Program-made: the position numbers and the translations under genes
Source: a virus
Lineage: Duplodnaviria > Caudoviricetes
Direction: 5' to 3' (one strand)
Virus record (IMG/VR): IMGVR_UViG_3300036713_000599
Length of the DNA stretch: 64,000 nucleotides
In this document: one piece after another, positions 1 through 64,000 of the stretch
How the letters are laid out: each line of letters opens with the position of its first letter
How positions within the stretch are numbered: the first letter of the stretch is position 1
The notes under the pieces: generated by a model
What the model saw: only the letters and a program-made list of their open reading frames with translations
Told to the model about the DNA's origin: nothing
The model's database searches: none

Positions 1-2
1 GT

Positions 3-386
3 GGCTTGCTCAACAAGCTCTTTGGTAAAGAAGGGCCCAGCAAGGGCAACAAAGCCATCTATGTCGCCAATTCTGTTCCGGAGGATCGGGTCGATCGTGA
101 TGGTAAGCTTATCCCCCCAGGTACGCCAGACTCCAAGGGGCACACACAGGCTGTGGTTGTACCTATTGAGGAGCCAGGCCTTTTCGACGATCCTAACGTG
201 ATCAAAATCACGCCTCCAGGAAAGAAAAAACCTGTAGAGGTCGTGCTCCCAGATGGTGTAAAATCCAAAGATGTGGAGAAGGTCGTGATAGTAAAGCCGG
301 ATGTCACGGTTGTGACTGTGACCGATAGCAGTGGTGTGACGGCCGAAAGCATCGACAATCTCTTGGAGAGATACGGTTCACGATAA
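3..386 (+). CDS. Hypothetical Pro/Val-rich protein, 5'-truncated by the window edge
   Basis: Frame is open from the window edge to TAA at 384-386, co-oriented with the next gene. No recognisable motif. Confidence 0.55.
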   Translation, partial: GLLNKLFGKEGPSKGNKAIYVANSVPEDRVDRDGKLIPPGTPDSKGHTQAVVVPIEEPGLFDDPNVIKITPPGKKKPVEVVLPDGVKSKDVEKVVIVKPDVTVVTVTDSSGVTAESIDNLLERYGSR

Positions 387-402
387 AAAGGATCGTTGGA
401 TA

Positions 403-1095
403 ATGTCTACGCCTATTGTAGCAAAAGTTGCGCTTATATCTCTCCTCTTCACTATTCCCGTTTGGGCGAAAGAACGGGTTGTGCTGCCCAGCGAAACTGG
501 TGAGATAGTCGGGATCGAGGAGAAGAAAGAGTCTGAAAAGGGCGTAATGTGCACAGCGCCCTCACAGTGTGTTGCTGGTAAGGACATGTACACGATGGTA
601 CAGGTGCTGAAGTCACGAAAGTGCCAGCTTTCGGAACTTCCTCGGTTTGAGCTTGATCCTATTCAAATTGTTGTCGACAAACAGGGCCGTATTTTCTCTT
701 CTGGTGCAGACCCCAAACCCTACTCTCTCAAGATGGCGTGGTGTGATATCACTGTGAAGGCCGAGGGGAGAGTCGAGGTAGTGACGGCTATGAAGAAGCC
801 GCCCATTTGGGGGTTCCGTTTCCGACCGAAGGCGTATATGGGATTACTGCCTTTGGAATCGTTTCACGAAGGCTTACGGGGATTCAGTGACCTGACAGAC
901 GCCGGATTTATGATCGATTTCCTATACTATGATTGGGCCAACCTCAACGCCGCTGTAGGCTATCGTAGCGTGGGAGGCGGGGTAGGGCTTGACCTGACTG
1001 AAAATTTCGGTCTATACGGCGGCTACGGGATCGCATGGGGCAGTTGGAATCACAACGTCAACCTCTCCCTGACTTTCAGTTTCTGGAACCCGTGA
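403..1095 (+). CDS. Secreted, outer-membrane-like protein (signal peptide, C-terminal amphipathic beta strands)
   Basis: N-terminal MSTPIVAKVALISLLFTIPVWA-KE signal peptide. C-terminal strands (SVGGGVGLDL, NFGLYGGYGI, NVNLSLTFSFW) alternate hydrophobic residues and end near an aromatic residue. Confidence 0.55.
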   Translation: MSTPIVAKVALISLLFTIPVWAKERVVLPSETGEIVGIEEKKESEKGVMCTAPSQCVAGKDMYTMVQVLKSRKCQLSELPRFELDPIQIVVDKQGRIFSSGADPKPYSLKMAWCDITVKAEGRVEVVTAMKKPPIWGFRFRPKAYMGLLPLESFHEGLRGFSDLTDAGFMIDFLYYDWANLNAAVGYRSVGGGVGLDLTENFGLYGGYGIAWGSWNHNVNLSLTFSFWNP

Positions 1096-1122
1096 TGGCA
1101 CCGTTAAGCTCGATATACGATC

Positions 1123-1341
1123 ATGAAGCATCAATTTAAAAAGGGCAAAATTATTTCTTTCCGCCCGTCCACCTGCTGGGGAGTTGTCGAAGTTAGTGGA
1201 GAGGAATACGACTTCTTCTCGACATGCTTCGCAGCTATCCAGAAGCCGCGGTTCCCAAGAGCTGGGGAAGAAGTCGGTGTGGTGCTAAATCCCAAGGGGA
1301 TGGGATTAACTGTCCAAATCATGGTTTCAAAAGCGCCATGA
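1123..1341 (+). CDS. Cold-shock-domain-like small OB-fold protein
   Basis: 72 aa. KGKIISF..STCWGVV..SGEEYDFF..GEEV aligns by eye with the CspA pattern G.VKWF...KGFGFI....DVFVH..G..V. Confidence 0.45.
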   Translation: MKHQFKKGKIISFRPSTCWGVVEVSGEEYDFFSTCFAAIQKPRFPRAGEEVGVVLNPKGMGLTVQIMVSKAP

Positions 1342-1498
1342 TATTTTCAGGACAATAGGCTGACACCGAAGAACTCCCGGCCATAACCCAAAAGATTCTA
1401 GGATTGCAGTGAAGATGGTGCCAACTTGGTTGTCGTTGGTTCCACTTCTCATCAATTCTATCCTTACCGCCAGAAAGTATAGTTGTCCTCCCTCCTTT

Positions 1499-1508
1499 GG
1501 TGTATGTC
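1499..1508 (+). promoter_or_regulatory. GGTG-TAnnnN promoter motif
   Basis: GGTGTATGTC; the GGTGTA hexamer ends 10 nt before ATG 1515. Confidence 0.6.
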
Positions 1509-1514
1509 ATCAGG

Positions 1515-3302
1515 ATGGCAGAAAAACCAAAAGTCAACCTGTCTCCACCAATGGCAAAGGCGTATGAGCGTCTCAAGCAGGTCAGAGCCTCCAAGACTGT
1601 GAGTCTTAAACCAAGCAGTCGACTTAAACAGGAGATCACGAGCATCGGGGGAGGGACGGAGAGATTTGATCTTCGGTACTACCAGGTACAAGGCGTGTAC
1701 CACATGATGACGCTCAAGAGGATGGTGCTCGGGGACGATTGTGGACTGGGCAAGACGGTCGAGACTTTGGCCGCAATGGCCTACCTGTGGGACTCGAAGG
1801 CGGAGGCGAACCACAAGGTCATTGTGGTTGCTCCTAAGAGTGCCATGAACCAATGGGCTGACGAGATCAAACGATTCCTCGTGGGAGTTGAACCCATTGT
1901 GGCTTCGGCTAAACCGAAGAAGGGTAAGTCTGCTCTCGAACTTCGGACGGAAAAGTACGAAAAGTGGCGGGACGCCAAAGGTCCGACCGTGCTCATCACG
2001 AACTACGCTCTGCTAGTGCGAGATTGGAACGAGGGAGGATTCCGCCCTCTCAAACCAAACGGTAAACCTGACCCTAACAAACCTGTAAAGCCTGGATTGT
2101 TGGATAAAATCACAGAGGACGTAGCAAAAGGAAATCTCACGATAATCTTCGACGAAGCGACTGCGTTTAAATCGAAGCGGACCAAGACGTGGGAGACTGC
2201 CTATTTCCTTAGTCAGCGGGCGAACAGGTGTTATGGCTTGACTGCGACTCTTCTGAAGAACCGCCTCTTTGAGGGTTATTGTATCTACGGTGTGGTCCGT
2301 CCTGGACTGTTCACCACACAGTCAAAGTTTTACGACCAGTACTGTTTCGTTGAGCTGAAAAAGGTGGGCAAAGCTCGCATACCTCTCATCAAGGGTTACA
2401 AAAATCTTGACCAATTCAGGGCAACCATCGACCCATTCTTTCTTGGTCGGAAGAAACACATGGTGGCTAAGGAATTGCCCACACTTACGACAAAGGAGAT
2501 TGTCGTTGAGCTGTCGAGGCCGGAGGAGATTAAGTACGCAGAGGCCCTCACTGGTATTTTCGAACTGGGTGATGGTGAACTGAAAGTCTATGAAGACAAC
2601 AAGGCGTTGGTAAGCCTTATCTATTGTCAGCAAGTGGTCAACTCACTCGCGACACTCAAATTCGATGAGGATTCCGGTGTGGACGATGACCTCATAAATG
2701 ACCCCAAGAGGTACAAGGTGGGTTCTTTGGGGTCGAAGGAGCAGGCGTTGGTTGACTTGCTCTCGGAACAACTCGAAGATCAGAAGGTAATTGTTTACAC
2801 CCGGTTCGCGTCCCTTGTGCCAAGACTCCAGGCTATCCTGAAAAAAGCAGGGGTGGCGTCGACTCGTATCACAGGTATGGAGACTGACGACAAGGTACGC
2901 CAAAAGAATCAAAAGATGTTCCAGGACCCTGAAGGGGACGTGAATGTCATCTTCATCACGGATGCAGGGTCGGAGGCGATCAATCTCCAGATGGCGGCAG
3001 CGACCGTCTTTTACGACGCTCCATGGTCGTGGGGAAATTACATCCAGATTCTCGGACGTATGATTCGCATCGGTTCGCCCCACAAGGGTGTGCTGGTGTT
3101 TCATCTCGTGGCTGCGAGGCCCGGCAAGAAAGAGGCTGCGGACAGTAAGACGATTGATCACCACGTGTTGAGTCTGCTTCGGAGCAAACGGGGTTTCATT
3201 GACAAGATTCTCGGTGAGGGTGCTGTGGGTGCCCTGACTTTTGACAAGAGCGGGAAAGACCTACACGAGCTTGTTCGATTATTGCAAGGCCCCTCCAAGT
3301 AA
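1515..3302 (+). CDS. SNF2-family (SF2) helicase/ATPase
   Basis: Motif I GDDCGLGKT, motif Ia VVAPKS, motif II IIFDEA, motif III LTAT, HELICc ITDAGSEAINL and QILGRMIRIG. Start moved to ATG 1515 on the promoter motif. Confidence 0.9.
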   Translation: MAEKPKVNLSPPMAKAYERLKQVRASKTVSLKPSSRLKQEITSIGGGTERFDLRYYQVQGVYHMMTLKRMVLGDDCGLGKTVETLAAMAYLWDSKAEANHKVIVVAPKSAMNQWADEIKRFLVGVEPIVASAKPKKGKSALELRTEKYEKWRDAKGPTVLITNYALLVRDWNEGGFRPLKPNGKPDPNKPVKPGLLDKITEDVAKGNLTIIFDEATAFKSKRTKTWETAYFLSQRANRCYGLTATLLKNRLFEGYCIYGVVRPGLFTTQSKFYDQYCFVELKKVGKARIPLIKGYKNLDQFRATIDPFFLGRKKHMVAKELPTLTTKEIVVELSRPEEIKYAEALTGIFELGDGELKVYEDNKALVSLIYCQQVVNSLATLKFDEDSGVDDDLINDPKRYKVGSLGSKEQALVDLLSEQLEDQKVIVYTRFASLVPRLQAILKKAGVASTRITGMETDDKVRQKNQKMFQDPEGDVNVIFITDAGSEAINLQMAAATVFYDAPWSWGNYIQILGRMIRIGSPHKGVLVFHLVAARPGKKEAADSKTIDHHVLSLLRSKRGFIDKILGEGAVGALTFDKSGKDLHELVRLLQGPSK

Positions 3303-3304
3303 TA

Positions 3305-3314
3305 GGTGTATCTA
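3305..3314 (+). promoter_or_regulatory. GGTG-TA promoter motif
   Basis: GGTGTATCTA, 9 nt before ATG 3320. Confidence 0.55.
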
Positions 3315-3319
3315 GAAAT

Positions 3320-4132
3320 ATGACGGATCAGCCTCTGTGTTCAAAATGTGGAATGCCTAAGATTCCCGGTTGCAATGGGAATGGGTCGATTCCAGTCAAC
3401 GAGTTCACCGTTCGACCTTGCAGGAACATGCTTTCTATACTCCTGAGACAAAAGCTCGGTCCGGAGATAAGTAGTTCTACTCATGTCAGCAAAAGCCCCC
3501 TTTTCCAGATGCAGAAGGGCTGCCCACCAACGGTGGACCTGACAAATAAGGACGTATTCATCGATTGCCCGTGGCCTAATCTCCTGCCCCACCTAAAGTG
3601 GGTTCTCGGCTGCAAAGGCCTGAACTTCAGCTTTCGAATCGTTACCGACCAGCAAATTAAAAATGTCTACGTCGGGAACGAGCAATACAAGAATAAGCCA
3701 AAGGGCTCTCGCGACTCCGAAGAGGTGTTTAATTCACTGACTGACCTCATGGAGGGACATGACTTAGTCATTCTTCGACTAGGTTTCATTGGTTATCCAA
3801 ACAAGGCAGCTGCAGGAGCCTTATTGGAAGCGCTGATGATCAGCGAGGCTGCTGGGTCCACCGTCTGGGTGGTGCATGACGAGAATCGACCTTGGTTTCA
3901 CTCCCGTGACGCCGAGGTAGAGGAGTACATTAGGGCAAGGTTCGAAGAAGTCGAGGTCGAGCCTATCGACCCAGGGGAAGACTATGAAAATCCAGACGAC
4001 CTGGATTTAGGTATGTCGGTTGTCGATTCTGATGAGCTAGAAGAAGAGTTCAACCAAGCAGAACCCGACCCAGACGACGACGACATAGAATTGTTGTCGA
4101 GACCCAAGAAAAACAAGAATGGAGGTCGTTGA
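3320..4132 (+). CDS. Putative helicase-loader-like protein (N-terminal Cys cluster, degenerate DnaC/IstB-like region, acidic tail)
   Basis: CSKC..C..C cluster, HDLVILRLG Walker-B-like strand, no Walker A. Overlaps the dnaB start. Function inferred mostly from position. Confidence 0.4.
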   Translation: MTDQPLCSKCGMPKIPGCNGNGSIPVNEFTVRPCRNMLSILLRQKLGPEISSSTHVSKSPLFQMQKGCPPTVDLTNKDVFIDCPWPNLLPHLKWVLGCKGLNFSFRIVTDQQIKNVYVGNEQYKNKPKGSRDSEEVFNSLTDLMEGHDLVILRLGFIGYPNKAAAGALLEALMISEAAGSTVWVVHDENRPWFHSRDAEVEEYIRARFEEVEVEPIDPGEDYENPDDLDLGMSVVDSDELEEEFNQAEPDPDDDDIELLSRPKKNKNGGR

Positions 4133-6147
4133 TGATTCGCCTTCTCCGATCAGTCATCGACTTCGAAGATGGCAAGATAGACCAAGAGACTCTCTCAATT
4201 AATTTTCGACACTTGTTGGGATCGAGCATCCAATGGAACCGACCCGACGACGAACGACTCTTCAAGTTTATCAAGACGTATTTTGAGCACAATCTCCCCA
4301 ACCTGCCTTCAGCCCAGACGGTAGAGGACTACTTCAACAAATCCAACGATATTGAGACGATCGAGCGACTTAAGGATATCGAGGGGCAGCCTGTCTACAC
4401 AGACGCAAATTTCACATTCTTGCTCCGCCAGCTCTTAGACGAGCAAAACAAGATTCGGATGCTGAAATTGCTCAAGGATACCCAAGAGGTGGTGAGCAAA
4501 GGCCTGGAGGTCAAAGAGGGAAGGGAAACGAAGATCTATAAAGGGACGACAGAGGCCCACCTTTTCTACAATGCGAGGGCTGTTGACCTTTTACCCACCG
4601 TGTCTAACACACGGACGAGGGGCGACCTCCGCACTCTCACGGAGGAATCATGGGAAGAATACTTGGCTGCCGAGCACGATTCCAGCAAAGCCTACGGCAA
4701 GCTTACCGGGATCAATGATATCGATAAAGTTTGCAAAGGAATCAAAAAAGGAGAGATGTGGGTCCACGCCGGCTTTGCAGGCGAACTGAAGTCCAGTTAT
4801 TCCATGAACTGGTGCTATAACCTAGTCACGAGATACAGGACAAATGTCTTCTACGTGTCGCTAGAGATGCCGCTTGAACAGGTTCAGCGGATCATCCATG
4901 TGCTCCACTCGGCAAACGGCAAATTCGCGGCCCAAGGTAAGGAGCCTTTGGATTATCGGAAGGTAAGGGACGGGGAACTTTCTCCAGAAGAGAAAGAGTT
5001 CTACAAAGAGGTCCTCCACGATTTCGCCAACAACCCGAACTACACACGTTTCGAAATTTGGTGCCCTGATCGAGACGTCACTATCGACGATATTCGGATC
5101 GAAGCCGAGCTAATGCATCGGCAGATGGAGGTCGGGCTCCTGGTTATTGACCATGGTGGGTTGGTTGAAGCTCAACGCAGAAACTCGAACTACACGGTGG
5201 AGTTGAACACTGTTCTCCGGGGCAGCAAGAAACTGGCTTTGCACTTCAATGGAGGCGAAGGTGTCCCCTTGCTCATGCTCTTTCAGATCAACCGTGACGG
5301 TAAGGATCAGGCTGACAAGAATGACGGAGCCTACAAGATGAGAGCCCTTAGCTACGCAAATGAGTGTCTTGCGGAAGGCACTCTTGTGCGAACCTCCATG
5401 GGACTCATTCCTATCGAGAAAGTTGAGCCAGGTTACTTAGTCCACAGCAGTACGGGCTGGAAGACAGTATCGCACCGATTCAACCAAGGTGTCCGGAAAA
5501 CGGTTGCGGTGATAACCGATGGAGGTATTAGGGTCACGTGTACGCCCGACCACCGATTCCAGACGATTGGGGAGGACGGTTTAAAGTGGGTCGAAGCAAA
5601 AGATTTGAAAGGCCTGTACGCCTTAGCAGATATGCCTCACTACGACACCCTGTGGCCTATCGGTTCTCTTTATTCTCGATTGTGCGAAAAGTACAGAGTT
5701 CCTCGCCAAAACCTCATCACATCAAGTGCATTAGACTCTCTTCTTAGTTTCGATAACACTGGTTTGATGTTAGAAGAAGACCTTGCGTTACTTCGCAGGC
5801 TTCTCAGCTGCCACCCGCAGCAAGTGGTCGCTGTCAAAGAAGGCCCCGAAGTGCCTGTATTCGATCTGGAAGTCTCTGGTGACCACGAGTACTCTACAGG
5901 TGGACTTCTGACTCATAACTGCGAACGCAGTGCCGACGTAATAACGACCACCTACCTCAACGATCAGCACCGGCAGGCGGGCACAACCGTATGCTGTAAC
6001 CTGAAAAATCGGGACAACCCTCTATTCGAGAAAATGCTAATTGGAGTCGACTTCAAATGCCGTCGACTCAAGAATTACGACATCTCGCAAGTCGAGGGAC
6101 ATGGTATGGGCTGCGAAGACCCTGACGACGTGTTAGGGATGGTGTGA
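4132..6147 (+). CDS. dnaB: DnaB-like replicative helicase containing a mini-intein
   Basis: GIKKGEMWVHAGFAGELKS (Walker A variant), FYVSLEM, LLVIDH, LLMLFQINR, and ALSYANE/CERSADVI (equivalent to ESG/SIEQDAD). SD GGAGG 6 nt before ATG 4132. Confidence 0.88.
   Translation: MIRLLRSVIDFEDGKIDQETLSINFRHLLGSSIQWNRPDDERLFKFIKTYFEHNLPNLPSAQTVEDYFNKSNDIETIERLKDIEGQPVYTDANFTFLLRQLLDEQNKIRMLKLLKDTQEVVSKGLEVKEGRETKIYKGTTEAHLFYNARAVDLLPTVSNTRTRGDLRTLTEESWEEYLAAEHDSSKAYGKLTGINDIDKVCKGIKKGEMWVHAGFAGELKSSYSMNWCYNLVTRYRTNVFYVSLEMPLEQVQRIIHVLHSANGKFAAQGKEPLDYRKVRDGELSPEEKEFYKEVLHDFANNPNYTRFEIWCPDRDVTIDDIRIEAELMHRQMEVGLLVIDHGGLVEAQRRNSNYTVELNTVLRGSKKLALHFNGGEGVPLLMLFQINRDGKDQADKNDGAYKMRALSYANECLAEGTLVRTSMGLIPIEKVEPGYLVHSSTGWKTVSHRFNQGVRKTVAVITDGGIRVTCTPDHRFQTIGEDGLKWVEAKDLKGLYALADMPHYDTLWPIGSLYSRLCEKYRVPRQNLITSSALDSLLSFDNTGLMLEEDLALLRRLLSCHPQQVVAVKEGPEVPVFDLEVSGDHEYSTGGLLTHNCERSADVITTTYLNDQHRQAGTTVCCNLKNRDNPLFEKMLIGVDFKCRRLKNYDISQVEGHGMGCEDPDDVLGMV
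5365..5919 (+). mobile_element. Mini-intein (185 aa, no homing endonuclease) in DnaB
   Basis: Starts CLAEGTLVRT, block B TCTPDHRF, ends FDLEVSGDHEYSTGGLLTHN followed by Cys. Position matches the classic DnaB ESG/SIEQD intein site. Confidence 0.92.
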
Positions 6148-6809
6148 CCATGGTTTCGGAACGAGACATCCGGAGAGAAAAAGAATCCAAAGAAGCGTGG
6201 TTTTCCTGGCTCATGCAAAGAGTGGAAACCATACATAATAAGGTCACCGCCCACGATGTCCTTCGAAACGGTGGTGTCGAACTCGGCTCTACAGACGGAG
6301 AAGAGCAATTCCAGTGTCCTTTTCACGGACAAGACAACAAACCCAGTGCTCGTGTATACCCTTCCAACGGGGAGAAGCGGTCCCATGCGTGGTGCTTCGT
6401 GTGCCAGGAGAGATGGGATATGTTGGCACTGTGGAAGAAGTTTAATTCAGCCGAGGAGATGTCTTTCAGTGCTGTGGTGACGAGCATTGAAAAAGAGTAC
6501 GGCATTACTCCGCCGGAAATGCCACAAGAAGCCACATATAGGGGGCCTAGGGAGGACCCTGCCCTTGACCGCTTCAATGCTCTTTACAAGGCATGTGAGA
6601 ACCGCCTGAGGTCATCCAGAGAAGCGTACTACAAGCTCAAGGACTTAAATGGGTTCCTTAGCGCAGGCTCAGTCCTCGACCGCCTCCATTACAGAGTGAG
6701 CAAGGGGAAAATGCCAGCGACGCAAGGGGAGAGAGTGCTCAAGGATTTGATCGGGCGTATCGGAGCTAAGGTGCGGTCCGTTCCGACAGAGGATTTACCT
6801 AATGGCTAG
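6144..6809 (+). CDS. Primase-type CHC2 zinc-finger protein without a TOPRIM domain
   Basis: CPFHGQDNKPSARVY...HAWCFVCQERWD matches the DnaG zinc-binding domain. The rest is helical with no DxD TOPRIM motif. Confidence 0.8.
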   Translation: MTMVSERDIRREKESKEAWFSWLMQRVETIHNKVTAHDVLRNGGVELGSTDGEEQFQCPFHGQDNKPSARVYPSNGEKRSHAWCFVCQERWDMLALWKKFNSAEEMSFSAVVTSIEKEYGITPPEMPQEATYRGPREDPALDRFNALYKACENRLRSSREAYYKLKDLNGFLSAGSVLDRLHYRVSKGKMPATQGERVLKDLIGRIGAKVRSVPTEDLPNG

Positions 6810-6975
6810 AACATACCTCGCACGCAGAGATATTGAGCCCGGTCTTATTAGGAAGATCGATGAGATTGATAGGTTGGTCAGGACCACACGGCGGATTGCC
6901 TGGACGAGTATTTTGTTCAGCATTGCCATCTTACTTCTGGGGCTATTCTTGATTTTCCAATGTCCCGTTCAATAA
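6802..6975 (+). CDS. Small single-pass membrane protein (57 aa, below the ORF-track cutoff)
   Basis: ATG 6802 to TAA 6975, translated by hand as MARTYLARRDIEPGLIRKIDEIDRLVRTTRRIAWTSILFSIAILLLGLFLIFQCPVQ. Fills the gap between neighbours with overlaps. Confidence 0.6.
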   Translation: MARTYLARRDIEPGLIRKIDEIDRLVRTTRRIAWTSILFSIAILLLGLFLIFQCPVQ

Positions 6976-7397
6976 AACTCATAACACGGGAAAAGGGCGA
7001 ATTACACCTCCTATTGCTGACCGGATGGGAAGGGGAGTGGGCTATCTTGAGAGGAACCGTCTACGGTGACCTACTGAGCGTGATCAGTAGGGACGTTGTC
7101 GACCACGCTTTGCACGGATGGTCGCGCCCTCTCGTGGATGCTCTCGGGATCCCTCCCGATGGTGCTTTACGAAAAGTACCGGTAGCGGCTCGTTGGTGCT
7201 GGCTAAAACATAAACGTCCCCCGCATCTGCGGTCCTGCCCCCTACAAGGTCCTGAATGCCACCATGTGGCGAAGAAGATGCCTTGGTGCTTTGAGCCCAC
7301 GGAAGCGGATGACAGTATTCGTCGAATGGCTGCGAAAGCTATCGAGCAATGGAGGGAAGGGGTGTATGTGGTGGTAGTGGAGGAAGCCTATGACTGA
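6960..7397 (+). CDS. Hypothetical protein with Cys cluster
   Basis: 145-aa ORF overlapping the pol start. C..CPL..C..CF pattern. Confidence 0.65.
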   Translation: MSRSIKLITREKGELHLLLLTGWEGEWAILRGTVYGDLLSVISRDVVDHALHGWSRPLVDALGIPPDGALRKVPVAARWCWLKHKRPPHLRSCPLQGPECHHVAKKMPWCFEPTEADDSIRRMAAKAIEQWREGVYVVVVEEAYD

Positions 7398-10300
7398 TGA
7401 CATGAACGTGGAAGACGTTGACTTTGAAGAAATGTTCAAAGAACCTCCCAAGAAGCCGAAAGCTAAGGTGACCCCTGTCGGAGATATCGGGGGTGATATA
7501 GACGAATTTCTGGCGGATGTGAAGCCAGCAGACGAACAAGAAGCCAAAATGCTGACTAAGCCGTGGATGAAATTCCACGAGTTTATTTTGGTTAAAACCA
7601 TTGAGGAAGTCAAGGCTCTTGTCGATGCAGCCATTAAACACGGTCGGTGTTCCCTCGATCTGGAGACAGAAGGGCTCGATAATCGCATCGACTACGACGG
7701 GGAGGGTAGACCTTACACGCGACATAAGATCGTGGGCTACTGTATCTCAGTCAAAGGTGTGGGACATTATCTCCCCCTTAGGCACAAGTACGATAAAACG
7801 TACAAACAAGCAAACCCCAACCTTCCTATAGAAGAGACGGACGCCGAAATCAAACGATTGTGTCTGGCAGCTCAACCCGTGATTGCGGAGGATGCTCCGG
7901 ATCAGTACGCTTCTCCAAAATTTGAGAAGCCCCCGCAGCTAGTCATCTACTTCTGGCATGCGAAATTTGATCAAGAGTTTCTGTACCCTGTGACAGGAAT
8001 TCACTTTTGGCATCCCGATTCCTTTGAGGATGGGATGCTTTCGACTTACGTGCTCTATACAGACGACGTGCTCAGCCTCAAGGTGAACGCCAAAGAGAGG
8101 TTGAAAGTCCAGGACCCAGAGACGGGGGAAGTGCACCCCTACGAGATGATCGAATTCACGGAACTCTTTCAAAAGGGGACCCCCAAGAGGTTCGCCAATC
8201 TATACCCTCGGGACGGGACAGGGATGGTGCTGTATGCCTGCTCAGACGCTATCTGTACTGAGCTGTTGTGTGAAGCCAAGAAGGTCGTGTGGAAGCATAC
8301 AGTCGAGGGACTCAAGTACGAGTACAAGAGTCCTGTGGGCCCTTCTCATGGGCCGAAGTTTCGAGGTATCCTTCGGATCGAAAAACAGGCTGCCCAGGCT
8401 GTACGAGAAATGGAGCGTTCTCGTACACTTGTAGACAAAGATGCAATTGAAGACCTTCTTGAAGAGGCGTATAAAGAAAAGCAAGAATTTGAGGAAAAGT
8501 TGGTAATGGCCGCGAAGGCTAAGGGATTTGAGGGTTTTAATCCATCCTCCACTGCACAACTCTCCGACTTCCTCTTCACGAAGCGTGGTTTGGATCTGCC
8601 AGGCAAGCCTGAGAAAAATGAGGCAAGCGGACAATACAAGACAGACGCGAAGACGCTGGAGGCCATCTACGAAAACAATCAGGATATCGAGGTCCTTCGA
8701 TGGGTCGTAATGTACCGACAAATTGATAAAACCATCGGGACGTATCTCACCAAGCTCAGTCACAACACGGACGAGTTTAATCAACTCCGGTTCAACTTTC
8801 AGCAAACAGGGGCTGGGACAGGTAGATTCACCGCCCCTCAGGGTAAAGCAGAGGAAGGCTTCGCAGCCGTTCCGATCCACGGTATCCCTGCCAGATCGGA
8901 TCCGAAACGACCGAAGGTCGCTAATTCCCTTCGCCGACTGTTTGTCGCCCATGAAGGATACGTGATCGTCAAGGTCGACTATGCAGGCCAAGAGCTTCGT
9001 GTAGTTACCTGTATCACCAAAGAGCCTAAGTGGAGGAAGGAGTTCCTAGAGGGGACAGGAGACTTACATACCCTCACGGCCCAAGCATTTTTTGGAGACC
9101 ACATTACAAAGAATCACAAGAAAGAACGTACTTGTGGAAAAATCGCGAACTTCGCTCTAATATACGGGGGCGGGGTAGGGGCCGTCCAACGAGCGGTCGG
9201 TTGCGACAAGGTTGAGGCAGCTCGAAAGAAAGAAGCTTTCGACGCCAGCGTCCCGACCTTTTCCTCGTGGGTTAAAAGTCAGCACAGGCTCGTCAAGAAA
9301 AACAAGTATGTTACGACAGGGTTTGGTCGGTACATTTCTGTTCCTGACGCAAATATCAAAGCAGGGGAATACACAGCACGGACGAAGAAGCACCCTCCAA
9401 AGCTCGTGGACGAAAAGACGGCGAGAAAGATCAGGGCCTCTTGTGAGAGGCAGTCAACCAACTTTCCTGTGCAAGGTTGCAATTTTTATGCCAGTTTGGT
9501 GAATACTCGAAAAGGTTGGGTAAAAATAGGGGAATTGTGTGGTTCGGGCGAAACTTTCTCGGTTTGGACGGGCACAAGGTGGGCAGACGCTACAGCCCAT
9601 GACATGGGTGGGTGTGAGCTTGCCAATGTTTACTTAACGGATGGTACTACCGTTAGGTGCGACACTCGACACAAGCTTTTGGTGGTCTCGGACCAGGGTT
9701 ACGACTGGGTGGACTACCAGGACTTAGAACCAGGGATGGCGGTTGCGACCTCTCTCTGTGAACAGGTAGAGTACACTCCCCCGCCTTTACCTCTCATAGA
9801 ACACCGACCCAATACCAAGGACATGGAGTCTCTTTGGTACTGGTTAGGTAGGTATGTAGGCGACAGCTGGTTTAGCGTGTTTAGTGGGACTACCTTACAA
9901 TACTCATTTGGAGATCACGAGAAAGAAGCTATAGAGGCGTGTCGAACTTTCTGGGAGAAAGTGGGCGTTAGTGCTGACGTTGGATCGAATACACACACTC
10001 CCTGTCGAGAAATGTCCACTCGTTGCACAGTTACTGTTCAGAGTCGAGAACTGCACGACTGGCTTAAGTTGATTGGGCTGAAGGAAGGCGCCACAACGCA
10101 CACCAAACGGGCCCCGTCCAGGGTCTTCAGTGAGACACTAGCTAATCGAAAGGCGTTTCTTCGAGGAGTCGTGGATTCTGGTGGGCATGAGCCCAAGCTT
10201 CCGAAGAAAATCAATGGAGTACGGGAAACCAGTAAAAAAGGGAATCCTTACAACATCCATCTGTGCCAGCGTCCTTTGCTGGAAGATTTGAAGCTGCTGT

Positions 10301-11565
10301 TTCGATCAGTTGGCGTAGAATCCGTCATCAGAGACAGAAACGGTTGTAGTAAAGCTACAACCAATTATCGTCTTGACCCTAATCGTAGGATGTATGAACG
10401 GAACGTCATGGGAAGAAAAGACGTCCATGGTCCCAAATTCCACGACATGGACGCCCCTCAATTCCTTGTGGACGACTTCCTATCCCACGGCCCGTTCCCC
10501 AGAAAAGCTTTCCAAGGAGACGAGTCCGCTTACACACTCCACAAAAGACTTCAGGTAGGTGGGAAAGTCACAGTGTATGCGCTGAAGAGGCTTTGCACGT
10601 TACTTGATGTGGTTTTAAACCACCCTATCTACGGGTTCAAGCGTATCGTCTCCAAAGAGAATCTTGGCACGGTCGAACATACCTACACGTTGTCTGTGCA
10701 GGACCCTCTTCATCGTTTTGAAGCTGACGGAGTCATCACCAAGAACTCTGGAGCAGACATGCTAAAGATCAGCTTCGTTAAGCTGATCAAAGTATTCCAT
10801 CGTAAGGGGTGGTTACGGGATGGCGGTGACGATTCTGTTCGAATGATCATGACAGTCCACGACGAGATTGTCTTTGAAGTCCGCAAGGACCGTCTCATGG
10901 AGGCTATCCCAGAAATTACTAGGTGCATGGAGAGTCCGCCCCGCCTTCGCAAGTGGGACATCCCTTTCTATGTTGAGCCCCTCATTGGTGAAAGCTGGGA
11001 CGCAAAATACGACTGGGAAGACTTGATGGCGGGTAAGACGACGTACTTCCATAGCAAAGAAGAGCCTGATAAACCAGTTCCCCAATGGCTTCTCGATCTC
11101 ATCGAACCACAAGGGAAGGATTGGCGTCTACCTTTTGAAGACGACCTTCCCCCGCCAAAGAGCGATGAGTCGGTCGCCCCTGTCGTTAAAGATGGCGCTC
11201 TTGTCGCTCAGAAGCCGGCTCAGGAAGTGCTTAAGCCTTCTACGAGGGCACCGGCCCCTAAACCGGTGCCTCAGCCCCCTGAGGTGGCCGTAGAGGGGTC
11301 ACAACAGATGGCCGTGTTCGCTATCTCCAGCTCTCAACTCACTCGACAGTCCATTCGGATCGTGTCTCAGGTGATAAAAGGAGCCGAACCATTCGAAAAC
11401 GAAAAGGACTTGAGCGGATACAAGATTCTTCAGGTGGTTGATGAGACTGGTTACGTTCTGATTTCTGCCAAATGGAGGGTGTTAGTAGACCCTGACATTG
11501 TCGGTAGGGAATTTGCACTAAGGAACCTTGGACCGGGGAACTACGACATAGTGACTTTGACGTAG
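7390..11565 (+). CDS. polA: Family A DNA polymerase with 3'-5' exonuclease, an intein and a C-terminal extension
   Basis: Exo I SLDLETEGL, Exo II WHAKFDQ, motif A KVDYAGQELRV, motif B RTCGKIANFALIYG, motif C MTVHDEIVFEV, and NFPVQG/SGAD split by the intein. Confidence 0.93.
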   Translation: MTDDMNVEDVDFEEMFKEPPKKPKAKVTPVGDIGGDIDEFLADVKPADEQEAKMLTKPWMKFHEFILVKTIEEVKALVDAAIKHGRCSLDLETEGLDNRIDYDGEGRPYTRHKIVGYCISVKGVGHYLPLRHKYDKTYKQANPNLPIEETDAEIKRLCLAAQPVIAEDAPDQYASPKFEKPPQLVIYFWHAKFDQEFLYPVTGIHFWHPDSFEDGMLSTYVLYTDDVLSLKVNAKERLKVQDPETGEVHPYEMIEFTELFQKGTPKRFANLYPRDGTGMVLYACSDAICTELLCEAKKVVWKHTVEGLKYEYKSPVGPSHGPKFRGILRIEKQAAQAVREMERSRTLVDKDAIEDLLEEAYKEKQEFEEKLVMAAKAKGFEGFNPSSTAQLSDFLFTKRGLDLPGKPEKNEASGQYKTDAKTLEAIYENNQDIEVLRWVVMYRQIDKTIGTYLTKLSHNTDEFNQLRFNFQQTGAGTGRFTAPQGKAEEGFAAVPIHGIPARSDPKRPKVANSLRRLFVAHEGYVIVKVDYAGQELRVVTCITKEPKWRKEFLEGTGDLHTLTAQAFFGDHITKNHKKERTCGKIANFALIYGGGVGAVQRAVGCDKVEAARKKEAFDASVPTFSSWVKSQHRLVKKNKYVTTGFGRYISVPDANIKAGEYTARTKKHPPKLVDEKTARKIRASCERQSTNFPVQGCNFYASLVNTRKGWVKIGELCGSGETFSVWTGTRWADATAHDMGGCELANVYLTDGTTVRCDTRHKLLVVSDQGYDWVDYQDLEPGMAVATSLCEQVEYTPPPLPLIEHRPNTKDMESLWYWLGRYVGDSWFSVFSGTTLQYSFGDHEKEAIEACRTFWEKVGVSADVGSNTHTPCREMSTRCTVTVQSRELHDWLKLIGLKEGATTHTKRAPSRVFSETLANRKAFLRGVVDSGGHEPKLPKKINGVRETSKKGNPYNIHLCQRPLLEDLKLLFRSVGVESVIRDRNGCSKATTNYRLDPNRRMYERNVMGRKDVHGPKFHDMDAPQFLVDDFLSHGPFPRKAFQGDESAYTLHKRLQVGGKVTVYALKRLCTLLDVVLNHPIYGFKRIVSKENLGTVEHTYTLSVQDPLHRFEADGVITKNSGADMLKISFVKLIKVFHRKGWLRDGGDDSVRMIMTVHDEIVFEVRKDRLMEAIPEITRCMESPPRLRKWDIPFYVEPLIGESWDAKYDWEDLMAGKTTYFHSKEEPDKPVPQWLLDLIEPQGKDWRLPFEDDLPPPKSDESVAPVVKDGALVAQKPAQEVLKPSTRAPAPKPVPQPPEVAVEGSQQMAVFAISSSQLTRQSIRIVSQVIKGAEPFENEKDLSGYKILQVVDETGYVLISAKWRVLVDPDIVGREFALRNLGPGNYDIVTLT
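9478..10746 (+). mobile_element. Intein (423 aa) with LAGLIDADG-type endonuclease in PolA
   Basis: Inserted in QG|SGAD. Starts CNFYASLV, block B RCDTRHKLL, LAGLIDADG-like WLGRYVGDS and FLRGVVDSGG, ends FEADGVITKN before Ser. Confidence 0.9.
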
Positions 11566-11585
11566 TTTTTGATAGGACCTTCACA

Positions 11586-12134
11586 ATGGCTGAAAAACTC
11601 GATCATATGAAAGAATGCAATGAGTTTAAAGTTCCCGTTGAAGAATTTGAAACTCAATTTTGCTCACGTTGCCTCCAATCTGAATGCGGGCGGAGTCAGC
11701 ATGGTAAAAGCCAGTTCGATTCCAGGGTCCAGGATTGGGAGCGTCGCTTGTTCCTAGAGGTGCCCCGTATGAGTCCTGATGACACAAGGTTCCATAGCTT
11801 CCAGGCCAAGAAGTTTTTGGACATCCACGACCTGGGACCCGTAGAGGTCAGGGGCTGGGTCGACCCCAACAACCTCTCGGAGCCCGAGCCTGAAGAGGAC
11901 GAAGGCCCTCCAACGGATCCTTCTCCTCCTCCTTCGAACATGCAAGAGGAACCTGCCCAGGCTTTCTCTGACGGCCGTATGAATACGCCGGCTCAACCGA
12001 AAATGATGGTAGGTGGTCAAAAAGCTCCCACTAAGCCAACCAAACCGGTGTTAGATCAATGGGAACCCAAAAAGACAGAAACTAGCGGTATCAAAATGGT
12101 CCAACCTGGGGCCAAAATAAAGTTAGGATCATAG
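11586..12134 (+). CDS. Hypothetical protein (N-terminal CxxC cluster, Pro-rich tail)
   Basis: 182-aa ORF; C..FCSRCLQSEC motif. Confidence 0.65.
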   Translation: MAEKLDHMKECNEFKVPVEEFETQFCSRCLQSECGRSQHGKSQFDSRVQDWERRLFLEVPRMSPDDTRFHSFQAKKFLDIHDLGPVEVRGWVDPNNLSEPEPEEDEGPPTDPSPPPSNMQEEPAQAFSDGRMNTPAQPKMMVGGQKAPTKPTKPVLDQWEPKKTETSGIKMVQPGAKIKLGS

Positions 12135-12142
12135 GAGACGTT

Positions 12143-12334
12143 ATGAGCGGCGAACAAATGAAGTGGGAACACATCATCTATGAGGATGGTAGGGTCGTTA
12201 CAAATGTCCTGGAAAGACAGGACAGCGCACAATGTGGTCAGATCCGTCAAATCACCAATGGTATTGGTGATGAGCTGAGTGACGAACAAACTGGCCCTGA
12301 ATGCGACGAAGTGTTTGAAAGGACCGTCGGTTAG
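12143..12334 (+). CDS. DUF2997-like small protein
   Basis: IIYEDGRV..V.....C pattern recalled from DUF2997 (I..DG.V...V.G..G..C). Adjacent to DUF1257, as in the known gene cluster. Confidence 0.55.
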   Translation: MSGEQMKWEHIIYEDGRVVTNVLERQDSAQCGQIRQITNGIGDELSDEQTGPECDEVFERTVG

Positions 12335-12364
12335 TCTAGCCTGACTAGACGCGAAAGGACTACC

Positions 12365-12694
12365 ATGAGCCATCGGATCACAACACAAACGTCGATCAAA
12401 AACAAGAAGCTTGCCATTCAGGCACTGAAAACTGCGGGTATGGACTACTCCGAGCAGGGGGATCGTATTCGCGTCGTCAGTGGCGCTATGCGTGGGGCCG
12501 AGATCAACCTCAATACAGGTCGGATTACCGGTGATACCGACTATCATTCACAGAAGGAACTAGGTGCCCTGCGGAAGTACTATTCCGAGGCTCAAATTCG
12601 CGAACGATGTCTGATGGAAGGCCATACGGTTGAAGAGCGGCAAGAGCAGAGAGATGGCACGATTCGCCTCGTATGTGTGGGGACGTTTGCGTAG
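12365..12694 (+). CDS. DUF1257-family protein
   Basis: MSHRITTQTSIKNKKLAIQALKTAG N-terminus and YSEAQI..C..EGHTVEE C-terminus, typical of DUF1257. Confidence 0.7.
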   Translation: MSHRITTQTSIKNKKLAIQALKTAGMDYSEQGDRIRVVSGAMRGAEINLNTGRITGDTDYHSQKELGALRKYYSEAQIRERCLMEGHTVEERQEQRDGTIRLVCVGTFA

Positions 12695-12798
12695 ACGCGC
12701 AGGTTAACAAATCCGAGCGTGGGAGCCCCACCCACTTCAATTGGGTGGGGTTTGAGAGCAGCTAAGGCAAACCTAACTATTTCTAACCAATGCTTTTC

Positions 12799-12808
12799 GG
12801 CGTAGAGT
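12799..12808 (+). promoter_or_regulatory. Variant promoter motif GGCG-TAGAGT in front of tnpB
   Basis: TTTTCGGCGTAGAGT, 7 nt before ATG 12816. Confidence 0.45.
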
Positions 12809-12815
12809 CTAAGTG

Positions 12816-13937
12816 ATGAAGCTGATTCGATCCACCAAAGTCTCCTTGAAAGAGACAAATCCAAGAAAGCTAAAAATCCTGGAAGAAGTATTCCAGGAAT
12901 ACGGTCGGATTGTAAACCTCTTCATCGAACTATTCTGGGAAAATCCCGTCAAAAAGTCAAAGCTTCTAAAGCCAATCGTCGACTCGGTTCTCCCTACTTG
13001 GCTTTCCGCTCGGCTTCGAAAGGTTGCCGCCCGGGAAGCCCTTGATCTGGTCCTTTCGGCCAAAAGGTCCGCGAAAGCTCTCGGAAAAGAAGCCAAAAAG
13101 CCGATTCATAGAGGGAATCGAATGTGTGTTTCGAGCACCATCGCTTCCCTTGACTTGGCTGGAAAAGCTACATCCTATGATCGCTGGCTCCACCTTCATT
13201 CCATCGGGCATCATCCCGAATTTGGAAGAGTTATCCTAGATCTCCCGATCAAATTACACAAGCATTATAATGAGTTAGCTTCTATTGGAAGACGACAAGA
13301 ATCCTACATTCTAACCTCCCGTTACGTTCAGCTCAGCTTTGAAATCGTCACCGAGGAAAAGCTCCCTTCTGACCAATGTATCGGAATCGATAGTGGAATC
13401 AAGGCTTTAGCTTCGACTTCTACTCGACATCAATTCGGGAAAGACATAGAAAAAGGGATTGAACGGATAAAACGTTGTAAACACGGTTCAAAGGGGCAAA
13501 AGAGGGCTAGAAGGGCTCTTCGCCAGAGGATGAATGAGGTGGTGAAGGAACTCTTTGACACTCTGGAGCCTACTTTGATCGTGGTAGAAAAGCTTCGTTC
13601 CTTGAATAAAGGGACAAGAGTCAAACGCCGATTGACTAAAAACGTTCGGCGCTCTATCGGTAGCTGGACATATCGTTATTGGTTGGAAAGACTAGAAAGA
13701 GAGTGTGAAGTGAGACGTTCTCGCTTTCGCTCGGTTAATCCATATAAAACCAGTCAACGATGTTCGGTATGTGGTCATATCGATAGGAGAAATCGGCGAG
13801 GAGAGGTATTCAAATGTCGGAGTTGTGATCACACTGACAATGCGGACATAAATGCCGCTTTGAATATCTTGGATCGATTTCTTACCGGACCTTACGGTGC
13901 CGGTTGCAAACCTTTAACCTTGATTGGAGCTACATGA
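12816..13937 (+). CDS. tnpB: TnpB RNA-guided endonuclease (copy 1)
   Basis: RuvC-I IGIDSG, RuvC-II VVEKL, zinc finger CSVCGH..CRSC, RuvC-III NADINAA; the catalytic D/E/D residues are intact. Confidence 0.9.
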   Translation: MKLIRSTKVSLKETNPRKLKILEEVFQEYGRIVNLFIELFWENPVKKSKLLKPIVDSVLPTWLSARLRKVAAREALDLVLSAKRSAKALGKEAKKPIHRGNRMCVSSTIASLDLAGKATSYDRWLHLHSIGHHPEFGRVILDLPIKLHKHYNELASIGRRQESYILTSRYVQLSFEIVTEEKLPSDQCIGIDSGIKALASTSTRHQFGKDIEKGIERIKRCKHGSKGQKRARRALRQRMNEVVKELFDTLEPTLIVVEKLRSLNKGTRVKRRLTKNVRRSIGSWTYRYWLERLERECEVRRSRFRSVNPYKTSQRCSVCGHIDRRNRRGEVFKCRSCDHTDNADINAALNILDRFLTGPYGAGCKPLTLIGAT

Positions 13938-13958
13938 GTAGTTTTGAACAAGTTTGCA

Positions 13959-14123
13959 GGAACGGTTTTCGCGTCCTGGTAAACTACCCCTCCCTAAAGG
14001 GAGGGGCTTTGTGCCCCTCTGGTCCTAGAGAGAGTTGAGCGGGGCTCACGCCCCGCTGTTTCTGCTTCATCGGGCCCCCAACGGGGTAACCTCCACAGAC
14101 TGCTATACCGTGGTCTCCACGGC
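13959..14123 (-). ncRNA. Putative TnpB omega/reRNA (145-nt scaffold + flank-derived guide) carried by the MITE
   Basis: Minus strand has hairpins GCCGTGG..CCACGG, GCGGGGCGTGAGCCCCGC and CCCCTCCCTTTAGGGAGGGG, ending TAGTTTAC. TnpB reRNAs are known to derive from the tnpB 3' end/right end. Expression not shown. Confidence 0.55.
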
Positions 14124-14296
14124 AAGCGAATTTACCTGAAGTCCACAAGGCTCTCTGGGGGCAGCACTTCTGGTCACCAAGCTATTTAGCGGTTTCTTGC
14201 GGCGGGGCTCCTCTGGAAACGATCAAGAAATACGTTCAGAGTCAAAAGGGCGATTCCGCCCCGCCCTGAAGGACGGAGCCACCTCGCCCTCTTTCG
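13979..14296 (-). mobile_element. 318-bp non-autonomous derivative (MITE/PATE) of the IS605 at 59028-60766
   Basis: 13979-14123 reads identical to 59028-59172 (right end); 14119-14296 is near-identical to 60589-60766 (tnpA 3' part + left end). The two parts are joined at a 5-bp ACGGC microhomology. Confidence 0.95.
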
Positions 14297-14305
14297 GTGT
14301 ATAGT
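14296..14305 (+). promoter_or_regulatory. GGTG-TATAGT promoter motif at the MITE left-end junction
   Basis: Upstream of the AAA gene; the first G is supplied by the element end. Confidence 0.6.
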
Positions 14306-14339
14306 CCCATAAGATCGGATGGTGGCTCCTTGAGGCGGC

Positions 14340-15947
14340 ATGAAAGGAAAACGAATGAATCCTGAGATGATCTTCCACTTGAAGTCGATGACTCGTTTCA
14401 TCTACTACGTCACGGAAGAAGAAGACGTCTTCTTGGCGAAGTTGGACAAGGGGCTCAAGCAGTACAAGGATCACACTTTCGTTTTCAATTACGCCTTTGG
14501 ACTTGTCCCCTTAGAACGTCTCGTAGCTGATTGGAAGAATCATGCTCATCAGGAGAGTGATGCCGAGAGTCGGGATATCCAGAGTGCTCTTGTTCAGGTG
14601 TACCGGGCAGAGCCCAGGGAAAAACAGAACTTCTACATCTTCACGGACCCTGATCGGATGTTGGCTGATCCTATGGTTCAGCGCCGCTTCCTGAATATTG
14701 CCCACCAACTCCATCAGGACGATAAAATAGTCAAGATCATCATCTTTGTTGGACCTAGGCCGGTCATCCCCCCTAAACTTCAGCGCTATATCCAGGTCAT
14801 AAAAGATACGGGCTTAGAAGAAAAGGCTGTGATCAACCTCATAAAGAAGTTCTGCTGTGAGTTGAAAGATATAACGGTGCCAGAAAATCCAAAGGCACTA
14901 GCTGAACATTTTCGAGGTCTGACTCATTTCGAAGCAACATCAGTGCTGTCTCAGAGCATCATTCAGACCAAAGGGGACAAGAACAATCCCTGTAGGATTG
15001 ATCCTCGTATCATTTCGGAGTTTAAACAGTCGCAGCTCGCCAAGACGGACTTACTCAGCTTCGTCGACACTAAAGATACGACCTTTAAAGACGTCGGAGG
15101 CAACAACCGTTTCAAACAATGGGCTCTTAAGACGAGAGCCGCATGGACGCCAGAGGGTCGAAAATTTGGGTTATTCCCTCCTAAGGGGGTGCTGCTTATG
15201 GGGGTCTGGGGATGCGGGAAATCACTCAGCGTCAAGGCCATGGCCAGCGAGTGGCGTCTTCCTGTCGTATTGCTCGAAATGGGTAAACTTCGTAGTTCTG
15301 CCGTAGGTCAGACCGAGGCCAACGTGTATCGTGCCATTAACCTGATCGAGTCCATAGGTAGCTGCATGGTGTGGGTGGATGAAGCCGAAAAGAGCTTATC
15401 TGGCGGCCAGTCCAGTGCCATGAGCGACGCAGGAACAACTAGTAGGACGATCGGAATTTTATCCAACTGGCTCCAGGAGACAAAATCTCCCGTGTGTCTT
15501 GCCATGACGGCCAACAGTCTCAGTACGATGCCGATCGAATTTATCAATCGGATGGATGAACGGTTCTTTTTCGACTTACCGTCTGAAGATGAGAGGATCG
15601 CAATTCTCAAGATCCATCTTGCGAAACGAGGCCGCAACCCTGACGACTACCAGCTCGCTGTCCTCGCTGAGCACGCCAAAAATATGGTGGGTCGAGAAAT
15701 CGAACAGGCCATAGGGGCGGCTCTCGTAGACTCATTCATCGAAGGCAAGAACGACCTTGATGGAGAAATCCTTGTCAAACAATTGAAGACAAAACCTCGC
15801 ATCTTTAAGACAATGGCAGAGGAATTAGCCGAGGTTCTGGAGTGGGTGGGGTACGATGAAGACGTTGATGACGGTATTCGTGCCCGGTTCGCCTCCGCGT
15901 CTCATAGCCAGAATTTCACTAATTTCCACAAAACATCCGAGGAATAG
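14340..15947 (+). CDS. Ycf46-like AAA+ ATPase
   Basis: Degenerate N-terminal ATPase-like domain (YYVTEEEDVF), then DVGGNNRFKQW, PPKGVLLMGVWGCGKS (Walker A), VWVDEAEK (Walker B), AMTAN. Start could be ATG 14355. Confidence 0.85.
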   Translation: MKGKRMNPEMIFHLKSMTRFIYYVTEEEDVFLAKLDKGLKQYKDHTFVFNYAFGLVPLERLVADWKNHAHQESDAESRDIQSALVQVYRAEPREKQNFYIFTDPDRMLADPMVQRRFLNIAHQLHQDDKIVKIIIFVGPRPVIPPKLQRYIQVIKDTGLEEKAVINLIKKFCCELKDITVPENPKALAEHFRGLTHFEATSVLSQSIIQTKGDKNNPCRIDPRIISEFKQSQLAKTDLLSFVDTKDTTFKDVGGNNRFKQWALKTRAAWTPEGRKFGLFPPKGVLLMGVWGCGKSLSVKAMASEWRLPVVLLEMGKLRSSAVGQTEANVYRAINLIESIGSCMVWVDEAEKSLSGGQSSAMSDAGTTSRTIGILSNWLQETKSPVCLAMTANSLSTMPIEFINRMDERFFFDLPSEDERIAILKIHLAKRGRNPDDYQLAVLAEHAKNMVGREIEQAIGAALVDSFIEGKNDLDGEILVKQLKTKPRIFKTMAEELAEVLEWVGYDEDVDDGIRARFASASHSQNFTNFHKTSEE

Positions 15948-15950
15948 CGT

Positions 15951-17153
15951 ATGGCCGGCAAGCTAGTTAAGCCACCTTCACCTCCCATTGGGGAACGCAG
16001 ACTGGCTCCTGTGGTCAAGACCAAAGCCAATACATCAGCCGAGGACTTGGTCTTGGCGAGGACAGTTATCTCCCGACATGACAGTTTACAAAAAATCTTT
16101 TTAGAGGCCAAGAAACAAGGTAAGTCTTCTGAAGAAATCGCTGATGTAGTGGGTTCCGCCCTTGCTAACTTCTGGGAAGGAGAAGATAAGGCAACCAGGG
16201 CGTATGGCGCCGCCCTGTACTTAGCGGACGAGCATGCCCAGCTCGATCCCGGGATGTTCCTTGTCTCACAGGAGACGGGCGAGGTTATCGCTATTTTGAA
16301 GCCGGAAGACATCGAGACTCCAGCTCCTGTAGCTCGGGAAGGGTCAAACAAGCTTGCCCAACCGCTCCCCCGCATTCGACCCGACATTGAAGCGTTCATT
16401 ACTTCCTGGCATTTTGACCAAGAAAGGGAAAAAAAGGCTTGTGAGGCTTTGGCTGCAAAGGGGCACCAAACAGCCTTCCTGAAAGAAATCGACGACCCTC
16501 GCCTCCTCATAGTGACAAAAAGGGGTCGCCGGGAGCTTGCTAGACAATACGCTTGCCACAATACACCTAGGAAGCTGCTAGAAGGCCTGAAAGGCTCTTC
16601 AAGAGACTTTCTCAGTTATTTGGGCATAAAGGACTTCGACGGGAACGATAAGGACATCGACGTAGCCAAAATGGCGGTGGCCAACGTTATTACTTCCGTT
16701 CAAGATATTCAAGCCTATAATCTAGGGTTTAACTTTTCCATGGTTATACGTCAGAGCCTGTCCAATGGCTGGGTTCAAGAGATTGCTCGAACGGTAATTC
16801 ATGCAGCCCAAAAGATGTACAAAGATGTCGAACCTGTGAAGTCCAGTGAGCTAGGTCCGAAGCATTTCGAGGATGCGTGTTTCTGGATCACGCCAGCCGA
16901 ACTTGTTCGTAATGTCCTCGAATGTAAACCAAAGGCTTCAATTTTCTTGGTCGAGAATGCTCCTTTGGTTGGCTTCAAGGAATCAAACATAGGGGACCTC
17001 TTGATTCCAAAAGAGTTCCTTGTAGAAAGCCACGAATTGTTCGACAAGTGGGCGATCAAGTCCCGCCTGTCGTACGCTCTCCGACTAAAATGGCAGAACA
17101 TTAAGTACGTTCCGGTAAGTGATGTTTCATATGACGGGCACCTTGTCAATTAG
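15951..17153 (+). CDS. Hypothetical protein (400 aa)
   Basis: Long ORF with SD GAGG; no confident motif. Confidence 0.75.
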   Translation: MAGKLVKPPSPPIGERRLAPVVKTKANTSAEDLVLARTVISRHDSLQKIFLEAKKQGKSSEEIADVVGSALANFWEGEDKATRAYGAALYLADEHAQLDPGMFLVSQETGEVIAILKPEDIETPAPVAREGSNKLAQPLPRIRPDIEAFITSWHFDQEREKKACEALAAKGHQTAFLKEIDDPRLLIVTKRGRRELARQYACHNTPRKLLEGLKGSSRDFLSYLGIKDFDGNDKDIDVAKMAVANVITSVQDIQAYNLGFNFSMVIRQSLSNGWVQEIARTVIHAAQKMYKDVEPVKSSELGPKHFEDACFWITPAELVRNVLECKPKASIFLVENAPLVGFKESNIGDLLIPKEFLVESHELFDKWAIKSRLSYALRLKWQNIKYVPVSDVSYDGHLVN

Positions 17154-17172
17154 TGCCTCCGCAAGGACAAGC

Positions 17173-17466
17173 ATGGGTTTCTATTCTTTCCAGGTTTTCA
17201 CCAAAGACATTATTCTCATCGACAGACCTATCGTGCAGCTAGGTCCCGGCATTAACGTCTTCTGCGCATCTGTCGACGATGTTGAGGTGTTCAAGCAGGT
17301 ATTGGCCGAGAGAGGCGCTGAGGTTCGCAAAGTAACACAGCTAGACGCCCATGAGCCCGTTGGGGAAGATAGCTTTTTACTACCAGAGGAACGGGCCTTG
17401 CTATTGGGGAACCATGAAAAAGATACGAAAATTGTCGAAGGCGGAAGCGAAGGCGAGGATTCTTAG
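17173..17466 (+). CDS. Hypothetical protein
   Basis: ATG 17173 with SD AAGGA; co-oriented in the operon. Confidence 0.55.
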   Translation: MGFYSFQVFTKDIILIDRPIVQLGPGINVFCASVDDVEVFKQVLAERGAEVRKVTQLDAHEPVGEDSFLLPEERALLLGNHEKDTKIVEGGSEGEDS

Positions 17467-17632
17467 TTTCGCGAGTAAAAAGCGTCGTGCCTTATGTGTT
17501 GGGGAGGTGAGCGTGGAGCTTGGTCTATGCTGGTCCCTCTCCGAAGCGGAAAGCCTTCTGGATGAGATGGTTGACGATGGACTACTAAGAGTCGTGGAGA
17601 AAAAGGAACGACGAGAGTTTGTGCGCAGTTAG
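17414..17632 (+). CDS. Small winged-HTH-like protein
   Basis: LCVGEVSVELG...EAESLLDEMVDDGLLRVV is a wHTH-like pattern. Confidence 0.45.
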   Translation: MKKIRKLSKAEAKARILSFASKKRRALCVGEVSVELGLCWSLSEAESLLDEMVDDGLLRVVEKKERREFVRS

Positions 17633-17739
17633 CAAAGTCGTTGCCTGGCTCTGGAATGCCGCCTGGTGTATGAAATGCCACAGGTCATTCAAATTCGGCT
17701 TTGTGGCCGACGAATCAACACAGAAGAGAGTAAACGAAA

Positions 17740-18291
17740 ATGACTGTGCCTGTAGTTTTGTTAGACGTAGACGACGTCTTGGTCGACTTTGAGACAGAGG
17801 CGGAAAAGCTTATTTCCGACATTCTAGGGCGAGAGTGGTCCTTGGCAGAAGGACCACAAAAATGGGACATCTTTACAGCTCTCACTGACCGCCAACGTCA
17901 CGTGGCGATAGATATCATTCATCGACCCGAGTGGAGTCTTCGATTAAAGCCTTTCCCGGAAGCTGTTACAGCCGTTTTCGCTTTGCACGAGATCGCGGAA
18001 GTATTCGCTGTAACATCTGCGATAAGCTGGGCTTCAGAAAGATCGGTTCACTTAAAGAATACTTTTGACATCGACAAAGAACACCAGGTATACACAAAGG
18101 CTAAATTCTTGGTCAATGGTGACTTTTTCGTCGATGACTGCCCACAGAATGTTCTTGACTGGAAATCGTTCCACCCCAACGGTGATGGCATGGTGTGGGA
18201 CACTCGTGGTAACCAAGGAATTACAAACTACGAGGATGTTCGAGTCTCCTCGTGGGACCAAGTTATCGGCAAGGTGAGGAGGGCGGTATGA
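17740..18291 (+). CDS. HAD-superfamily 5'(3')-deoxyribonucleotidase (NT5C-like)
   Basis: Motif I LLDVDDVLVDF, AVTS, KAKFLVNGDFFVDD. Confidence 0.8.
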   Translation: MTVPVVLLDVDDVLVDFETEAEKLISDILGREWSLAEGPQKWDIFTALTDRQRHVAIDIIHRPEWSLRLKPFPEAVTAVFALHEIAEVFAVTSAISWASERSVHLKNTFDIDKEHQVYTKAKFLVNGDFFVDDCPQNVLDWKSFHPNGDGMVWDTRGNQGITNYEDVRVSSWDQVIGKVRRAV

Positions 18292-19778
18292 AGGTCATTC
18301 TCGCGGGGCACAATGGTGATATTGAAGCTCAACAAACAGAGGAGTTCTCTCCTGAAACACTGTCCGCTGCTTACGCTCGCATCAGCAGATCATCTGACCC
18401 TGTCCCCACTCTCCGGAAAAAGGCCAGAGTACAGGTAGAATCAGCCAGGAGGTCGAACCAGACCATCGTATTCGGCCTCGGACATCACTCAGTTGCCGAA
18501 CATGCTGTCTTCAACTTCGACATTCTTGGAATATCCAGACTCGCAATCGAGGCCCTTGAGTGGCATCGCCTGTGTTCTTACACAGAGAAGTCCCAGAGGT
18601 ACATCACCCTTGACGATGACTGGGTCATGCCACCAGAATTCGATGCGCACGAAAGGAACCTCCTGAAAAGCATCATCGAGGTCCAAAACGCCTGCTACCA
18701 CAGTCTCCTTCCCAAGTTAATCGACGCTCAACGAGAAGCTAATCCTGACCTTCTCAAGCGCAAACAAGACATAGCAAAAGTCGAAGGTTGGGCAAAGGAG
18801 GATGCCCGTTATGTGGTGTCGTTAGCCACCGAAGGTCAACTAGGGTTTACGGCCAATGCGAGGAATTTGGAGTTAATCGTACGCCGGTTTCGGACATCGC
18901 CCTTAGAAGAAGTGCGGGAGTTGGGTCGCATGCTCTTTGAGCACGCAAAAAAAGTTGCCCCGTCTCTTATTATTCTGGCCGACAAGGAGGGTTTCGAAAA
19001 AGCTCACGGCACCTCTTTAGAGGATACCTACTTCCAGCTTGCAGCCAGCGATCTCCATGCCGCTGCGAAGTTGGTCCCTATGTCGTATGATCTGGTCCCT
19101 CTTGAGAGTGGAGACGTCAAGCTTATTCAGTACACGCCTAACCCAGATGCGGCGGTCATCTCCGCACTACTATTTGCCGATGGCCGGGGGTCACTTTCTT
19201 CCTGCCAATATGCTGCGGAGAGTACGGGCATCTCAGCGAGGGAACGGTTCATAGCAAGGACGTTGGAGAACATATCGAAGTTTGATTCCCCTCCTCGGGC
19301 TTTCGAAGAGGCTGTCTTCCGGTTCGAAGTCATAGCCGATGCAAGCGCATTTGCACAAATTAAACGACATCGTATGTCTACTCAACAATGGGGCCCATAT
19401 GACCCAGGTCTTGGGGTAACTGTCCCACCAATGATTGAGGAAATTGGAGAAAAACCGACATTTATGTCAATCATGGACCAAGCAGCTGAAGCGTGGTGGA
19501 GCCTGAAAGGGTCACTCGTTAGCCGTGGTGAGTCAAACCGAGCTGCTGACTACGTTCTTACCAACGCCCATTGTCGTCGTGTATCGATAACGATGAACTT
19601 GAGGGAAATATACCATTTCTCTCGGATGCGGGAAGATATCCACGCTCAGTGGGCCATTCGAAAGATTGCGAACGATGTGACTAAACTGGTCCGTCTAGTC
19701 GCACCCGGGGCGTCTATCCTACTGGCGGGGAAACATGATTTTGACAAGGTCGCCCAAAAAATTAAATCCAGAGCTTGA
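18288..19778 (+). CDS. thyX: FAD-dependent thymidylate synthase, two-domain form
   Basis: GHHSVAEHA, WHRLCSYTEKSQRY, EDARY, NARNL in the first half; second repeat has KRHRMS and MNLREIYHF..AQWAIR. Confidence 0.85.
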   Translation: MKVILAGHNGDIEAQQTEEFSPETLSAAYARISRSSDPVPTLRKKARVQVESARRSNQTIVFGLGHHSVAEHAVFNFDILGISRLAIEALEWHRLCSYTEKSQRYITLDDDWVMPPEFDAHERNLLKSIIEVQNACYHSLLPKLIDAQREANPDLLKRKQDIAKVEGWAKEDARYVVSLATEGQLGFTANARNLELIVRRFRTSPLEEVRELGRMLFEHAKKVAPSLIILADKEGFEKAHGTSLEDTYFQLAASDLHAAAKLVPMSYDLVPLESGDVKLIQYTPNPDAAVISALLFADGRGSLSSCQYAAESTGISARERFIARTLENISKFDSPPRAFEEAVFRFEVIADASAFAQIKRHRMSTQQWGPYDPGLGVTVPPMIEEIGEKPTFMSIMDQAAEAWWSLKGSLVSRGESNRAADYVLTNAHCRRVSITMNLREIYHFSRMREDIHAQWAIRKIANDVTKLVRLVAPGASILLAGKHDFDKVAQKIKSRA

Positions 19779-20173
19779 TCGAAAGGAAGCAAATGGCGGA
19801 GATATATGCAGCATTGCAAAGCCAAAAAGGTGAGCGGCCACATGAGACTGTCTGGGCCCTCATGCGTGCGTCACTTAACCAAGGAATCTTTTTTAAGACG
19901 TTGGAAGTTCTAGGTACACTGGAAATTGGAAATATGACTTTCGTTCGGTTTCGAACAGGTCACCCTGAGCTGGCAAATGCCTTTAGTGACCCCTCTTTGG
20001 AGGACAGGGCTGTTATAGCTTCCAACGGCCAAGGCTACAGCCTGGCCCTCCCTGGGGGCCGGCAAGGTAATATACCCACGGCCAAGATGCTCATGGTGGC
20101 GGATCCCAATGAACGTCGCTTGTACAGAGGCCCTGCCGTCAAGTTATGGGAGAGACAGTTTCTAGATATTTAG
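19775..20173 (+). CDS. Hypothetical protein
   Basis: 132-aa ORF overlapping the thyX stop. Confidence 0.6.
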   Translation: MIERKQMAEIYAALQSQKGERPHETVWALMRASLNQGIFFKTLEVLGTLEIGNMTFVRFRTGHPELANAFSDPSLEDRAVIASNGQGYSLALPGGRQGNIPTAKMLMVADPNERRLYRGPAVKLWERQFLDI

Positions 20174-20177
20174 TCTT

Positions 20178-20795
20178 TTGATGCTTCTCCTACGTTACAA
20201 CATGAGAACCCTGAAGCACATTTACCTGGACATTCAGGACACAGCTAAGAAAATAGCATCTCTTGGGGACTTTGAGACAGCGGCAAGAGCCATGCAGGTC
20301 ACGGAGGCTTTAGGTGCTCAAACGATAGTAGACAAAAAGGCTTCGACGATCGGGGGTCTTGAACCAATTGGAGTATCTGGATGGTGGTCAAAGCCACACA
20401 ACCTGGTCCTTGCGTCGTCGAAGATGGGGTGGAGTCTGTGGACTTTCACTATACTGCCTTATTTCCCAGCGAAGAGGGCTGCACGCTTGGACTTAAATGG
20501 AATCGTTATTCGGCCCGTGTGGAGGCTGTCACGGTTCGGTCCTAGCAGTTTGACGCCACAACAAATCGAAAACACGGTAGCTACCATCAAAGAGTTTCCA
20601 TCCATTGCATCTATAGTCTCCAAGGAACTGGACTGGGTCGAACGAGAATTTGAACTCGAAGTCCCAAAGGGAATCCGAGATACCCTCGTAGGAGCGAGCC
20701 CTCGTCAGGCGGTGGCACGTTGGGGGTCGCCACATTGGGAGACCATCGACAGACTTATCCCTCTCGACGGTGCCATGCCCAGAGACTTACCATGA
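20178..20795 (+). CDS. Hypothetical protein
   Basis: 205-aa ORF; stop overlaps the next start. Carries ASPRQAVARW near the C-terminus. Confidence 0.6.
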   Translation: MMLLLRYNMRTLKHIYLDIQDTAKKIASLGDFETAARAMQVTEALGAQTIVDKKASTIGGLEPIGVSGWWSKPHNLVLASSKMGWSLWTFTILPYFPAKRAARLDLNGIVIRPVWRLSRFGPSSLTPQQIENTVATIKEFPSIASIVSKELDWVEREFELEVPKGIRDTLVGASPRQAVARWGSPHWETIDRLIPLDGAMPRDLP

Positions 20796-21553
20796 GGATT
20801 GCCGCTGTACAATTCCGGCCTGAATTTAGTGGACCGGGCGATAGTTTCTCACCCAACAGCAAGAATCGAGAGAGGAACATTCAAACACTCGTCGAGCTTG
20901 GTACTGAGGCGGCCAGAGGCGGGGCTGAGCTAATTGTCTTCCCAGAGCTTGCCACTACCGGTTACAGCTTCATGTCGGTAGCAGAGGCCGAGTCTCAGGC
21001 GGAGATTGTCCAAGCGAGGCGCGGGAGCGTTGGAGCGATGCTTGCCTTGGCTAAGCGGTTAGGTGTTGGATTTGTTTGGGGACTCGTTGAAAAGTCACCC
21101 ATCGTCGGCAAGCTCCATAATTCTCAGGTTATGGCATTACCTGATGGGACCTTGGTTTCCTATGCCAAGGTGAACAGGTGGGGCCAGGACCTGATATGGG
21201 CCGACGAAGGTGTAGACAGTCCACCTATAGTAGCCTTCAGGGGATTTAACGTCGGTCTGCTCATATGTCGTGATATCAAGGACAGTGGGTCTGGTCTGGA
21301 TGATTTTTACGAACCAGGAGATGCAGACATTGTGGCTTTTTCGACCAACTGGGGGAACGGAGCTTTTCCGTCAAATCGATGGGTTAATTTTGCGAAGTCA
21401 AATAACACCTGGCTTGTAGTCGCCAACAGGTACGGTAAAGAAGCAAACAACGACTTCGGTGAGGGCGGGAGCTGTGTTGTTAGCCCGAACGGCAAGGTCC
21501 ACTGTGAAGGTCTTCGATGGTCTTCGCCTTGCATCGTCTACGCTGACATCTAG
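20792..21553 (+). CDS. Carbon-nitrogen hydrolase (nitrilase superfamily)
   Basis: MRIAAVQF start; Glu-Lys-Cys triad contexts IVFPELATTGY, YAKV, LLICRD; VANRYG and GGSCVVSPNG. Confidence 0.88.
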   Translation: MRIAAVQFRPEFSGPGDSFSPNSKNRERNIQTLVELGTEAARGGAELIVFPELATTGYSFMSVAEAESQAEIVQARRGSVGAMLALAKRLGVGFVWGLVEKSPIVGKLHNSQVMALPDGTLVSYAKVNRWGQDLIWADEGVDSPPIVAFRGFNVGLLICRDIKDSGSGLDDFYEPGDADIVAFSTNWGNGAFPSNRWVNFAKSNNTWLVVANRYGKEANNDFGEGGSCVVSPNGKVHCEGLRWSSPCIVYADI

Positions 21554-22023
21554 ACGCGCGCTAATAGGCTCTTAGTTAGCCGCAGTAGAGATAGCCCAGC
21601 CAGTTCAGGGTCGTCGACGCCTATGGACTCACTTACTACTTTTGTCCACTCCGGCCGCCCTTTCAGATCGTACGGAACCCAGCCCATATTGAGGATCACT
21701 TTCCCATTCTTCAGCCCAATTCGTAGTGAGATTCCATCTACAGGGTGACGGGTGGAGAAGAAGTAGTACACGTCGGTACCTCGCTGGCTGACGTTCAGGT
21801 AGTACTTGTCCATGAATTTTTGCCGTAGGAGTTTGAGCAGACGAGGCATCAGTATGTTCACAGACTCCTTAGCCAACTGGATAGCTTCTTGGTCCTCTTT
21901 CGATGCAACAGCAATGGAGGAACCAAGCTTCGCGAACACCCACTCTGGAATAGGCGGGTTCCAGCCTTCCATCGACGTTTGAATGGCCCAGCGAGCTACG
22001 ACTCTACGAATTATACGTTCCAT
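21550..22023 (-). CDS. Hypothetical protein with N-terminal RRVVARW tag
   Basis: 157-aa ORF filling the gap between plus-strand operons. Confidence 0.65.
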   Translation of the reverse strand: MERIIRRVVARWAIQTSMEGWNPPIPEWVFAKLGSSIAVASKEDQEAIQLAKESVNILMPRLLKLLRQKFMDKYYLNVSQRGTDVYYFFSTRHPVDGISLRIGLKNGKVILNMGWVPYDLKGRPEWTKVVSESIGVDDPELAGLSLLRLTKSLLARV

Positions 22024-22055
22024 ATCTCTCCGAAGCCATCAATAGATCTCAAATC

Positions 22056-22065
22056 GGTGTAACTT
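22056..22065 (+). promoter_or_regulatory. GGTG-TAACTT promoter motif
   Basis: Hexamer ends 10 nt before GTG 22072. Confidence 0.6.
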
Positions 22066-22071
22066 AACCAG

Positions 22072-22470
22072 GTGAAACGAGTCAAACAGACGAAGTTTGG
22101 GTCGCCTGACGGCAATTGCTTTGAGGCATGCTTGGCGGCCATCCTTGAAATCCAATTAGACACGATCCCACACTTTCGAGAAGACGACTGGTTTCAGCAG
22201 ATTAATCGATGGCTCAAATGGCACCATGGAATGCAAATGCTCATGATCGAGCAGGACCTGACCGACATACTGTCGCCTGTCACCTATTCCATAGCGTCAG
22301 GGCCAGGCCCTCGTGGATTGCTGCATAGCGTAGTTTACCGTGGAACTGAACTTGCCCACGATCCCCATCCTGATAACAAAGGCCTTCAATCAGTGGACTT
22401 TTGGATCATTTTCGTTGCCCTAAATCCCTCGAAGATGCCTCGACGTAAGCCGCGCCGGTGTAGGAGTTAA
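22072..22470 (+). CDS. Papain/C39-like small peptidase-fold protein
   Basis: Q....GNCFEACLAAIL, HSVV and HDP give a Cys-His-Asp-like arrangement. Confidence 0.45.
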   Translation: MKRVKQTKFGSPDGNCFEACLAAILEIQLDTIPHFREDDWFQQINRWLKWHHGMQMLMIEQDLTDILSPVTYSIASGPGPRGLLHSVVYRGTELAHDPHPDNKGLQSVDFWIIFVALNPSKMPRRKPRRCRS

Positions 22471-22472
22471 CC

Positions 22473-23735
22473 ATGCCGACCAAACGACGGTGCAGCTTTT
22501 GCAGAAAAGCCGAAAATGAAGTCAAGTCTCTCGTAGGTGTCGACACCAAGGGCCCGTTCATTTGCAACAAATGCAGTACTTCGGTGAACGAGGCGCTGAA
22601 CCAAGACACGAAGGAGCGTATCCACGAGAACGCCGAGAAGCCTCTTCTGCCCCCGAAGGCCATCAAGGCCCACCTGGACGAACACGTTATCGGGCAAGAA
22701 AAGCTTAAGCGAGACCTCGCGGTAGGCGTTTACCGCCACTACCTGCGACGGGAGTACACTCGACAGGGTAGAGCTGACGATGTCCGGATCGACAAAAGCA
22801 ACATGCTCATTTTAGGGCCGTCCGGCAGTGGCAAGACTGAATGTGTCCGAGCCTTCACTGACCTGCTTGGAGTCCCGATGCACGTTGCGGATGCAAATAA
22901 GCTCACTCAGACGGGCTATGTCGGCGACGACGTGGAATCCATCCTCCAAGGACTATTAGCCGCGGCCGGAGGTGATCTCGAAAAAGCCCAATGGGGTGTA
23001 TGCGTCATTGACGAAATCGATAAAATTGCCAGCAAATCCGGAAGGGGAGCTACGGGCTTTCGCGACGTCACCGGTGAGGGTGTTCAACAAGCGTTGCTCA
23101 AATTAACCGAAGGTTGCAAGATCAACCTACCCCTTGGGACCTCTCGTATGATCTCCCTTGATCAGCCGACCACAATGTTCGACACAACGAACGTTTTATT
23201 CATATGTCTTGGCTCCTTTGAGGGTGGTCTAGGTGAAATCGTCCAACGTCGGGTGAACAAGGGCAATAGACTAGGTTTTGGTGCGTCCCAGTCGAAGAGG
23301 GAGCTTACAAAAAAGGACATATACGAATTAGCTGAAGAAGACGATATTCTTGAGTTCGGCATCATCCCTGAACTGAAAGGTCGTCTACCTATCATGACCA
23401 CGACCCTTCCTCTCACGGAGGAACAGCTTGTCCGTATCCTGACAGAACCAAAGCACGCCCTCATCAAGCAATTGGTCACTCTATTTTCTCTGGACAGCAT
23501 CCAGCTCATATTCGAGGACGCCGCACTTCGGGCCATTGCCCGTAAGGTGCGGAGTAAGCCCACTGGAGCCAGGGCTTTGAGAAGTGTGGTAGAAGATATC
23601 ACTATTCCCCTCACATATGAATACTCGGGCAGAGATTCTGATGTCGAGATCATAACCGTAACAGAGGCTGTGGTCACAGAAGGCCGCCCCCCGATTATCA
23701 GACCTAGATCCAGCAGAGTCGTTAAGCAAGGCTGA
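22473..23735 (+). CDS. clpX: ATP-dependent Clp protease ATP-binding subunit ClpX
   Basis: CSFC..ICNKC zinc domain, VIGQ, KSNMLILGPSGSGKT, DANKLTQTGYVGDDVE, IDEIDKI, DVTGEGVQQALLK, LGFG loop, PELKGRLP, TGARALRS. Confidence 0.93.
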   Translation: MPTKRRCSFCRKAENEVKSLVGVDTKGPFICNKCSTSVNEALNQDTKERIHENAEKPLLPPKAIKAHLDEHVIGQEKLKRDLAVGVYRHYLRREYTRQGRADDVRIDKSNMLILGPSGSGKTECVRAFTDLLGVPMHVADANKLTQTGYVGDDVESILQGLLAAAGGDLEKAQWGVCVIDEIDKIASKSGRGATGFRDVTGEGVQQALLKLTEGCKINLPLGTSRMISLDQPTTMFDTTNVLFICLGSFEGGLGEIVQRRVNKGNRLGFGASQSKRELTKKDIYELAEEDDILEFGIIPELKGRLPIMTTTLPLTEEQLVRILTEPKHALIKQLVTLFSLDSIQLIFEDAALRAIARKVRSKPTGARALRSVVEDITIPLTYEYSGRDSDVEIITVTEAVVTEGRPPIIRPRSSRVVKQG

Positions 23736-23753
23736 GGAAGTCTGATACCAGAG

Positions 23754-23766
23754 TCGCCCTCCTTCG
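23754..23766 (-). mobile_element. Possible IS605 left-end tip remnant
   Basis: TCGCCCTCCTTCG-GTGTA matches the element left end TCGCCCTCTTTCG-GTGTA at 17 of 18 nt. Confidence 0.45.
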
Positions 23767-23775
23767 GTGTAAGGT
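23766..23775 (+). promoter_or_regulatory. GGTG-TAAGGT promoter motif
   Basis: Hexamer ends 10 nt before ATG 23782. Confidence 0.65.
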
Positions 23776-23781
23776 CGACCT

Positions 23782-24603
23782 ATGAGTCGAATTCGCAGTG
23801 GAAGATCTGAAGGGCTACCTTACTCTCTCTCCAGGTGGACTGATTTACCCGCATCCAAGTGGCGTTGGTTTCAGGCTCAGCTACGTCAGGGGTGGATGGT
23901 TGCTTTCGATCCTCGTACCGCGGTTCCCAGCAAGTGGTCACTTGCTCCAGAAGACGTCCTCGGCCTTGTTTTTTGGACCCGTAAACCCACAACCCTGATC
24001 AAAAACTCTGGATCGCTCAAACCTTTTCCCTTAGTCATTCACATGACTATCACTGGCTGGGAAGAGGTTGAGATTGGTGCTCCCGATATGCACCGGAGCC
24101 TAGATCTTATGGCAAAGGCTGTGGATGTGTTCGGAGCCGAAAATGTCACGTGGAGGTTCAGTCCTATTCCGGCAGTCGAAGACATGGTCGAGAGGTTCGA
24201 TAGGATTGCTCGTTCGGTCGAATCTTTGGGGATTAGGAGCGTCTATGTAGCTTTCCTCCAGAACAATGACCTGATACCGGAACAAAGGTCACTGGTAACC
24301 CGCCAGGAGCTTCTACTTCAAATGTCAAGACAAGCTAAGGGGATGCAAGTACTTGTATGTAATGAAGATCGCGTGTTAGACGACCTTGCCTGTCCCGACA
24401 ATTTAGGGTACGGTGTCTGTGAGGATGGCCGTAGGTTCAAAAGGCAAGGTATGTCGCATGAGGCGTGCGGTTGCGCTCATTCGGTAGACCCGTTCACCAT
24501 AACCGAAGCTTGTTCGATTGGTTGCCAATACTGTTACGCAGCAGACAAGTCATTGGCCGCAACCAAGAAAAATACGACCAAGGGACTGTGGATACTTCCA
24601 TGA
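23782..24603 (+). CDS. DUF1848-family protein
   Basis: SLSRWTDLPA (cf. SASRRTDIPA), VFWTR, WRFSPI, CGC..SVD and C..GCQYCYA. Confidence 0.75.
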   Translation: MSRIRSGRSEGLPYSLSRWTDLPASKWRWFQAQLRQGWMVAFDPRTAVPSKWSLAPEDVLGLVFWTRKPTTLIKNSGSLKPFPLVIHMTITGWEEVEIGAPDMHRSLDLMAKAVDVFGAENVTWRFSPIPAVEDMVERFDRIARSVESLGIRSVYVAFLQNNDLIPEQRSLVTRQELLLQMSRQAKGMQVLVCNEDRVLDDLACPDNLGYGVCEDGRRFKRQGMSHEACGCAHSVDPFTITEACSIGCQYCYAADKSLAATKKNTTKGLWILP

Positions 24604-24842
24604 ATAATGTACTGGCAATGCTTGAGAACATAGAGGATTCAGAGGACTTTACCGAACAGGAGGCCGAGGAAGCCGTCCTAACCACTAGCTCCAATGATTT
24701 CGTCCAGAAGGTTGTGCGCTATGTACGGGCGGGTAATGTCGTGAGGGGATACGAGGTTCGTCGCTTCGTGAATCATCTTTACGTCCGTGTTAGTTTAACG
24801 GAAACAAAGTTGGTATTCAGAACCGATTGGATAGGGTCATGA
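24600..24842 (+). CDS. Hypothetical protein
   Basis: ATG 24600 overlaps the previous stop; 80 aa. Confidence 0.55.
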   Translation: MNNVLAMLENIEDSEDFTEQEAEEAVLTTSSNDFVQKVVRYVRAGNVVRGYEVRRFVNHLYVRVSLTETKLVFRTDWIGS

Positions 24843-25192
24843 CGACTTGCGACAACGAAGAAACTGCGGAAGAAACTCGGACCACGTATTGCGACCGGAA
24901 TCGAGTTGACAACGTGTGGGTTGAGGGTGCTGATGAGAACGGGGACGGTGGGATATGCCTCCTCGACACGTTGACGGAGGATCAAGTGGTCTACTCGGTC
25001 CAACGTAGTGAGAGGGCACGTGTGGACTTATGTAAGGTCACTAGCGACCCCGGCCTACTGAACATCGCGGCCAAGACTCCTAGGCTCCCGACCGGGCAAA
25101 AGGGAGATAAACTCCAAACTGAGATTAACCGTAACGCGGACAGCATTCCGTACTACTCTCAATTTAAAGGCAAACCACCGTGGAGCGGATGA
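24839..25192 (+). CDS. Hypothetical protein
   Basis: ATGA overlaps on both sides. Confidence 0.55.
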   Translation: MTTCDNEETAEETRTTYCDRNRVDNVWVEGADENGDGGICLLDTLTEDQVVYSVQRSERARVDLCKVTSDPGLLNIAAKTPRLPTGQKGDKLQTEINRNADSIPYYSQFKGKPPWSG

Positions 25193-25533
25193 ATCGTCAC
25201 ACACGAAGGGCTTTGAAGAAGAAGCAAAAAAAGAGCGGACTAACCAAGCTCACTGACGCTGATCAGAAGCTAAGTGCGGCCCTTCAGGCATTGCAACAAA
25301 TCCAAGGCCTGGAAGGGGTGGCCAAGACACTGGAAGCCATCCAAGAGGACCTTCAAGGAGCGCATGCGTTGATGACGGCTCTTGTGTGCGACATGGAGGG
25401 GCTCAACTCAGAAATGGCGGAGCTTCGCTTGAGACAGCAACAACAATATGACCACCTCCATCGCTTGCTTCTACAGGTTATGCCAGGTGCTGAAATGTTA
25501 ACTGAGTCGAGTAAGGGCAATGGAGGGACCTAA
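25189..25533 (+). CDS. Hypothetical coiled-coil protein
   Basis: MNRHTRRALKK start, heptad-like middle. Confidence 0.6.
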   Translation: MNRHTRRALKKKQKKSGLTKLTDADQKLSAALQALQQIQGLEGVAKTLEAIQEDLQGAHALMTALVCDMEGLNSEMAELRLRQQQQYDHLHRLLLQVMPGAEMLTESSKGNGGT

Positions 25534-26086
25534 GTATGACAAGGACAAGGTTGGCGGTACAGAAGCAAACCGCCAAGGGGCGAACAGCGAAGACTCCAGT
25601 GGATTGGCACAAATTAGCCGAAAAAGTGTTGGCTCGGGCCAAGAATCGAGGAGATGTGAAGCTCGTCCGAGCAGTCGAAGCAGCGATCAAGAGCAACCAG
25701 GTGGCACGATACCTCAAGAAGCGGAGCATCGTATCCGAAGTCGATCTGGACCGAGAGTTACCACCCTAGAAGACATCGACGACTTGGACACACAATTGAC
25801 CCAAGCCTTTCGTGTTTCCGACCCTGCTAAAATTTGGACCTTGGTACGAGACTTGCTGAAATTGACACGGTCCTTGGTTCAGGAGGCAGCCGAGACCAGA
25901 TTCCAGGTAAATTTTGGTTCCGAAAGGTGTGGTTCCTGCGATGGGTTAAAGGCCGGTCCTGGTGTGGTTGCTACCTGTTTTCAGCTACGAAAGTGTTTCT
26001 ACCGCAATATAAGGTCGGATGACACCTCGAAGAAACAGAAGGCTGTCCTTGATTCTTTCCGAACTATATCAAAGGGGCGATCGTAG
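25520..26086 (+). CDS. Hypothetical protein with Cys cluster
   Basis: CGSCDG..CF..KCFY; the true start is uncertain. Confidence 0.5.
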   Translation: MEGPKYDKDKVGGTEANRQGANSEDSSGLAQISRKSVGSGQESRRCEARPSSRSSDQEQPGGTIPQEAEHRIRSRSGPRVTTLEDIDDLDTQLTQAFRVSDPAKIWTLVRDLLKLTRSLVQEAAETRFQVNFGSERCGSCDGLKAGPGVVATCFQLRKCFYRNIRSDDTSKKQKAVLDSFRTISKGRS

Positions 26087-26165
26087 TAGAGGCATATATT
26101 AGTACTTGCACGGAAACCTAGAAGAGCTACTCTGTAAACCTACCCAGCATACATGGAGATGAAAA

Positions 26166-27227
26166 ATGACTGAAACACTATCATTCCAAGAAGCACTGGA
26201 AAAGCGCGACTCTCTGAAGGAAGAAGCCGAAGAGGCCCGTAAATTGGCCGATCGCATCCTAAAGGACGCGATCGAGAAGGAAGCAGCGGTTGCCGCCATT
26301 GAAGAAGCACTGAGAGAAATCAGGGTCAGTATTTCTCTTCCGACAAGGGCAGGAAAGGCTGAAGAAAAGGCTGAAGAAAAGGCCGAAGAGAAAGCCGAAG
26401 AGAAAGCCGAAGAGAAAGCCGAAGAGAAAGCCGAAGAGAAAGCCGAGGCTAGCGACAAATCGGAAGTTCTGGAAGAAAAAGCAGCTCCGAAGGCTAAACC
26501 GTCAAGGAAGGGGGGCAAAAAGACCTTCGTGCAGAAGATTGCCCAGGTGATGGGCCAAGATTCCCTCAGAGCCGTTGAGGTCGCAGAACGGATCGAAGCT
26601 GCAGGGTTTACTCCAAATAGCAAGAATGTGGCGAGATATGTTGGAATGGTGCTTTGGCAAAATGAAGGAACTGTGTTTCAACGTGTAGCCACAGGGTTGT
26701 ACCGTGTGGTCCAAGACGGGCCAAAGGGGACCGAGCCCTCGAAGACCAAGAAGACTGAGGCTGCTCCAAAAAGTCCCGCTACGGAAAGTCCTGCTACGGA
26801 GAGGGTTGTCAACGATAAGGGTCGTGTAGAAACGGCCAGTGAGAAAAGACCACCTCTTCGTATCGCGCTGATCAAGGTGATGGGCAGGGGGACTTACACA
26901 GCAGAAGAAGCCCTTAGTCTCCTGGATGAGAGGAAATGGGCCCCGTGCGGGTCTGACCCTCGCAAATACGTTTCAAGCGTACTGTCCTCCTCACCTTCTG
27001 CTTTCGAGAGGGCGCCAGGTCGCGGCCAATACAGAGTAGTGAAAAGTGTCCTGGAGTCGTCTGGCGTGGAAGAAGCCACGGAAGAAACTGTGAAAGAGAA
27101 CGAGGCGGAGCCTGACCCCGGTACCAACGAGAAGATTGAAGACATCTGGGGACTCTCTCCTGAGAACCGAGACTTGGATCCTGATGTGAAAAGTAATCCT
27201 TTCGTTGAAGACACTGCCGGCGCGTAG
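26166..27227 (+). CDS. Coiled-coil + KAEE repeats + two HARE-HTH-like winged-helix domains
   Basis: Two similar modules (IAQVMGQDSLRAVEVAERI...FQRVATGLYRV and LIKVMGRGTYTAEEALSLL...FERAPGRGQYRV) resembling HB1/ASXL-type wHTH. Confidence 0.6.
   Translation: MTETLSFQEALEKRDSLKEEAEEARKLADRILKDAIEKEAAVAAIEEALREIRVSISLPTRAGKAEEKAEEKAEEKAEEKAEEKAEEKAEEKAEASDKSEVLEEKAAPKAKPSRKGGKKTFVQKIAQVMGQDSLRAVEVAERIEAAGFTPNSKNVARYVGMVLWQNEGTVFQRVATGLYRVVQDGPKGTEPSKTKKTEAAPKSPATESPATERVVNDKGRVETASEKRPPLRIALIKVMGRGTYTAEEALSLLDERKWAPCGSDPRKYVSSVLSSSPSAFERAPGRGQYRVVKSVLESSGVEEATEETVKENEAEPDPGTNEKIEDIWGLSPENRDLDPDVKSNPFVEDTAGA
26355..26447 (+). repeat. Coding 12-bp tandem repeat, (KAEE)x7 + KAE
   Basis: AA(G/A)GC(T/C)GAAGA(A/G) units read directly from the sequence. 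Confidence 0.95.
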
Positions 27228-27229
27228 CT

Positions 27230-27239
27230 GGTGTATGCT
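27230..27239 (+). promoter_or_regulatory. GGTG-TATGCT promoter motif
   Basis: Hexamer ends 10 nt before ATG 27246. Confidence 0.65.
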
Positions 27240-27245
27240 GGTAAT

Positions 27246-27749
27246 ATGAAGCTGGGTGATATTGTCCGAACACAAGATGAGTTGTGGAAAGTCACGCTCC
27301 ACAGCTCTGAACATCGAACCTTCACTTTAGTGAACTGGTCAGGGACCAAGACGGAAGTCCCGGATACCCCGACCCCTGAGGTGCAGGTCGTACGCTCCCC
27401 CCAAGACTGGCCCTTCATAGCCCTTCCTATGCGACATGCAAAAGGCCGCATTCTGAGTATATCTCGAATGGGGAAGCAACTGACCCCTCTAAGAGATTGG
27501 GTGCCCAGTGGAATGCTCAGTTCCGGTGGCTCGGTCTTTTTCAGCCCTTCCTTGCGTCTTCGGATAGGAGAGACCCTAATCCTCCACCACAAACAAGGCA
27601 CGAGTAAAGCAAACATCAAGCCCTCTTTCATGAGTGTCAAGAATAGGATTCAGCTCGCGAATAAGCCTTTCAGACCACGCCGCCCGAAGACGACCTTCGA
27701 TCGTCTTGTCGACAATAACTTTGACGACCTCTTTGATCTGGAGGACTAA
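27246..27749 (+). CDS. Hypothetical protein (SH3/KOW-like N-terminus)
   Basis: MKLGDIVRT start; ATG placed by the promoter motif. Confidence 0.6.
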   Translation: MKLGDIVRTQDELWKVTLHSSEHRTFTLVNWSGTKTEVPDTPTPEVQVVRSPQDWPFIALPMRHAKGRILSISRMGKQLTPLRDWVPSGMLSSGGSVFFSPSLRLRIGETLILHHKQGTSKANIKPSFMSVKNRIQLANKPFRPRRPKTTFDRLVDNNFDDLFDLED

Positions 27750-27751
27750 AC

Positions 27752-28330
27752 ATGGACGAAGTTCTGGCTCAGGCTGTCCGACAGCTCCGGGCCGCTAGGG
27801 CCAAGATCACAGTAGATTTCCGCCTCAAAGTTTTAAAAGAGGGCAGAGTCAGCTGTAGAAAAGGCTGTAGTAATTGTTGCCATTATCCGGTGTACGTCTC
27901 TCTGTTGGAAGGAATCCTCATTTACCAAGGGTTACACGATGATCGTCTCTGGACAAACAAGCTAAAGGCAAAGTTCCAAGAGGCCGCAAGAAATACCTGG
28001 GGACAGAGTATAGCTGTGTGGATGTTGAGCAACCGTCCTTGTCCTCTTCTTGGGGACGACGGGTTATGTCGTTCTTACGATAATCGGCCCGTTCATTGCA
28101 GGGTCACCTTTTCCAGAGGGAGTCCCCATGACTGCCACCCGCACCGCTTTCAGGCGAACACGCTTGTTCCCCGACCAGAGACATCAGAGGTCTCAGTCGT
28201 TGAAAGAAGACTCCTAAAGCAGCTCGGGGCGTCCAACGTTTTACTGCCGTTAGCCGCTGCCGTCCTTTTAGGAGAAAGGGTATCGGACGGAGTCCATGTG
28301 AAGGACTTAGTTCAGGAGTTGCCGTGGTAA
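27752..28330 (+). CDS. YkgJ/FliB-family CxxxCxxCC metal-binding protein
   Basis: CRKGCSNCC, CPLL...LCRSYDNRPVHCR. Confidence 0.8.
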   Translation: MDEVLAQAVRQLRAARAKITVDFRLKVLKEGRVSCRKGCSNCCHYPVYVSLLEGILIYQGLHDDRLWTNKLKAKFQEAARNTWGQSIAVWMLSNRPCPLLGDDGLCRSYDNRPVHCRVTFSRGSPHDCHPHRFQANTLVPRPETSEVSVVERRLLKQLGASNVLLPLAAAVLLGERVSDGVHVKDLVQELPW

Positions 28331-28614
28331 TGTGCTGTGTGTGCCATCGGGATTTTGACATAAACACTGGCCGTGAGGTGATACTCACAGCGAAAGAGAA
28401 GCAGGTCATAGCGAGTCAAGGGCAGGAGCCACCTGAGAAGCTCTTGTATTGTACTCCTTGCTGGAAGACTATCTCGGACCCTATTGCTGGGCCAGCCCTC
28501 TTTCGTGGGATTTTTGAGGGGGGACTCCGTAGACTCGGTGTACTTGATGCTGAAGAGCGAGCTAACAAGTATCATGCATGGTTGTCCAAAAAGGCCAGCA
28601 AACCGAGGTCCTGA
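28330..28614 (+). CDS. Small zinc-finger protein
   Basis: CCVCH..YCTPCW; overlapping start/stop codons. Confidence 0.55.
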   Translation: MCCVCHRDFDINTGREVILTAKEKQVIASQGQEPPEKLLYCTPCWKTISDPIAGPALFRGIFEGGLRRLGVLDAEERANKYHAWLSKKASKPRS

Positions 28615-29309
28615 TGAAAAATGATGTTTTGGGAGCGGTCAAAGAACTTCTCAAGATCAAACGAGAGAGAGGCAAGGAGGGGGAAGAGGAATACATCCAA
28701 GCCGTCCAAGAGGTCGCCCAGCGGTTTATGGGGTCACCAGAAGGAGAAGCTGCCTTACGTACATTACTCCCAGACTTTGACTTCGATGCGATAAAGGGGA
28801 GTGGTAAAGCGGACACTCCGCCCATGCCTGAGTTCGGTCAGACTTCACAAGAGCGTATAATGCTCCAAATGCTCGGCCAGCAGATACCCAACATGAAGAC
28901 GCAAGCACAATTGACTGTCTTCATGGCGGCGTTTGATGCTCTCCGCCTCACTCTTAATGGATACTTCGGGAACAGCTTTGTTGCGGCTGAGCAGGCTCGT
29001 ATCGCCCTCGATCAGGCTCTAGATATGAGCAAACAAACAACAGGCATCACTTCAAAAATCCGGGAGGTTGAGAACAAGAGCGACACAGCGAAGAACTTCG
29101 AGGTAGAGACTCTGCCGCCCAGTAACGTCCATGAGTACGACAACGTCAAGGCTCTCATGGCAGGGCTAGGAGCGATCTCTAGTCTCAACGATCTCAACAA
29201 GTGGTATGCACAGAATCGCTCTGCCTTAGACAAAATCGTCGATTCAAAACTCCGTGACCAAGTGTTTGACGCAGTGCGGACAAAAAAACAACAGTTGGAG
29301 GTAAGCTAG
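28614..29309 (+). CDS. Hypothetical helical protein
   Basis: TGATG overlap at 28612-28616; 231 aa. Confidence 0.65.
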   Translation: MKNDVLGAVKELLKIKRERGKEGEEEYIQAVQEVAQRFMGSPEGEAALRTLLPDFDFDAIKGSGKADTPPMPEFGQTSQERIMLQMLGQQIPNMKTQAQLTVFMAAFDALRLTLNGYFGNSFVAAEQARIALDQALDMSKQTTGITSKIREVENKSDTAKNFEVETLPPSNVHEYDNVKALMAGLGAISSLNDLNKWYAQNRSALDKIVDSKLRDQVFDAVRTKKQQLEVS

Positions 29310-30313
29310 TGGCACTCTCTCTGAGTAACATCAAAAATCTCAAACACATCGTGACCCACGCCTATTGTCCTGACGGTACTGCCAGCGCCTTGCTGCTCAA
29401 ACAATGCCTGCCTTGGGCAGACGTGACTTTCGTACAATACAATACAGAGGAACATAAGACCCTTCCCGTGCGAGAGGGGACCATCTTTGCAGACTTTTCA
29501 CCACATGATGATCAAGTCGAAGACTTCGTGAGAGTTGGTGCAGTCGTACTTGACCACCACATAACGAAAAAAGAAGTGGTCGAGAAATTTGGTAAAAATG
29601 GAGTCTTTGGTGACGAAAAAACAGAACCTGGAATAAGTGGAGCTTCCCTCGTCTTCCGTGAGGTATACAAACCGTTGATGGAGAGCCACAGAGTTAGCTC
29701 ACAAGATATACGCAAAGTCCAAGATTTCGCTTATCTTGTTGGCATCAGGGACACATGGCAAAACAAACATAAAAGGTGGAACGAAGCCTGTGCTGTATCA
29801 GAAGCACTGAACTTCTGGCCCTGGAACACCTACAAGTCCCTCAAGGACTTAGAGAGCAAGTTGGAAATTGGTCCAATTCTATTGGAACGCAAGCTCAATG
29901 CTGCCAAAAAGGCGGGAGACGACGCTTGGAGATTCACTACTTCAAGGAAGACGAAGGTCGCAGTCATTGAGGGCGTCAGAATGTCCAGTGACACGGCTGA
30001 ATACCTGGATGACGAAGTTGACCTCGTCATAGGATTCAACGTACGCGCAATAGACGGCAAATCGACCCTGATTTTTTCAAATCGTAGCCATACCTTCTTC
30101 GACTGTGCAGCTTTTGCCACCAAACATGGTGGCGGTGGTCATACACGTGCTGCCGGGTTTGCTTGGCAGCTCGGCCCCAACGATCCTCAGCCCCACACAC
30201 TAATTCGAAGAATCGTCGAACATTACGAACTCACCGGCGAAAGATACAACAGTAAGGTCCCGCTATGGGACCGGCTCCGCTACCTCAAGTGGCTTCACCT
30301 TCAGAGTACCTAA
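29309..30313 (+). CDS. DHH/DHHA1-family phosphoesterase
   Basis: HAYCPDG, FADFS, VLDHH, IRDTW, GGGGHTRAAGF. Confidence 0.85.
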   Translation: MALSLSNIKNLKHIVTHAYCPDGTASALLLKQCLPWADVTFVQYNTEEHKTLPVREGTIFADFSPHDDQVEDFVRVGAVVLDHHITKKEVVEKFGKNGVFGDEKTEPGISGASLVFREVYKPLMESHRVSSQDIRKVQDFAYLVGIRDTWQNKHKRWNEACAVSEALNFWPWNTYKSLKDLESKLEIGPILLERKLNAAKKAGDDAWRFTTSRKTKVAVIEGVRMSSDTAEYLDDEVDLVIGFNVRAIDGKSTLIFSNRSHTFFDCAAFATKHGGGGHTRAAGFAWQLGPNDPQPHTLIRRIVEHYELTGERYNSKVPLWDRLRYLKWLHLQST

Positions 30314-30863
30314 GAGACCTCGTTTCCCATAAGACGTCTAGACTAGACATCTCCGCTCGAATGAACTGGAGTGTCACTTTAGCTCGCTCAATCCCGTTCT
30401 GAATAAGAGTCTCCCGTACATCCAGTCCTGGTTGGCCCACAGAAGCAACTGAGACTCGACTGTAGGCATCATTGGGTAAGTAGTACCAGGCGAGCTGCCG
30501 GGCCGTTCTAGGCCCCTTTCTGAGCCCGTATCGGTCAACTACGTACTGTTTAAATTCCTCAGGTATCTTTATCCAGTCGTCCGACAAGAGAACAGGTACA
30601 GCTTCCCCTCCTACAGTGTAGTAGGGAGCGGGTTCAGGTAATCTGCCTGCAGAAAAATTACGTCGCCTTCGCCCGACCTGGAGGGCCATCCACCGAATGG
30701 TGGAAAGCAGGTACTCCCATTCAGATCCGCCTTCCAATTCACTCTCGAAGCCGATCTGACAGCGACGCGTAAGTAGACAGACAAGGTTATCGTCGGAGGA
30801 GTCAGTGAAGTCGGACCAGGGACGAAAGGCTTCGTCCAAGAAGGTCTCCATCTTGGACTTCAT
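30285..30863 (-). CDS. Hypothetical protein
   Basis: Minus-strand ORF between DHH and the polyvalent gene; start taken at MKSKMETF. Confidence 0.55.
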   Translation of the reverse strand: MKSKMETFLDEAFRPWSDFTDSSDDNLVCLLTRRCQIGFESELEGGSEWEYLLSTIRWMALQVGRRRRNFSAGRLPEPAPYYTVGGEAVPVLLSDDWIKIPEEFKQYVVDRYGLRKGPRTARQLAWYYLPNDAYSRVSVASVGQPGLDVRETLIQNGIERAKVTLQFIRAEMSSLDVLWETRSLRYSEGEAT

Positions 30864-30975
30864 ACGCTGACCTCTGACGGATATTAAAGCTGTTTGGGTC
30901 ATATTTTGGTAAATATTAACATTTCTTGACAGGAGATGCACGACGATAATTGTACTATATGACGGGGATAGTGAA

Positions 30976-33900
30976 ATGGTACAAGCTGCAGCAATGATCA
31001 TTCAGAGAAGCGGGTCTGTCCTCATGTTGAAACGAGGCTCAACAGCCTCATGGATGCCCGGAAAATGGAATTTTCCCACAGGCCGTGTTGAGGATGACGA
31101 GTCCGTTGTTGAAGCCGCAATTCGGGAAACAGCGGAAGAGTCTGGAATAAGTGCGAATTTCCCTCAAAAGGTCATCACTTTGAATTTTCCTGAGGCAACC
31201 GTCACGTACTTCCACACCTTTGATAGCAGTGACACCGAACCAGTTCTCAACTTCGAATCTTCTGAGTATAGGTGGGTTCCTGTTCCCGAGGTGGTGAAAC
31301 TGGACACCATTCCTGGTGTGGACCAGGCTCTCAAGGCGTTGAGTGGGGTGACGAGGGTTGTGGCAAAGCAACAAGCCCTCGCCGTATCGGGGCTCTATGG
31401 TAGGCCTGTTGGCCGATTCGCGTCGTCTTTCAACCTGACTGAATTCAATGCGTTGGCCAGGGATATGCCAACCCTTGATGAGTGGTTTCATGGAGCTTCC
31501 ACATATCTTGAGGACAGAGGGGCCAAGCTCCTAGGCTTTGGTATGGGTCGAAGTGTTTACGCTCTTCCTGGGGACAGAGTTATCAAACTAGCTAAAAGTC
31601 AGTTTGGAAGGGAACAGAACCAACAAGAAGAGTTCTCCTACGACTCATTTCAAAGCCTGAAAATTTTGTTACCTGTCTTGGACGCAGCTGACGACGGAAG
31701 GTGGTTGATCTCACCCCTGGCAAAGTTAGCTAGTAGTAGGGACCTGGTTGCGTGGTCCGGAGTACCACGTGAAGTACTTCACGGTTTATTGGAGGGGGAT
31801 GAATCGCTACCCACATCAGATCTAACTCAGAAAGGCAAGAATCTGATCCGCTTTGCTCAAAAAGAAGACATGGTTGCAGCAGACCTGGTCAAGCTGGACT
31901 CGTGGGGCAAGTGGAGGGGTGAGCTTTGGTTGTTGGACTACGGGTTGAGCAAAGACGTAGCCCGACGCATGAAGAGAACCCTATACAGAGCCGCAGCCAC
32001 TCAACGAGTGGTGGCTCTGTACAAGAACAAGAAACAGGTCAAGAAACAAGACGGCAAAGGAACGACGACCGTCTACGAGTACAGTAAGAGGCAAGTCCAG
32101 CATCGAAATAGGGAAAAGGCCAAAAGAATCGAAAAACTCCGCCAAAGTATTTCGAATCTCCGTGCCCAGGTTGGAAAAGATCTCAAGTCATCGGACCCTG
32201 ACAAGTTCCTCACAGCACTTGCTGTGGGCCTCATAGACGAGACGTATGAGAGGGTCGGTAACGATGTGTCTGCGAAGGGCGGGCACTTCGGCGTCACTGG
32301 GTGGCGAAAGAATCATGTGAGTTTCAACCGAAATAAGGCGATTGTGAGCTACGTCGGCAAGTCGGGAGTAAAGCAGAAAAAGATGGTAAGCAACGCTCCC
32401 CTGGTGCGTGCCTTACGGGACGCTTGTGAGGCCGTTGAGGGAGAAGATTGCCTGTTCTGCCATGACACAGGTAAAGTCGATGCCAACAAGATCAACGCCT
32501 ACCTCCGGAAGTTCGACGTCACAGCAAAAGACATCCGTGGCTTGCACGCCAACGAAGAGATGAAGCAGCGGCTGAGAGCTGTCCGTAAAGGCAAGTTGCC
32601 TGAGGATCCGAAAGAGCGGAAAGCAGTTCTCAAGGATGAGTTTAAAAAGGCCCTGGAAGAAACAGCCAAGATTGTTGGGCACGAGGCGTCAACACTCAAG
32701 GGCCAGTACCTGGTTCCTGGCCTCGAAGACGAGTACGTCTCTAGTGGAGAAATCGTGCAAAAGTTGGACAAGTCGGCAGCCGTCGTAACACGTTATCTTG
32801 AGGCTGCCAAGGTCGTCCGGATTGATGGGCCTTGGGTTGACAAGATGCGCAAAGACTTCTTGATGCTCATGAAGAACATCCCGAGAGCCAAGGACTACGA
32901 TGCGGCGATCCAACTCAAGGAAGGGTTTGACCGGTGGCGACGGCAATCAGCGGAGTTTTTCTTCAAGAGATTCCTGGACAATTCTCTCAAATACGACGAT
33001 CGGATCGTGGAAAAAGTTCGGAAAGAGATAGAACGTAACCTCCGCAAACCTGCCAAAGACTTCTTCGACGAAGCCTACCTTCCCATTGAGCGAGCCAGCG
33101 ACTATACTCCAGCCTCAGTCCAATTCGAACGGTACCTTGAAGACGTAAAGAAGTGGGAGAAAAAGACTCGACGTAAGGCTCAGGTGTTCTGGAAGGCGTT
33201 GAAGGAAGCTCTCTCGATATATGAGAAGGGTTGGTACAAAGGGCCGGACGCACCGTCCACCCTACAAGCCGAGGTTCCCGTCTACGAAAAAACGGTCATC
33301 GAGGGCTTCCAAATTGAAGTTCGCGGCTACGAGCAGAGTGACGATATTGACAGAGAAGCGATGCCAATGATCCGAGAGGCTCTCAAGAGGTATAGGGAGA
33401 GGGCGGCTAAGCGTATACCTTGGGTGCTGAAAAACCAACTCCCGTTAGTACTGGAATTTGAAGCTACTCTGGACGTAGCAGGACGGTACAACCACGACGG
33501 GACAATCACGATTTTTGCATCGGCAGCAATCAACAGCACTCCCGACGCATTGACCAAGACGATGGCTCATGAGATGGGGCACCACTTATGGAGGTTGTTG
33601 AGCGGGGACGCTAGAGAATACTGGTCCACGGCCATTAGCGGAGACTATGGCAAGATTGACGTTCGAGAGCTGCTATCCGGATGGCCTGAAGGCATGTGGG
33701 CTTATGAATATGCTGACTACTTGGCGGACAAGGACCCGATTCTATCCCTTCAGCTAGAAACTGTATGGCCTGGGTATGGTGGACGGCAGGAGATGGTCGA
33801 GAAGCAGGACTTCGAGGATCGCTTGGAGGAAGGCTACACAACACTATCTGTTCCAAAGAACCCAATCTCTGGCTATGCAAGCAAGAACCCCGAAGAGGCA

Positions 33901-34047
33901 TTCTGTGAGGCCGTTGGGATGACAGTAGCTTACGGGAATCGAGCGGTGCTCCCACAGGTCCGCAAATGGCTCAACACTGTAATCCCAGGCCAGGTCAAGA
34001 TAGCAAACATCGTTAGTCGTTATCTTTCGACCCAAGAAGGACTCTGA
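30976..34047 (+). CDS. Polyvalent protein: Nudix + protein-kinase-like + type IB topoisomerase + helical + zincin metallopeptidase
   Basis: Nudix box GRVEDDESVVEAAIRETAEESGI. Kinase GFGMGRSVY..VIKLA..NQQE..DLVKLDSWG..LLDYG. Topo IB pentad ERVGN, VGKSG, KDIRG, VGHE, GQY. Zincin AHEMGH and YASKNPEEAFCEA. Confidence 0.85.
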   Translation: MVQAAAMIIQRSGSVLMLKRGSTASWMPGKWNFPTGRVEDDESVVEAAIRETAEESGISANFPQKVITLNFPEATVTYFHTFDSSDTEPVLNFESSEYRWVPVPEVVKLDTIPGVDQALKALSGVTRVVAKQQALAVSGLYGRPVGRFASSFNLTEFNALARDMPTLDEWFHGASTYLEDRGAKLLGFGMGRSVYALPGDRVIKLAKSQFGREQNQQEEFSYDSFQSLKILLPVLDAADDGRWLISPLAKLASSRDLVAWSGVPREVLHGLLEGDESLPTSDLTQKGKNLIRFAQKEDMVAADLVKLDSWGKWRGELWLLDYGLSKDVARRMKRTLYRAAATQRVVALYKNKKQVKKQDGKGTTTVYEYSKRQVQHRNREKAKRIEKLRQSISNLRAQVGKDLKSSDPDKFLTALAVGLIDETYERVGNDVSAKGGHFGVTGWRKNHVSFNRNKAIVSYVGKSGVKQKKMVSNAPLVRALRDACEAVEGEDCLFCHDTGKVDANKINAYLRKFDVTAKDIRGLHANEEMKQRLRAVRKGKLPEDPKERKAVLKDEFKKALEETAKIVGHEASTLKGQYLVPGLEDEYVSSGEIVQKLDKSAAVVTRYLEAAKVVRIDGPWVDKMRKDFLMLMKNIPRAKDYDAAIQLKEGFDRWRRQSAEFFFKRFLDNSLKYDDRIVEKVRKEIERNLRKPAKDFFDEAYLPIERASDYTPASVQFERYLEDVKKWEKKTRRKAQVFWKALKEALSIYEKGWYKGPDAPSTLQAEVPVYEKTVIEGFQIEVRGYEQSDDIDREAMPMIREALKRYRERAAKRIPWVLKNQLPLVLEFEATLDVAGRYNHDGTITIFASAAINSTPDALTKTMAHEMGHHLWRLLSGDAREYWSTAISGDYGKIDVRELLSGWPEGMWAYEYADYLADKDPILSLQLETVWPGYGGRQEMVEKQDFEDRLEEGYTTLSVPKNPISGYASKNPEEAFCEAVGMTVAYGNRAVLPQVRKWLNTVIPGQVKIANIVSRYLSTQEGL

Positions 34048-34103
34048 GCGGCAGAAGCCTAGGCGGGGGCCTCCGACCTCCCTTGAGCCCTTGTCGGTGC
34101 CTT

Positions 34104-34274
34104 CTAGTCGCCTCTTTGGTCTCTCTGCCAATCTTCCGGAAGAAAACCTCCACTTTCGATCCACTGGTCAAGAGCGTCGAACAACATAACCAAGCGATGA
34201 GCCGTCTCTTGGTCAGGGGTATCGTTTGTAGCGACGATTCTCCGTATTTCTTTGAGGCATTCGTTTGGATCCAT
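34104..34274 (-). CDS. Small phage protein (56 aa)
   Basis: Hand-translated MDPNECLKEIRR...LFDALDQWIESGGFLPEDW. SD GGAGG and a promoter motif lie upstream. Confidence 0.7.
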   Translation of the reverse strand: MDPNECLKEIRRIVATNDTPDQETAHRLVMLFDALDQWIESGGFLPEDWQRDQRGD

Positions 34275-34279
34275 AGCTC

Positions 34280-34289
34280 CTCCTACACC
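34280..34289 (-). promoter_or_regulatory. GGTG-TA promoter motif
   Basis: TACACC 34284-34289, 9 nt from the start codon at 34274. Confidence 0.5.
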
Positions 34290-34324
34290 GAAAGAGGGCG
34301 GCCCTTTAGGGACGGATAGTTTAC
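34289..34324 (+). mobile_element. 36-bp minimal IS605 derivative (left-end tip + hybrid hairpin + right-end tip)
   Basis: TACAC|CGAAAGAGGGCG-GCCCTTTAGGGACGGA-TAGTTTAC|CA matches both termini of the 59028-60766 element. Confidence 0.8.
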
Positions 34325-34352
34325 CAGAATTTATCTATTCAGCCGCCCTCAC

Positions 34353-34679
34353 GTGACTGACGAACTCGACATCCGATGGCAACGAAACTTCGAGGCAACC
34401 CAGCGGAGGCTTGAGGCCAAAGAAAGGGCCATTGCCTACCTTGGAGGTAAATGTCGTATCTGCGGCTACGACAAGTGCCCCGCTGCCATGGCTTTCCACC
34501 ACCTGGACCCGAGGGAGAAGGACTTTGAGGTCAGCTCTCGCCTCTCTTGGGGAGCGGTTAAGCCTGAGTTGGATAAATGTGTGTTATTGTGTTCCAACTG
34601 CCATCAAGAGGTGCATGCTGGATGGCATCCAGAGTATTTGAGCGACGAGGAGCTTGGTGTGCGGGGCGACGACACCTGA
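34353..34679 (+). CDS. HNH endonuclease
   Basis: GGKCRICGY..FHHLDP..KCVLLCSNCHQEVH. Confidence 0.85.
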   Translation: MTDELDIRWQRNFEATQRRLEAKERAIAYLGGKCRICGYDKCPAAMAFHHLDPREKDFEVSSRLSWGAVKPELDKCVLLCSNCHQEVHAGWHPEYLSDEELGVRGDDT

Positions 34680-34693
34680 CGCTTGTTGACCGG

Positions 34694-35566
34694 CTAGTCT
34701 TCTTGTTTGGACCATTCAATTTCTGGCACATCTCTCTCTCGCCGTCCAATAATGACAAGTTCCTTGACCGGCCCTCTCTTGTCGCCCCTAGAGTTGATGC
34801 ACCGCCTTGCCGCAACCTCATGAGTCTCAAAGCCGTTGTACAAGTCGCGGATATGGGCCGTATTGGAGTTTGAGAGCACGACCTTCACCCCTCGGTCGAC
34901 CAGGGTCCGGAAAGTTTCGGCTAACCTCTTTTGGTCCTCGTAAGTGAACCCGTCTTTGGTGTAACTGGTGAAGTTCGAAGTGGCGTTAAGGGGAGCATAA
35001 GGCGGATCAAAGTAGACGAGATCGTCTTCAACGGCAGGAGCTACCACCTTGGCGAAGTCGTCACAGTAGAGGGCAGCGTACTGATTAAGAGCCTCAGAGC
35101 ATTTGAGAAGGTTGGGAGCATCGAGCGTCTTTGGTGTCTTGGCCCACCTGCCGTAAGAGACGTTGAACTTTCCCTTTTTGTTGACGCGGTAGAGTCCGTT
35201 GAAACACAGCTTGTTGAGATAGATCGTTCGAGCGGCACGTCGGGCTGGGCTTATGTCGTTAGGGTCCAACTCCCTGAGTTGCATGAACGTTTCCCTGTTA
35301 ACCTCCCAACACTTCAGCTGATCAATGAGGTCGTTGGGAAAACTACGGACCGCGCGGTAGCAGTCGATCAGTTCTTGGTTGGCATCGTTGAGGATCGCTC
35401 TACCAAAGTGAAAGTTCTTGCGAGAAGCCATGCCAAAAAAGGCCGCCCCTCCCCCAACAAAGGGCTCATAATAAGTGCCACATTGTTTGGGGAAGATGTC
35501 TAAGAGGAGGGGCAGAATCCCACGTTTGCCTCCAGCCCATTTGAGGAAGGGGCGTACCACTGTCAT
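34694..35566 (-). CDS. dam: Dam-family (D12 class) N6-adenine DNA methyltransferase
   Basis: PFLKWAGGK, YYEPFVGGGA, FNGLYRVNKKGKFNV, VYFDPPY, FTSY, LSNS. Confidence 0.92.
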   Translation of the reverse strand: MTVVRPFLKWAGGKRGILPLLLDIFPKQCGTYYEPFVGGGAAFFGMASRKNFHFGRAILNDANQELIDCYRAVRSFPNDLIDQLKCWEVNRETFMQLRELDPNDISPARRAARTIYLNKLCFNGLYRVNKKGKFNVSYGRWAKTPKTLDAPNLLKCSEALNQYAALYCDDFAKVVAPAVEDDLVYFDPPYAPLNATSNFTSYTKDGFTYEDQKRLAETFRTLVDRGVKVVLSNSNTAHIRDLYNGFETHEVAARRCINSRGDKRGPVKELVIIGRRERDVPEIEWSKQED

Positions 35567-36771
35567 TGGGATTTCCTCTCCTTAGCCCTATCGTACATCT
35601 TCTTCTTAGCCCTATCGTACATCGCCACTGAAACTTCCCTCGTACCATCAGGCGTCACGAGGTAGTACGTGTTAGCTAAATCGAGCCTCCGAGAGGAATG
35701 AGCCTCTGGACACTTCTCTGTGTTAGAGTTCACCCAAGTGCGAGCAATAACATTTCCCTCATCAGGAAATTTGAAAACATAAGTTCTGCGAAAACCCCAT
35801 TCCAAGAAACCTAGGCATAGGGGGTGCCCGCTTGTGATTTCCTGTTCGTCGACCTTACCCATGATATCCAAGTAACCAAAAGCTCGACTTATTCTAGGAA
35901 TCCTAGAGAACTTAGTGTTGCACCGGTACATCAGGAGGCAAGGAGTGAGTCGACCGTTTAGCCGGAGCTTGACGACCTCGGGCCGAGAAGGGAATGCGGA
36001 TATATCATACTCCTTCATGCCAGGGTACGTGAAGTTTATGTAGGCGAGCACGGCTTCCAGCTCGCCCATAGTGAGCCCTTTTTGTTTGAAGAAGGACTCC
36101 ACTGGAGGAAGGCACTCATCGTACGGGACTCCCTCCAGTGCTTCGACCACGATGGATTTCACTGGCTCTTTCAGCTGTGAGAACCAAGAGACGCAGAGGT
36201 TTGGTTCAATAATGGCTCTTTCGTCGGGTGCCGGCCATTTCCTCTTAGGCACTGTGATAGACTCGATTTGGCCTAAAATGTCAGATTCCGTAGTCCGATC
36301 CCAACCCAAGGACCAGCTCCTGCTCCCACAATCCCGCGCGAACCTAACCAGCCGCGTCCGAATGTTGCCTTTATCCTCACAGTCCGGAACCTTGAGGTGC
36401 CACAGCTCCAAATGCAGCCGGAGGAGGTCCCTGTACCATGGAGGGGAGTGGTTCTGGAACCACACCACCCATTCGTCAGGGCAGTCCCCCCGAACTTTTG
36501 ACTCCCTCGGATCCATTTCGTAGCTCCGGCCTCCTATTTCGACTTTTCCGTCTTTCTCCGAAGGATCTTCGAGAATGAAGAGTATGTTCGTCAGCGTCTG
36601 AGTCATCTTCTCTTTCTGAGCGGCCAACATGAAGTCGCACAGAGTTTGCCAGTCTTGTCTGGGAGCGTGATCCCTGAATAGATCGACGGCCCTACGAATG
36701 GGCCTTGTGTCGTTTCTGCCAGGTAGCATGACGACGGGGAACTTGTAGTCCTTGGGTGTCTTAAATTCCAC
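35563..36771 (-). CDS. Hypothetical protein (402 aa)
   Basis: Long ORF overlapping the dam start; C-terminal MYDRAK duplicated by a 24-bp direct repeat at about 35581-35623. Confidence 0.7.
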   Translation of the reverse strand: MEFKTPKDYKFPVVMLPGRNDTRPIRRAVDLFRDHAPRQDWQTLCDFMLAAQKEKMTQTLTNILFILEDPSEKDGKVEIGGRSYEMDPRESKVRGDCPDEWVVWFQNHSPPWYRDLLRLHLELWHLKVPDCEDKGNIRTRLVRFARDCGSRSWSLGWDRTTESDILGQIESITVPKRKWPAPDERAIIEPNLCVSWFSQLKEPVKSIVVEALEGVPYDECLPPVESFFKQKGLTMGELEAVLAYINFTYPGMKEYDISAFPSRPEVVKLRLNGRLTPCLLMYRCNTKFSRIPRISRAFGYLDIMGKVDEQEITSGHPLCLGFLEWGFRRTYVFKFPDEGNVIARTWVNSNTEKCPEAHSSRRLDLANTYYLVTPDGTREVSVAMYDRAKKKMYDRAKERKSQ

Positions 36772-36806
36772 GGATAGCCTCCAGGGTCATGGCGAGTAGG
36801 GCTTGT

Positions 36807-37478
36807 TTATTCGTCTGGCAGCTCCCACGACCTTTTTGGAAATTGAGCTTCGGCGAGAATCTTTCGGATTGGGCCAAAACTTCTACGATGGATCTCACAT
36901 ACACCAAATTTCTCAAGAGCCTGTCGATGTTTTTTGCTTCCTCCGTAACCCGCGTTGTTTTTGAAGTCGTACTCCGGGTACTTCTTGTCGAACTCCGCCA
37001 TGAACCTGAGCTGAGTCGCTTTAGCGAAGACGGAGGCAAGGGACACGGCTGGAATAAGAGCATCCGCCTTAGGGACAAGCATAAGCCTCTCTATGGCGTT
37101 TTCTCTAACGGTAGGAGGTACGATGCCATCAACCACCACAAACAGCTTCTGGCCGCTAAAGAGGGCCTCAACGGCCTTACCTTGAGCGAGTGCCTGGGCA
37201 GTGTTGAGCCCTATACGATCGATTTCGTCAGCATGCACGACACCGATGCTGTGCTTCACGTGTTGATTCTCACGAAAGAGCTTCTGTATCGTCTTGCGGG
37301 TGAGCTTCTTGGAGTCGTCCAATGAAGGCGGGGGCTTCCAGTCAGGAGGTACAGCGACCGCAGCGGCGACAATTGGCCCTGCCCATGGTCCGCGTCCAGC
37401 TTCGTCCACGCCAACAATGACGGCGGGAGCGTTTTCCTGGACATACTCTTCGACTTGCTCTTTTGAGTTGATCTTCAT
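36807..37478 (-). CDS. rnhB: Ribonuclease HII
   Basis: GVDEAGRGPWAGP, DDSKKL, VVDG, KADA..VSLASVFAK, NAGYG, HRRSF. Confidence 0.92.
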   Translation of the reverse strand: MKINSKEQVEEYVQENAPAVIVGVDEAGRGPWAGPIVAAAVAVPPDWKPPPSLDDSKKLTRKTIQKLFRENQHVKHSIGVVHADEIDRIGLNTAQALAQGKAVEALFSGQKLFVVVDGIVPPTVRENAIERLMLVPKADALIPAVSLASVFAKATQLRFMAEFDKKYPEYDFKNNAGYGGSKKHRQALEKFGVCEIHRRSFGPIRKILAEAQFPKRSWELPDE

Positions 37479-37537
37479 ATTGTACCAATTTTTCGAAAAC
37501 GGTCCCGATCAAGCGAGGGCCATTTGCCGTCTTTCCA

Positions 37538-37858
37538 CTATCGTGGCCCCTTGGACGGTTCCTTTACATCCCAACACATAGTAAACCGCATCTTGGGTGT
37601 GATGGTGACAGGATCAAGCATTTGAACCGTCCATCCGAGTTCAAGAGAGGACATGGCCGCTCTAGAAACCCAGATGGTCCTAGAGGGCTGGACTGTGATC
37701 TCTAACTTACTGCCCCACCAGAGCTTGGCAGGCAGGGGCTTAGTGACAGGAGCGCCCCCACTGTAGAGAATGAATTGAGCCTCTCCTTGCCCCCGAAATG
37801 CAACACCGTCGAGAGGCTGTGCTGTTACACATAACACTGTAAGAGTTGCCCGTCTCAT
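37538..37858 (-). CDS. Hypothetical protein
   Basis: 106 aa from MRRATL; start overlaps the stop of an 11-codon mini-ORF (37855-37890). Confidence 0.5.
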   Translation of the reverse strand: MRRATLTVLCVTAQPLDGVAFRGQGEAQFILYSGGAPVTKPLPAKLWWGSKLEITVQPSRTIWVSRAAMSSLELGWTVQMLDPVTITPKMRFTMCWDVKEPSKGPR

Positions 37859-37896
37859 GTGTTCAACTCGCTTACTTGAGTGAGGTACATGGTAAC

Positions 37897-37906
37897 ATTT
37901 TACACC
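37897..37906 (-). promoter_or_regulatory. GGTG-TAAAAT promoter motif (divergent pair with 37925)
   Basis: TACACC 37901-37906, 10 nt from ATG at 37890. Confidence 0.6.
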
Positions 37907-37924
37907 AAAGAAGGTTACCAAGAT

Positions 37925-37934
37925 GGTGTATTCT
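37925..37934 (+). promoter_or_regulatory. GGTG-TATTCT promoter motif
   Basis: Hexamer ends 10 nt before ATG 37941. Confidence 0.65.
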
Positions 37935-37940
37935 TGTTCC

Positions 37941-38564
37941 ATGCCTGCTGACAAAAAAGACGATACGATGAAAATGTTCTGGGATGATGCTAGCGTGTCT
38001 CCCCACAGGCGTTTCATCACGAACGAAATGAGCATGTCCGACAAGGTACAGCCTGGAGACATGGTCATCGGGACCTCGAAAAATCGCATCCTTGTGGTCA
38101 TACACGCAGATGGGACCTTGGAGTACGGCCCAGAGTACCGACCCAACGAAGCCGCCATAGTTTTTTGGGAGGAAATGGGGCGCCGTCGACTTCAGATGGA
38201 AGACCGATTACTGACCATCCACCACATGGATGCTGTGTTAACTCGTCTTGGAGATGCAGATCTTCGGGCTGAGAGCGCTCGTCGTATTGCAGCCAACAAC
38301 CCAACGGACATGGAGATGGAACGCCAAGCTATCGAAGCTGTGAATAGGGTGGAAATGGTAGCAGGTGAAGCCATCGAGCTTGGAAGGGCCCTAGTTCGTC
38401 GTCCTGGTATACCAATGCCGGCCTTCCCTGATGAAATACCAACCTCAGTACAAGAACAAGAACACAGTGAGTACAGAGGCAAGGAGGGGGTTGGGGCGGA
38501 CATCGACGAACCACTACCAGAAGATGACGACGACAACGAAGGAGGAGACGTTGGCCTCAACTGA
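37941..38564 (+). CDS. Hypothetical protein
   Basis: 207 aa with acidic tail; start placed by the promoter motif. Confidence 0.7.
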   Translation: MPADKKDDTMKMFWDDASVSPHRRFITNEMSMSDKVQPGDMVIGTSKNRILVVIHADGTLEYGPEYRPNEAAIVFWEEMGRRRLQMEDRLLTIHHMDAVLTRLGDADLRAESARRIAANNPTDMEMERQAIEAVNRVEMVAGEAIELGRALVRRPGIPMPAFPDEIPTSVQEQEHSEYRGKEGVGADIDEPLPEDDDDNEGGDVGLN

Positions 38565-38895
38565 ATTTGTCCTACTGGTCTGCTGCGTTCTTCTTGCAGG
38601 GCTTGCTATTACAGCATTCTTTCTTCCAAGGAGGGCGTGCGCCCATACTTGGAGCATTATGTGGGTTTTGAAGAAAAACAGGTATCAGCTAGGCGTCGTG
38701 TGTTCTAAATGCTCGGAAGTGGGCTATATAACACACAGCCCCTTCCGAATGGACGAACCTGTCTCTAACGAGCCTAGCACCGCACCTATCATGTACCAGA
38801 TGCGTGTCAGAGGTTCAGTACCCACTGCTGAACCCCCCGTGAAATCTGAAGTGGTTCTGTCTAAGACATTCAGAAACACAGACAGACTCGGCTAA
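38551..38895 (+). CDS. Membrane-anchored protein with HxxxCxxC motif
   Basis: TTG start after SD GGAGGAG; hydrophobic FVLLVCCVLLAGLAITAFFL. Confidence 0.55.
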   Translation: MASTEFVLLVCCVLLAGLAITAFFLPRRACAHTWSIMWVLKKNRYQLGVVCSKCSEVGYITHSPFRMDEPVSNEPSTAPIMYQMRVRGSVPTAEPPVKSEVVLSKTFRNTDRLG

Positions 38896-38962
38896 AACTT
38901 GGTTGCAGGAAGTCGTCAATACGGTTAGACGCACTGTAGGTCGCCCACTACGAGTAGACCGG

Positions 38963-39484
38963 TCACAATGTTGTTTGTATGGAGATGTACCCGCCAGTAA
39001 GGTCAGAAGGCTTTTGGACTACAAACCCCACAGAATCTGCATTAGGGGCACGAGGGTCACCGGACAGAGCCCACTCGTCTTCCGAAGTGAAGTACCCTCG
39101 GAGCGACCAATACAGCTTATCGGCTGGGCTGTAGTTAATCTCCACGAGAGGGCCAGCAATGCGGCTAGCGTAGGTGTATCTCTCAAAGGTCGTAGTAGAC
39201 ATGATGCAGGACCCTGCCATGAGGGTTGCAAAACCGTAGGCTACTTGTTGACCGGTGATAGCTGTGAACAGGTCAGAGGGTTCATCGCTCCCCCATAGGA
39301 CGAAGCCGGCCCCTCTCCCGCCGTCGGCAATCCCGACCATGAGTTCACTACCGGAAGAGTCAACCCAAGAGACACCTTGGCCCCCCAGCCACCCTTGGGA
39401 GCGCATATTTTCGTCTACAGCAATAGTCATCGTCGGACCTTTCGTAAAAAGTACGACGTCCCGAGTTCTTATAATTTCTGGCAT
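38963..39484 (-). CDS. Hypothetical beta-rich protein, possibly capsid decoration/structural
   Basis: 173 aa, Gly-rich beta pattern; the functional guess is weak. Confidence 0.5.
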   Translation of the reverse strand: MPEIIRTRDVVLFTKGPTMTIAVDENMRSQGWLGGQGVSWVDSSGSELMVGIADGGRGAGFVLWGSDEPSDLFTAITGQQVAYGFATLMAGSCIMSTTTFERYTYASRIAGPLVEINYSPADKLYWSLRGYFTSEDEWALSGDPRAPNADSVGFVVQKPSDLTGGYISIQTTL

Positions 39485-40050
39485 GTCACTGCTTCCATGG
39501 GATCTATTTCAAAAGAATCATCGAGAAAAAACTGGAGTTTTTTGTCGTCAGAAGTACGCACGGTGACTTGGACACGACTCCCTACTCTGCGAATCGTGAA
39601 ATCTTTGGCAATACCGGCTCGCCGACTGTACTCCACCGATAACAAGGCGTGTATACCTGAGGCTCCGGTGAAGGCTGATTTCGCGGCATTGTTGAGAAAG
39701 GACAAGGGCAGGGATCGGACGAAGCCCCGCATCTCAGAAGGGCTCAGGTTTTGTTCGTCTATGATGACCTCTATGAGGCCAGCCCTGTCTTGGGCTCGTA
39801 GTGCCTTGAACCACTCATCAATGAAAACTTGAACACTCCGCCCGATGGAGTCTACAAGGGCTTCTACAGTTAGGGCTCTATCTGTGAATTCCCCACGAAG
39901 TTTTTCGACAGCGACCTCGTTCGCCTCATTGAGGATCCGTTCAAGAAATGTTTCGCGAGTTTCCGCCTCGAATTCCGGCCGGAGAGTTTGCCAGTCGGGC
40001 TCAAGATCAAACTTGTCGTCGTTTTCAGACGAGCGTTGTTTCATCGACAA
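39469..40050 (-). CDS. Hypothetical protein
   Basis: 193-aa ORF overlapping its neighbours in the operon. Confidence 0.65.
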   Translation of the reverse strand: MSMKQRSSENDDKFDLEPDWQTLRPEFEAETRETFLERILNEANEVAVEKLRGEFTDRALTVEALVDSIGRSVQVFIDEWFKALRAQDRAGLIEVIIDEQNLSPSEMRGFVRSLPLSFLNNAAKSAFTGASGIHALLSVEYSRRAGIAKDFTIRRVGSRVQVTVRTSDDKKLQFFLDDSFEIDPMEAVTCQKL

Positions 40051-40489
40051 GTCCTTTGGAAAGCCAAGGAGGGAGGAGCCCGCTGCGCTCTACGCCAAAA
40101 GCTGCCCAATAGTCAGGTTCTTTTTGGGCTTGGATAAAGCGATGGTCGAGAGAGATTTGACTGAAGGCGTCCTTGAGAACCTGCAGACCATCTCTATTCC
40201 CTTTCCGGCAACGAACAGCGTACCGGAAAATCTCTTGGATCCGTTGGACAACCCATGGCCGCATTTGTTTAGGGGTGAACAAAGACACTTGTCGGGACTT
40301 CTGGTGGTCTGTTTGAGCCAGAGCTATAACAAGCGTTGCGAGAAATAGTTCAGGGTCCGACTGTTTTTGGGAAATCCCTTTTGAGTTGCAGCTATAGATC
40401 TGTTTTTGGCGAGGAGTGACGCGAAAACCTATCGGTGTACGCTGGGGGTCCCGACCCAGTAGACCTTGATGCAAGGAAAGAGGATGCAT
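40025..40489 (-). CDS. Hypothetical protein
   Basis: Start MHPLSL placed 10 nt from the promoter motif at 40500-40505. Confidence 0.6.
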   Translation of the reverse strand: MHPLSLHQGLLGRDPQRTPIGFRVTPRQKQIYSCNSKGISQKQSDPELFLATLVIALAQTDHQKSRQVSLFTPKQMRPWVVQRIQEIFRYAVRCRKGNRDGLQVLKDAFSQISLDHRFIQAQKEPDYWAAFGVERSGLLPPWLSKGLVDETTLV

Positions 40490-40495
40490 GTCTAC

Positions 40496-40505
40496 ACCAT
40501 ACACC
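40496..40505 (-). promoter_or_regulatory. GGTG-TATGGT promoter motif
   Basis: TACACC 40500-40505, 10 nt from ATG at 40489. Confidence 0.65.
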
Positions 40506-40569
40506 AAAAACTTGAAATAGTGTAGATTTTACTTATACATAACTGCTGGTAAATAGATAGGAGACTCAC

Positions 40570-40992
40570 ATGAAAAAGTTCACAACCGCTGAACTCAAAG
40601 CTCTCAAGGATCGTTGCATTAGGGCCATGCGGAAGAACTTTCGAATCGCCCATGTGGACGTTCTGATCAATATGCTCGGAGCGGAAACAAATGTCCTTGA
40701 CGTCCCTCCCAACACCTGTAAAGGATCCACGAAGCACCTCTATTTCCTGGTAGAAGAGGCTCTCGCCCAAAAAGCGGGAAAGGCAAAGCCTGCCAACCCA
40801 GCTAAGACAGCCATCGTGAATGTCATAGAAATTGAGCTTCCTGGGGGTCCCGTCGATGAAATTCCATACGATGAGTGGGAGGTCAAGGAACTGTATTCAG
40901 AAGCAAGGGCTCGGAACATTTACGGTCGATCTAATATGGGCAAGGATGAATTAATTAAGGCGTTGTACAAGTACGACGAGGAACTTAATTAA
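40570..40992 (+). CDS. Protein with C-terminal Rho_N-like (HeH) nucleic-acid-binding domain
   Basis: WEVKELYSEARARNIYGRSNMGKDELIKAL. Confidence 0.7.
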   Translation: MKKFTTAELKALKDRCIRAMRKNFRIAHVDVLINMLGAETNVLDVPPNTCKGSTKHLYFLVEEALAQKAGKAKPANPAKTAIVNVIEIELPGGPVDEIPYDEWEVKELYSEARARNIYGRSNMGKDELIKALYKYDEELN

Positions 40993-40999
40993 AGTTTTT

Positions 41000-41009
41000 G
41001 GTGTATGCT
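41000..41009 (+). promoter_or_regulatory. GGTG-TATGCT promoter motif
   Basis: Hexamer ends 10 nt before ATG 41016. Confidence 0.65.
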
Positions 41010-41015
41010 GGAGGC

Positions 41016-41567
41016 ATGAACACCTCCATACGCATCGCATTTACCGGAGCCAGCGGCACTGGTAAGACTACAGTCGCTAAACAAATCTCAACTATCCTCG
41101 GGATCCCCTTCAATCCAATAGGAAGCCGATCCGTTGCTCAAAGTATGGGCTTTGGTAACCCATATGATGTTGATAAGGCAGGTAAACGAGCCGAATTCCA
41201 GCGAAGGCTCGTAACCGAGAAGCAGGCATGGGAAGACAGCCACGAAGACTTCGTGTCTGATCGCACTACTGTAGACAACTTGTGCTACACGGCCCTACAC
41301 GACGTCTCTGCTGTGGACAAGAATCTACTTGACCAAGTAGAGACAGGAATGAGACGATACACACACGTCGTACTTTTCCCCGTAAAGGGTTTCTGTAAGT
41401 TGAGCGGGGACGCAGCCCGTGTCCAGGATATGGTATATCAAAGGTTGTTTGAGTCGGCATTGACGGGATTCCTGGGCACCTATGGGGCCGGTTATCGCGT
41501 TTTACCTTTGGATTGTGTGGGTGTGAATGTCAGAGTACAAGCTATTTTGGAGATGGTGAGAAAATAG
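41016..41567 (+). CDS. P-loop nucleotide kinase/ATPase (AAA_28/NadR-like)
   Basis: IAFTGASGTGKTT and FVSDRT. Confidence 0.7.
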   Translation: MNTSIRIAFTGASGTGKTTVAKQISTILGIPFNPIGSRSVAQSMGFGNPYDVDKAGKRAEFQRRLVTEKQAWEDSHEDFVSDRTTVDNLCYTALHDVSAVDKNLLDQVETGMRRYTHVVLFPVKGFCKLSGDAARVQDMVYQRLFESALTGFLGTYGAGYRVLPLDCVGVNVRVQAILEMVRK

Positions 41568-41578
41568 CCCACGTTTCT

Positions 41579-42718
41579 TCATATACAAATCCCATCTCGC
41601 CACGCCATCACCATCGCCTCCCTCGTCTTTGGCCCTATCAAACCATCGGCTTTGAGCCCAACATTCCCTTGAAAGACTAAAAGGGCTTCTTTCGTCTTGC
41701 GGCCCATGGCCCCATCTACACCAGTTGGCCCGAGATCGTAGCCCATATCGCTCAGGAGTTGTTGGACTTCTTTCACGGTCGTGAATGTTGGTTCCCCTGA
41801 AGGTTCCTCGCTCATAACCTCGTCGTCGTGGACGTTATCCAGACCCTGAACACCCTTCCACATCTTCAACTCTCCAGCCATGTCGGGAAGGTCCACTCCG
41901 TAGAGCTTCTCCACGACGGGGCGAATTGAGTTATACCGGTGAGGGTAGATGGTGATGCCTGGTCCAAAGGTGAGGCGACGGGCGATATGGATGCACCACT
42001 CCTTACTCCACTTGGCTGCCCCTGTCTCCTCTAGGGCGGCCTTTAGTTGCTTCGATGCAACTGCGGGCAGGTTGGCAGCGAAGGACAGGTAGATGGCTCG
42101 TGTAGCCCCCACCCAGCCAGTGGAAGGGACGTTGTCGAAAAGGTTTGTGCGAGCAAACTCCGTGGCAAACATTCGAACGCGTGCTGCCGTGTAATTCGTC
42201 TGAATCTCTATGGCCTTATCTTGAGCAAGGACATTGGCGATAGACGCTGCCCACAGTTTGGCGTGGGCCTTCGATTCGTCGTCCCAACTCCCCTGATGTC
42301 CTGAGGAATTCAACATGAAGAGTTTTTTCTGCTCATTTGCACCATTGACCTGATCTTTAGAATGGCGCCAGAAAAACCTCCACTTGCCGGGACTCTTTTC
42401 AAGGAAGTCTGCATCGGAAGCATCAAGGGCCGGTTGGAGAGGAGCGAGAAGGGACTGGTCTTTGCTCGCGATGGCTCCGAGAAGCTTTGAGGTGAGAAAG
42501 TATGGGATTTCACACCATTGAAGTAAACCCGCGCTTATTCCGCACCTGTCATAACCATTATATGCGTCGAAAGAGCCTCCTTCAGTGCTCGTAATGACCG
42601 CCAAGAGGCGATGTTCTTCGGAGGGTTTGGCGGGAAGCTGGAACTTACGGCTCCCTCGGAAGTAAACTCCTTCGTACCATTTGTACTTACCCCAGCCCAT
42701 ATCTTCAGGTTTTACCAT
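41579..42718 (-). CDS. Putative endolysin: lysozyme-like N-domain + C-terminal peptidoglycan-binding domain
   Basis: TEGGSFDAYNGYD..ISAGLLQW; C-terminal VQQLLSDMGY..VDGAMGRKTKEALLVFQ..LKADGLIGPKT (PG_binding_1). Confidence 0.7.
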   Translation of the reverse strand: MVKPEDMGWGKYKWYEGVYFRGSRKFQLPAKPSEEHRLLAVITSTEGGSFDAYNGYDRCGISAGLLQWCEIPYFLTSKLLGAIASKDQSLLAPLQPALDASDADFLEKSPGKWRFFWRHSKDQVNGANEQKKLFMLNSSGHQGSWDDESKAHAKLWAASIANVLAQDKAIEIQTNYTAARVRMFATEFARTNLFDNVPSTGWVGATRAIYLSFAANLPAVASKQLKAALEETGAAKWSKEWCIHIARRLTFGPGITIYPHRYNSIRPVVEKLYGVDLPDMAGELKMWKGVQGLDNVHDDEVMSEEPSGEPTFTTVKEVQQLLSDMGYDLGPTGVDGAMGRKTKEALLVFQGNVGLKADGLIGPKTREAMVMAWRDGICI

Positions 42719-42809
42719 TTGCTGTTCCTTCTAGTACATGTCGGACAACTGGTGCGAAGCCGGTAGAGTCCTCACCAACACCAGTACTTTGTTTTAGCGA
42801 CGTGTTAGT

Positions 42810-43661
42810 TTACACCGCACCTTTTGGCACATCACCAGAAATAATGACCTCAGGTAGGACAAAAGGCGCACATCTCTCAAGAGGTTTTTCTTCTGGCACA
42901 CCAGCTTGCCGGAGATACGTTAGTGGCTTGCCATCATGTGTGAGCAGGGGACAGAGCCGATCATTTTGTAGGATATCCAGCACATCTACATTCTCCTCGT
43001 AGCCACCGGGGTGTATAAGGACGGCATGTCTGCCCATGAGTCGAACCGTCTGAGAAGGATCCAAGTGCAGCTTGTTGTGCCGGTACCCGGGCCGCTGCCA
43101 GCACTGGGTACCGAAGGTGAGCCCTGGTCCGCTAGCTCTTTTGGCAAACCACCCATAGTTACAAGCGGCGTAATCTCCATGAACCCTGCCCTTGTGGGCT
43201 AACTGTTCGATGAGACACCAATACTTACCGACACAGGAAACGATCCCAGTTCCATTGTCACCTCCGGCCTCTTGGATGGCCTTTTGAATGGCTGTGTGAA
43301 CGTCATGGATGTTGCTTGTGGCGACAATCTGCCCTTTTATGTTGACGACAGAATCAAACTTGACGCGGGCGTTGAGCCACACGAGATCGATAACCTTTGG
43401 GGTCAGAAAAACACAGTTGAGCAAGTCCGCAATCTGTTGCATCTCATGAGCTGTGGCAGGAAGACGAACACCGTCAAAGGTGCGGCTATCCCCTCGGAGA
43501 GGGATTCTTTTAAAGTTCATGGCAGGGACACCATCAAACTTCAAAGCATCGCGCATGACGTTGACGTGTAACTGAAAGCCTTGGTGGTCGCTGGTCAATG
43601 TGACCCATTCAAAGAACCCCTGACCTTCTCTAACCATTTGCACTATATCGATCATACTCAA
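42810..43661 (-). CDS. Hypothetical protein, possibly cell-wall related
   Basis: 283 aa next to the endolysin-like gene; GKYW, NYGW, H..DPSQ motifs; family not assigned. Confidence 0.65.
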   Translation of the reverse strand: MSMIDIVQMVREGQGFFEWVTLTSDHQGFQLHVNVMRDALKFDGVPAMNFKRIPLRGDSRTFDGVRLPATAHEMQQIADLLNCVFLTPKVIDLVWLNARVKFDSVVNIKGQIVATSNIHDVHTAIQKAIQEAGGDNGTGIVSCVGKYWCLIEQLAHKGRVHGDYAACNYGWFAKRASGPGLTFGTQCWQRPGYRHNKLHLDPSQTVRLMGRHAVLIHPGGYEENVDVLDILQNDRLCPLLTHDGKPLTYLRQAGVPEEKPLERCAPFVLPEVIISGDVPKGAV

Positions 43662-43673
43662 CGAGGTCTAGCA

Positions 43674-44096
43674 ATGAAATACTACTCCGTAAGACAACGT
43701 AAAGATCTCCGATGGGAGTCCACGTGCAAAGAAGGCGGCCGCAGTTATCCTGTGGGGTATTGTGCGGGGAAAGAGGCACAGGGGCACACAAATCATGCCG
43801 ATAAGTACCATGTTGACGGACATGAGACGGCAGAAGAAGCCTTCGAGTGCTGTCGTCAATATCAGCTCGACCATTTTCTAGGATTTCATGACGGAGAAGG
43901 GGAGAGGACTCTCAGAGTGTGTGACCACTCCGACTGCGACGAATTCACGAGCGGCAGAGCGACCATCCAGTGTAAGGTCATCGCACACCTGTGCCCTAAA
44001 CATCGGACCAGAGAGATCGTCGAAGAGATCTACCTCAATCTGGCCAACTCCTGTCCTTCTCTGTCTCCTCTACCTTTCCTCAGACTTCGAGTTTAA
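43674..44096 (+). CDS. Cys/His-rich hypothetical protein
   Basis: GYCA, H.T.EEA.EC, CDHSDC, CPKH. Confidence 0.6.
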   Translation: MKYYSVRQRKDLRWESTCKEGGRSYPVGYCAGKEAQGHTNHADKYHVDGHETAEEAFECCRQYQLDHFLGFHDGEGERTLRVCDHSDCDEFTSGRATIQCKVIAHLCPKHRTREIVEEIYLNLANSCPSLSPLPFLRLRV

Positions 44097-44427
44097 TCTC
44101 GATAGGAACGGAAGCAGGCCAAAATACCGCCAGAGTCACTGACAAAACTATACGTAGACCTTTGGCTATGCGGATCAAGATCAATTGCTCAAATCTGTGG
44201 TTCTTGTAGAGGGAGTGGCTAATCTTCTTGATTTCCGACTCATATGTGGACAAAGAAATCGACAAGTGGTTGCGTACCGGAGGCCTCAAAGGCGAACCTG
44301 TAGAAATCGCGCAAGAGCTTCCTGATGGAAGCGTGACCGTCCGAAAGAAGTCGGGAAAGGTAGTACATATCCCAAAACTTTTCCTGGACCTTGCCAAGGC
44401 CCGAAATCGGGGGAAAGATTAAGTGTT

Positions 44428-45816
44428 ATGGGAAAGTACGATCATATCGACTTTAGGCCTCCTGAGAATGTCGCTAAGGCCGCGGAGAAGGGGCTAGAGT
44501 ACAGAAGGCGGCAAGGGAAGGATAAGGCCGGCCTGACCCCCGAAGAAGCGTCAAAAGAGGGGATCGGCAGCGGTGTGCAAAGGGCGGTAAATTTAAAGAA
44601 TCGGACGAACATTAGCCCTAAGGTCATCAAGCAAATGGTGGCATTTTTCTCAAGGCACGAGAAGAATGCCAAAATCGACCAGAAGCACAAGAATGAACCT
44701 TGGAAAGACAAGGGCTACGTGGCTTGGTTAATCTGGGGTGGTGACCCTGGCAGGACGTGGGCCGGGAAAGTTTTGCGGCAAATGGAAGACGCTGACAAGA
44801 AAAAGGACGCCTCCGACCGATACATCAAGATCCTTCGCTCCGGTGGGGTGGTTTCGACGACGGAAACCACCGACCCTACCATGAAAGGGTTGGAGTCAAA
44901 AGGACTTGCTCACAGAGCAGGAACCTCTGGAGGGTACCATCTCTGGGTAGGTGGTGTCAGGCTCCAAGACACAAGGTCGGTCACTCACAAAGGTAGACTC
45001 GCTACTCGTCTCAAGGACCATCTCACTGCAAGACTGGACCACCTACTGAACAGCCTCCAGGGATGGAGGACAGGAGCCCTCAAAGGGGACTTGAAGATTG
45101 TCCTTGTCGGCTCCCAGGAAGCCCCAGACGCTGTTTACCAAGAGTCCGACGACACTCTCTACATTAAGGCGTCCGCTCGGCTCCTAGGGGCCAACAGATA
45201 CGGTTCTGCTGCCTATCACGTGCTTCGAGAGCTAGGACGCAGGTACGCCGCATTACACAATTGTAGGGCTGACTTCAGTGATTCCAAGTGGGAGGTGACT
45301 AAGTATGCCGCTAACCACGACCCGAAAAGCGTGTTTGCGGAATTGTTCGCCCTCAGCCACCTAGACCAAGAAGGGAGCTGGGATACCGCCATCGTGGGCG
45401 CTTTTGAGGCGATGATGGTGTCCGGTGGGAAGGACGCGAGTACCGGTCTTGATCCGGCCTCTTTACGGGATATCCTCCAAAACCTGACTAAACAGAAAAT
45501 AAAGGACTTTCCAGTCAAACTTGGGAAGTATCGAGCAAAGGCAGGGCGAAACGAGACATGGGACGCCGAGGCATGGATTGAATATGGCTTCCCAAAGACC
45601 ATCCCTATCCAAAGGGGCAAGGAACCAACCCTGCCCTCTCTACAACTGGTTTTCAAGTACAATCCTGCGAAGGGGCTGAGCCTTACAGCTTACGCTAAAA
45701 GTCCGGCCATGGGTATCAAGCGAAAAATCTACGAGAACCACAAGATCGCGGGTAATTACGAGCGCACCCTCCAAACGATGCTTCTAGGATACCAGCCCGA
45801 GATTGCGTGGAAGTGA
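44428..45816 (+). CDS. Multidomain protein: phage-head-associated N-domain + degenerate zincin-like region
   Basis: PPENVAKAAEKGL..RAVNL..MVAFFSRH..YVAWLIWGGDPGRTWA recalled from phage head proteins. Later RELGR replaces HExxH, followed by YAANHDPKSVFAELF. Confidence 0.6.
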   Translation: MGKYDHIDFRPPENVAKAAEKGLEYRRRQGKDKAGLTPEEASKEGIGSGVQRAVNLKNRTNISPKVIKQMVAFFSRHEKNAKIDQKHKNEPWKDKGYVAWLIWGGDPGRTWAGKVLRQMEDADKKKDASDRYIKILRSGGVVSTTETTDPTMKGLESKGLAHRAGTSGGYHLWVGGVRLQDTRSVTHKGRLATRLKDHLTARLDHLLNSLQGWRTGALKGDLKIVLVGSQEAPDAVYQESDDTLYIKASARLLGANRYGSAAYHVLRELGRRYAALHNCRADFSDSKWEVTKYAANHDPKSVFAELFALSHLDQEGSWDTAIVGAFEAMMVSGGKDASTGLDPASLRDILQNLTKQKIKDFPVKLGKYRAKAGRNETWDAEAWIEYGFPKTIPIQRGKEPTLPSLQLVFKYNPAKGLSLTAYAKSPAMGIKRKIYENHKIAGNYERTLQTMLLGYQPEIAWK

Positions 45817-45822
45817 AAGAAT

Positions 45823-46065
45823 TTGGTAATTGACGGAAGGTTTGCCGCGTCGATTTTTTCCAGTGATACAGGATATCGTCCGCAACTATCCGTAAAGGAC
45901 AATCATGAAGCACTTAAAGAGGCAAAGGAATTCAAGGCAAAAGTCCAGGCGTCGAAGAATCTTGTTGGGGATGTGGACGATCTCCGTCGTATGGTTCCTT
46001 CGATCTCTGATCCCTTCTACTGGATTCGACGGTTATTGGATGATTTGAAAAAGGCCGGCGGCTGA
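45823..46065 (+). CDS. Hypothetical protein
   Basis: 80-aa ORF directly after 45816. Confidence 0.45.
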   Translation: MVIDGRFAASIFSSDTGYRPQLSVKDNHEALKEAKEFKAKVQASKNLVGDVDDLRRMVPSISDPFYWIRRLLDDLKKAGG

Positions 46066-46075
46066 GGTCTTATCT

Positions 46076-46720
46076 TCACTCGCCGTAAATTACCCTCTCG
46101 CAAAATTTGCACGTGACTTCTTCCATCCTTCTCGTTACGAGCGGGTAAGTACTGCGAACGAGGCGAGACCCTGTGCACAAGATCTGGCCATCACAATCTT
46201 GGTAGTGTACCTTTTTCCAGGATTTCCTCTTCCCTTTTATTCGAGCCGAGGCTATTCGCATACATATTATGCAGTTAACCTCTTCGAGGTTTTTTGTGGT
46301 GATTCTCTTCTCGTCCCTTGCCCCTGGCTCTAGACCACACCCTCCTTCGAAGTGAACCTTCCTAGGAGTCATAACAGGGTCTTCGAAGAGAGGTATGTCG
46401 TAGCGAGGCGTGAGCAGAACTTTGGAGGGCTTTTTCCCCTGTGTCTTAAAGTGGGTTAGCGCGAGCTGTCTTTTTCCCTCCAGTATTGCTTCCTTCGGAT
46501 TGTCGATGGCGAAAGTCGTATCGAAGATCCAGGCGGGGATGTCTGCCCGTAAGACAATGGCTGCGCAGATGGGACACCGACGGAATATGATTTGAGACCA
46601 TCGATGATTTTGGTACAATGCGTGACCGCACTCTAACAGGTCGAAGACTCTTCCTCTGTCGTCGTACAGCCTTTGCTCTATTTTTCGCATAGGGCCACGT
46701 ATGCGTTGTCTAGGTGGCAT
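46076..46720 (-). CDS. Multi-zinc-finger protein
   Basis: LECGH..CPIC plus two KVH[FY]..C..EEV[NT]CxxC repeats. Confidence 0.65.
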   Translation of the reverse strand: MPPRQRIRGPMRKIEQRLYDDRGRVFDLLECGHALYQNHRWSQIIFRRCPICAAIVLRADIPAWIFDTTFAIDNPKEAILEGKRQLALTHFKTQGKKPSKVLLTPRYDIPLFEDPVMTPRKVHFEGGCGLEPGARDEKRITTKNLEEVNCIICMRIASARIKGKRKSWKKVHYQDCDGQILCTGSRLVRSTYPLVTRRMEEVTCKFCERVIYGE

Positions 46721-46735
46721 GCTAACCTTCCATGC

Positions 46736-46924
46736 TTATGTTGGGAGACGTTGTTTGGAGTCTCCTCGTAAGGAGCCGTCGTTATGTTTTTTGTACTCCA
46801 CCCCCCTCTGGTTTTTCTTGGCTTCTTCGGCACAACAAGAGCACAGGGGGAGGGTTCCGTTGGAGTTGGCTGCAAGTTGTGACCCGCAACCGAAGCATAA
46901 TTGTCCGTTCTCTGTCATATTCAT
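46736..46924 (-). CDS. Small CxxC zinc-ribbon protein
   Basis: CFGCG..LCSCC, 62 aa. Confidence 0.5.
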   Translation of the reverse strand: MNMTENGQLCFGCGSQLAANSNGTLPLCSCCAEEAKKNQRGVEYKKHNDGSLRGDSKQRLPT

Positions 46925-46930
46925 AGATCT

Positions 46931-47503
46931 CTACAAGAAGATGGAGGGATCTTCACACAGTTTGGAGAGTCGTTCTACTTTCTGAGGATCCACTTTATCC
47001 GCGACCGGAAGGGGTGGCATCAGGAAAGGGCCTTTCGCTCTAGCGACATTGACTTCTTGAACAGCATCGCCCTTATCCGAGGGAGGGAATACCAGGGTGT
47101 TTTTTAATCCTGATGCTTCCATCATATGTTGGAGGTGCTCCTCGTCCATGGGGCTACCTGTGGGCCAACCATCGTCTTTGGGCCATACCCGGCCATCCCA
47201 CCCATATCTTCCTAGAGCGGCCACAGTGTTCTCCAGTGTTTCATCGAAGACGGGCATTTCAACCTGCAGAGTGCCCGCAGGCCGAGACGAGAGCTTACTC
47301 TGAGGCAAGAGCAGGAGCGTAACCATCACAAGAGGCGTCTCAGTCTTTTCTCGAATACCTACCCAACTGAAGAGGGGGAGGGAAAGAAACTTGCCCTTGA
47401 TTGGGTCCGACAGAACTTTTCCCACCGGCAACATCCGATGATCGATTTTTTTAGCGCCGTCGGGTCTACTGTTTTTGCTCTTTCGTTTGTCTTTGATCCG
47501 CAT
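46931..47503 (-). CDS. Hypothetical protein
   Basis: Start MRIKDK 9 nt from TACACC at 47513-47518. Confidence 0.65.
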   Translation of the reverse strand: MRIKDKRKSKNSRPDGAKKIDHRMLPVGKVLSDPIKGKFLSLPLFSWVGIREKTETPLVMVTLLLLPQSKLSSRPAGTLQVEMPVFDETLENTVAALGRYGWDGRVWPKDDGWPTGSPMDEEHLQHMMEASGLKNTLVFPPSDKGDAVQEVNVARAKGPFLMPPLPVADKVDPQKVERLSKLCEDPSIFL

Positions 47504-47508
47504 GGTTG

Positions 47509-47518
47509 TATTTACACC
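47509..47518 (-). promoter_or_regulatory. GGTG-TA promoter motif
   Basis: TACACC 47513-47518. Confidence 0.55.
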
Positions 47519-47570
47519 AATCATTCAAAGTCGAAGCCATCTTTACCGTTGCTGGCAAATCTTTGACATT

Positions 47571-47708
47571 ATGTCATCGGTCTCTCCGCCTTCGACTGAA
47601 CAAGCCACTGTTCTCGTCGAAACAGTGATGAGGTACACGGAATCTTTTAACCGAGTTTGTGAGGCCGGATGGGACGCCGAAAGAATCAACGGTCACCAAG
47701 CTATTTAG
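47571..47708 (+). pseudogene. Possible tnpB N-terminal fragment fused to the tnpA remnant
   Basis: PSTEQATVLVETVMRYTESFNRVCEAGW resembles an IS605 OrfB N-terminus (P..EQ..L.ET..Y..AFN.V...GW); it runs directly into the IS remnant. Confidence 0.4.
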
Positions 47709-47792
47709 CGGTTTCTTGCGGCGGGGCTCCTCTGGAAACGACCAAGAAGTACGTTCAGAGTCAGAGGGGCGATTCCACCCCGCCCTCCTTTG
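47691..47792 (-). mobile_element. IS605 remnant: tnpA 3' end + left end with deleted hairpin
   Basis: Near-identical to 60642 onward. The left-end hairpin was lost between two CGCCCT direct repeats; the remnant abuts GTGTA. Confidence 0.9.
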
Positions 47793-47801
47793 GTGTAAGC
47801 C
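47792..47801 (+). promoter_or_regulatory. GGTG-TA promoter motif
   Basis: Hexamer ends 10 nt before ATG 47808. Confidence 0.6.
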
Positions 47802-47807
47802 TAAAGC

Positions 47808-48233
47808 ATGATCGTACGTAAGATCAGTGTATCCTTGTATTGCCGTCATGAACAAGCCGTTCTCATCGTACGTGGCTGCGACCCTGATCTGTGGGAGCCT
47901 GTAGGAGGGGAAGCTTTTGACAATGAGACTCCTCTCGAAGCTGCGAGGAGGATTATCGTCGAGGACTATGGCTGTGTCAGTGCGTCCTTTCCCTTCATCC
48001 ATAAGGTCACAGGTGCCCCTCCTGGGCTCTTGTTGTACGAAGAGCACGTGGTGAAAAATACCCTTCGTCTTAACTTCGCTTTTATTGTCGACATCCCTAG
48101 TAAAATTCTTTCGTTTAAGAGAGGATTGACAGGAATGCTGTGGTTGACTAGTGTCTCAGAACTTCCTACTGAAAAAGTACCTATTTATGTCCAAGAAGCA
48201 ATCCCATACGCCCTGCGGGCAGGAATCCACTGA
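47808..48233 (+). CDS. Nudix-fold protein with degenerate Nudix box
   Basis: LWEPVGGEAFDNETPLEAARRIIVEDYG lacks the REUXEE glutamates. Confidence 0.6.
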   Translation: MIVRKISVSLYCRHEQAVLIVRGCDPDLWEPVGGEAFDNETPLEAARRIIVEDYGCVSASFPFIHKVTGAPPGLLLYEEHVVKNTLRLNFAFIVDIPSKILSFKRGLTGMLWLTSVSELPTEKVPIYVQEAIPYALRAGIH

Positions 48234-48555
48234 CGTCGGTGTAAGTAGAACCATGTGTATTGATTGCGTTTTCAGTGGGCATGTGTGCCGGCGAGGCCTG
48301 TGTGAGGGAGCGGCTCAATCATTTTTTCGCAGTGCCAAAGGCACTGTCTGGCCTCTATGTTCTGCCTGTGCCGAGCAGCACAAGCGAGTGAGTGTGAGGC
48401 TTGCCAAAAAGGGCAAACTGGCTGTAATGCCCCTCGCTGGTGCGATGTTTGACATTCCTTTAGATGACCTTGAGACCTTAGCTACTTGGCGGGACCAAGA
48501 TCCCGAAACAGTTTCAAGCATCGTCCAGGCTGTGGACGACTCGGTGAAAGATTAG
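48151..48555 (+). CDS. Cys-rich hypothetical protein
   Basis: CIDC..C..C..LCSAC; start uncertain. Confidence 0.45.
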   Translation: MSQNFLLKKYLFMSKKQSHTPCGQESTDVGVSRTMCIDCVFSGHVCRRGLCEGAAQSFFRSAKGTVWPLCSACAEQHKRVSVRLAKKGKLAVMPLAGAMFDIPLDDLETLATWRDQDPETVSSIVQAVDDSVKD

Positions 48556-48866
48556 CCGTGAATAGCCGCAGCTGCCATCTTGAGCAGCGTCTTGTTTTCG
48601 GCCGCCTCTCGGTCGACTTCCTCTACTTTGTCACGAAGAGCCCGGCCGGCCTTACCAATGGTAGCTAGCTCATTTCCTGCCATCCCTCGGCTCCTGCCAC
48701 GAAGAGCTTTGTTGGCCGCCTTCTTTGCGGCATAGGCCTTGCGGAGAGCCCCTAGCTCATTCTTCGCCTTAGCAAGCTCTTTGGCTCCAACGGTTGTCCC
48801 CCAGCAATGGGGGCAAAGGACCATTCCGATTTTCCCGTTGTTGCAATGTCCGCATGTATTACGCAT
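48552..48866 (-). CDS. DnaJ-type CxxCxG zinc finger + coiled coil
   Basis: CGHCNNG..CPHCWGT followed by an Ala/Lys-rich helix. Confidence 0.6.
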   Translation of the reverse strand: MRNTCGHCNNGKIGMVLCPHCWGTTVGAKELAKAKNELGALRKAYAAKKAANKALRGRSRGMAGNELATIGKAGRALRDKVEEVDREAAENKTLLKMAAAAIHG

Positions 48867-49037
48867 GATGCCCGTACTACGATCGCCACAGACAACAGTT
48901 CGGAAAAAATTTCAAAATAGACCTGGTTGCAGGCTCCCGCATGGTACGGGCGGAGAGATGGCGGCCGTGCTGGTGGTGATATCAGCTAACTCGGGATAGA
49001 GCCCGGTAAGAAATCGATCCAAGATATTCCCGCTTTT

Positions 49038-49637
49038 CTAAATAAAGTCGTGACGTGCGAACAATGACCGCACCCCTACCCCTGTCTCTAGTTTGATTTC
49101 CCGCACACCACCCTCTTCACGGTCTACGACGACACATATCCCGACAACTTTGTGGCCCGCCTCTTGAAGGGCTCTGACGGCTCGAATAGTGGAGCCTCCT
49201 GTTGTAACGACATCCTCTACGAGTACGACGTTCGCAGGTTTTTTGCCGTTATGGTGAGGGAAAGACGCCTCCACCAATTTGCTCGTGCCGTGGTTTTTTG
49301 GCTTCTTTCTTACATATATAGCAGATAGCGGCGGAGGTGTTTTTTTCTTCCCACTCACAGGTGCTAGCACCCTTTCAAGGTACGACGCGTACGCCACCGC
49401 ACTGGCGAGAGGGCAGCCCCCAAGTTCGACACCTGCTACAGCATCGACACCATCGAATTCATGGACTGCCTCAAAGAGCAATTGGCCTAGCTTCCAGTGA
49501 CCTTCTGCTGACAGTGCCACAGGCCGAACATCGATGTAGAAATCGCTTGTTTTGCCCGAGGCGAGCTGGAACTCACCCTTTTTAAAACTCCATCGTTTGA
49601 ACAACGACAGAAGATCCTTTTTCATGTCTTTTGTCAT
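49038..49637 (-). CDS. pyrE: Orotate phosphoribosyltransferase
   Basis: GEFQLASGKTSDFYID, VRKKPKNHG, PRPP-binding VVLVEDVVTTGGS, VVDREEGG. Confidence 0.92.
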   Translation of the reverse strand: MTKDMKKDLLSLFKRWSFKKGEFQLASGKTSDFYIDVRPVALSAEGHWKLGQLLFEAVHEFDGVDAVAGVELGGCPLASAVAYASYLERVLAPVSGKKKTPPPLSAIYVRKKPKNHGTSKLVEASFPHHNGKKPANVVLVEDVVTTGGSTIRAVRALQEAGHKVVGICVVVDREEGGVREIKLETGVGVRSLFARHDFI

Positions 49638-49794
49638 TTCATCTCCTTGTATTGCCCGAGAGAGCGGGTAGATCGAAGAAAGGTACCAACTTTTCAAGTT
49701 CTTAGAGTCGGTTCGGTCGATCTTCCGTCTCGATGACCAAAGGAACCGGCAGATCATCAATTATCGTGGGAAACTCACTGTCATTCATGGCACC

Positions 49795-50100
49795 TCACCT
49801 CGAAGGGAAGAGTTGTTCCTGGTATGCATGGAAGGTTGCCAAGACTTCGTCGAGAGTGAAGTTCTCGTCGACTTCGAAACTCACAGACTTGGTGGCGACA
49901 ACCACAGCGTATCCCTTCCCCACCCATACCCCAGGGGATGCTTCAGAGCCTAATCGGTCACGATGAAGTTCTTGAGCTGTGAACCCCGTGTAGTACAGCT
50001 CTAGTTCGAACCTCACGCGAAACGCATGGTATTCTTGGATCCACTCGACCAGAGGTAGGCGATCCGAAATGGGTACAGTAGCCATTATTTCGTTGGTCAT
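49795..50100 (-). CDS. Hypothetical protein
   Basis: Start taken at MTNEIM. Confidence 0.5.
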   Translation of the reverse strand: MTNEIMATVPISDRLPLVEWIQEYHAFRVRFELELYYTGFTAQELHRDRLGSEASPGVWVGKGYAVVVATKSVSFEVDENFTLDEVLATFHAYQEQLFPSR

Positions 50101-50265
50101 ATTCCATCTTGTCCATGGTGAAGCCCCTGTCGTCGGATGTCTTGGGCAGCGATCCATTCTTTGCGAGACTGCACTACGTGTCCTTCCACGCCTCGGTTAT
50201 TGTCTCCTGTGTCCAGGACCTGGCGTAAAACGGGTCCCGGTCCTCTTCTAACATGCCGTGAGAGG

Positions 50266-50472
50266 CTACTTGCGAGAGAGAAAGAGAGCTACAGCCCGTT
50301 CGACGATCGACGCCTTCTTCGGCTTCCCTCCTTCTGTCTTGAACTCGTAGTCTGGCCTCATACGTTTGTAGATCCCCATGACATAGTCCCACTCTTCGGC
50401 GTGGCCTTGCTCCTTGGCGATCTCTTTTGCCTTGTCCCACTTATGCTCGTCTCGTTTCGTTTTCGTCGGCAT
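50266..50472 (-). CDS. Small helical (ChaB-like) protein with C-terminal VERAVALF tag
   Basis: KWDKAKEIAKEQG..EWDYVMGIYKRM. Confidence 0.6.
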   Translation of the reverse strand: MPTKTKRDEHKWDKAKEIAKEQGHAEEWDYVMGIYKRMRPDYEFKTEGGKPKKASIVERAVALFLSRK

Positions 50473-50494
50473 ACTACCAAGAGTGAAAAGGAAA

Positions 50495-50770
50495 CTAAAA
50501 CGAGTCTTTCAAGGCGATCTTGGCAATCTCAGCCTTTGCCCGGCCAGGGTCTGCCCCGATGATAACGGTCGCCAAACACACATGGCGGCCGTACTCATCT
50601 ACGTCATCCTGTAACTTCGGAGGCATGAGAGTGCATACAGGCAACACTTCCATGAGGTGGGCTCCTAGGTTATTTGCCAGCTTCAAAGCTGCTTCCTCGG
50701 TGGGCCCTGCGACTTTTATGTGCGCACGATGAAAGGCCGTCTGGTAACTAACACCGACGATAGTCCGCAT
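50495..50770 (-). CDS. Hypothetical protein
   Basis: 91-aa ORF in the minus-strand run. Confidence 0.5.
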   Translation of the reverse strand: MRTIVGVSYQTAFHRAHIKVAGPTEEAALKLANNLGAHLMEVLPVCTLMPPKLQDDVDEYGRHVCLATVIIGADPGRAKAEIAKIALKDSF

Positions 50771-51127
50771 GTTTCCGTTCCCCGAGGTGGTAAGAATCAG
50801 TAAGATGCCTCACCTCGTGAGGGGGCGCCATTTGACTTAAACTAGGATTTCTAAGTCGTCTGCTCTCTAACCAGAACTTTTTGGGGGACTGACCATCTCG
50901 ACGGTTCATGGTTGCAGGGACTCCTACGCCCTCTTCTCTTCTTCTCGGCATCGACTGCCTTCGATAGGGCTTTCAAGTCCTGTGACGACAGTTTGCTGAA
51001 ATCTAGCTTCAAGTTTCTCTCTCCTATGTTGGGCCCAGGTGGGGTTACTCACTATTTCTACTCAAGTGGTAAAAATAGATTCAGTAAAATACAACGTTTC
51101 CGTGAGGAATCAAGTTCATTTTGTAAG

Positions 51128-52000
51128 TCAGTGCGTATTTAAAGCCAAAGCACAATCAAGAGCCTCCTCGACCTCCCTGTCAGTAAGAATTTTGGCTACC
51201 TCGAAATGCATTCCGTCCAACCGGTCGTATCTGGGGGGCCATCCATGACCTCCCCAATAAAAACCAAATTTGTTCGCGAGGGGGACAAGTTCTCTCACAC
51301 AGTTCGCCTCGCCCACGAGAGCCGGTTGTCTTCCTAAGTAGTTGCCTGCGACATTTATGTCAAAAGCTGTTCCCCAAGAATGGTTGGACAGAATCGTTCT
51401 CGAACCTCGTACGAAACGAGGGACCCAACTACCAGCCCAGCTATTAATTTGGCAGATGTGCCCCGCGTCATCCCACGCTTGGAATAACCCCAATAACTGC
51501 GCTTTAGCTTTCTTGTTCCATAAAATGCGACAACTTTTTGGAAGCCCTGCAACACCCATCCCCTTAAGTTGCGGGATCACCATGTCTGTCAGGTTGGCTT
51601 TTTTCCATTTAGAAGGTATGATGACCCTTTCGGGGTTGTTCTTCGTGGGGGCGGGAGTGTATGGTATCTCTCCGAACAAGGTCACCCTCCGTCTCCAGTT
51701 AGCAGGTTTGAGATCCTTGGGATAAGGAGGCCACCCAGGGCCTTCTATGTTTTCTCGGTCCGGCTCAATGACCTCAAACCCCCCTTCCATTGCGACGCCC
51801 CATGTGCGGTTACCTACTACACCGTCATCATTCAAGTAGGACGCACGTTGGTATTTTTTGGTCGCCTCTTCCGTTGCTGGGCCAAAAGAACCGTCGACTT
51901 CCCCAATATAGTGGCCGGCCCCCAACAAGAAATTCTGCCACTTGCGAACCAGAGGCCCTCTGGACCCTTTTCTGAGATATGTCAGCATTATTGATGCCAC
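51128..52000 (-). CDS. Modular endolysin: peptidoglycan-binding domain + M15-family peptidase
   Basis: LRKGSRGPLVRKWQ..VDGSFGPATEEATKKYQ..DDGVVGNRTW; R..LSNHSWGTAFDIN; GFYWGG..DGMHFE. Confidence 0.9.
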   Translation of the reverse strand: MASIMLTYLRKGSRGPLVRKWQNFLLGAGHYIGEVDGSFGPATEEATKKYQRASYLNDDGVVGNRTWGVAMEGGFEVIEPDRENIEGPGWPPYPKDLKPANWRRRVTLFGEIPYTPAPTKNNPERVIIPSKWKKANLTDMVIPQLKGMGVAGLPKSCRILWNKKAKAQLLGLFQAWDDAGHICQINSWAGSWVPRFVRGSRTILSNHSWGTAFDINVAGNYLGRQPALVGEANCVRELVPLANKFGFYWGGHGWPPRYDRLDGMHFEVAKILTDREVEEALDCALALNTH

Positions 52001-52018
52001 CTTTCTGTGCGTCGTCTG

Positions 52019-52058
52019 GTGAACCAGCCCTCCCTAAAGGGGGGCTTGTGTCTCTCTG
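52019..52058 (-). mobile_element. Degenerate IS605 right-end remnant
   Basis: GTGAACCAGCCCTCCCTAAAGG vs element GTAAACTACCCCTCCCTAAAGG (3 mismatches in 22); flanked by TG and GTGTA. Confidence 0.7.
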
Positions 52059-52080
52059 GTGTACTTATCGATCATACACC
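52058..52080. promoter_or_regulatory. Palindromic pair of promoter motifs GGTGTA-N11-TACACC between divergent genes
   Basis: Minus-strand copy reads GGTG-TATGAT toward the endolysin; plus-strand copy faces the gene at 52093. Confidence 0.5.
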
Positions 52081-52092
52081 ACGAGGAGCCAC

Positions 52093-52413
52093 ATGATAGA
52101 AAACAAGACCTCAAAATTGGTGATATCCAAAACCTTGCTGAGACTACGGCAAGGACTGAAAGCTGCCAGCACCAAAAAAGAAAAAGTAGGTATGATGTTA
52201 TCCATTGCGACTCAATTCAATCGAGAGCATGACATCTTCAACGGAGACTTCAACGAAGGATACCATGCCCACTTCGAGGAATTCGAGCAAGCACGTATAG
52301 TTTTCCAGCAAGCGGCTATGCGTCTCGCTCGTCTGGCTGTAAGCGTCATCGATGACGAGTTTTCGGAACCGCTCGAAACGGACAACTCTCCACCTGAACA
52401 GGCCCCAAACTAG
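52093..52413 (+). CDS. Hypothetical protein
   Basis: ATG with SD GAGGAG. Confidence 0.6.
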   Translation: MIENKTSKLVISKTLLRLRQGLKAASTKKEKVGMMLSIATQFNREHDIFNGDFNEGYHAHFEEFEQARIVFQQAAMRLARLAVSVIDDEFSEPLETDNSPPEQAPN

Positions 52414-52492
52414 ATCACCGAAAATTCTCCCCAACTGAGAGGGAGCTGTTAGGGCAAAGTCCGACATGTAAAGAAGATCGCGAATTTTGTTC

Positions 52493-53002
52493 TCACTCTA
52501 ATTCTTCTTTCAAACATTGAACCACTCCTTCTAATCTTCGACGCTGGATGTCCGAGATCCTCACTAGCACATCTCCTTTGCCGCCACGGAATCCTAGCGC
52601 CCTGTGGCTTTCGACGACATAGATATGCGTGGGCACCCCAATGCCCAGAAGGACCTCACAGACCTCTTTCCACTGGATACGGCCCGTTCTGAATTTCAGC
52701 ACGCGAGCTTCGTCCGGGCACAGGGCCAGAATCCCGAGGGATTCCAGTCCCATCGTATGAGCATGCTCCTTGACAAGAGGACCGATATCGCCCACTGATG
52801 CCATGAGGCCGTGAAAGATTTCTAGGGAGGATACGAAGGCTTGCTTAACCTTCTGCCTTTCTGGGTTCATCTTATCTCCAGGGCGGGGAGGAGGTCCCGC
52901 GTCGTGAGGCACAGAACTCGGTCTGATCGAGATCTTGACTCCTACAAAGCCTCGGCCTTCAGGTCGAGGTAGTTGACTCACAAGGTAGACTACACCGATC
53001 AA
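52493..53002 (-). CDS. Hypothetical protein
   Basis: 169-aa ORF overlapping the upstream stop. Confidence 0.55.
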   Translation of the reverse strand: MIGVVYLVSQLPRPEGRGFVGVKISIRPSSVPHDAGPPPRPGDKMNPERQKVKQAFVSSLEIFHGLMASVGDIGPLVKEHAHTMGLESLGILALCPDEARVLKFRTGRIQWKEVCEVLLGIGVPTHIYVVESHRALGFRGGKGDVLVRISDIQRRRLEGVVQCLKEELE

Positions 53003-53379
53003 ACGCCCTGCTGTTCTTTGATGTTGCTGAGCCAGTGAGCTGCGAACACGGCCTGTTCACGCTGGGCTCTCGGATAGTAGCCTTCTACCGCTCCGCCTTG
53101 ACCAAAGTCGATAGCTCGCTGGTAGTAGCCAGTATTCATCTGAATCGCGACGGGATAGAACTTCCCGTCGGGGCCGCGCCAGAATTCCATATCAGGATCG
53201 GGAACAAGGTCGCCGCACTGACTGTAATAATGGGCCATCGAGAACCGGTCCTCACTGAGACGCTCAACGCTCAAAGGCATATATACATCACTGTTGGCAA
53301 TCTTCCTGCTGGTGCCAGGTGCCATGCCTTCAATGAGCTTGGTGAGAATCTTGGTGGCTTTTTTGTTGATAGCACGCAT
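52999..53379 (-). CDS. DUF6908/DUF1249-like protein
   Basis: YMPLSVE..SMAHYYSQCGDLVPDPDMEF signature recalled from this family. Confidence 0.6.
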   Translation of the reverse strand: MRAINKKATKILTKLIEGMAPGTSRKIANSDVYMPLSVERLSEDRFSMAHYYSQCGDLVPDPDMEFWRGPDGKFYPVAIQMNTGYYQRAIDFGQGGAVEGYYPRAQREQAVFAAHWLSNIKEQQGV

Positions 53380-53762
53380 TGTGCTGGTACTACGAGGGAA
53401 GAGACGACGAGTTCGGAAAAAGATCAAACTTTTTTCGTCAGAACAGATGTCGAACCAAGGATAGCCTTGATGCTCATAGGTGGCAGCTATGACCACGACA
53501 GGAAGAGGCTGCTCGCCCGTGACAGTAGGCCCTGCCATCGAATTGACGATATGTACAAAGCAACAACGAACTCCATCCGACTTACAGAAGACTTCCCAAA
53601 TCGACATGGCGGGCGAACTATTCTGCAGAAGTTCCGAATATCTCAGCCAGTTCTTCATCGGTCACCTCTACTGGCTTTTTGTCGGTCACCTGTTCAGGTA
53701 GAGGGCGCTTCGGACTCAGCGGAGTAACAAGAGCCCATTTCTCTTCTTCAACCACACACTGT

Positions 53763-54053
53763 TTAGGATTGCTTTTCTGTCCACTCGGGATCTAGTTGCC
53801 CGCTCAGGACATCAGCCATTTGCCTAGCCCTCTTACGAGCTACAGCTAGATTCATGTAGACTTCCGGCCCAAGCCTGACACCTGGAATGACAACCTCACC
53901 TTGGGGGCGGTCTTCCGATAGCATGACAGCTTCGACCACAAAGTCTTTGTAGCTCTCGTGCTGCTGTTCCTTCACTGTAATCTCCCAAGTCTCGCCGAAT
54001 CTATAGGAGCTGTCACCAAGCCCACCGGAAAAACCTGGAGGGCGCTTAATCAT
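53763..54053 (-). CDS. Hypothetical protein
   Basis: Start taken at MIKRPPG. Confidence 0.4.
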   Translation of the reverse strand: MIKRPPGFSGGLGDSSYRFGETWEITVKEQQHESYKDFVVEAVMLSEDRPQGEVVIPGVRLGPEVYMNLAVARKRARQMADVLSGQLDPEWTEKQS

Positions 54054-54135
54054 TATGGATGTTCGGACCATGCTCGTACTACGGATCGAAGACGCACAAG
54101 TTCGGTGAAAAATCATCTTATGCTCAGCACAGATT

Positions 54136-55617
54136 ATGAGCCTATCTGAACTTGTTAAAAGGGACCCTAAGAGAGCCTTTGGCCTTATTTTACAAGAAAA
54201 GATTGCAGGTGGTATTGACGTGTCGGAACCCGTCCAGCCCCTGTTGCCAGGTATGTCGGGCATGTTGGGCTCCATGTCCTCGTGGGATATAGCACATGGA
54301 GCCTACGCCTTTGACTATATCGCGGGTTATGACAAGGATCCACGAGTCAAGAAGTTTGCAAACGACCTCGCCACAGAATACGCTCGTCGGTTTGCTGACT
54401 GGCTTGGCTATGTCTTCCTGAACCGAGCAAACATGACGAAGCACAGCAAGCCTATGAAGGCGTTGCAGGCGTCGCTCGGTGACTGGGTCGAGGCTATTCC
54501 TGAAATGCTCATGCAAGGCAAGCCCAAGGTCCTCAGTGAGTTCGTTCCAAGCGACGCTCGCAAGTTTCTAGACATGAAGGTCGTCGATGCCATTGGCCGA
54601 AAAATCTTAAAAGTCGTACAACAAGACTGGGCCAAATCCTCCCGGACCGCACGGGGAGGGCTCAGGGACCTACCCATTACTTACAATCCTAGGTACAAGC
54701 GGTACGAAATCCCCAAGTCCAAGTTAACATATCCTCATCGGAACAAGCTCCGCGACCTCGGTTTCGACACAAATCGTAATCTCGACGTATGGTGGACGGA
54801 GATACTAGAATCCGCCGCCATTCGAGCCCTGCCACAAGCAGCAGACATAAAAAGACAGAGCGAGCCAGCTCCAGCTCCAAAAGGGGACCCCTCCGACTGG
54901 TTCTTTGATGACTGGCTTCCTGGTAACATCCAACGCTTCTCGAAGGTGTTCAATGCCTTCGGGCGAGGCGCGGGCATCCCGTACGAGTTCGACTTCACCG
55001 TCTCGGGCAAAGATGTTGAGGTGAGCTTCAGGCGAAACGTCAAGACGATAAAGGACGCTGTGGCCGAACTGACGGCTCGGTACGGGGGAGCAAACGACCG
55101 AGACGGTTGGATGACGGCCATTGCGGCATGGAAACAGCTCATGTCAGCCTCGGGCAAGGCAGCTATACATGCGGTAGACATGGCTAACAATCTCGAACAC
55201 ACCCACGGTGCAATGATGGAGCACTTCCCTCCAGGTGTGCGCCGATGGTACCCTAGTTTCCTCGACTACAAATACACTGCAAGTGCCATCCAGATGATCA
55301 AGCGAATCAAAGACGAGGACCTTCGAGTTGTAGCAATGGAACTTCTGCCTCTACGTGACCGTAAAGAAAGACTCGTCATTGAAGATAAGAGCCACAGGAC
55401 GCCAAAAGGACTTGCTTTGGAGATTAGTTCGCAGGCAGGCAAAGCGAACAAGAAAAAAATGCTCAGGGGCGTAAAGGACCGTTATCCTGACATGTACGAT
55501 GACGTGGTAAAGAACCTGGAGGAGAAGGGGTTGTTCCTGACGGCGTCCCTCACTCCCCGACGCATTGTGTCAAGGTACCTGCACGAGGCCAAGCTGTCTC
55601 CACAGCAACGCGGCTAA
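54136..55617 (+). CDS. Hypothetical multidomain protein with C-terminal TASLTPRRIVSRYL tag
   Basis: 493-aa ORF; no catalytic motif recognised. Confidence 0.75.
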   Translation: MSLSELVKRDPKRAFGLILQEKIAGGIDVSEPVQPLLPGMSGMLGSMSSWDIAHGAYAFDYIAGYDKDPRVKKFANDLATEYARRFADWLGYVFLNRANMTKHSKPMKALQASLGDWVEAIPEMLMQGKPKVLSEFVPSDARKFLDMKVVDAIGRKILKVVQQDWAKSSRTARGGLRDLPITYNPRYKRYEIPKSKLTYPHRNKLRDLGFDTNRNLDVWWTEILESAAIRALPQAADIKRQSEPAPAPKGDPSDWFFDDWLPGNIQRFSKVFNAFGRGAGIPYEFDFTVSGKDVEVSFRRNVKTIKDAVAELTARYGGANDRDGWMTAIAAWKQLMSASGKAAIHAVDMANNLEHTHGAMMEHFPPGVRRWYPSFLDYKYTASAIQMIKRIKDEDLRVVAMELLPLRDRKERLVIEDKSHRTPKGLALEISSQAGKANKKKMLRGVKDRYPDMYDDVVKNLEEKGLFLTASLTPRRIVSRYLHEAKLSPQQRG

Positions 55618-55920
55618 GAAAGTAGACAGGAGAGGGGCGGGCAGGCGAGGAACAGTATTCCGCCCGAGTTTCAGCGTGCCGAACAAGGCTTCTCCGCTTC
55701 GAGAAACATAAGAATAGAAGTGAGCCTCTGCTTACCGTGACAACTCCCCTACCTGTCTCAGACGGCTAGGAAGGGGCTTCTCAGATCGTCGGCGAGCCTG
55801 ACGGCTGCACCTCCCTGAAGGCGCTGCCCGCGCCAGGAAGTAAAGACAACGGAGCTGGAGGAGCACGCGGCGGAGTAATAAATTTCACCTATGACGTATT
55901 TACCACCAAATGTACGGTAG

Positions 55921-56127
55921 TTACCTACAAGGAGGGTGTCGACCTATTTTGGCCCACGGGCTTGGGCTGTATAATAGTCTCCCAGTGTCGTATTCCCGGA
56001 TGGCTTGAAGTACTTCACACACTGCGTCCCAGGTAGCCCTTCGAAGGTTAACATTTTCTGGGATCCGCGCACTAGTGACAATGTATCTGATGGTAACTTC
56101 AGTAGGTGCGGTGATTGAGGTAGTCAT
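55921..56127 (-). CDS. Hypothetical protein
   Basis: 68-aa ORF. Confidence 0.45.
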   Translation of the reverse strand: MTTSITAPTEVTIRYIVTSARIPENVNLRRATWDAVCEVLQAIREYDTGRLLYSPSPWAKIGRHPPCR

Positions 56128-56160
56128 GTCTTTGCAAAAACCGTTACTGATGGCTACAAC

Positions 56161-56325
56161 TTAGCATTTTTTGGGGGGACGAACAGTCTCGGCGTCGGAG
56201 GGAGCAATGCCTGTACTAGAAGTGCCTTCGTCATACTTAGCTTGTAGTTCTTTTTCTGCCAAAATAGCGGAAAAAGGCATTCGGGGCGGAAGGGGGAGTT
56301 TGTTGATGTGGGTTTCGTTTGCCAT
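56161..56325 (-). CDS. Hypothetical protein (54 aa)
   Basis: Hand-translated MANETHINKLPLPP...RPPKKC; TACACC motif at 56340. Confidence 0.4.
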   Translation of the reverse strand: MANETHINKLPLPPRMPFSAILAEKELQAKYDEGTSSTGIAPSDAETVRPPKKC

Positions 56326-56551
56326 AGTCGTACTACGTATACACCAATTAAGAGTTCGGACAAAAAGATTGGTGGTGTACCATTTTGTGGTAACCGGTAT
56401 CTGAGCACAAGACCGTTCGAACCTCCTGACACCGACATCCCTCTCTGTCGCGAATGCCGCAAGAGTTAGAGCAGTACCAGCCTGGGAGGACGGTGCGAGT
56501 TTCTCCTGGGGCGGCTTGGGCCTACAAGGGATTTTAGTTCAATTTAGCCAA

Positions 56552-57055
56552 TTAGTCCTTCTTGACTCTCTCGTGCCAAGAAGTGTCTAGCTGTGAAGAT
56601 TGAGAGACGGGGCGTAGATCCATGCTATGCTTGAATATCCGTTGGCAGGTCAATGGGAAACATTCATTGAACCATTGCCCGCAGCTAGCACATTGGAAAT
56701 TCGTGGCGAGGCCTCCACTCGGGCCCTTGAATAATCTCGTGTGGCCACAGTCGGGGCAAATTCCGCTAGAAAGCAAAGAACCTTCCTGCTGACTCAAGTC
56801 CTCACAAATCTTCCCATCGGATTTCACGGTCTTATCGGGTCGAGGAGCCACATCACTCTCCGTGTCAACCCAATTGAGAGCCATAGCACCTCCCTCTAAC
56901 GTGTGTATGAGATCCAGAAAAGTCTCGTGGAAGCTCACTGAATTTTTGCTTCGGAGGGCGACGCTCCCGTCAGTAAAAACAATTCCCTCAGCAACCGTCT
57001 CCCACGTGTCTTTGAGCCGACCAAGACGAAACCGTCGCATTCTATGTCGTTCCAT
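56552..57055 (-). CDS. Hypothetical protein with zinc ribbon
   Basis: CPDCG..FKGPSGG..CASCG; start 10 nt from the promoter motif. Confidence 0.7.
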   Translation of the reverse strand: MERHRMRRFRLGRLKDTWETVAEGIVFTDGSVALRSKNSVSFHETFLDLIHTLEGGAMALNWVDTESDVAPRPDKTVKSDGKICEDLSQQEGSLLSSGICPDCGHTRLFKGPSGGLATNFQCASCGQWFNECFPLTCQRIFKHSMDLRPVSQSSQLDTSWHERVKKD

Positions 57056-57266
57056 AATAGGATCCTACACCAGAAATTTCGCTCGCAGTCGCCATTCGAA
57101 CCATTCCCTCAGGGCCTTCCCATAGGACCACCGTATTGGGTAAATCGGTGACGGCGGGAGCTTCTTGTAGCCTGACAATCATAAACTCGTGGCCTTCAGC
57201 TTCGCATGTATATGCAGCCCCGATCAGAGTCATACCTTCCAACCGTTCTAGGAATTCTGGCTTCAT
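57042..57266 (-). CDS. Hypothetical protein
   Basis: MKPEFL start 10 nt from TACACC 57277-57282. Confidence 0.55.
   Translation of the reverse strand: MKPEFLERLEGMTLIGAAYTCEAEGHEFMIVRLQEAPAVTDLPNTVVLWEGPEGMVRMATASEISGVGSYYGTT
57062..57071 (-). promoter_or_regulatory. GGTG-TAGGAT promoter motif
   Basis: TACACC 57066-57071, 10 nt from ATG at 57055. Confidence 0.65.
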
Positions 57267-57272
57267 TTTTTC

Positions 57273-57282
57273 TCCATACACC
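57273..57282 (-). promoter_or_regulatory. CCTCCTTT-GGTG-TA promoter motif
   Basis: 10 nt from ATG at 57266. Confidence 0.6.
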
Positions 57283-57355
57283 AAAGGAGGTGCATAAAAA
57301 TACCGAACTCCTGTTGACTGCAGCCGTAGTAACAACACGACCAAAAAGGAGAGCC

Positions 57356-57628
57356 ATGAACCCCAACGACGATGCATATTTTCGAAGCAGACGCCCACCA
57401 GAACCTCTTAAAGCTCAGGTAGGCGATGAGGTTGCCTACACACGTTATTTCCTCAAATGTATCGGGGTCGTTGCCACGGATCCCATGTGGAGAAAACGAG
57501 GCATCGTGACCGAGATCAGTGGGAGGATCGCATACATCCAATGGGACGATGACGGCGAGGACGAGGTTACGCCTGTCCAGCTCACCAACCTCGCCCACCC
57601 TGGGCCTAACCTAGCCTTTAATGAGTAG
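57356..57628 (+). CDS. SH3/KOW-like small protein
   Basis: QVGDEVAY..RGIVTEI..AYIQWDD; SD AGGAG. Confidence 0.55.
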   Translation: MNPNDDAYFRSRRPPEPLKAQVGDEVAYTRYFLKCIGVVATDPMWRKRGIVTEISGRIAYIQWDDDGEDEVTPVQLTNLAHPGPNLAFNE

Positions 57629-57689
57629 ATCCGATGTAGGTGCTGCCACAGAACAGCACTTTGTTCGTTAGGATCTAGGTCGATCGGCT

Positions 57690-58361
57690 TTATTTAGAGA
57701 AGCGGAGGTATCTCCGGCCTTGTGCCGGAGGATGGGCCCGACCGATCGTCTCAACAACAATCTTCCAAGTCCCCTGAAAAGTTAGCTGGGAGAGCAACAC
57801 ACATTCACTGTGTGAAACAGTCTTACCATGATCGTCGAGGTATTGGCGTGTTTTCAAACACTTCTGGTAGGTCGCTTTTTTGACCATACCAGGAAGCTTC
57901 TCGATTTCAAACAAGGATGTCCGGTTATCGAGAGCAGTATGGTATCCTGCATCAAAAGACGCCATGGAGGTAGACTTAAGCCTGTTCTGGCTTTCGTGCC
58001 GCCCTTCTTTCTCTAACTCTGTGTCTAAAAATGACGGTACGGGACAAGAGGGGCAGTACTCACGAACCAAGAGGGTGCATGCTCCGTCCGATGATGCTGA
58101 CACAGCATTTCGAAACAGGGTGTGGGCATCCCTCACACCAGAGACGAAACCATTATTAAAATCCCTGGACCGTGTCCTTACCAAGTTAGACGGGACCTGT
58201 TCGAGGAACTTCTTCAGACCGTTCCTGTATATAGGACTCTGAGTTGAGAGAAGCTCCGGTTTGGTCGTGTCTACCTTAAGAGGGCACGCACGAGGCGGGG
58301 CTTTTTCAACAGGAGCCTGGCAACAGAAGGTGAGGGGGAGGACAAGGGCGATAGCTTTCAT
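57690..58361 (-). CDS. Putative secreted or lipoprotein
   Basis: MKAIALVLPLTFCC signal-like start, 11 nt from TACACC 58373-58378. Confidence 0.55.
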   Translation of the reverse strand: MKAIALVLPLTFCCQAPVEKAPPRACPLKVDTTKPELLSTQSPIYRNGLKKFLEQVPSNLVRTRSRDFNNGFVSGVRDAHTLFRNAVSASSDGACTLLVREYCPSCPVPSFLDTELEKEGRHESQNRLKSTSMASFDAGYHTALDNRTSLFEIEKLPGMVKKATYQKCLKTRQYLDDHGKTVSHSECVLLSQLTFQGTWKIVVETIGRAHPPAQGRRYLRFSK

Positions 58362-58450
58362 TGTTATCTGCCTACACCGAAAATGGTGGCAGGTTGCCAA
58401 AGGGACGAAAGATTTTCCGAACTTCTGTAACCTCGTCACGTAGTACGGGC

Positions 58451-58690
58451 ATGACGACCAAGACCAAAGTCAAAAACTTCATGAAGAAGAACAACATCCC
58501 CGGAACCGTTTCCGGTCGCGGGCGGGACTGGGAAGTCGAACTCCCGAACGACGAGGCCCATGATCGGTGGAACGAACTCACAACATTCCCGAACGGCGGC
58601 TACCGCAGCGGGTATGGATCCTGGGTCCTGTCGCCCTCATATAAGAGCAAGGGCGACTTCAACAACCGTTCGAGCGCTTGGCACTACTAG
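58451..58690 (+). CDS. Hypothetical protein
   Basis: 79 aa from MTTKTK. Confidence 0.6.
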   Translation: MTTKTKVKNFMKKNNIPGTVSGRGRDWEVELPNDEAHDRWNELTTFPNGGYRSGYGSWVLSPSYKSKGDFNNRSSAWHY

Positions 58691-58780
58691 GAGGCCATCA
58701 AAGGCGATTTTTGAGGAAACAAGGTCAGGGCGCAAGCCCGCCTCACAGCCTATTGGATGGCCGAATCCCTGAGAGGAAAA

Positions 58781-59077
58781 ATGAACAAATTCAGCACCAC
58801 CGAAGCATACCGCGAAGCGAAAGAACTACACAAGCAGGCGGAAGAGACCTTCAACAAAGCGAAAGACGCCTTGAAGGCGGCCCAGGATATCCTAGAAGAC
58901 GCTAAAACGGTCCGTGATGCAGCACACTCCGTTCAAGACATCGAGGACTACGAAGAGGCGTTATCGACGCTCTACGACCTTCTTGATTACTACGGCCTCG
59001 CTAAAGCCATTCTTGCCCACGATCGTGGTAAACTACCCCTCCCTAAAGGGAGGGGCTTTGTGCCCCTCTGGTCCTAG
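58781..59077 (+). CDS. Coiled-coil protein whose C-terminus is supplied by the IS right end
   Basis: SD GAGG/GGAAA before ATG 58781; the frame reads into the element after HDRG. Confidence 0.65.
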   Translation: MNKFSTTEAYREAKELHKQAEETFNKAKDALKAAQDILEDAKTVRDAAHSVQDIEDYEEALSTLYDLLDYYGLAKAILAHDRGKLPLPKGRGFVPLWS

Positions 59078-59172
59078 AGAGAGTTGAGCGGGGCTCACGC
59101 CCCGCTGTTTCTGCTTCATCGGGCCCCCAACGGGGTAACCTCCACAGACTGCTATACCGTGGTCTCCACGGC
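59008..59172 (-). ncRNA. Putative TnpB omega/reRNA with guide CACGATCGTGGGCAAGAATG
   Basis: Scaffold overlaps the tnpB 3' end and right end; guide inferred from the flank, as in ISDra2. Confidence 0.6.
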
Positions 59173-60295
59173 TGAGAATCACCTTGGCAGCATTGACGTC
59201 GGCGTTATCTGCATGGCCACAGGCCGTGCAGATAAACTCTGACTGTGAGATCCGTGACGCTGCGTCCACGGTCTCACAGCAACTACAGGTTTGCGATGTA
59301 TAGTGCGGAGGTACCTTGATCAAGGTACCTCCCGCCCAATCCAGCTTGTACTGGATCATCCACGCAAGAAGGCCCCATCCCGAGTTCAAGATACTGCGGT
59401 TGAGGCCAGCTTTCTGTCTTACATTCCGGCCAGGTAATTCAGATGTGCCGGACGCGGACTTCGTCATGTTCTTCACCTGGAGATCCTCGATCACCACTGT
59501 GCCGTGGCTTTTAGCGTAGTGGAGAGCGATCTGATGCAGCAGATGATTGCGTTGTCGCCGCACCTTTCGATGCAAGCGAGCTACTCTAAGTTGAGCCTTT
59601 CTGTGATTGTTTGAGCCTTTCTTTTTCTTTGACAGGGCTCGCTGAGCCCTGGTTAGTCTTTGCGTCGACGTCCTCATTCCCTCTGGACCGTCAAATACGT
59701 TCCTGTCTGAATCTGCAACGAGATGTTTGACTCCACGATCCAAACCTACTCTGCCGGGTTTGCGGAGCCGTTCCTCTATCTCGACTTCGCAGGAGATTGA
59801 AACGAACCATTGGTCTGCTTCGCGCACCAATGCACACGTTTTACCTTTACCTTCTAGTGGGCGGTGCATCTTGGTTTTTAGCACACCAAGTTTAGGGAAT
59901 CTCACATCTCCTTCTTCTGTGACCCGCCAGTACCTAGGGTGTGGCTCAATCAAAGAGACATTGTCTCTCCCCTTGCGCTTAAAGTGTGGAGGCTTTGAAA
60001 TTTTCTTAAAACCCCGCTCCCAAGCCTTAGCGAGTTCCTTCAGAAGTTGATCGAGGACATTTCGAGGAACATCTGCAAGCCACTCAAACTCAGGGTCCTT
60101 GAGAACTTCGGTCAGTTCCTTCATTTGGTCGAAGGCCGACAGGTACTCCTTAGGGACACGACTTAGGCCAGACCGTCTGTGCTCATGAGCACAGTTCCAC
60201 AGAAATCGTAAGGATCCTTCCCATCGAGCAAGCCGCTCGGCTTGCTCGGGCGTTGGGTAGACGCGGTAGCGAAAAGACTTGCGGACGATTCTCAT
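59033..60295 (-). CDS. tnpB: TnpB RNA-guided endonuclease (copy 2)
   Basis: FRYRVYPT N-terminus, VGLDRG, VIEDL, TSQTCSCC..ICTACG, NADVNAA; RuvC D/E/D intact. Confidence 0.95.
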   Translation of the reverse strand: MRIVRKSFRYRVYPTPEQAERLARWEGSLRFLWNCAHEHRRSGLSRVPKEYLSAFDQMKELTEVLKDPEFEWLADVPRNVLDQLLKELAKAWERGFKKISKPPHFKRKGRDNVSLIEPHPRYWRVTEEGDVRFPKLGVLKTKMHRPLEGKGKTCALVREADQWFVSISCEVEIEERLRKPGRVGLDRGVKHLVADSDRNVFDGPEGMRTSTQRLTRAQRALSKKKKGSNNHRKAQLRVARLHRKVRRQRNHLLHQIALHYAKSHGTVVIEDLQVKNMTKSASGTSELPGRNVRQKAGLNRSILNSGWGLLAWMIQYKLDWAGGTLIKVPPHYTSQTCSCCETVDAASRISQSEFICTACGHADNADVNAAKVILSRGDHGIAVCGGYPVGGPMKQKQRGVSPAQLSLGPEGHKAPPFREG

Positions 60296-60313
60296 CTCAC
60301 CTATAGTTGGTAT

Positions 60314-60739
60314 ATGACACAAAATGATTCATACCGCAAGGGGAGACATGTGGTTTTTGAGTTACACGTTCACTTGGTCTTCGTGCCAAAGTACCGTAGG
60401 GGCGTAATCACTCAGCGAGTCTACGACATCCTCCATGGGGCTTGGCAGAAAGTCTGTAAAGACTTCGAGGTTGTCTTGGAAGAGGCAAACTTCGAAGACG
60501 ACCATGTTCACCTCTTGGTCAACTATCCTCCAAAGGTCTCATTGTCGAAGCTTGTTAATTCGCTCAAGGGGGTGTCCGCTCGCCGAGTACGGCAAGCGAA
60601 TTTACCTGAAGTCCGCAAGGCTCTCTGGGGGCAGCACTTCTGGTCACCAAGCTATTTAGCGGTTTCTTGCGGCGGGGCTCCTCTGGAAACGATCAAGAAG
60701 TACGTTCAGAGTCAAAAGGGCGAGGTGGCCCCGCCCTGA
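60314..60739 (+). CDS. tnpA: IS200/IS605 Y1 (HUH) transposase
   Basis: HLVFVPKYRR, HUH DHVHLL, LKGVSAR, WSPSY..catalytic IKKYVQSQ. Confidence 0.95.
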   Translation: MTQNDSYRKGRHVVFELHVHLVFVPKYRRGVITQRVYDILHGAWQKVCKDFEVVLEEANFEDDHVHLLVNYPPKVSLSKLVNSLKGVSARRVRQANLPEVRKALWGQHFWSPSYLAVSCGGAPLETIKKYVQSQKGEVAPP

Positions 60740-60765
60740 AGGACGGAGCCACCTCGCCCTCTTTC

Positions 60766-60775
60766 GGTGTAGAGT
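60766..60775 (+). promoter_or_regulatory. GGTG-TAGAGT promoter motif at the IS left-end junction
   Basis: Hexamer ends 10 nt before ATG 60782; the first G is from the element. Confidence 0.65.
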
Positions 60776-60781
60776 GAGAGC

Positions 60782-61090
60782 ATGGAAAAAGTTATCCTAA
60801 AAAGGCACAGCGTCCTCTTGGAAAGGTTCGAGCACGAAAGCAAGAAGGTGGCTGGGTACCTTCTTGCTTACGCTGACACAAAGGGGACGGTATCTGAAAA
60901 AGCGATGAAACTCCATGTCCAAAACCAACTCGGCTCCCTCTACGCCACCCTCACGGAATGGGAAAACCTCATGGCTTTCTGCGAGGCCCATGATCTTCCT
61001 TTCAAGTGTGAAGAAGCCGTCCAAGAATGCCGTCGTTACACCAATAGGCTCAAGAGGAGCTTTAAAAAGCTTCCCCAACCCACTTACTGA
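60782..61090 (+). CDS. Hypothetical helical protein
   Basis: 102-aa ORF. Confidence 0.6.
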   Translation: MEKVILKRHSVLLERFEHESKKVAGYLLAYADTKGTVSEKAMKLHVQNQLGSLYATLTEWENLMAFCEAHDLPFKCEEAVQECRRYTNRLKRSFKKLPQPTY

Positions 61091-61159
61091 GAAGCCTCGT
61101 TGAGACAGGGCAGTCCATTCTCTTCCGAACATACCCACACGAGGAATCGTAACACGAAC

Positions 61160-61717
61160 ATGACAAGTCCGATCAAAGCCTGGCACTTCATCTGTGACGA
61201 TTCAACGATCAAAACGTCCTCAATGAAAAGACCCTTAAAGGTTCATCAAGGGCAGATCTTAAGGCATCGAGGCCCTCTAGAACTTTGCAAAAAAGGACTT
61301 CACGCAAGTGTGAAGCCCCTTGACGCTCTCAATTATGCCCCAGGATCTGTGGTTTGTCGAGTTGAGTGTAGCGGTGAGGTGATCCGTGGTGACGGCAAAC
61401 TGGTCTGCTCCAGGAGGAAGGTTCTTTGGGCCAAAGATGCTTCAAGGGTTCTTCATGAATTTGCCATTTGGTGCGCAGAGAGAGCTTTAGAAAAAGTTGA
61501 AAATCCCGATCCGAGAAGTCTAGAAGCTCTCAAGGTCAAAAAGTTGTGGCTCGATGGGAAGGTCACTAATGAAGAACTAGAGGCTGCTAGGGAGGCTGCC
61601 AGGAATGCTGCCAGGGATGCTGCCAGGGAGGCTGCCGATGAGGCTGCCGATGAGGCTATCAGGGATGCCCAAAACGAAGAACTCGAAAGAAGACTCTTAG
61701 CTCTGCAGCCTCATTGA
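61160..61717 (+). CDS. Array paralog 1 (DUF7666-like N-domain + Imm5-like helical domain, AAxx repeats)
   Basis: KAWHF..LCKKGLHAS..PLDAL.YAPG..CRVECSG..KLVCSRR; LHEFAIWCAERAL..DPRS..LWLDG; 185 aa. Confidence 0.8.
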   Translation: MTSPIKAWHFICDDSTIKTSSMKRPLKVHQGQILRHRGPLELCKKGLHASVKPLDALNYAPGSVVCRVECSGEVIRGDGKLVCSRRKVLWAKDASRVLHEFAIWCAERALEKVENPDPRSLEALKVKKLWLDGKVTNEELEAAREAARNAARDAAREAADEAADEAIRDAQNEELERRLLALQPH

Positions 61718-61769
61718 AACCAGGTACCCAATTTGTTCCGAACCTTCTCACACGAGGAATCACAGCACA

Positions 61770-62363
61770 ATGACAAATCCAATCAAGGCGTGGCACTTCA
61801 TCTGTGATGATTCCACAATCTTCACGGATTCAATGAAAAGACCCCTCAAGGTCCACAGGGGGCAGATCTTGAGACATCGAGGCCCTTTGAAACTCTGCAA
61901 GAAAGGTCTTCATGCAAGTGTGAGGCCTCTTGACGCCCTCGGTTATGCTCCAGGAACTATGATCTGTAGGGTAGAGTGTAGCGGCGAGGTAGTCCATGGT
62001 GGCGACAAACTGGTGTGTTCTAGAAGGAGAGTTCTTTGGGCCAAAGATGCTTCAAGGGTTCTTCATGAATTTGCCATTTGGTGCGCCGAAGAAGCATTGG
62101 AAAAGGTCAAGGACCCTGACCCGAAAAGTTTGAGGGCCATCGAGATCAAAAAGTTGTGGCTCGATGGAAAGGCCACTGATGAGGAGCTAAAGGCTGCTAG
62201 GATCGCTGCCGGGGACGATGCCTGGGGTGCTGCCAAGCACACGGCCAGGGAGGCTGCCTGGCACGCTGCCTGGTACGCTGCCAGTGAGGCTGCCATGAAG
62301 GTTACCAGGGAGAGTCAAAATGAAGAACTCGAAAGAAGACTCCTAGCCTTACATCCTCTCTGA
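61770..62363 (+). CDS. Array paralog 2
   Basis: Same architecture, 197 aa. Confidence 0.8.
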   Translation: MTNPIKAWHFICDDSTIFTDSMKRPLKVHRGQILRHRGPLKLCKKGLHASVRPLDALGYAPGTMICRVECSGEVVHGGDKLVCSRRRVLWAKDASRVLHEFAIWCAEEALEKVKDPDPKSLRAIEIKKLWLDGKATDEELKAARIAAGDDAWGAAKHTAREAAWHAAWYAASEAAMKVTRESQNEELERRLLALHPL

Positions 62364-62418
62364 AACCAGGTACCCAATTTGTTCCGAACATACCCACACG
62401 AGGAATCGTAACACGAAC

Positions 62419-63081
62419 ATGACAAGTCCGATCAAAGCCTGGCACTTCATCTGTGACGATTCAACGATCAAAACGTCCTCAATGAAAAGACCTCTCAAGG
62501 TCCACAAAGGGCAAACATTGAGGCATCGAGGCCCTTTGAAACTTTGCAGAAAAGGCCTTCATGCAAGCATAAAATCTCTTGATGCCCTCAAGTATGCCCC
62601 AGGATCTGTGGTTTGTAGGGTAGAATGTAGCGGCGATGTGATCCACGGAGAAGACAAATTAGTGTGTTCCAGGAGGAGAGTTCTTTGGACTAAAAACGTT
62701 GGAAGATCTCTTCATGAATTCGCTATTTGGTGCGCTGAAGAAGCATTGGGAAAAGCCAGAAACCCTGACCCGAGAAGCCTAAAGGCTGTCGAAATCAAAA
62801 AACTTTGGCTCGAAGGGAAAGCCACTGATGAGGGGCTAAAGGTTGCCAGGGACGCGGCCAGGGACGCGGCCAGGGAGGCTGCCAGTGAGGTTGCCAGTGC
62901 CGCCAACGAGGCTGCCAGGGAGGCTGCCAGTGAGGTTGCCTGGGATGCTGCCAGGGAGGCTGCCTGGTACGCTACCTGGGATGCTGCCGGGTACGCTGCC
63001 TGGGATGCTGTCGACGAGGCTATCAGGGAGAGTCAAAATGAAGAACTTGAGAGAAGACTCCTAGCCCTATGTCCTCTCTGA
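62419..63081 (+). CDS. Array paralog 3
   Basis: Same architecture, longest AAxx tract, 220 aa. Confidence 0.8.
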   Translation: MTSPIKAWHFICDDSTIKTSSMKRPLKVHKGQTLRHRGPLKLCRKGLHASIKSLDALKYAPGSVVCRVECSGDVIHGEDKLVCSRRRVLWTKNVGRSLHEFAIWCAEEALGKARNPDPRSLKAVEIKKLWLEGKATDEGLKVARDAARDAAREAASEVASAANEAAREAASEVAWDAAREAAWYATWDAAGYAAWDAVDEAIRESQNEELERRLLALCPL

Positions 63082-63146
63082 GAGGCTTCATTAAGACCAA
63101 GTACCCAATTTGTTCCGAACATACCCACACGAGGAATCGTAGTACG

Positions 63147-63800
63147 ATGGCAAATACAACCAAGGCGTGGCACTTCGTCTGTGATGATTCCACAATCTTC
63201 ACGGATTCGATGAGAAGACCCCTCAAGGTCCACAAAGGGCAGATCTTGAGACATCGAGGTCCTTTGAAGCTTTGCAAAAAAGGCCTTCATGCAAGCATAA
63301 AATCTCTTGATGCCCTCAAGTATGCCCCAGGATCTGTGGTTTGTAGGGTAGAATGTAGCGGCGATGTGATCCACGGGGAAGACAAACTGGTCTGTTCCAG
63401 GAGGAAGGTCCTTTGGATGGCTGATGCTTCAAGAACCCTTCATGAATTTACGATTTGGTGCACCGAAACTGCCTTGAGCGAAATCAAAAACCCGGATCCA
63501 AGAAGCCTAAAAGCCATTGAGGTCAAAAAATTGTGGATCGACGAGAAGGCCACTGATGAGAAACTAAAGGCTGCTGAGATTGCTGCCTGGGACGCTGCCA
63601 TAGTGGCTGCCAGGGACACGACCCGGAGTGTTTCCAGGGACGCTGCTTGGAATGCTGCCAGGTGCGCTGCCAGGGACGCTGCCTGGTACGCGGCCCGGGA
63701 GATCGCCAGGGCAGCGTGCCGATTCGCGGCCCAGGACATTGTCAGGGAGAGTCGAAACGAAGAACTCGAAAAAAGGCTCCTAGCCTTACATCCTCATTGA
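63147..63800 (+). CDS. Array paralog 4
   Basis: Same architecture, 217 aa. Confidence 0.8.
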   Translation: MANTTKAWHFVCDDSTIFTDSMRRPLKVHKGQILRHRGPLKLCKKGLHASIKSLDALKYAPGSVVCRVECSGDVIHGEDKLVCSRRKVLWMADASRTLHEFTIWCTETALSEIKNPDPRSLKAIEVKKLWIDEKATDEKLKAAEIAAWDAAIVAARDTTRSVSRDAAWNAARCAARDAAWYAAREIARAACRFAAQDIVRESRNEELEKRLLALHPH

Positions 63801-63852
63801 AACCAGGTACCCAATTTGTTCCGAACATGTCCACACAAGAAATCACAGCACA

Positions 63853-64000
63853 ATGACAAATCCAGTCAAAGCATGGCACTTCATCCGTGATGATTCAACG
63901 ATCAAAACGTCCTCAATGAAAAGACCCCTCAAGGTCCATCAAGGACAAATTCTGAGGCATCGAGGTCCTCTGGAACTTTGCAGAAAGGGTCTTCACGCAA
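63853..64000 (+). CDS. Array paralog 5, truncated by the window edge
   Basis: MTNPVKAWHFIRDDSTIKTSSMKRPLKVHQGQILRHRGPLELCRKGLHA, open at the edge. Confidence 0.8.
   Translation, partial: MTNPVKAWHFIRDDSTIKTSSMKRPLKVHQGQILRHRGPLELCRKGLHA

What the first reader, a model, noticed from the sequence alone, without database searches (positions are those of the whole stretch)
12694..13980. Second, unrelated tnpB-only element sits in a hairpin loop, tail-to-tail with the MITE, behind a phage-type promoter
Seen: GGTT at both junctions, and excision restores GACGCG-CAGGTTTT-CGCGTC. No transposase is present. The RuvC triad is intact, and tnpB is preceded by GGCG-TAGAGT, a variant of the phage promoter. 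Its inferred right end is 13 bp from the MITE right end, so the two predicted guides overlap in antisense; the first 15 nt of its guide (TTTTCGCGTCCTGGT) survive the MITE insertion. Known: IS607-family elements recombine at a GG core. Inference: an immobilised but expressed TnpB, possibly being domesticated. An IS605-like left-end hairpin at about 12726-12750 does not fit IS607 and may be a nested remnant.
Basis: partly seen in the sequence, partly recalled or inferred. Interest (0 to 1): 0.6.

Follow-up and report, generated by a model that had tools for sequence, protein, structure and literature searches.

The report
Transposase-less IS607 TnpB element in phage

Summary
The tnpB gene is real at 12816-13937 (373 aa). 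Its RuvC triad and zinc finger are intact. It is followed by a conserved guide-RNA scaffold at about 13787-13965.

**Right end, correct to within 2 bases.** All 58 distinct relatives end in AACGGT and then diverge. The window's copy is at 13961-13966.

44 of 95 related loci carry a serine-recombinase gene upstream on the same strand. None carries a Y1 transposase. The 64-kb window has no serine recombinase.

**Left end, wrong.** The family's left end reads (G)GGGT, 5-6 bases, ACAGTT. The window matches this at 12747-12763. Joining 12750 to 13966 rebuilds hairpin + TTTTCGCGTCC. This is collinear with the empty site of the closest related phage (GGGGC + TTTTTGCGTC).

- The hairpin at 12726-12750 is therefore the phage's own terminator.
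- GACGCG and CGCGTC are both native flank.
- The element is about 12751-13965, with GGTTT at both junctions.

**"Immobilised, being domesticated" is not supported.** Both ends are kept. A 94%-identical copy appears to lie on the same 282,752-base contig, and a 92% copy on another contig.

**Promoter.** The phage-type motif before tnpB is real as a pattern and lies inside the element.

The scan has noted such elements before, including one elsewhere in this genome. Verdict: new member of a known kind.

The parts
12365..12694 (+). Upstream phage gene (DUF1257 family), left flank of the insertion
   Evidence: Pfam PF06868. It is 81% identical in protein to the L001 homologue, and a homologue lies next to the AAA gene in all 15 related phages.
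12726..12750 (+). Native intrinsic-terminator hairpin of the DUF1257 gene. It is not part of the element. Its last GG (12749-12750) is the recombination core.
   Evidence: Inverted repeat I4, 12-nt arms, 92% complementary. It aligns with the L001 terminator, with a compensatory G-C to A-T change. All 15 related phages have a hairpin at this place.
12749..12753 (+). Left junction: GGTTT, shared with the right junction. The crossover cannot be placed more finely than this.
   Evidence: Sequence. The family left end (G)GGGT is seen in 15 relatives and in three independent insertions of one element.
12751..12815 (+). Left end of the element, 65 nt. It holds the GCAGCT box (12758-12763, the family's ACAGTT, an inverted repeat of the right end) and subterminal motifs at 12768-12787. 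No tnpA gene follows.
   Evidence: MAFFT puts it in register with the left ends of full-length relatives. By my count, 15 of 21 positions match L018 from GGGGT on. Spacing GGGGT-N6-box is as in L018, L046, L041 and L058.
12794..12809 (+). Phage-type start-linked motif variant TTTTCGGCGTAGAGT, 11 nt before the tnpB ATG, inside the element
   Evidence: GGTGTA-N9-11-ATG/GTG at 23 of 45 sites in the window. The same motif precedes the AAA gene in the related phages. Function was not tested.
12816..13937 (+). tnpB, 373 aa, RNA-guided nuclease with intact RuvC triad and zinc finger
   Evidence: Pfam PF07282 at 63 bits. NCBIfam guided_TnpB at 102.1 bits against a cut-off of 100. Alignment A1. 1072 homologues.
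13787..13965 (+). Guide-RNA (omega RNA) scaffold, overlapping the 3' end of tnpB and ending in AACGG
   Evidence: RNAalifold on 58 sequences gives 27 pairs, 20 with compensatory changes. The window keeps 27 of 27. MFE z-score is -4.2. No Rfam family matches.
13961..13966 (+). Right-end terminus AACGGT, with GG core at 13964-13965
   Evidence: Invariant in 58 distinct relatives, after which the sequences diverge. Pairwise blastn alignments between relatives end here.
13966..13985 (+). Predicted guide: 11 nt of native phage flank (13966-13976, the terminator's T-tract and GCGTCC), then 9 nt of the MITE
   Evidence: Position directly after the scaffold (inference from IS607 TnpB biology, 10.1101/2023.11.20.567912). 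The 20-mer is unique in the window. The native part matches L001 TTTTTGCGTC.
13977..14290 (-). Neighbouring IS200/IS605-type MITE, a deletion derivative of the full copy at about 59025-60764. Its tnpB-3'/guide-RNA end faces the IS607 element.
   Evidence: Repeat families D9-D11. Sequences. The full copy encodes Y1_Tnp and OrfB_IS605 TnpB. Sub-threshold RAGATH-18 match on the minus strand at 14059-14099.
14291..14354 (+). Native promoter-type motif CTTTCGGTGTA and leader of the AAA ATPase gene, right flank

Best explanation
**What it is.** A non-autonomous IS607-family insertion sequence of about 1215 bp (about 12751-13965). It has lost tnpA but keeps four things: a family-typical left end, tnpB, the guide-RNA scaffold and the right end AACGG.

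**Where it sits.** It integrated at a (G)GGG|T site, the preferred target of IS607 serine transposases. That site is the 3' foot of the intrinsic terminator of a huge phage's DUF1257 gene, between the stem and its T-tract. All related phages have only a 73-159 bp terminator-promoter spacer there.

**How it most likely works (inferred).** tnpB is transcribed from a phage-type start-linked motif inside the left end. The 3' part of that transcript becomes a guide RNA whose guide is the flanking sequence from 13966 on. TnpB with this RNA cuts genomes of co-infecting sibling phages that have the same site without the element (TAM about GGGG, then TTTTCGCGTCC...). Recombinational repair then copies the element in. 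Movement to new sites needs a serine transposase supplied in trans.

**Shown here:** gene integrity, conserved RNA structure, both ends, IS607 association, the empty site in relatives, and near-identical sibling copies.
**Inferred:** transcription, TAM, cleavage, homing and trans-mobilisation.
For: - Right end: AACGGT is invariant in 58 relatives, followed by divergence.
- Guide-RNA scaffold with covariation, fully kept in the window.
- IS607 link: a Resolvase + MerR-HTH gene upstream in 44 of 95 loci, no Y1 transposase.
- Left end: consensus (G)GGGT-N5-6-ACAGTT, an inverted repeat of the right end, in 15 relatives including three independent insertions of one element. The window matches at 12747-12763 and onward.
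- All 15 related phages have a short spacer with a terminator and GGTGTA.
- Intact nuclease.
- Siblings at 94% (listed with the same contig count and longest contig, 282,752 nt) and 92% identity.
- Target (G)GG and GG at the ends are known IS607 features (PMC6188088). The scaffold ending ...CGG, the G-rich TAM and homing are shown for CboIStron (10.1101/2023.11.20.567912).
Against: - The nearest empty site (L001) comes from a phage whose flanking proteins are only about 80% identical, so the non-coding match is short. It is about 9 of 11 nt after the hairpin.
- No near-identical empty allele was found.
- The DNA of the sibling copies could not be fetched, so the ends are not confirmed by a second copy of this same element.
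- The window's left-end box is GCAGCT, 4 of 6 against the consensus ACAGTT. A simple local alignment finds no significant inverted repeat between the left and right ends.
- No transposase was found that could move it.
- Expression, TAM and cleavage are untested.
- The GACGCG/CGCGTC complement next to GGTT has a chance probability of about 0.001 and is left as coincidence or as an outer helix of the native terminator.
Confidence: 0.8

Rival explanations
1. First reader's model. The element spans 12706-13967 and inserted at GGTT in the loop of a small hairpin GACGCG-CAGGTTTT-CGCGTC. The 12726-12750 hairpin belongs to the element or to a nested IS605 remnant. The element is immobilised and on its way to domestication.
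For: GGTT at both proposed junctions and a 6-bp complement restored on excision. The chance of GACGCG within 8 nt of GGTT in this 120-nt interval is about 0.001. GGTTAAC-like strings occur near some relatives' left ends.
Against: - The GGT(T)AAC strings in relatives turned out to be part of GGGT-N5-ACAGTT, or to lie inside tnpA.
- The window has no ACAGTT-type box 5-6 nt after 12704.
- Under this model the ancestral spacer would lack the strong terminator that all 15 relatives have.
- The 12726-12750 hairpin and the 11 nt after the right end align with the L001 terminator and T-tract.
- Sibling copies at 92-94% identity argue against long immobility.
Confidence: 0.08
2. No transposon left end at all. 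Everything up to 12815 (terminator plus GGCGTA motif) is native phage sequence. A tnpB-plus-guide-RNA cassette, perhaps with the MITE, was acquired by recombination between copies of the conserved phage promoter motif (12794-12809 and 14291-14306).
For: - The arrangement stop, 31 nt, hairpin, 48 nt, GGYGTA, 11 nt, ATG fits the family-wide intergenic architecture.
- The two motif copies share 13 of 15 positions.
- Among many relatives, homology starts only at the tnpB start codon.
Against: - 12747-12790 aligns with the left ends of full-length IS607 relatives: GGGGT, box and subterminal motifs, 15 of 21 against L018.
- The native sequence resumes at 13966 with the terminator's T-tract, as in L001. 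That places the left breakpoint at the hairpin foot, not at the promoter.
Confidence: 0.07
3. Same anatomy, but the element no longer behaves as a transposon. TnpB has been co-opted by the phage, for example as an RNA-guided weapon against competing phages or host DNA, and is expressed from the phage promoter class.
For: A phage-type motif lies directly before tnpB in place of tnpA. The nuclease is intact. The element is absent from 10 related phage records.
Against: - The guide is simply the flanking sequence, as in any transposon copy, and matches nothing else in the window.
- Both ends are retained.
- Several near-identical copies suggest selfish spread.
- There is no evidence of a reprogrammed guide.
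Confidence: 0.05

Closest known systems
IS607-family elements with TnpA(S) + TnpB, best characterised in the Clostridium botulinum IStron (CboIStron; Zedaveinyte et al., 10.1101/2023.11.20.567912)
   Same: - GG core dinucleotide at both ends and a G-rich target. Cbo uses TGGG; here it is (G)GGG followed by T.
- The scaffold ends in ...CGG directly before the guide.
- tnpB sits at the right end with the guide RNA overlapping its 3' end.
- Relatives carry a small serine recombinase with an N-terminal MerR-type HTH directly upstream.
   Different: - No tnpA and no group I intron.
- The TnpB is only distantly related: the NCBIfam IS607_TnpB model scores 28.6 bits against a cut-off of 350.
- The guide-RNA scaffold matches no Rfam family.
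- The left end carries a phage-type start-linked motif.
IS607 of Helicobacter pylori / IS1535 (Chen et al. 2018, PMC6188088; Boocock and Rice 2013, PMC4058570)
   Same: Insertion at (G)GG without target duplication. GG at the termini. Subterminal repeat motifs at the ends.
   Different: Those elements are autonomous. The paper describes the family as lacking terminal inverted repeats, whereas relatives of this clade show a clear inverted repeat (ACAGTT... against ...AACGGT).
IS200/IS605 TnpB elements (ISDra2, GstIS605; Meers et al., PMC10055086)
   Same: TnpB with a 3' guide RNA. Proposed homing into empty sites.
   Different: - The partner transposase is Y1/HUH.
- The ends are hairpins and the TAMs are T/A-rich.
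- The unrelated element next door (MITE 13977-14290, full copy at about 59025-60764) is of this kind. Its TnpB is 26% identical over 228 aligned residues (the C-terminal, RuvC-containing part).

Membership tests
TnpB (RNA-guided nuclease, OMEGA system) | RuvC catalytic triad D-E-D and a zinc-finger (TNB) domain | tested here: met
   D192, E258, D344 and C316/C319/C334/C337 are invariant in A1. PF07282 at 63 bits. NCBIfam guided_TnpB at 102.1 against a cut-off of 100.
TnpB (RNA-guided nuclease, OMEGA system) | Conserved structured RNA overlapping the 3' end of the gene and ending at the element boundary | tested here: met
   27 consensus pairs, 20 with compensatory changes, in 58 sequences. The window keeps 27 of 27. 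The structure ends at the invariant AACGG(T).
TnpB (RNA-guided nuclease, OMEGA system) | RNA-guided, TAM-dependent DNA cleavage | not testable with these tools
   Needs a TAM-library or plasmid-interference assay.
IS607 family | Serine-recombinase TnpA (N-terminal MerR-like HTH plus Resolvase catalytic domain) encoded upstream of tnpB | tested here: not met
   Absent from this copy and from the 64-kb window. Present upstream on the same strand in 44 of 95 loci of the same TnpB clade. This copy is therefore a tnpA-less derivative, not an autonomous member.
IS607 family | GG core dinucleotide at both junctions, (G)GG target, no target-site duplication | tested here: met
   GGTTT at 12749-12753 and at 13964-13968. 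Relatives read (G)GGGT at the left and AACGGT at the right. The feature is as published in PMC6188088.
IS607 family | Precise empty site in relatives equal to left flank + GG + right flank | tested here: inconclusive
   The empty site in L001 is collinear with the restored sequence, but the flanking proteins of that phage are only about 80% identical. No near-identical empty allele was found.
IS200/IS605 family | Y1 (HUH) TnpA partner and hairpin ends with a T/A-rich TAM | tested here: not met
   No Y1 transposase in any of the 95 related loci. The hairpin at 12726-12750 is the phage terminator. The right end has no terminal hairpin motif.

The most novel reading that the evidence does not exclude
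In this copy tnpA has been replaced by the huge phage's own leaderless-type GGTGTA promoter class, so TnpB follows the phage's transcription programme. The IS607 element and the adjacent, unrelated IS605 MITE lie tail-to-tail only 11 nt apart. Beyond that 11-nt native seed, each predicted guide reads into the other element's end. The two RNA-guided elements would then be coupled: each can home efficiently only into sibling-phage alleles that already carry its partner. That would make a linked pair of selfish nucleases acting in phage-phage competition.
Probability: 0.15. Interest if true: 0.6.

Novelty: new member of a known kind. Interest (0 to 1): 0.3.

Why it matters
Mostly as a correction. 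With family-level ends in hand, the element, its guide (from 13966) and its likely TAM (GGGG at the terminator foot) are now predicted, which makes it testable.

It adds a well-delimited example of tnpA-less IS607 TnpB elements spreading in huge phages, landing between a terminator stem and its T-tract. It also documents a large, mainly viral and archaeal TnpB clade. That clade has a conserved roughly 180-nt guide-RNA scaffold absent from Rfam, and clear end motifs: GGGGT-N6-ACAGTT on the left and AACGGT on the right.

The phage-type start motif inside the left end, and the reciprocal guide geometry with the neighbouring MITE, are modestly interesting leads for how such elements adapt to phage hosts.

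Tried and rejected
1. **Near-identical phage or empty allele.** Megablast of 11500-15500 against GenBank phages found no match. The exact 20-mer across the left flank had no hit in IMG/VR. A 20-mer conserved with L001 gave only a chance hit in JGI metagenomes, L111.
2. **Own genome.** None is held.
The DNA around P0001, P0121, P0122, P0002 and P0007 could not be fetched, and the sibling copies could be compared only as proteins.
4. **Close-relative scan of IMG/VR** with the single protein found nothing. The alignment-based scan worked.
5. **GGT(T)AAC as a left-end motif**. Rejected after the inverted-repeat analysis showed it was part of GGGT-N5-ACAGTT or lay inside tnpA.
6. **Local alignment of the window's upstream 140 nt against the reverse complement of the right end** was not significant. 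The left end was recognised only by comparison with relatives' left ends.
7. **Rfam** at gathering and at E-value thresholds gave nothing for this element. The only match was a sub-threshold RAGATH-18 hit in the MITE.
8. **tnpB of this clade in 10 related phage records:** none found.
9. **The 6-bp GACGCG/CGCGTC hairpin as the target.** Considered seriously and rejected (see rivals).
Full report
**Setting.** The window is part of a very large uncultured phage. Upstream lie a family-A DNA polymerase with an intein (7390-11565) and a DUF1257 gene (12365-12694). Downstream lies an AAA ATPase gene (from 14340/14355). No whole genome is held for it and no GenBank phage is close. IMG/VR holds 15 related phages that keep the DUF1257-AAA gene pair. 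The closest is L001, with the AAA protein 79% and the DUF1257 protein 81% identical. In all 15 the two genes are separated by only 73-159 bp, made of a terminator hairpin followed by a GGTGTA motif shortly before the AAA start. In the window the spacer is 1645 bp. It is filled by the tnpB element and by a MITE.

**The gene.** The ORF 12816-13937 (373 aa, starting MKLIRS like its homologues) matches Pfam PF07282. It matches NCBIfam guided_TnpB at 102.1 bits against a cut-off of 100. The narrow IS607_TnpB and IS200_TnpB models score far below their cut-offs. In an alignment with 25 homologues of 56-69% identity, the RuvC residues D192, E258 and D344 and the four zinc-finger cysteines are invariant. 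The family is large: 1072 hits. Scans found 75 loci in viral contigs and 20 in genomes, many of them archaeal MAGs.

**IS607 or IS605?** I took the ORFs next to tnpB in the related loci.
- A Pfam scan of 30 upstream ORFs found Resolvase in 13 and a MerR-type HTH in 4.
- A profile built from these found a serine recombinase upstream on the same strand in 44 of 95 loci. No Y1 transposase was found in any.
- The window has no serine recombinase anywhere. Its only transposase is the Y1 TnpA of the unrelated IS605-type element at 60314-60739.

**Right end and guide RNA.** In most of the 74 full-length loci, and in all 58 distinct sequences aligned, the sequence at or shortly after the tnpB stop reads (G)AACGGT. 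Similarity ends immediately after it, and pairwise blastn alignments between relatives stop at that base. In the window this is 13961-13966.

Upstream of it RNAalifold predicts 27 base pairs, 20 of which keep pairing through changes on both sides. One is a stem around an invariant TACGGT loop that has five different pair types at one position. The window sequence forms all 27 pairs, and the 180-nt stretch folds with z = -4.2. No Rfam family matches it. The scaffold is thus about 13787-13965.

By analogy with the C. botulinum IS607 element, whose scaffold ends ...UCGG and whose TAM is TGGG (10.1101/2023.11.20.567912), the guide starts at 13966.

**Left end.** For relatives that still have tnpA, I aligned the region upstream of tnpA with the reverse complement of the right end. 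Significant inverted repeats start at the very tip: ACAGTT... on the left against ...AACGGT on the right. They are preceded, 5-6 nt upstream, by (G)GGGT. Three independent insertions of one element (L046, L073, L063) have different flanks up to GGGT and are the same from there on. Four tnpA-less relatives (L086, L087, L091, L094) also show significant or near-significant left/right inverted repeats, and three of them (L087, L091, L094) clearly share this left-end architecture.

The window reads TGGGGT (12746-12751), TTGAGA, GCAGCT (12758-12763), AAGGCAAACCTAACTATTTCTA. MAFFT places this in register with the other left ends. By my count, from GGGGT on it matches L018 at 15 of 21 positions, and the subterminal AAAYCTAAC...TCTA motifs also correspond. 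My own earlier idea of a GGT(T)AAC motif turned out to be part of this larger consensus, or to lie inside tnpA.

**Independent support from the empty site.** Joining 12750 to 13966 gives the hairpin 12726-12750 followed by TTTTCGCGTCC. L001 has, at the same distance from the DUF1257 stop, a similar hairpin with a compensatory G-C to A-T change, followed by TTTTTGCGTC. With both insertions removed, the restored spacer aligns end to end with L001: 96 identical columns and score 58.

It follows that:
- the element landed between its stem (ending GGGG) and its T-tract;
- GACGCG (12694-12699) and CGCGTC (13970-13975) are both native flank.

Their complementarity next to GGTT is improbable, about 0.001. 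I leave it as coincidence or as an outer helix around the terminator.

The junctions share GGTTT (12749-12753 and 13964-13968). The element is about 12751-13965, or 1215 bp. A (G)GG target with GG at both termini and no duplication is the published IS607 signature (PMC6188088). My confidence in these boundaries is about 0.8.

**Mobility.** The 90% cluster of this TnpB has two further members. P0121 is 94% identical and is listed, like P0001, with two contigs of which the longest is 282,752 nt, so it appears to lie on the same contig. P0122 is 92% identical, on a 9.7-kb ENA contig. That fits P0121 and the size I derive.

The clade is absent from 10 related phage records. With both ends intact and near-identical copies at other sites, 'immobilised and being domesticated' is not the best reading. 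It is a non-autonomous element that needs a transposase in trans, and it may also spread by TnpB-driven homing. That mechanism is shown for IS605 and IS607 elements in E. coli (PMC10055086; 10.1101/2023.11.20.567912) and is inferred here.

**Promoter claim.** GGTGTA occurs 45 times in the window. 23 copies are followed by ATG or GTG after 9-11 nt, mostly 10, and most of these open long ORFs. Five one-mismatch control hexamers give 0-1 of 15-26. The motif often extends to CYTTYGGTGTA(G/A)AG and precedes the AAA gene in the related phages. Before tnpB stands TTTTCGGCGTAGAGT, then 11 nt, then ATG. This is a one-base variant with one extra spacer base, and it is the only GGCGTA copy that opens a long ORF. 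With the corrected boundary it lies inside the element, where relatives have tnpA. The pattern is real. Whether it is a promoter, and whether it works here, was not tested.

**Neighbour.** The MITE (13977-14290) is a deletion derivative of the complete IS200/IS605 element at about 59025-60764 (Y1 TnpA plus OrfB_IS605-type TnpB on the minus strand). The two TnpBs share 26% identity over 228 aligned residues, the C-terminal part that contains RuvC. The MITE's tnpB-3' end faces the IS607 element, so the arrangement is tail-to-tail, and 11 nt of native sequence (13966-13976) lie between them. TGGT is common to three copies of the IS605 end, so it belongs to the MITE (D11). The predicted 20-nt guide is unique in the window. 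Beyond 11 nt it reads into the MITE, and the MITE's predicted guide reads into the IS607 right end. The order of the two insertions cannot be told.

**Verdict.** An ordinary, well-delimited, tnpA-less IS607-type TnpB element. The left end, target structure and 'domestication' are not supported.

Noticed in passing
window 13977-14290, 59025-60764, 34284-34327 (-), 47691-47786, 52016-52058: Copies and remnants of one IS200/IS605 element all end next to the phage's CYTTYGGTGTA start-linked motif. They are the full copy with Y1 TnpA and TnpB, a 314-bp MITE, a roughly 44-bp fusion of the two ends, and partial ends. The element seems to dock on that motif.
   Followed up: partly
window 14059-14099 (-): Sub-threshold match to Rfam RAGATH-18 (24.4 bits, gathering score 44.9) in the MITE's guide-RNA end. 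It suggests that the IS605-type element uses a RAGATH-18-like scaffold.
   Followed up: no
window-wide; L001-L015 at about 4900-5000: GGTGTA 9-11 nt before start codons at 23 of 45 sites, usually without a Shine-Dalgarno sequence. The same motif is conserved before the AAA ATPase gene across 15 related huge phages. This is a family-wide leaderless-type expression signal.
   Followed up: partly
L016, L017, L037, L045: about 120 nt upstream of tnpB at 2501 (290 in L017): Several tnpA-less relatives carry a roughly 40-codon ORF resembling a ribbon-helix-helix protein (by eye, not scanned against any family library; for example ...LKAEAEKKGISIAEFVRRILDRE) that ends at the tnpB start. It is a possible small regulator that replaced tnpA.
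   Followed up: no
L057 1702-2490, L058 2159-2489, L046 1806-2453: In some full-length relatives tnpA and tnpB are separated by unrelated inserts or extra ORFs of 0.3-0.8 kb. The two flanking blocks stay 88-92% identical between elements. This may be cargo between the two genes.
   Followed up: no
L016-L035: This TnpB clade is found in viral contigs and also in archaeal MAGs (Thermoplasmata, Altiarchaeales, Promethearchaeota, Methanomassiliicoccales) with the same AACGGT right end.
   Followed up: no
window 7390-11565: The family-A DNA polymerase gene carries an intein with a LAGLIDADG homing-endonuclease domain.
   Followed up: no
window 61098-64000: Four tandem paralogous units of about 610-730 bp, each with an internal run of 12-nt repeats (repeat families D1-D6). 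They are a tandem array of small genes with repeat-rich tails.
   Followed up: no

Follow-up and report, generated by a model that had tools for sequence, protein, structure and literature searches.

An IS200/IS605 element and its decayed derivatives adjoin a putative promoter core in a very large phage genome

Elements of the IS605 group (IS605 of H. pylori, with IS608 and ISDra2 as models) carry divergent tnpA and tnpB genes for a Y1 HUH transposase and TnpB, have subterminal hairpins without terminal inverted repeats, cause no target duplication, insert 3' of a fixed 4-5-nt motif at the left end, and conserve the tnpB 3' end and right end as an RNA scaffold. The element analysed here shares all of these features, the scaffold at the level of sequence conservation. 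By the rule of the family, TnpA and TnpB share the motif adjacent to the left end (PMC10055086, PMC8612924). In ISGst1-5 of Geobacillus stearothermophilus, a single transposon-adjacent motif (TTTAT, TTCAT) is recognised by both TnpA and TnpB/IscB, a transposon-encoded motif lies at the right end, the nuclease restores excised copies by homing, and MITE-like derivatives (PATEs) occur alongside full elements (Meers et al. 2023, PMC10055086). ISGst1-5 reside on bacterial chromosomes, use AT-rich motifs and have no reported link to promoters, whereas the present element is found in a phage and appears to target TACAC, compared with TTAC for IS608 and TTGAT for ISDra2. Unlike in the IS605 group, this apparent target lies inside a conserved, promoter-like phage motif.

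The phage is a very large environmental (metagenomic) one with a genome of ~283 kb, 93% of it coding, and we analysed one 64-kb stretch of it (the window). The window contains one intact IS200/IS605 element, a 318-bp MITE, a 36-bp two-tip element, two remnants and a 13-nt tip. The intact element (59028-60766, minus strand; 1739 bp) was recognised from its sequence and from Pfam matches of both genes, and its ends were set by the MITE and the other copies. Its top strand is the minus strand of the window, with the left end (LE) at 60766 and the right end (RE) at 59028; tnpA faces outward to LE and tnpB faces RE. The tnpA gene (60314-60739, plus strand) encodes a 141-aa Y1 (HUH) transposase (Pfam Y1_Tnp, E 6e-41, model positions 2-121 of 121) with the HVH motif and the C-terminal Tyr region visible in the translation. 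The tnpB gene (59033-60295, minus strand) encodes a 420-aa RNA-guided nuclease by its Pfam matches (HTH_OrfB_IS605, OrfB_IS605, Cas12f1-like_TNB). Its RuvC triad (D186, E270, D366) occupied invariant columns in an alignment with 24 homologues and sat at the DxG, xED and DxNAA motifs when aligned to solved TnpB-type nucleases, so TnpB looks catalytically intact. A PDB search returned ISDra2 TnpB (8H1J and 8BF8), a distant relative at E about 1e-35.

LE (60715-60766, minus strand) comprises a CGAAAGA linker and a 20-bp hairpin with the inner loop region CCGTCCTTCAGGGCGGGG; its DNA fold reached -24.3 kcal/mol (z = -6.75), and the inner hairpin is also present in related elements. RE (59028-59056, minus strand), delimited by folding and by alignment of related elements, consists of an 8-bp hairpin, CCCCTCCC-TTTA-GGGAGGGG, and the terminus TAGTTTAC, which carries the transposon-encoded motif TTTAC. 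The hairpins lie 7-8 nt from the termini at both ends, and the two ends are unlike each other and form no terminal inverted repeats. The flanks of the four complete copies (...TG and GTGTA...) contain no repeat, so target-site duplication is absent. With a Y1 TnpA, a TnpB with RuvC-like nuclease and zinc ribbon, subterminal hairpins and motif-adjacent insertion, the element is a member of IS200/IS605, oriented as the first-pass annotation had assumed. RE forms part of the conserved tnpB 3' region, the putative source of the guide-RNA scaffold; this region was conserved among the seven elements compared, with changes on both sides of stems, and an Rfam search of it gave no match. By the TnpB guide position rule (Karvelis 2021, PMC8612924; Meers 2023, PMC10055086), the predicted guide of the full copy would be the flank past RE (59008-59027, minus strand), which starts with CA and doubles as the last codons of ORF 58757.

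The LE hairpin CCGTCCTTCAGGGCGGGG recurs in elements of bacterial MAGs (L053 Polyangiales, L054 Syntrophus, L058) and of at least 119 IMG/VR contigs. These elements share the inner LE hairpin, an LE starting with C, and an RE whose hairpin leads into TAGTTTAC or a terminus like it; TnpB identity was 51-58% across the seven closest MAG elements, and TnpA was 69% identical in L053. Their apparent LE-adjacent motif (borders not proven per copy) is TTCAT or TTCAC, from which the TACAC found here is one base off, and none of those examined lay at GGTGTA. The element itself is a typical member of its family; its niche is unusual and newly described.

Copies were searched with blastn of the element against the window and with mismatch-tolerant searches for its ends. 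All six traces listed by the first-pass annotation were recovered, each against GTGTA, and neither method found a further copy in the 64-kb window. Five LE junctions (14284-14301, 23754-23771, 34284-34301 (-), 47780-47797 and 60754-60771) were present against a chance expectation of 0.08, and four RE junctions (13978, 34325 (-), 52018 and 59027) against 0.00. GTGTA adjoined all five LEs and the RE-only remnant, the pentamer 5' of LE being TACAC on the element strand; an LE-like copy outside the window, at a loose contig end in public runs, also had GGTGTA next to LE.

The sequence beside LE of the full copy (60767-60784, plus strand) reads GTGTA-N10-ATG, the putative promoter core and start codon of the gene at 60782-61090. 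The sites had been described as intergenic, which is not strictly so: the full-copy promoter reaches into the end of ORF 58757, whose C-terminus was altered by the insertion. The 318-bp MITE (13979-14296, minus strand; blastn) is built from the first 145 nt on the RE side and about 175 nt from the LE side, with matches to the element of 147 nt at 100% (RE side) and 183 nt at 96.7%. Directly after it comes GTGTA-TAGT, a putative promoter with a leader ahead of an AAA ATPase gene, and the MITE joint is also present in public contigs. The 36-bp mini element (34289-34324, plus strand; blastn and tolerant searches) retains only a 13-nt LE tip and a 24-nt RE tip, and its LE adjoins GGTGTA-N9-ATG of a 56-aa minus-strand gene. 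The LE-side remnant (47691-47792, minus strand; 82 nt at 96% identity) holds the tnpA 3' end and an LE hairpin half deleted between two CGCCCT repeats, and borders on GTGTA-N10-ATG of the gene at 47808. The RE-side remnant (52019-52058, minus strand; local alignment), about 45 nt long, is fused to GTGTA in a divergent promoter region and scored 51 against RE (maximum of 2000 shuffles, 22). The 13-nt LE tip (23754-23766, minus strand; 12/13 match) stands at GGTGTA-N10-ATG of gene 23782; it was marginal by score (5/2000 shuffles reached it), yet it lies end-to-end against GGTGTA.

A syntenic related phage (L067) was read over 60 kb, in which neither element sequence nor an LE-tip-like prefix was found. 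At the sites orthologous to the MITE, the tip and the mini element, this relative had bare GGTGTA: the promoter of the gene 23782 orthologue lacked the tip, and the orthologue at the mini site had GGTGTA-N10-ATG with nothing inserted. The full-copy site had no synteny in the relatives compared. As the first-pass annotation had held, GTGTA thus belongs to the phage, the element-free relative carrying GGTGTA at three orthologous sites and across the 60 kb. The presence of GTGTA next to every left end would also fit an element that includes GTGTA and spreads a promoter, but this reading can hardly be true, being contradicted by GGTGTA at the same orthologous positions and spacing in element-free relatives and by about 19 unoccupied GGTGTA promoter-type sites in the window. 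The short traces, the 13-nt tip above all, might instead be a native upstream part of the promoter that LE merely resembles, and two more window promoters do have a loosely similar CCTCCTTTG prefix. We consider this very improbable: the prefix occurred at 0/14 GGTGTA-N9-11-ATG sites in the 60 kb of the relative, the tip-site orthologue lacked it, the promoter at 1499 had no significant similarity to LE, and the graded remnants (318, 102, 45, 36 and 13 nt) fit progressive deletion.

On the plus strand, 4/4 RE flanks ended in ...TG, which is CA on the element strand, in agreement with the earlier observation of CA next to all four right ends. In six related elements aligned with RE, conservation ended at TTAC, and two copies of a related RE diverged right after TAGTTTAC. 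Related elements therefore stop at TTTAC and diverge beyond it, which upholds the assignment of CA to the flank. Because the shared CA is flank, the empty sites reconstruct to TGGTGTA, and from this reconstruction together with the RE border we infer that the target, and with it the TAM, is TACAC within the putative promoter core. Since the whole promoter motif is common to all surviving sites, fewer than five bases could in fact be recognised (NNCAC, for instance). A search for empty TGGTGTA alleles in relatives, suggested with the original claim, gave a partial answer: GGTGTA was unoccupied at the three orthologous sites, but C rather than T stood at -17 at both sites with a right end, in flanks too diverged for a base-for-base comparison. 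No empty-site allele of the phage itself was found in public contigs, which break at repeats. A literature search found no paper pairing TACAC with TnpB and TAM.

GGTGTA is a real conserved signal. The window contained 45 GGTGTA sites against 23 expected, and GGTGTA-N9-11-ATG was counted 20 times where 1.0 was expected, with no more than 4 in any of 300 simulations. In related phage DNA, 10/11 orthologous genes kept GGTGTA at the same spacing while the spacers had diverged; the signal is frequent in relatives and absent from a distant huge phage. With the A of ATG as +1, the TA of GGTGTA-N10-ATG falls at -12/-11, and this geometry, the enrichment and the conservation in orthologues match, at the level of sequence, the pattern of leaderless-mRNA promoters. 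Geometry and conservation are thus what make a promoter the inferred function. The tnpA start has a comparable arrangement (ccTATAGT-N6-ATG, TA 10 nt before ATG). It had also been proposed that the downstream gene keeps CGGTG-TAnnnT after insertion; the core and the N10 spacing to ATG are indeed intact, but the T of TAnnnT is present in only about half of the sites. The last bases of LE (...TTTCG) resemble the native upstream context, which in the relative is mostly TC before GGTGTA.

GGTGTA-N10-ATG might alternatively act in RNA, in translation or processing, so that the element would sit at another kind of gene-start signal. Many sites stand in closely packed arrays of genes on one strand, some of them overlapping the stop codon of the preceding gene, a -35-like element is not visible, and GGTG looks like the 3' portion of an extended Shine-Dalgarno sequence. 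A distance of 12 nt from the start, at which GGTG stands, is however too far for Shine-Dalgarno pairing, and most spacers lack a Shine-Dalgarno sequence. The fixed 10-nt spacing that sets TA at -12/-11 as in leaderless promoters, the shared geometry of the tnpA TATAGT-N6-ATG, and the occurrence of the motif ahead of leaders with their own Shine-Dalgarno (MITE site) further render this reading quite improbable.

About three quarters of the TACAC sites in the window fall within coding sequence; the non-coding remainder is small and almost wholly of promoter type. Over these 64 kb of the ~283-kb genome, to which the copy counts also apply, 6/~25 promoter-type sites were occupied compared with 0/~78 other TACAC sites (Fisher p = 1.2e-4).

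Taken together, the most probable explanation, which we hold with good though not full confidence, is an active-looking IS200/IS605 element with decayed derivatives that inserts 3' of TACAC in the GGTGTA-N10-ATG core, its in-gene insertions being lost, and that would home by the family rule. Like its relatives, the element would move as a single strand and insert directly 3' of the pentamer. Read on the opposite strand, the 5'-TACAC-3' of its top strand becomes the GTGTA of the clade's GGTGTA-N10-ATG, whose TA at -12/-11 would have the geometry of a leaderless-mRNA promoter; the landing point would therefore fall between -17 and -16 on the template strand, leaving the core and the start-codon spacing untouched. 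The native upstream bases would be swapped for a similar sequence, LE ...CTCTTTCG. Insertions at the ~75% of TACAC sites inside genes are unseen and, most simply, would have been lost, and later deletions would shrink copies to tips still attached to the promoter. By the family rule, TnpB loaded with RNA derived from the 3' end of tnpB and from RE would cleave element-free genomes at TACAC together with about 16-20 nt belonging to the upstream gene, and recombination would then restore or spread the element. Retained expression after insertion, the TnpB TAM and homing are all deduced from this analysis and from the family.

Selection may instead have matched the specificity to the promoter core, giving promoter-preserving harbours and a TAM that element-free competitors cannot mutate, with TnpB cutting co-infecting relatives at promoters through the full-copy and MITE guides. 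A single change from TTCAC/TTCAT would make TACAC match, the motif is conserved across the clade so that targets exist in relatives, TnpB looks intact, and the MITE right end is identical to the full copy over 147 nt. We nevertheless regard this reading as doubtful. Selection for the match is indistinguishable from survival of tolerated insertions; the first base of LE, the C that restores GGTGTA, is family-wide and requires no special adaptation; the match of a guide extends over about 16-20 nt at a single locus in a single lineage; in the only relative found, intergenic DNA has diverged too far to be cut; and a polymorphic empty site was not seen in public contigs. Since TACAC is one base from TTCAC/TTCAT, little special evolution is needed for the fit, and since about three quarters of TACAC sites are coding and the non-coding ones nearly all promoters, purifying selection alone would yield the same picture. 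In a stronger form, which we judge clearly unlikely, the TAM would be locked in an essential, clade-conserved promoter core, so that relatives could not escape TnpB by TAM mutation without losing the promoter. Supplied with guides from the full copy and from MITE-type derivatives, the element would then serve as a gene drive or exclusion weapon, RNA-guided and multi-locus, wherever huge phages co-infect. Another possibility is that promoter melting exposes single-stranded TACAC for TnpA, transcription itself directing insertion.

The element provides a clean natural example of a transposon with a short fixed target persisting in a gene-dense virus, its landing motif lying in the one recurrent class of non-coding sites and its insertion geometry sparing the signal. 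The locus also offers a TnpB with a predicted non-AT-rich TAM (TACAC), natural predicted guides aimed at promoter-proximal DNA, and a conserved GGTGTA-N10-ATG signal in a huge-phage clade whose transcription is unstudied. If homing during co-infection proved true, RNA-guided selfish inheritance would reach beyond bacterial chromosomes into populations of viruses.

Harmless or conserved landing sites are also used by Tn7 at attTn7, by REP-targeting IS elements and by free-standing phage homing endonucleases. The present element shares with them, without any claim of membership, the idea that a fixed landing site lowers harm to the carrier. For homing endonucleases, nuclease-driven spread into element-free co-infecting phage genomes is established (review PMC13565253). 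In contrast to all three, the landing site here is a short, multi-copy putative promoter core, and the nuclease would be RNA-guided.

The full IS200/IS605 element (59028-60766, 1739 bp) carries tnpB on the minus strand (59033-60295), encoding HTH, OrfB_IS605 and zinc-ribbon domains, and tnpA on the plus strand (60314-60739), encoding a complete Y1 transposase. Residues D186, E270 and D366 of TnpB were invariant in 24 homologues and, in alignments with TnpB-type nucleases of solved structure, fell on the catalytic motifs. The left end (LE) has a 20-bp hairpin (z = -6.75) and the right end (RE) an 8-bp hairpin followed by TAGTTTAC. The tnpA start codon stands behind TATAGT-N6, equal in geometry to GGTGTA-N10-ATG. 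Blastn and mismatch-tolerant searches found exactly five LE and four RE junctions in the window. The further traces were a 318-bp MITE (13979-14296) whose RE half matched the full copy at 100% identity, a 36-bp mini element of two tips only in opposite orientation (34289-34324), a 13-nt LE tip (23754-23766), an LE remnant with half of its hairpin deleted between two CGCCCT repeats (47691-47792), and an RE remnant (52019-52058; alignment score 51 vs a shuffle maximum of 22). The first-pass annotation had claimed that the element traces adjoin GTGTA, and this was true directly after all five LEs and at the RE remnant; plus-strand TG preceded all four RE junctions. An additional LE-like copy, on a loose contig end from public runs and outside 44100-64000, also ran into GGTGTA. 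The CGCCCT direct-repeat deletion removing half of the LE hairpin was present in two separate LE remnants, one at 47760-47792 and the other in a loose contig end at 47723, and reflects either slippage that has recurred or the spread of a dead subfamily. The exact LE sequence had no match in IMG/VR, and a scan of a metagenome collection that excludes the window's own contig with a 19-nt LE word matched 49 contigs, all by chance or in unrelated coding sequence.

The RE border was fixed by comparison with related elements. Six elements from bacterial MAGs (TnpB 45-56% identical; TnpA 69% in the sole one carrying it) aligned over the tnpB 3' region and RE hairpin to (A/T)TTAC and differed from the next base, one MAG-element contig terminated exactly at TTTAC, and two copies of a related RE in IMG/VR had ...TAGTTTAC in common before diverging. 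Because the related REs diverge past TTTAC, the RE ends there, and the CA at all four copies is therefore flank, as had been proposed, so that the empty sites reconstruct to TG/GTGTA. T also stood ahead of GGTGTA in about 11 of 16 unoccupied predicted promoters of the window, which makes its presence at 4/4 occupied sites unremarkable, provided that these were promoters. The alternative border NTAC/AC was rejected because element-free predicted promoters carry the whole GGTGTA.

GGTGTA occurred 45 times in the window against 23 expected, and GGTGTA-N9-11-ATG occurred 20 times against 1.0 expected, with a spacing of exactly 10 in 14 of the 20; none of 300 Markov simulations gave more than 4. 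The ATGs behind the motif were start codons of real ORFs. Numbered from the A of ATG (+1), the TA of GGTGTA lies at -12/-11, the positions of the two best-conserved bases of the -10 element ahead of a leaderless mRNA. The spacers mostly lacked a Shine-Dalgarno sequence, and no -35 element was apparent upstream of the window sites. Of the 11 motif-bearing window genes with an orthologue in the fetched relatives, 10 kept GGTGTA at equal spacing amid changed spacer and upstream bases, a phylogenetic footprint that marks GGTGTA as a functional signal. The distant huge phage LR745208 was without the motif (5 matches vs 3 in the control).

A relative's metagenomic contig of 372 kb encodes a homologue of the AAA ATPase beside the MITE (79% identity); 60 kb of this contig was examined and was syntenic to the window from about 1 to 44.5 kb. 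The orthologue comparison thus covered the MITE, tip and mini sites, with those at 47.7, 52.0 and 59.0 kb lying beyond the syntenic stretch reached. The relative's 60 kb held 14 GGTGTA-N9-11-ATG sites and no element sequence, and the prefix CCCTCYTTY was absent ahead of every GGTGTA in it. The results revealed unoccupied sequence at the MITE site (gtgatcGGTGTAtgaag..., into the ATPase gene), at the tip site (cttgccGGTGTA-N11-ATG) and at the mini site (gatcctcGGTGTA-N10-ATGGACCCAAACGAATGC, with the orthologous small gene). With GGTGTA unoccupied at all three orthologous positions reached in this comparison, which the first-pass annotation had proposed, GTGTA is part of the phage sequence, and the traces of the element represent insertions. 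Near the mini site, the relative had one more gene, of 134 aa, flanked by the small divergent gene and by the homologue of ORF 34353, which had no Pfam match (L073, also from this relative, 2442-3232 vs window 34353-34679), and the gene content around this divergent promoter was not the same in the two phages. A second relative (L070-L072) was not syntenic at the full-copy site. Public contigs over 44100-64000 gave no joint across 59027/60767; they stop where the repeats end, and the joint data are therefore uninformative on empty sites.

By the rules established for the IS200/IS605 family, TnpA integrates the element as a single strand 3' of the LE-adjacent motif, and the same motif serves as the TAM of TnpB, whose guide comes from the flank past the RE (Karvelis 2021, PMC8612924; Meers 2023, PMC10055086). 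Insertion here would fall between -17 and -16 of the predicted promoter, on the template strand, and would leave the GGTGTA core and its spacing to ATG unchanged, with the upstream bases swapped for ...CTCTTTCG, similar to the native (T/C)-rich context; in the relative, TC mostly stood ahead of GGTGTA. For the full copy, the predicted target of TnpB would be TACAC plus the last codons of ORF 58757 (58757-59077). The promoter motif overlaps the end of this ORF, and ...HDRG-VE-stop became ...HDRG-KLPLPKGRGFVPLWS-stop, with the last two codons and stop (GVE-stop) lost and a 16-residue tail read from the element RE. This overlap and altered C-terminus mean that the harbour is not strictly intergenic; of the proposed intergenic, promoter-preserving insertion, the kept core and spacing stood and the strictly intergenic part did not.

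The count of promoter-type against other TACAC sites, likewise proposed earlier, gave 6 of ~25 vs 0 of ~78 occupied within the window (p = 1.2e-4). Loss of harmful insertions explains this pattern with no special targeting needed, because the genome is ~93% coding and the non-coding TACAC sites are almost all predicted promoters. The survivors all carry the complete motif, and the true specificity could thus be shorter than five bases. The observation in the first-pass annotation is correct and now has comparative data behind it; its adaptive part and its weapon part, in which TnpB is aimed at co-infecting relatives, are hypotheses.

The window is part of a 282,752 bp contig (cluster data), and public sediment metagenomes contain its sequence. 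Its phage genes include a family A DNA polymerase (no match as query against IMG/VR), SNF2 and DnaB helicases, a ClpX-like ATPase, a Dam methylase and two endolysins. The phage is rich in selfish elements. The DNA polymerase (7390-11565) has 1391 aa vs 981 aa in the relative, with a LAGLIDADG domain inserted, and DnaB (4129-6147) has 672 aa vs 486 aa, with an intein splicing domain match below Pfam's threshold; the extra segments are likely inteins, without counterpart in the relative. A tnpB-only element (12760-13978; tnpB 12813-13937, plus strand), unrelated to the IS605 element at 26% TnpB identity, lies in the terminator T-tract after a 109-aa gene and was absent in the relative at this locus (L067). 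A copy at a different site in the second relative (L070 12480-12929) was 93% identical over its first 123 residues. Both copies were preceded by GGGGTT and had GG(C/T)GTA-gagtctaagtg-ATG ahead of tnpB, and this element therefore seems to drive its nuclease from the phage's own start signal. DUF7666 paralogues form a tandem array at 61100-64000, for which public runs gave numerous alternative joints and contig variants that point to strain-level rearrangement or recombination among paralogues.

An 18-nt hairpin core, CCGTCCTTCAGGGCGGGG, was present in at least 119 viral contigs in IMG/VR, in LE-type contexts (behind TTCAT/TTCAC) and RE-type contexts (followed by TAGTTTAC, GTCAA and similar), and these contigs include short single-hairpin elements. 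Judged from probable borders in this set, elements with the same LE hairpin appear usually to stand behind TTCAT or TTCAC with C as first base; LE borders of the single-copy bacterial relatives would be fixed only by second copies. TACAC is one base from these family motifs, and the first-base C, which on insertion would restore the first G of GGTGTA, is probably a family feature. AAAG stands ahead of both hairpins and, under what we take to be the IS608 guide/cleavage pairing rule, fits TTAC at the RE and not TACAC at the LE. We found no published report of an IS200/IS605 element whose target lies within a phage promoter, nor of a TACAC TAM, weak evidence of novelty given incomplete search coverage. 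By every feature examined, the element is an ordinary IS200/IS605 member, and what appears new is its niche, a landing motif that coincides with the core of the predicted gene-start signal of the phage clade itself.

Follow-up and report, generated by a model that had tools for sequence, protein, structure and literature searches.

The IS605 element of Helicobacter pylori carries a Y1 tnpA gene and a divergent tnpB, has subterminal hairpins and inserts 3′ of a short target without duplication. For ISDra2 the functional ωRNA scaffold comprises 116 nt and overlaps the disordered and dispensable C-terminal domain of TnpB (residues 376-408), and the 5′ region (-231 to -117) is unnecessary for cleavage (PMC10097598). 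PATEs "often encode ωRNAs", to be acted on in trans by TnpB of other IS copies (Meers et al. 2023; PMC10055086), and an OMEGA review (2026) has a category for the homing of transposons into co-infecting phages, "transposon non-restorative homing" (PMC13565253). Gene-less IS605 derivatives bearing an ωRNA are known, and the locus described here adds a phage-like case.

The window, which is the whole stretch of 64,000 nucleotides that was analysed, carries one full IS605-type element and, 45 kb away from it, a gene-less element of 318 bp (referred to as the MITE). We consider the MITE, with a probability of about 0.8, to be a PATE-type gene-less deletion derivative of an IS200/IS605 element with an intact, promoter-less ωRNA module.

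DNA of the window is present in sediment metagenomes, and the TnpB protein of the full copy is recorded on a contig of 282,752 bp. With PHROG matches to two helicases, a PolA-type polymerase (1391 aa), a thymidylate synthase and a ClpX-like ATPase, among others, the window resembles a replication module from a large phage. The polymerase ORF (7390-11565, plus strand) is unusually long, and its PHROG polymerase matches cover residues 11-696 and then 1116-1208, a gap suggestive of a large insert, for instance an intein. The region 61100-64000 (plus strand) holds at least four tandem paralogous ORFs with a period of ~610-730 bp, each with 12-bp repeats (GCTGCCAGGGAN) coding for alanine/arginine/tryptophan-rich repeats.

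Full-length element and transposon ends

The full copy is organized as follows.

59028-60771 (−), full IS605-type element including the TACAC motif, IS200/IS605 family
59033-60295 (−), tnpB, 420 aa from ATG
60314-60739 (+), tnpA (Y1), divergent from tnpB
59028-59172 (−), predicted ωRNA scaffold

The features of the IS200/IS605 family found in this copy are a Y1 (HUH) TnpA, a TnpB with the RuvC triad, subterminal hairpins and a specific insertion motif; as to terminal inverted repeats, a repeat search of the window gave no inverted-repeat pair. TnpA matches the Pfam model Y1_Tnp with E=6e-41 over profile positions 2-121 of 121, and TnpB matches OrfB_IS605, Cas12f1-like_TNB (residues 307-373) and HTH_OrfB. 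Judged by its RuvC triad (D186, E270, D366) and its zinc-finger residues (C337/C340/C356/C359), all invariant in an alignment of 27 sequences, the TnpB is intact and catalytically complete. Its closest public relatives are only 57-58% identical, and the best viral relatives in an IMG/VR search with the protein only 37%. The start codons of the two divergent genes are 18 nt apart.

Homologous tnpB loci (~90) were gathered from genome and metagenome contigs. Across an alignment of about 70 distinct homologous tails of tnpB, the nucleotides are conserved up to ...GGGGTnGnTTAC (...CCCTTTAGGGnGGGGTnGnTTAC, TTAC), beyond which conservation drops abruptly. By this drop after TTAC, the full copy has its right end at 59028 and the MITE at 13979. 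At the left end, 18 loci with divergent tnpA are conserved from a TCATC-like motif onwards, followed ~8 nt later by GCGCGG and the hairpin CCGnCCTTCAGGnCGG. The window copies carry TACAC where the homologues have the TCATC-like motif, namely in the full copy, the MITE, a fragment at 47691-47797 and the mini relics. Since conservation starts at the TCATC/TACAC position, TACAC is a candidate target/TAM and the next 12 nt represent the left end. The view that the whole 17-nt stretch TACACCGAAAGAGGGCG is native phage sequence preceding the left end was rejected, because homologues in unrelated genomes are conserved from TCATC/TACAC. With the right end fixed by the tnpB tails and the left end by the 18 loci, the 20-nt flanks are the guides that the first-pass annotation had written, and its TAM position stands as well:

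13959-13978 (−), predicted guide of the MITE ωRNA, 3′ flank of the right end, CAGGACGCGAAAACCGTTCC
59008-59027 (−), predicted guide of the full copy, CACGATCGTGGGCAAGAATG
14297-14301 (−), TACAC (GTGTA on the plus strand), candidate target/TAM 5′ of the left end
12813-13967 (+), second, unrelated tnpB-only element, 374 aa (gene 12813-13937), Pfam TNB domain only

In a search allowing up to 4 mismatches the sole matches of both guides in the window were their own flanks. With its last 9 nt the MITE guide reaches into the right end of the adjacent tnpB-only element, which occurs in other contexts in metagenome contigs, with similarity breaking at 12816 and 13967; an IMG/VR search with its 374-aa TnpB found no relative. 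The right ends of this element (13967) and of the MITE face each other tail to tail at a distance of 11 nt, and the predicted guides thus run into each other's element in an antisense overlap.

At every copy with a right end the first flank bases are CA, and every copy sits at CTG|GTGTA. The hexamer GGTGTA, followed by 9-11 nt and an ATG, occurs at about 19 sites in the window, often preceded by T-rich sequence (e.g. 1499, 3305, 22457, 23766, 27230, 41000, 47792 and 60766 on the plus strand; 34289, 37906, 47518, 57071, 57282 and 58378 on the minus strand). Beside start codons it is far commoner than expected for a hexamer, and it has the look of a phage-specific start signal, perhaps a promoter for near-leaderless mRNAs. 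According to the position of all copies at CTG|GTGTA, this IS605 family inserts into the putative start-signal motif, and its left-end tip restores the T-rich stretch ahead of GGTGTA.

Structure of the gene-less element and its predicted scaffold

The MITE consists of two blocks of the full copy.

13979-14296, MITE without the target motif, 318 bp, followed by GTGTA at 14297-14301
13979-14123 (−), right-end part, conserved ωRNA scaffold with the terminal ...GTTTAC, identical to 59028-59172 at 145/145 positions
14124-14296 (−), left-end part, antisense 3′ fragment of tnpA (codons ~93-141) plus left end, 96% identical to 60589-60771
14119-14123, deletion junction ACGGC, microhomology of the tnpB 3′ region (59168-59172) and tnpA (60589-60593)
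14261-14276, TnpA-type left-end hairpin CCGnCCTTCAGGnCGG, conserved with compensatory changes in the 18 homologous loci

The first-pass annotation had described a 318-bp deletion derivative that keeps 145 nt of the right-end region, joined to the left end at ACGGC. Size and coordinates were confirmed, as was the complete identity of the 145 nt. At the junction the two parental blocks (repeat families D8 and D9) overlap by ACGGC, a pentamer found at both parental sites, and the MITE has both transposon ends, which it shares with a TnpA-mobilisable element, with 100% and 96% identity to the full copy (6 mismatches in 183 positions between 14119-14301 and 60589-60771). A match to the full copy by chance is excluded by the sequence comparison (BLAST E-values of 1e-73 and 1e-85). 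As in PATEs and MITEs, both ends are combined with the lack of a protein-coding gene. The ORFs across the element are short and overlapping (at most 83 aa) and are read as spurious; in addition there is a C-terminal tnpA fragment without start codon, and 128 nt of tnpA 3′ coding sequence are left.

Positions 60724-60727 of the full copy read GGTG, where the MITE (14254-14257) and the 47691 fragment have TTCC or a TTCC-like sequence. GGTG gives a 12-bp perfect extension of the left-end hairpin, and the MITE version is nearer to the family consensus (GGGGAGGAA) than that of the full copy. According to this difference, either the MITE did not arise directly from the full copy as it is now, or sequence was exchanged between copies.

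The ωRNA profile search revealed one copy of the MITE in the window. Neither blastn of the MITE against the phage database nor an exact scan of IMG/VR for the right-end terminus gave a match. Among the metagenome contigs listed there is none across the MITE, and four metagenome runs gave no contig that joins the two sides of an empty site; contigs break at the repeat.

Four helices were found to be conserved across the family.

14122-14108 (−), H1 of the MITE; 59171-59157 (−) in the full copy
14099-14061 (−), H2 of the MITE; 59148-59110 (−) in the full copy
14056-14039 (−), H3 of the MITE; 59105-59088 (−) in the full copy
13987-14006 (−), right-end hairpin of the MITE

RNAalifold on 56 sequences showed compensatory double changes at 18 of the 19 pairs of H2 and the right-end hairpin. 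H1 and H3 were folded sequence by sequence, because the alignment register hides both. Each of them is present in 56/56 homologues with differing stem sequences, for H1 CCGUGG/CCACGG, CCGCCG/CGGCGG, CCGAGG/CCUCGG and GCCGUGCG/CGCUCGGC. Among the homologues, two reading frames of the TnpB C-terminal tail (…SRG.HG.AVCGG… versus …SRANRSALPVEG…) run through one and the same set of conserved nucleotides, e.g. CUGUGGAGG, and conservation there thus acts at the RNA level.

All four family-wide helices lie within the 145 nt of the MITE (13979-14123). H1 begins with the junction bases GCCGU, so that the breakpoint falls at the 5′ edge of this helix, at TnpB residue ~375 of 420 and just past the TNB domain. 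Upstream of the junction no family-wide helix was detected: predicted pairs are invariant or show wobble-only changes, and the 64 nt on that side score a median z of +0.24 relative to shuffled sequences. Part of the window's subfamily has a further hairpin in the zinc-finger codons (59226-59196), which the MITE no longer carries. The earlier statement that all visible hairpins are retained consequently applies to H1, H2, H3 and the right-end hairpin, and not to this subfamily hairpin. A pseudoknot like that of ISDra2, with the 3′ tail GUUUAC pairing to the linker of H2 and H3, was looked for and could not be established.

The MITE scaffold matches the ωRNA profile with E=4e-20 (nhmmer). With this profile only two full scaffolds were detected in the window, those of the full copy and of the MITE, and the ~90 homologous loci yielded a few right-end halves but no full scaffold standing by itself. 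An Rfam search of the window returned no family match and no CRISPR-type match. By comparison with the homologues and by analogy with ISDra2, where the scaffold likewise overlaps a C-terminal part of TnpB that follows the corresponding residue (376-408), the scaffold of the MITE is most probably complete. The comparative work defines the ωRNA of this TnpB clade, with four helices in ~145 nt, together with the right end …TTAC and the TAM position.

Possible expression of the guide strand and competing readings

A deletion between the two ACGGC pentamers would account for the loss of the 5′ two-thirds of tnpA, of the region with the divergent promoters and of tnpB up to residue ~375. Retained are the TACAC motif, the left-end and right-end TnpA hairpins and the unchanged 145 nt with the family-conserved helices. 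TnpA from the full copy could excise and paste the MITE, and the predicted donor joint after excision is ...CGCGTCCTG|GTGTATAGTCC. If the minus strand of the MITE is transcribed, an ωRNA would result with a scaffold identical to the cognate one and with its own flank as guide. The empty site TACAC+CAGGACGCG... would then become the target of TnpB acting in trans, and recombination after the cut would restore the element, as in the homing model of Meers et al.; candidate target sites of TnpB are TACAC+CAGGACGCGAAAACCG and TACAC+CACGATCGTGGGCAAG. Since ωRNAs of PATEs served in trans have already been published, the first-pass proposal is the published model applied to a new case.

As tnpA and tnpB start 18 nt apart, the native tnpB promoter must have lain in the deleted centre. 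A consensus scan of 13700-14700 found no sigma-70-like site on either strand, and the phage-type GGTGTA motif is absent from the minus strand between 14301 and 16567. Both genes adjoining the MITE are on the plus strand, opposite to the guide strand. Both the MFE and the centroid fold of the MITE RNA place the new 5′ leader GGUAAAUU in a duplex with the scaffold 3′ end AGUUUACC; this modelled pairing could mask the guide junction. As far as can be read from its sequence, the ωRNA module of the MITE is structurally intact and its native promoter is lost. That the MITE ωRNA is expressed and loaded on TnpB is conceivable, with odds leaning against it. If it is, the locus would be a compact natural test case, with one nuclease gene, two guides and known targets on a virus, in which one could test whether remnants hitch-hike on TnpB homing and whether homing occurs between co-infecting phage genomes.

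Further relics of the same IS family in the window number five or six, and all of them are without the scaffold.

47691-47797 (−), 107-bp left-end/tnpA-3′ fragment, left-end hairpin deleted, 92-95% identity
47564-47690 (+), foreign piece joined directly to the 47691-47797 fragment, the N terminus (~40 aa, MSSVSPPSTEQATVLVETVMRYTESFNRV...) of a third kind of tnpB
34284-34327 (+), 44-bp mini consisting of TACAC, 12 nt of the left end and the last 24-26 nt of the right end (pattern 17/17, 23/25)
52017-52066 (−), ~50 bp, right-end relic of ~41 nt after TACACC, no scaffold
23755-23771 and perhaps 1488-1504, solo left-end tips
about 52865-52975 (+), second-lineage relic of the same IS family

The second-lineage relic shows the order TTCATC, left-end tip, 3′ half of the left-end hairpin, H3-like hairpin and right-end hairpin ending with GGTAGTTGAC; H1 and H2 are missing. 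Contigs of run X4, a crustacean metagenome and thus a habitat quite unlike sediment, cover 13986-14262 and are 90-95% identical to the full IS. In these contigs the right end runs on into tnpB and tnpA into the left end, and they are flanked by ...GGTGTA+GGAGGTAGCATGG.

We give even odds to the view that the MITE is an inert decay product, one step in a neutral deletion series that arose by a recent deletion and whose ωRNA region was never expressed. The window indeed holds a graded series, which leads from the full copy over the 318-bp MITE and the 107-bp fragment to the 44-bp and ~50-bp minis, the solo tips and the second-lineage relic, and no promoter was found. Because the other relics lost the scaffold, its retention in the MITE may be incidental. 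Nevertheless, the MITE has kept its two TnpA hairpins, the TAM and the TTAC of the cleavage site undamaged, and according to this it should still be mobilisable. Zero substitutions in the scaffold and a breakpoint exactly at the scaffold edge also do not fit this view well.

The same breakpoint speaks for a selected and expressed guide cassette, as had been suggested in the first-pass annotation: one phage TnpB would be served by dispersed ωRNA-only elements that home to or protect their own loci. The right-end piece starting at the 5′ edge of H1 is the smallest one with all conserved helices, and the scaffold shows 100% identity to its cognate counterpart, whereas the left-end part diverged by 3%. 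There is a precedent in the PATE literature (PMC10055086), and other related right-end copies with different flanks are present in the same sediment metagenomes (contig loose ends). Nevertheless, no guide-strand promoter was found and the native promoter region is deleted, the other derivatives are without scaffold, and the MITE is a single example whose breakpoint may have been placed by microhomology alone. The term dispersed guide cassettes is not supported by a window of 64 kb with only two full scaffolds. Regarding the proposed role of the guides, a guide taken from the own flank fits self-homing and does not fit defence. Altogether we regard a selected cassette as doubtful.

A role on the plus strand is unlikely. 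In this reading a terminator-like hairpin would follow the upstream tnpB-only gene (terminator-like site at 14038-14057, plus strand) and the left-end tip would rebuild a ...CTTTCGGTGTA start signal for the downstream gene, in line with the ~19 putative GGTGTA start signals and with the T-rich bases restored upstream by element copies at CTG|GTGTA. Here, however, GGTGTA is 38 nt away from the ATG of the next ORF instead of the usual ~10, and terminator-like sites are no more numerous than in shuffled sequence. Moreover, such a role would be a side effect of insertion and leaves the retention of the scaffold unexplained.

It is improbable that RNA-guided homing is at work here, with the full-copy TnpB being loaded with its own ωRNA, that of the MITE and further ωRNAs of the ~283-kb genome and cutting element-free GGTGTA sites of relatives. 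If it were, competitors would be converted or excluded in mixed infection, and the system would be a programmable analogue of T4 Seg/Mob, the specificity modules of which are separate, mobile and protein-less cassettes. The idea of a distributed mini-CRISPR, that is a defence or counter-defence mini-array with guides against foreign or host DNA, can be dismissed almost entirely, since beyond the formal analogy of a scaffold with a variable 3′ segment nothing speaks for it, the guides are the elements' own flanks with the self site as sole match in the window at up to 4 mismatches, and neither a repeat-spacer organisation nor an Rfam or CRISPR-type match was found.

Comparison with known systems

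The element of the window shares with H. pylori IS605 the divergent tnpA and tnpB, the subterminal hairpins and the duplication-free insertion. The DNA sequence of IS605 is unrelated, and its host context is other than a sediment phage-like contig. Like T4 Seg/Mob homing, a nuclease that cuts the element-free allele in mixed infection would convert this allele; unlike in phage homing endonucleases, the specificity would come from the RNA of a separate gene-less element.

The predicted ωRNA resembles that of ISDra2 TnpB (Karvelis 2021; Nakagawa 2023, PMC10097598) in its origin from the tnpB 3′ end and the right end, with the flank as guide, and in its multi-stem scaffold of ~116-145 nt, which overlaps only the C-terminal tail of TnpB. 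The TnpB is distant from that of ISDra2, the candidate TAM is TACAC and not TTGAT, and tnpA and tnpB are divergent here.

The PATE-like elements of Geobacillus stearothermophilus (PMC10055086) come closest, since the MITE is likewise gene-less, keeps both end hairpins and needs TnpA in trans. Unlike the PATEs of that study, it resides in a phage-like genome, was seen in one copy and retains 128 nt of the tnpA 3′ part. Its parent has divergent tnpA and tnpB genes, so that the deletion took the central promoters. As it stands, the MITE is a clean and well-delimited example of a type already described for bacterial PATEs.
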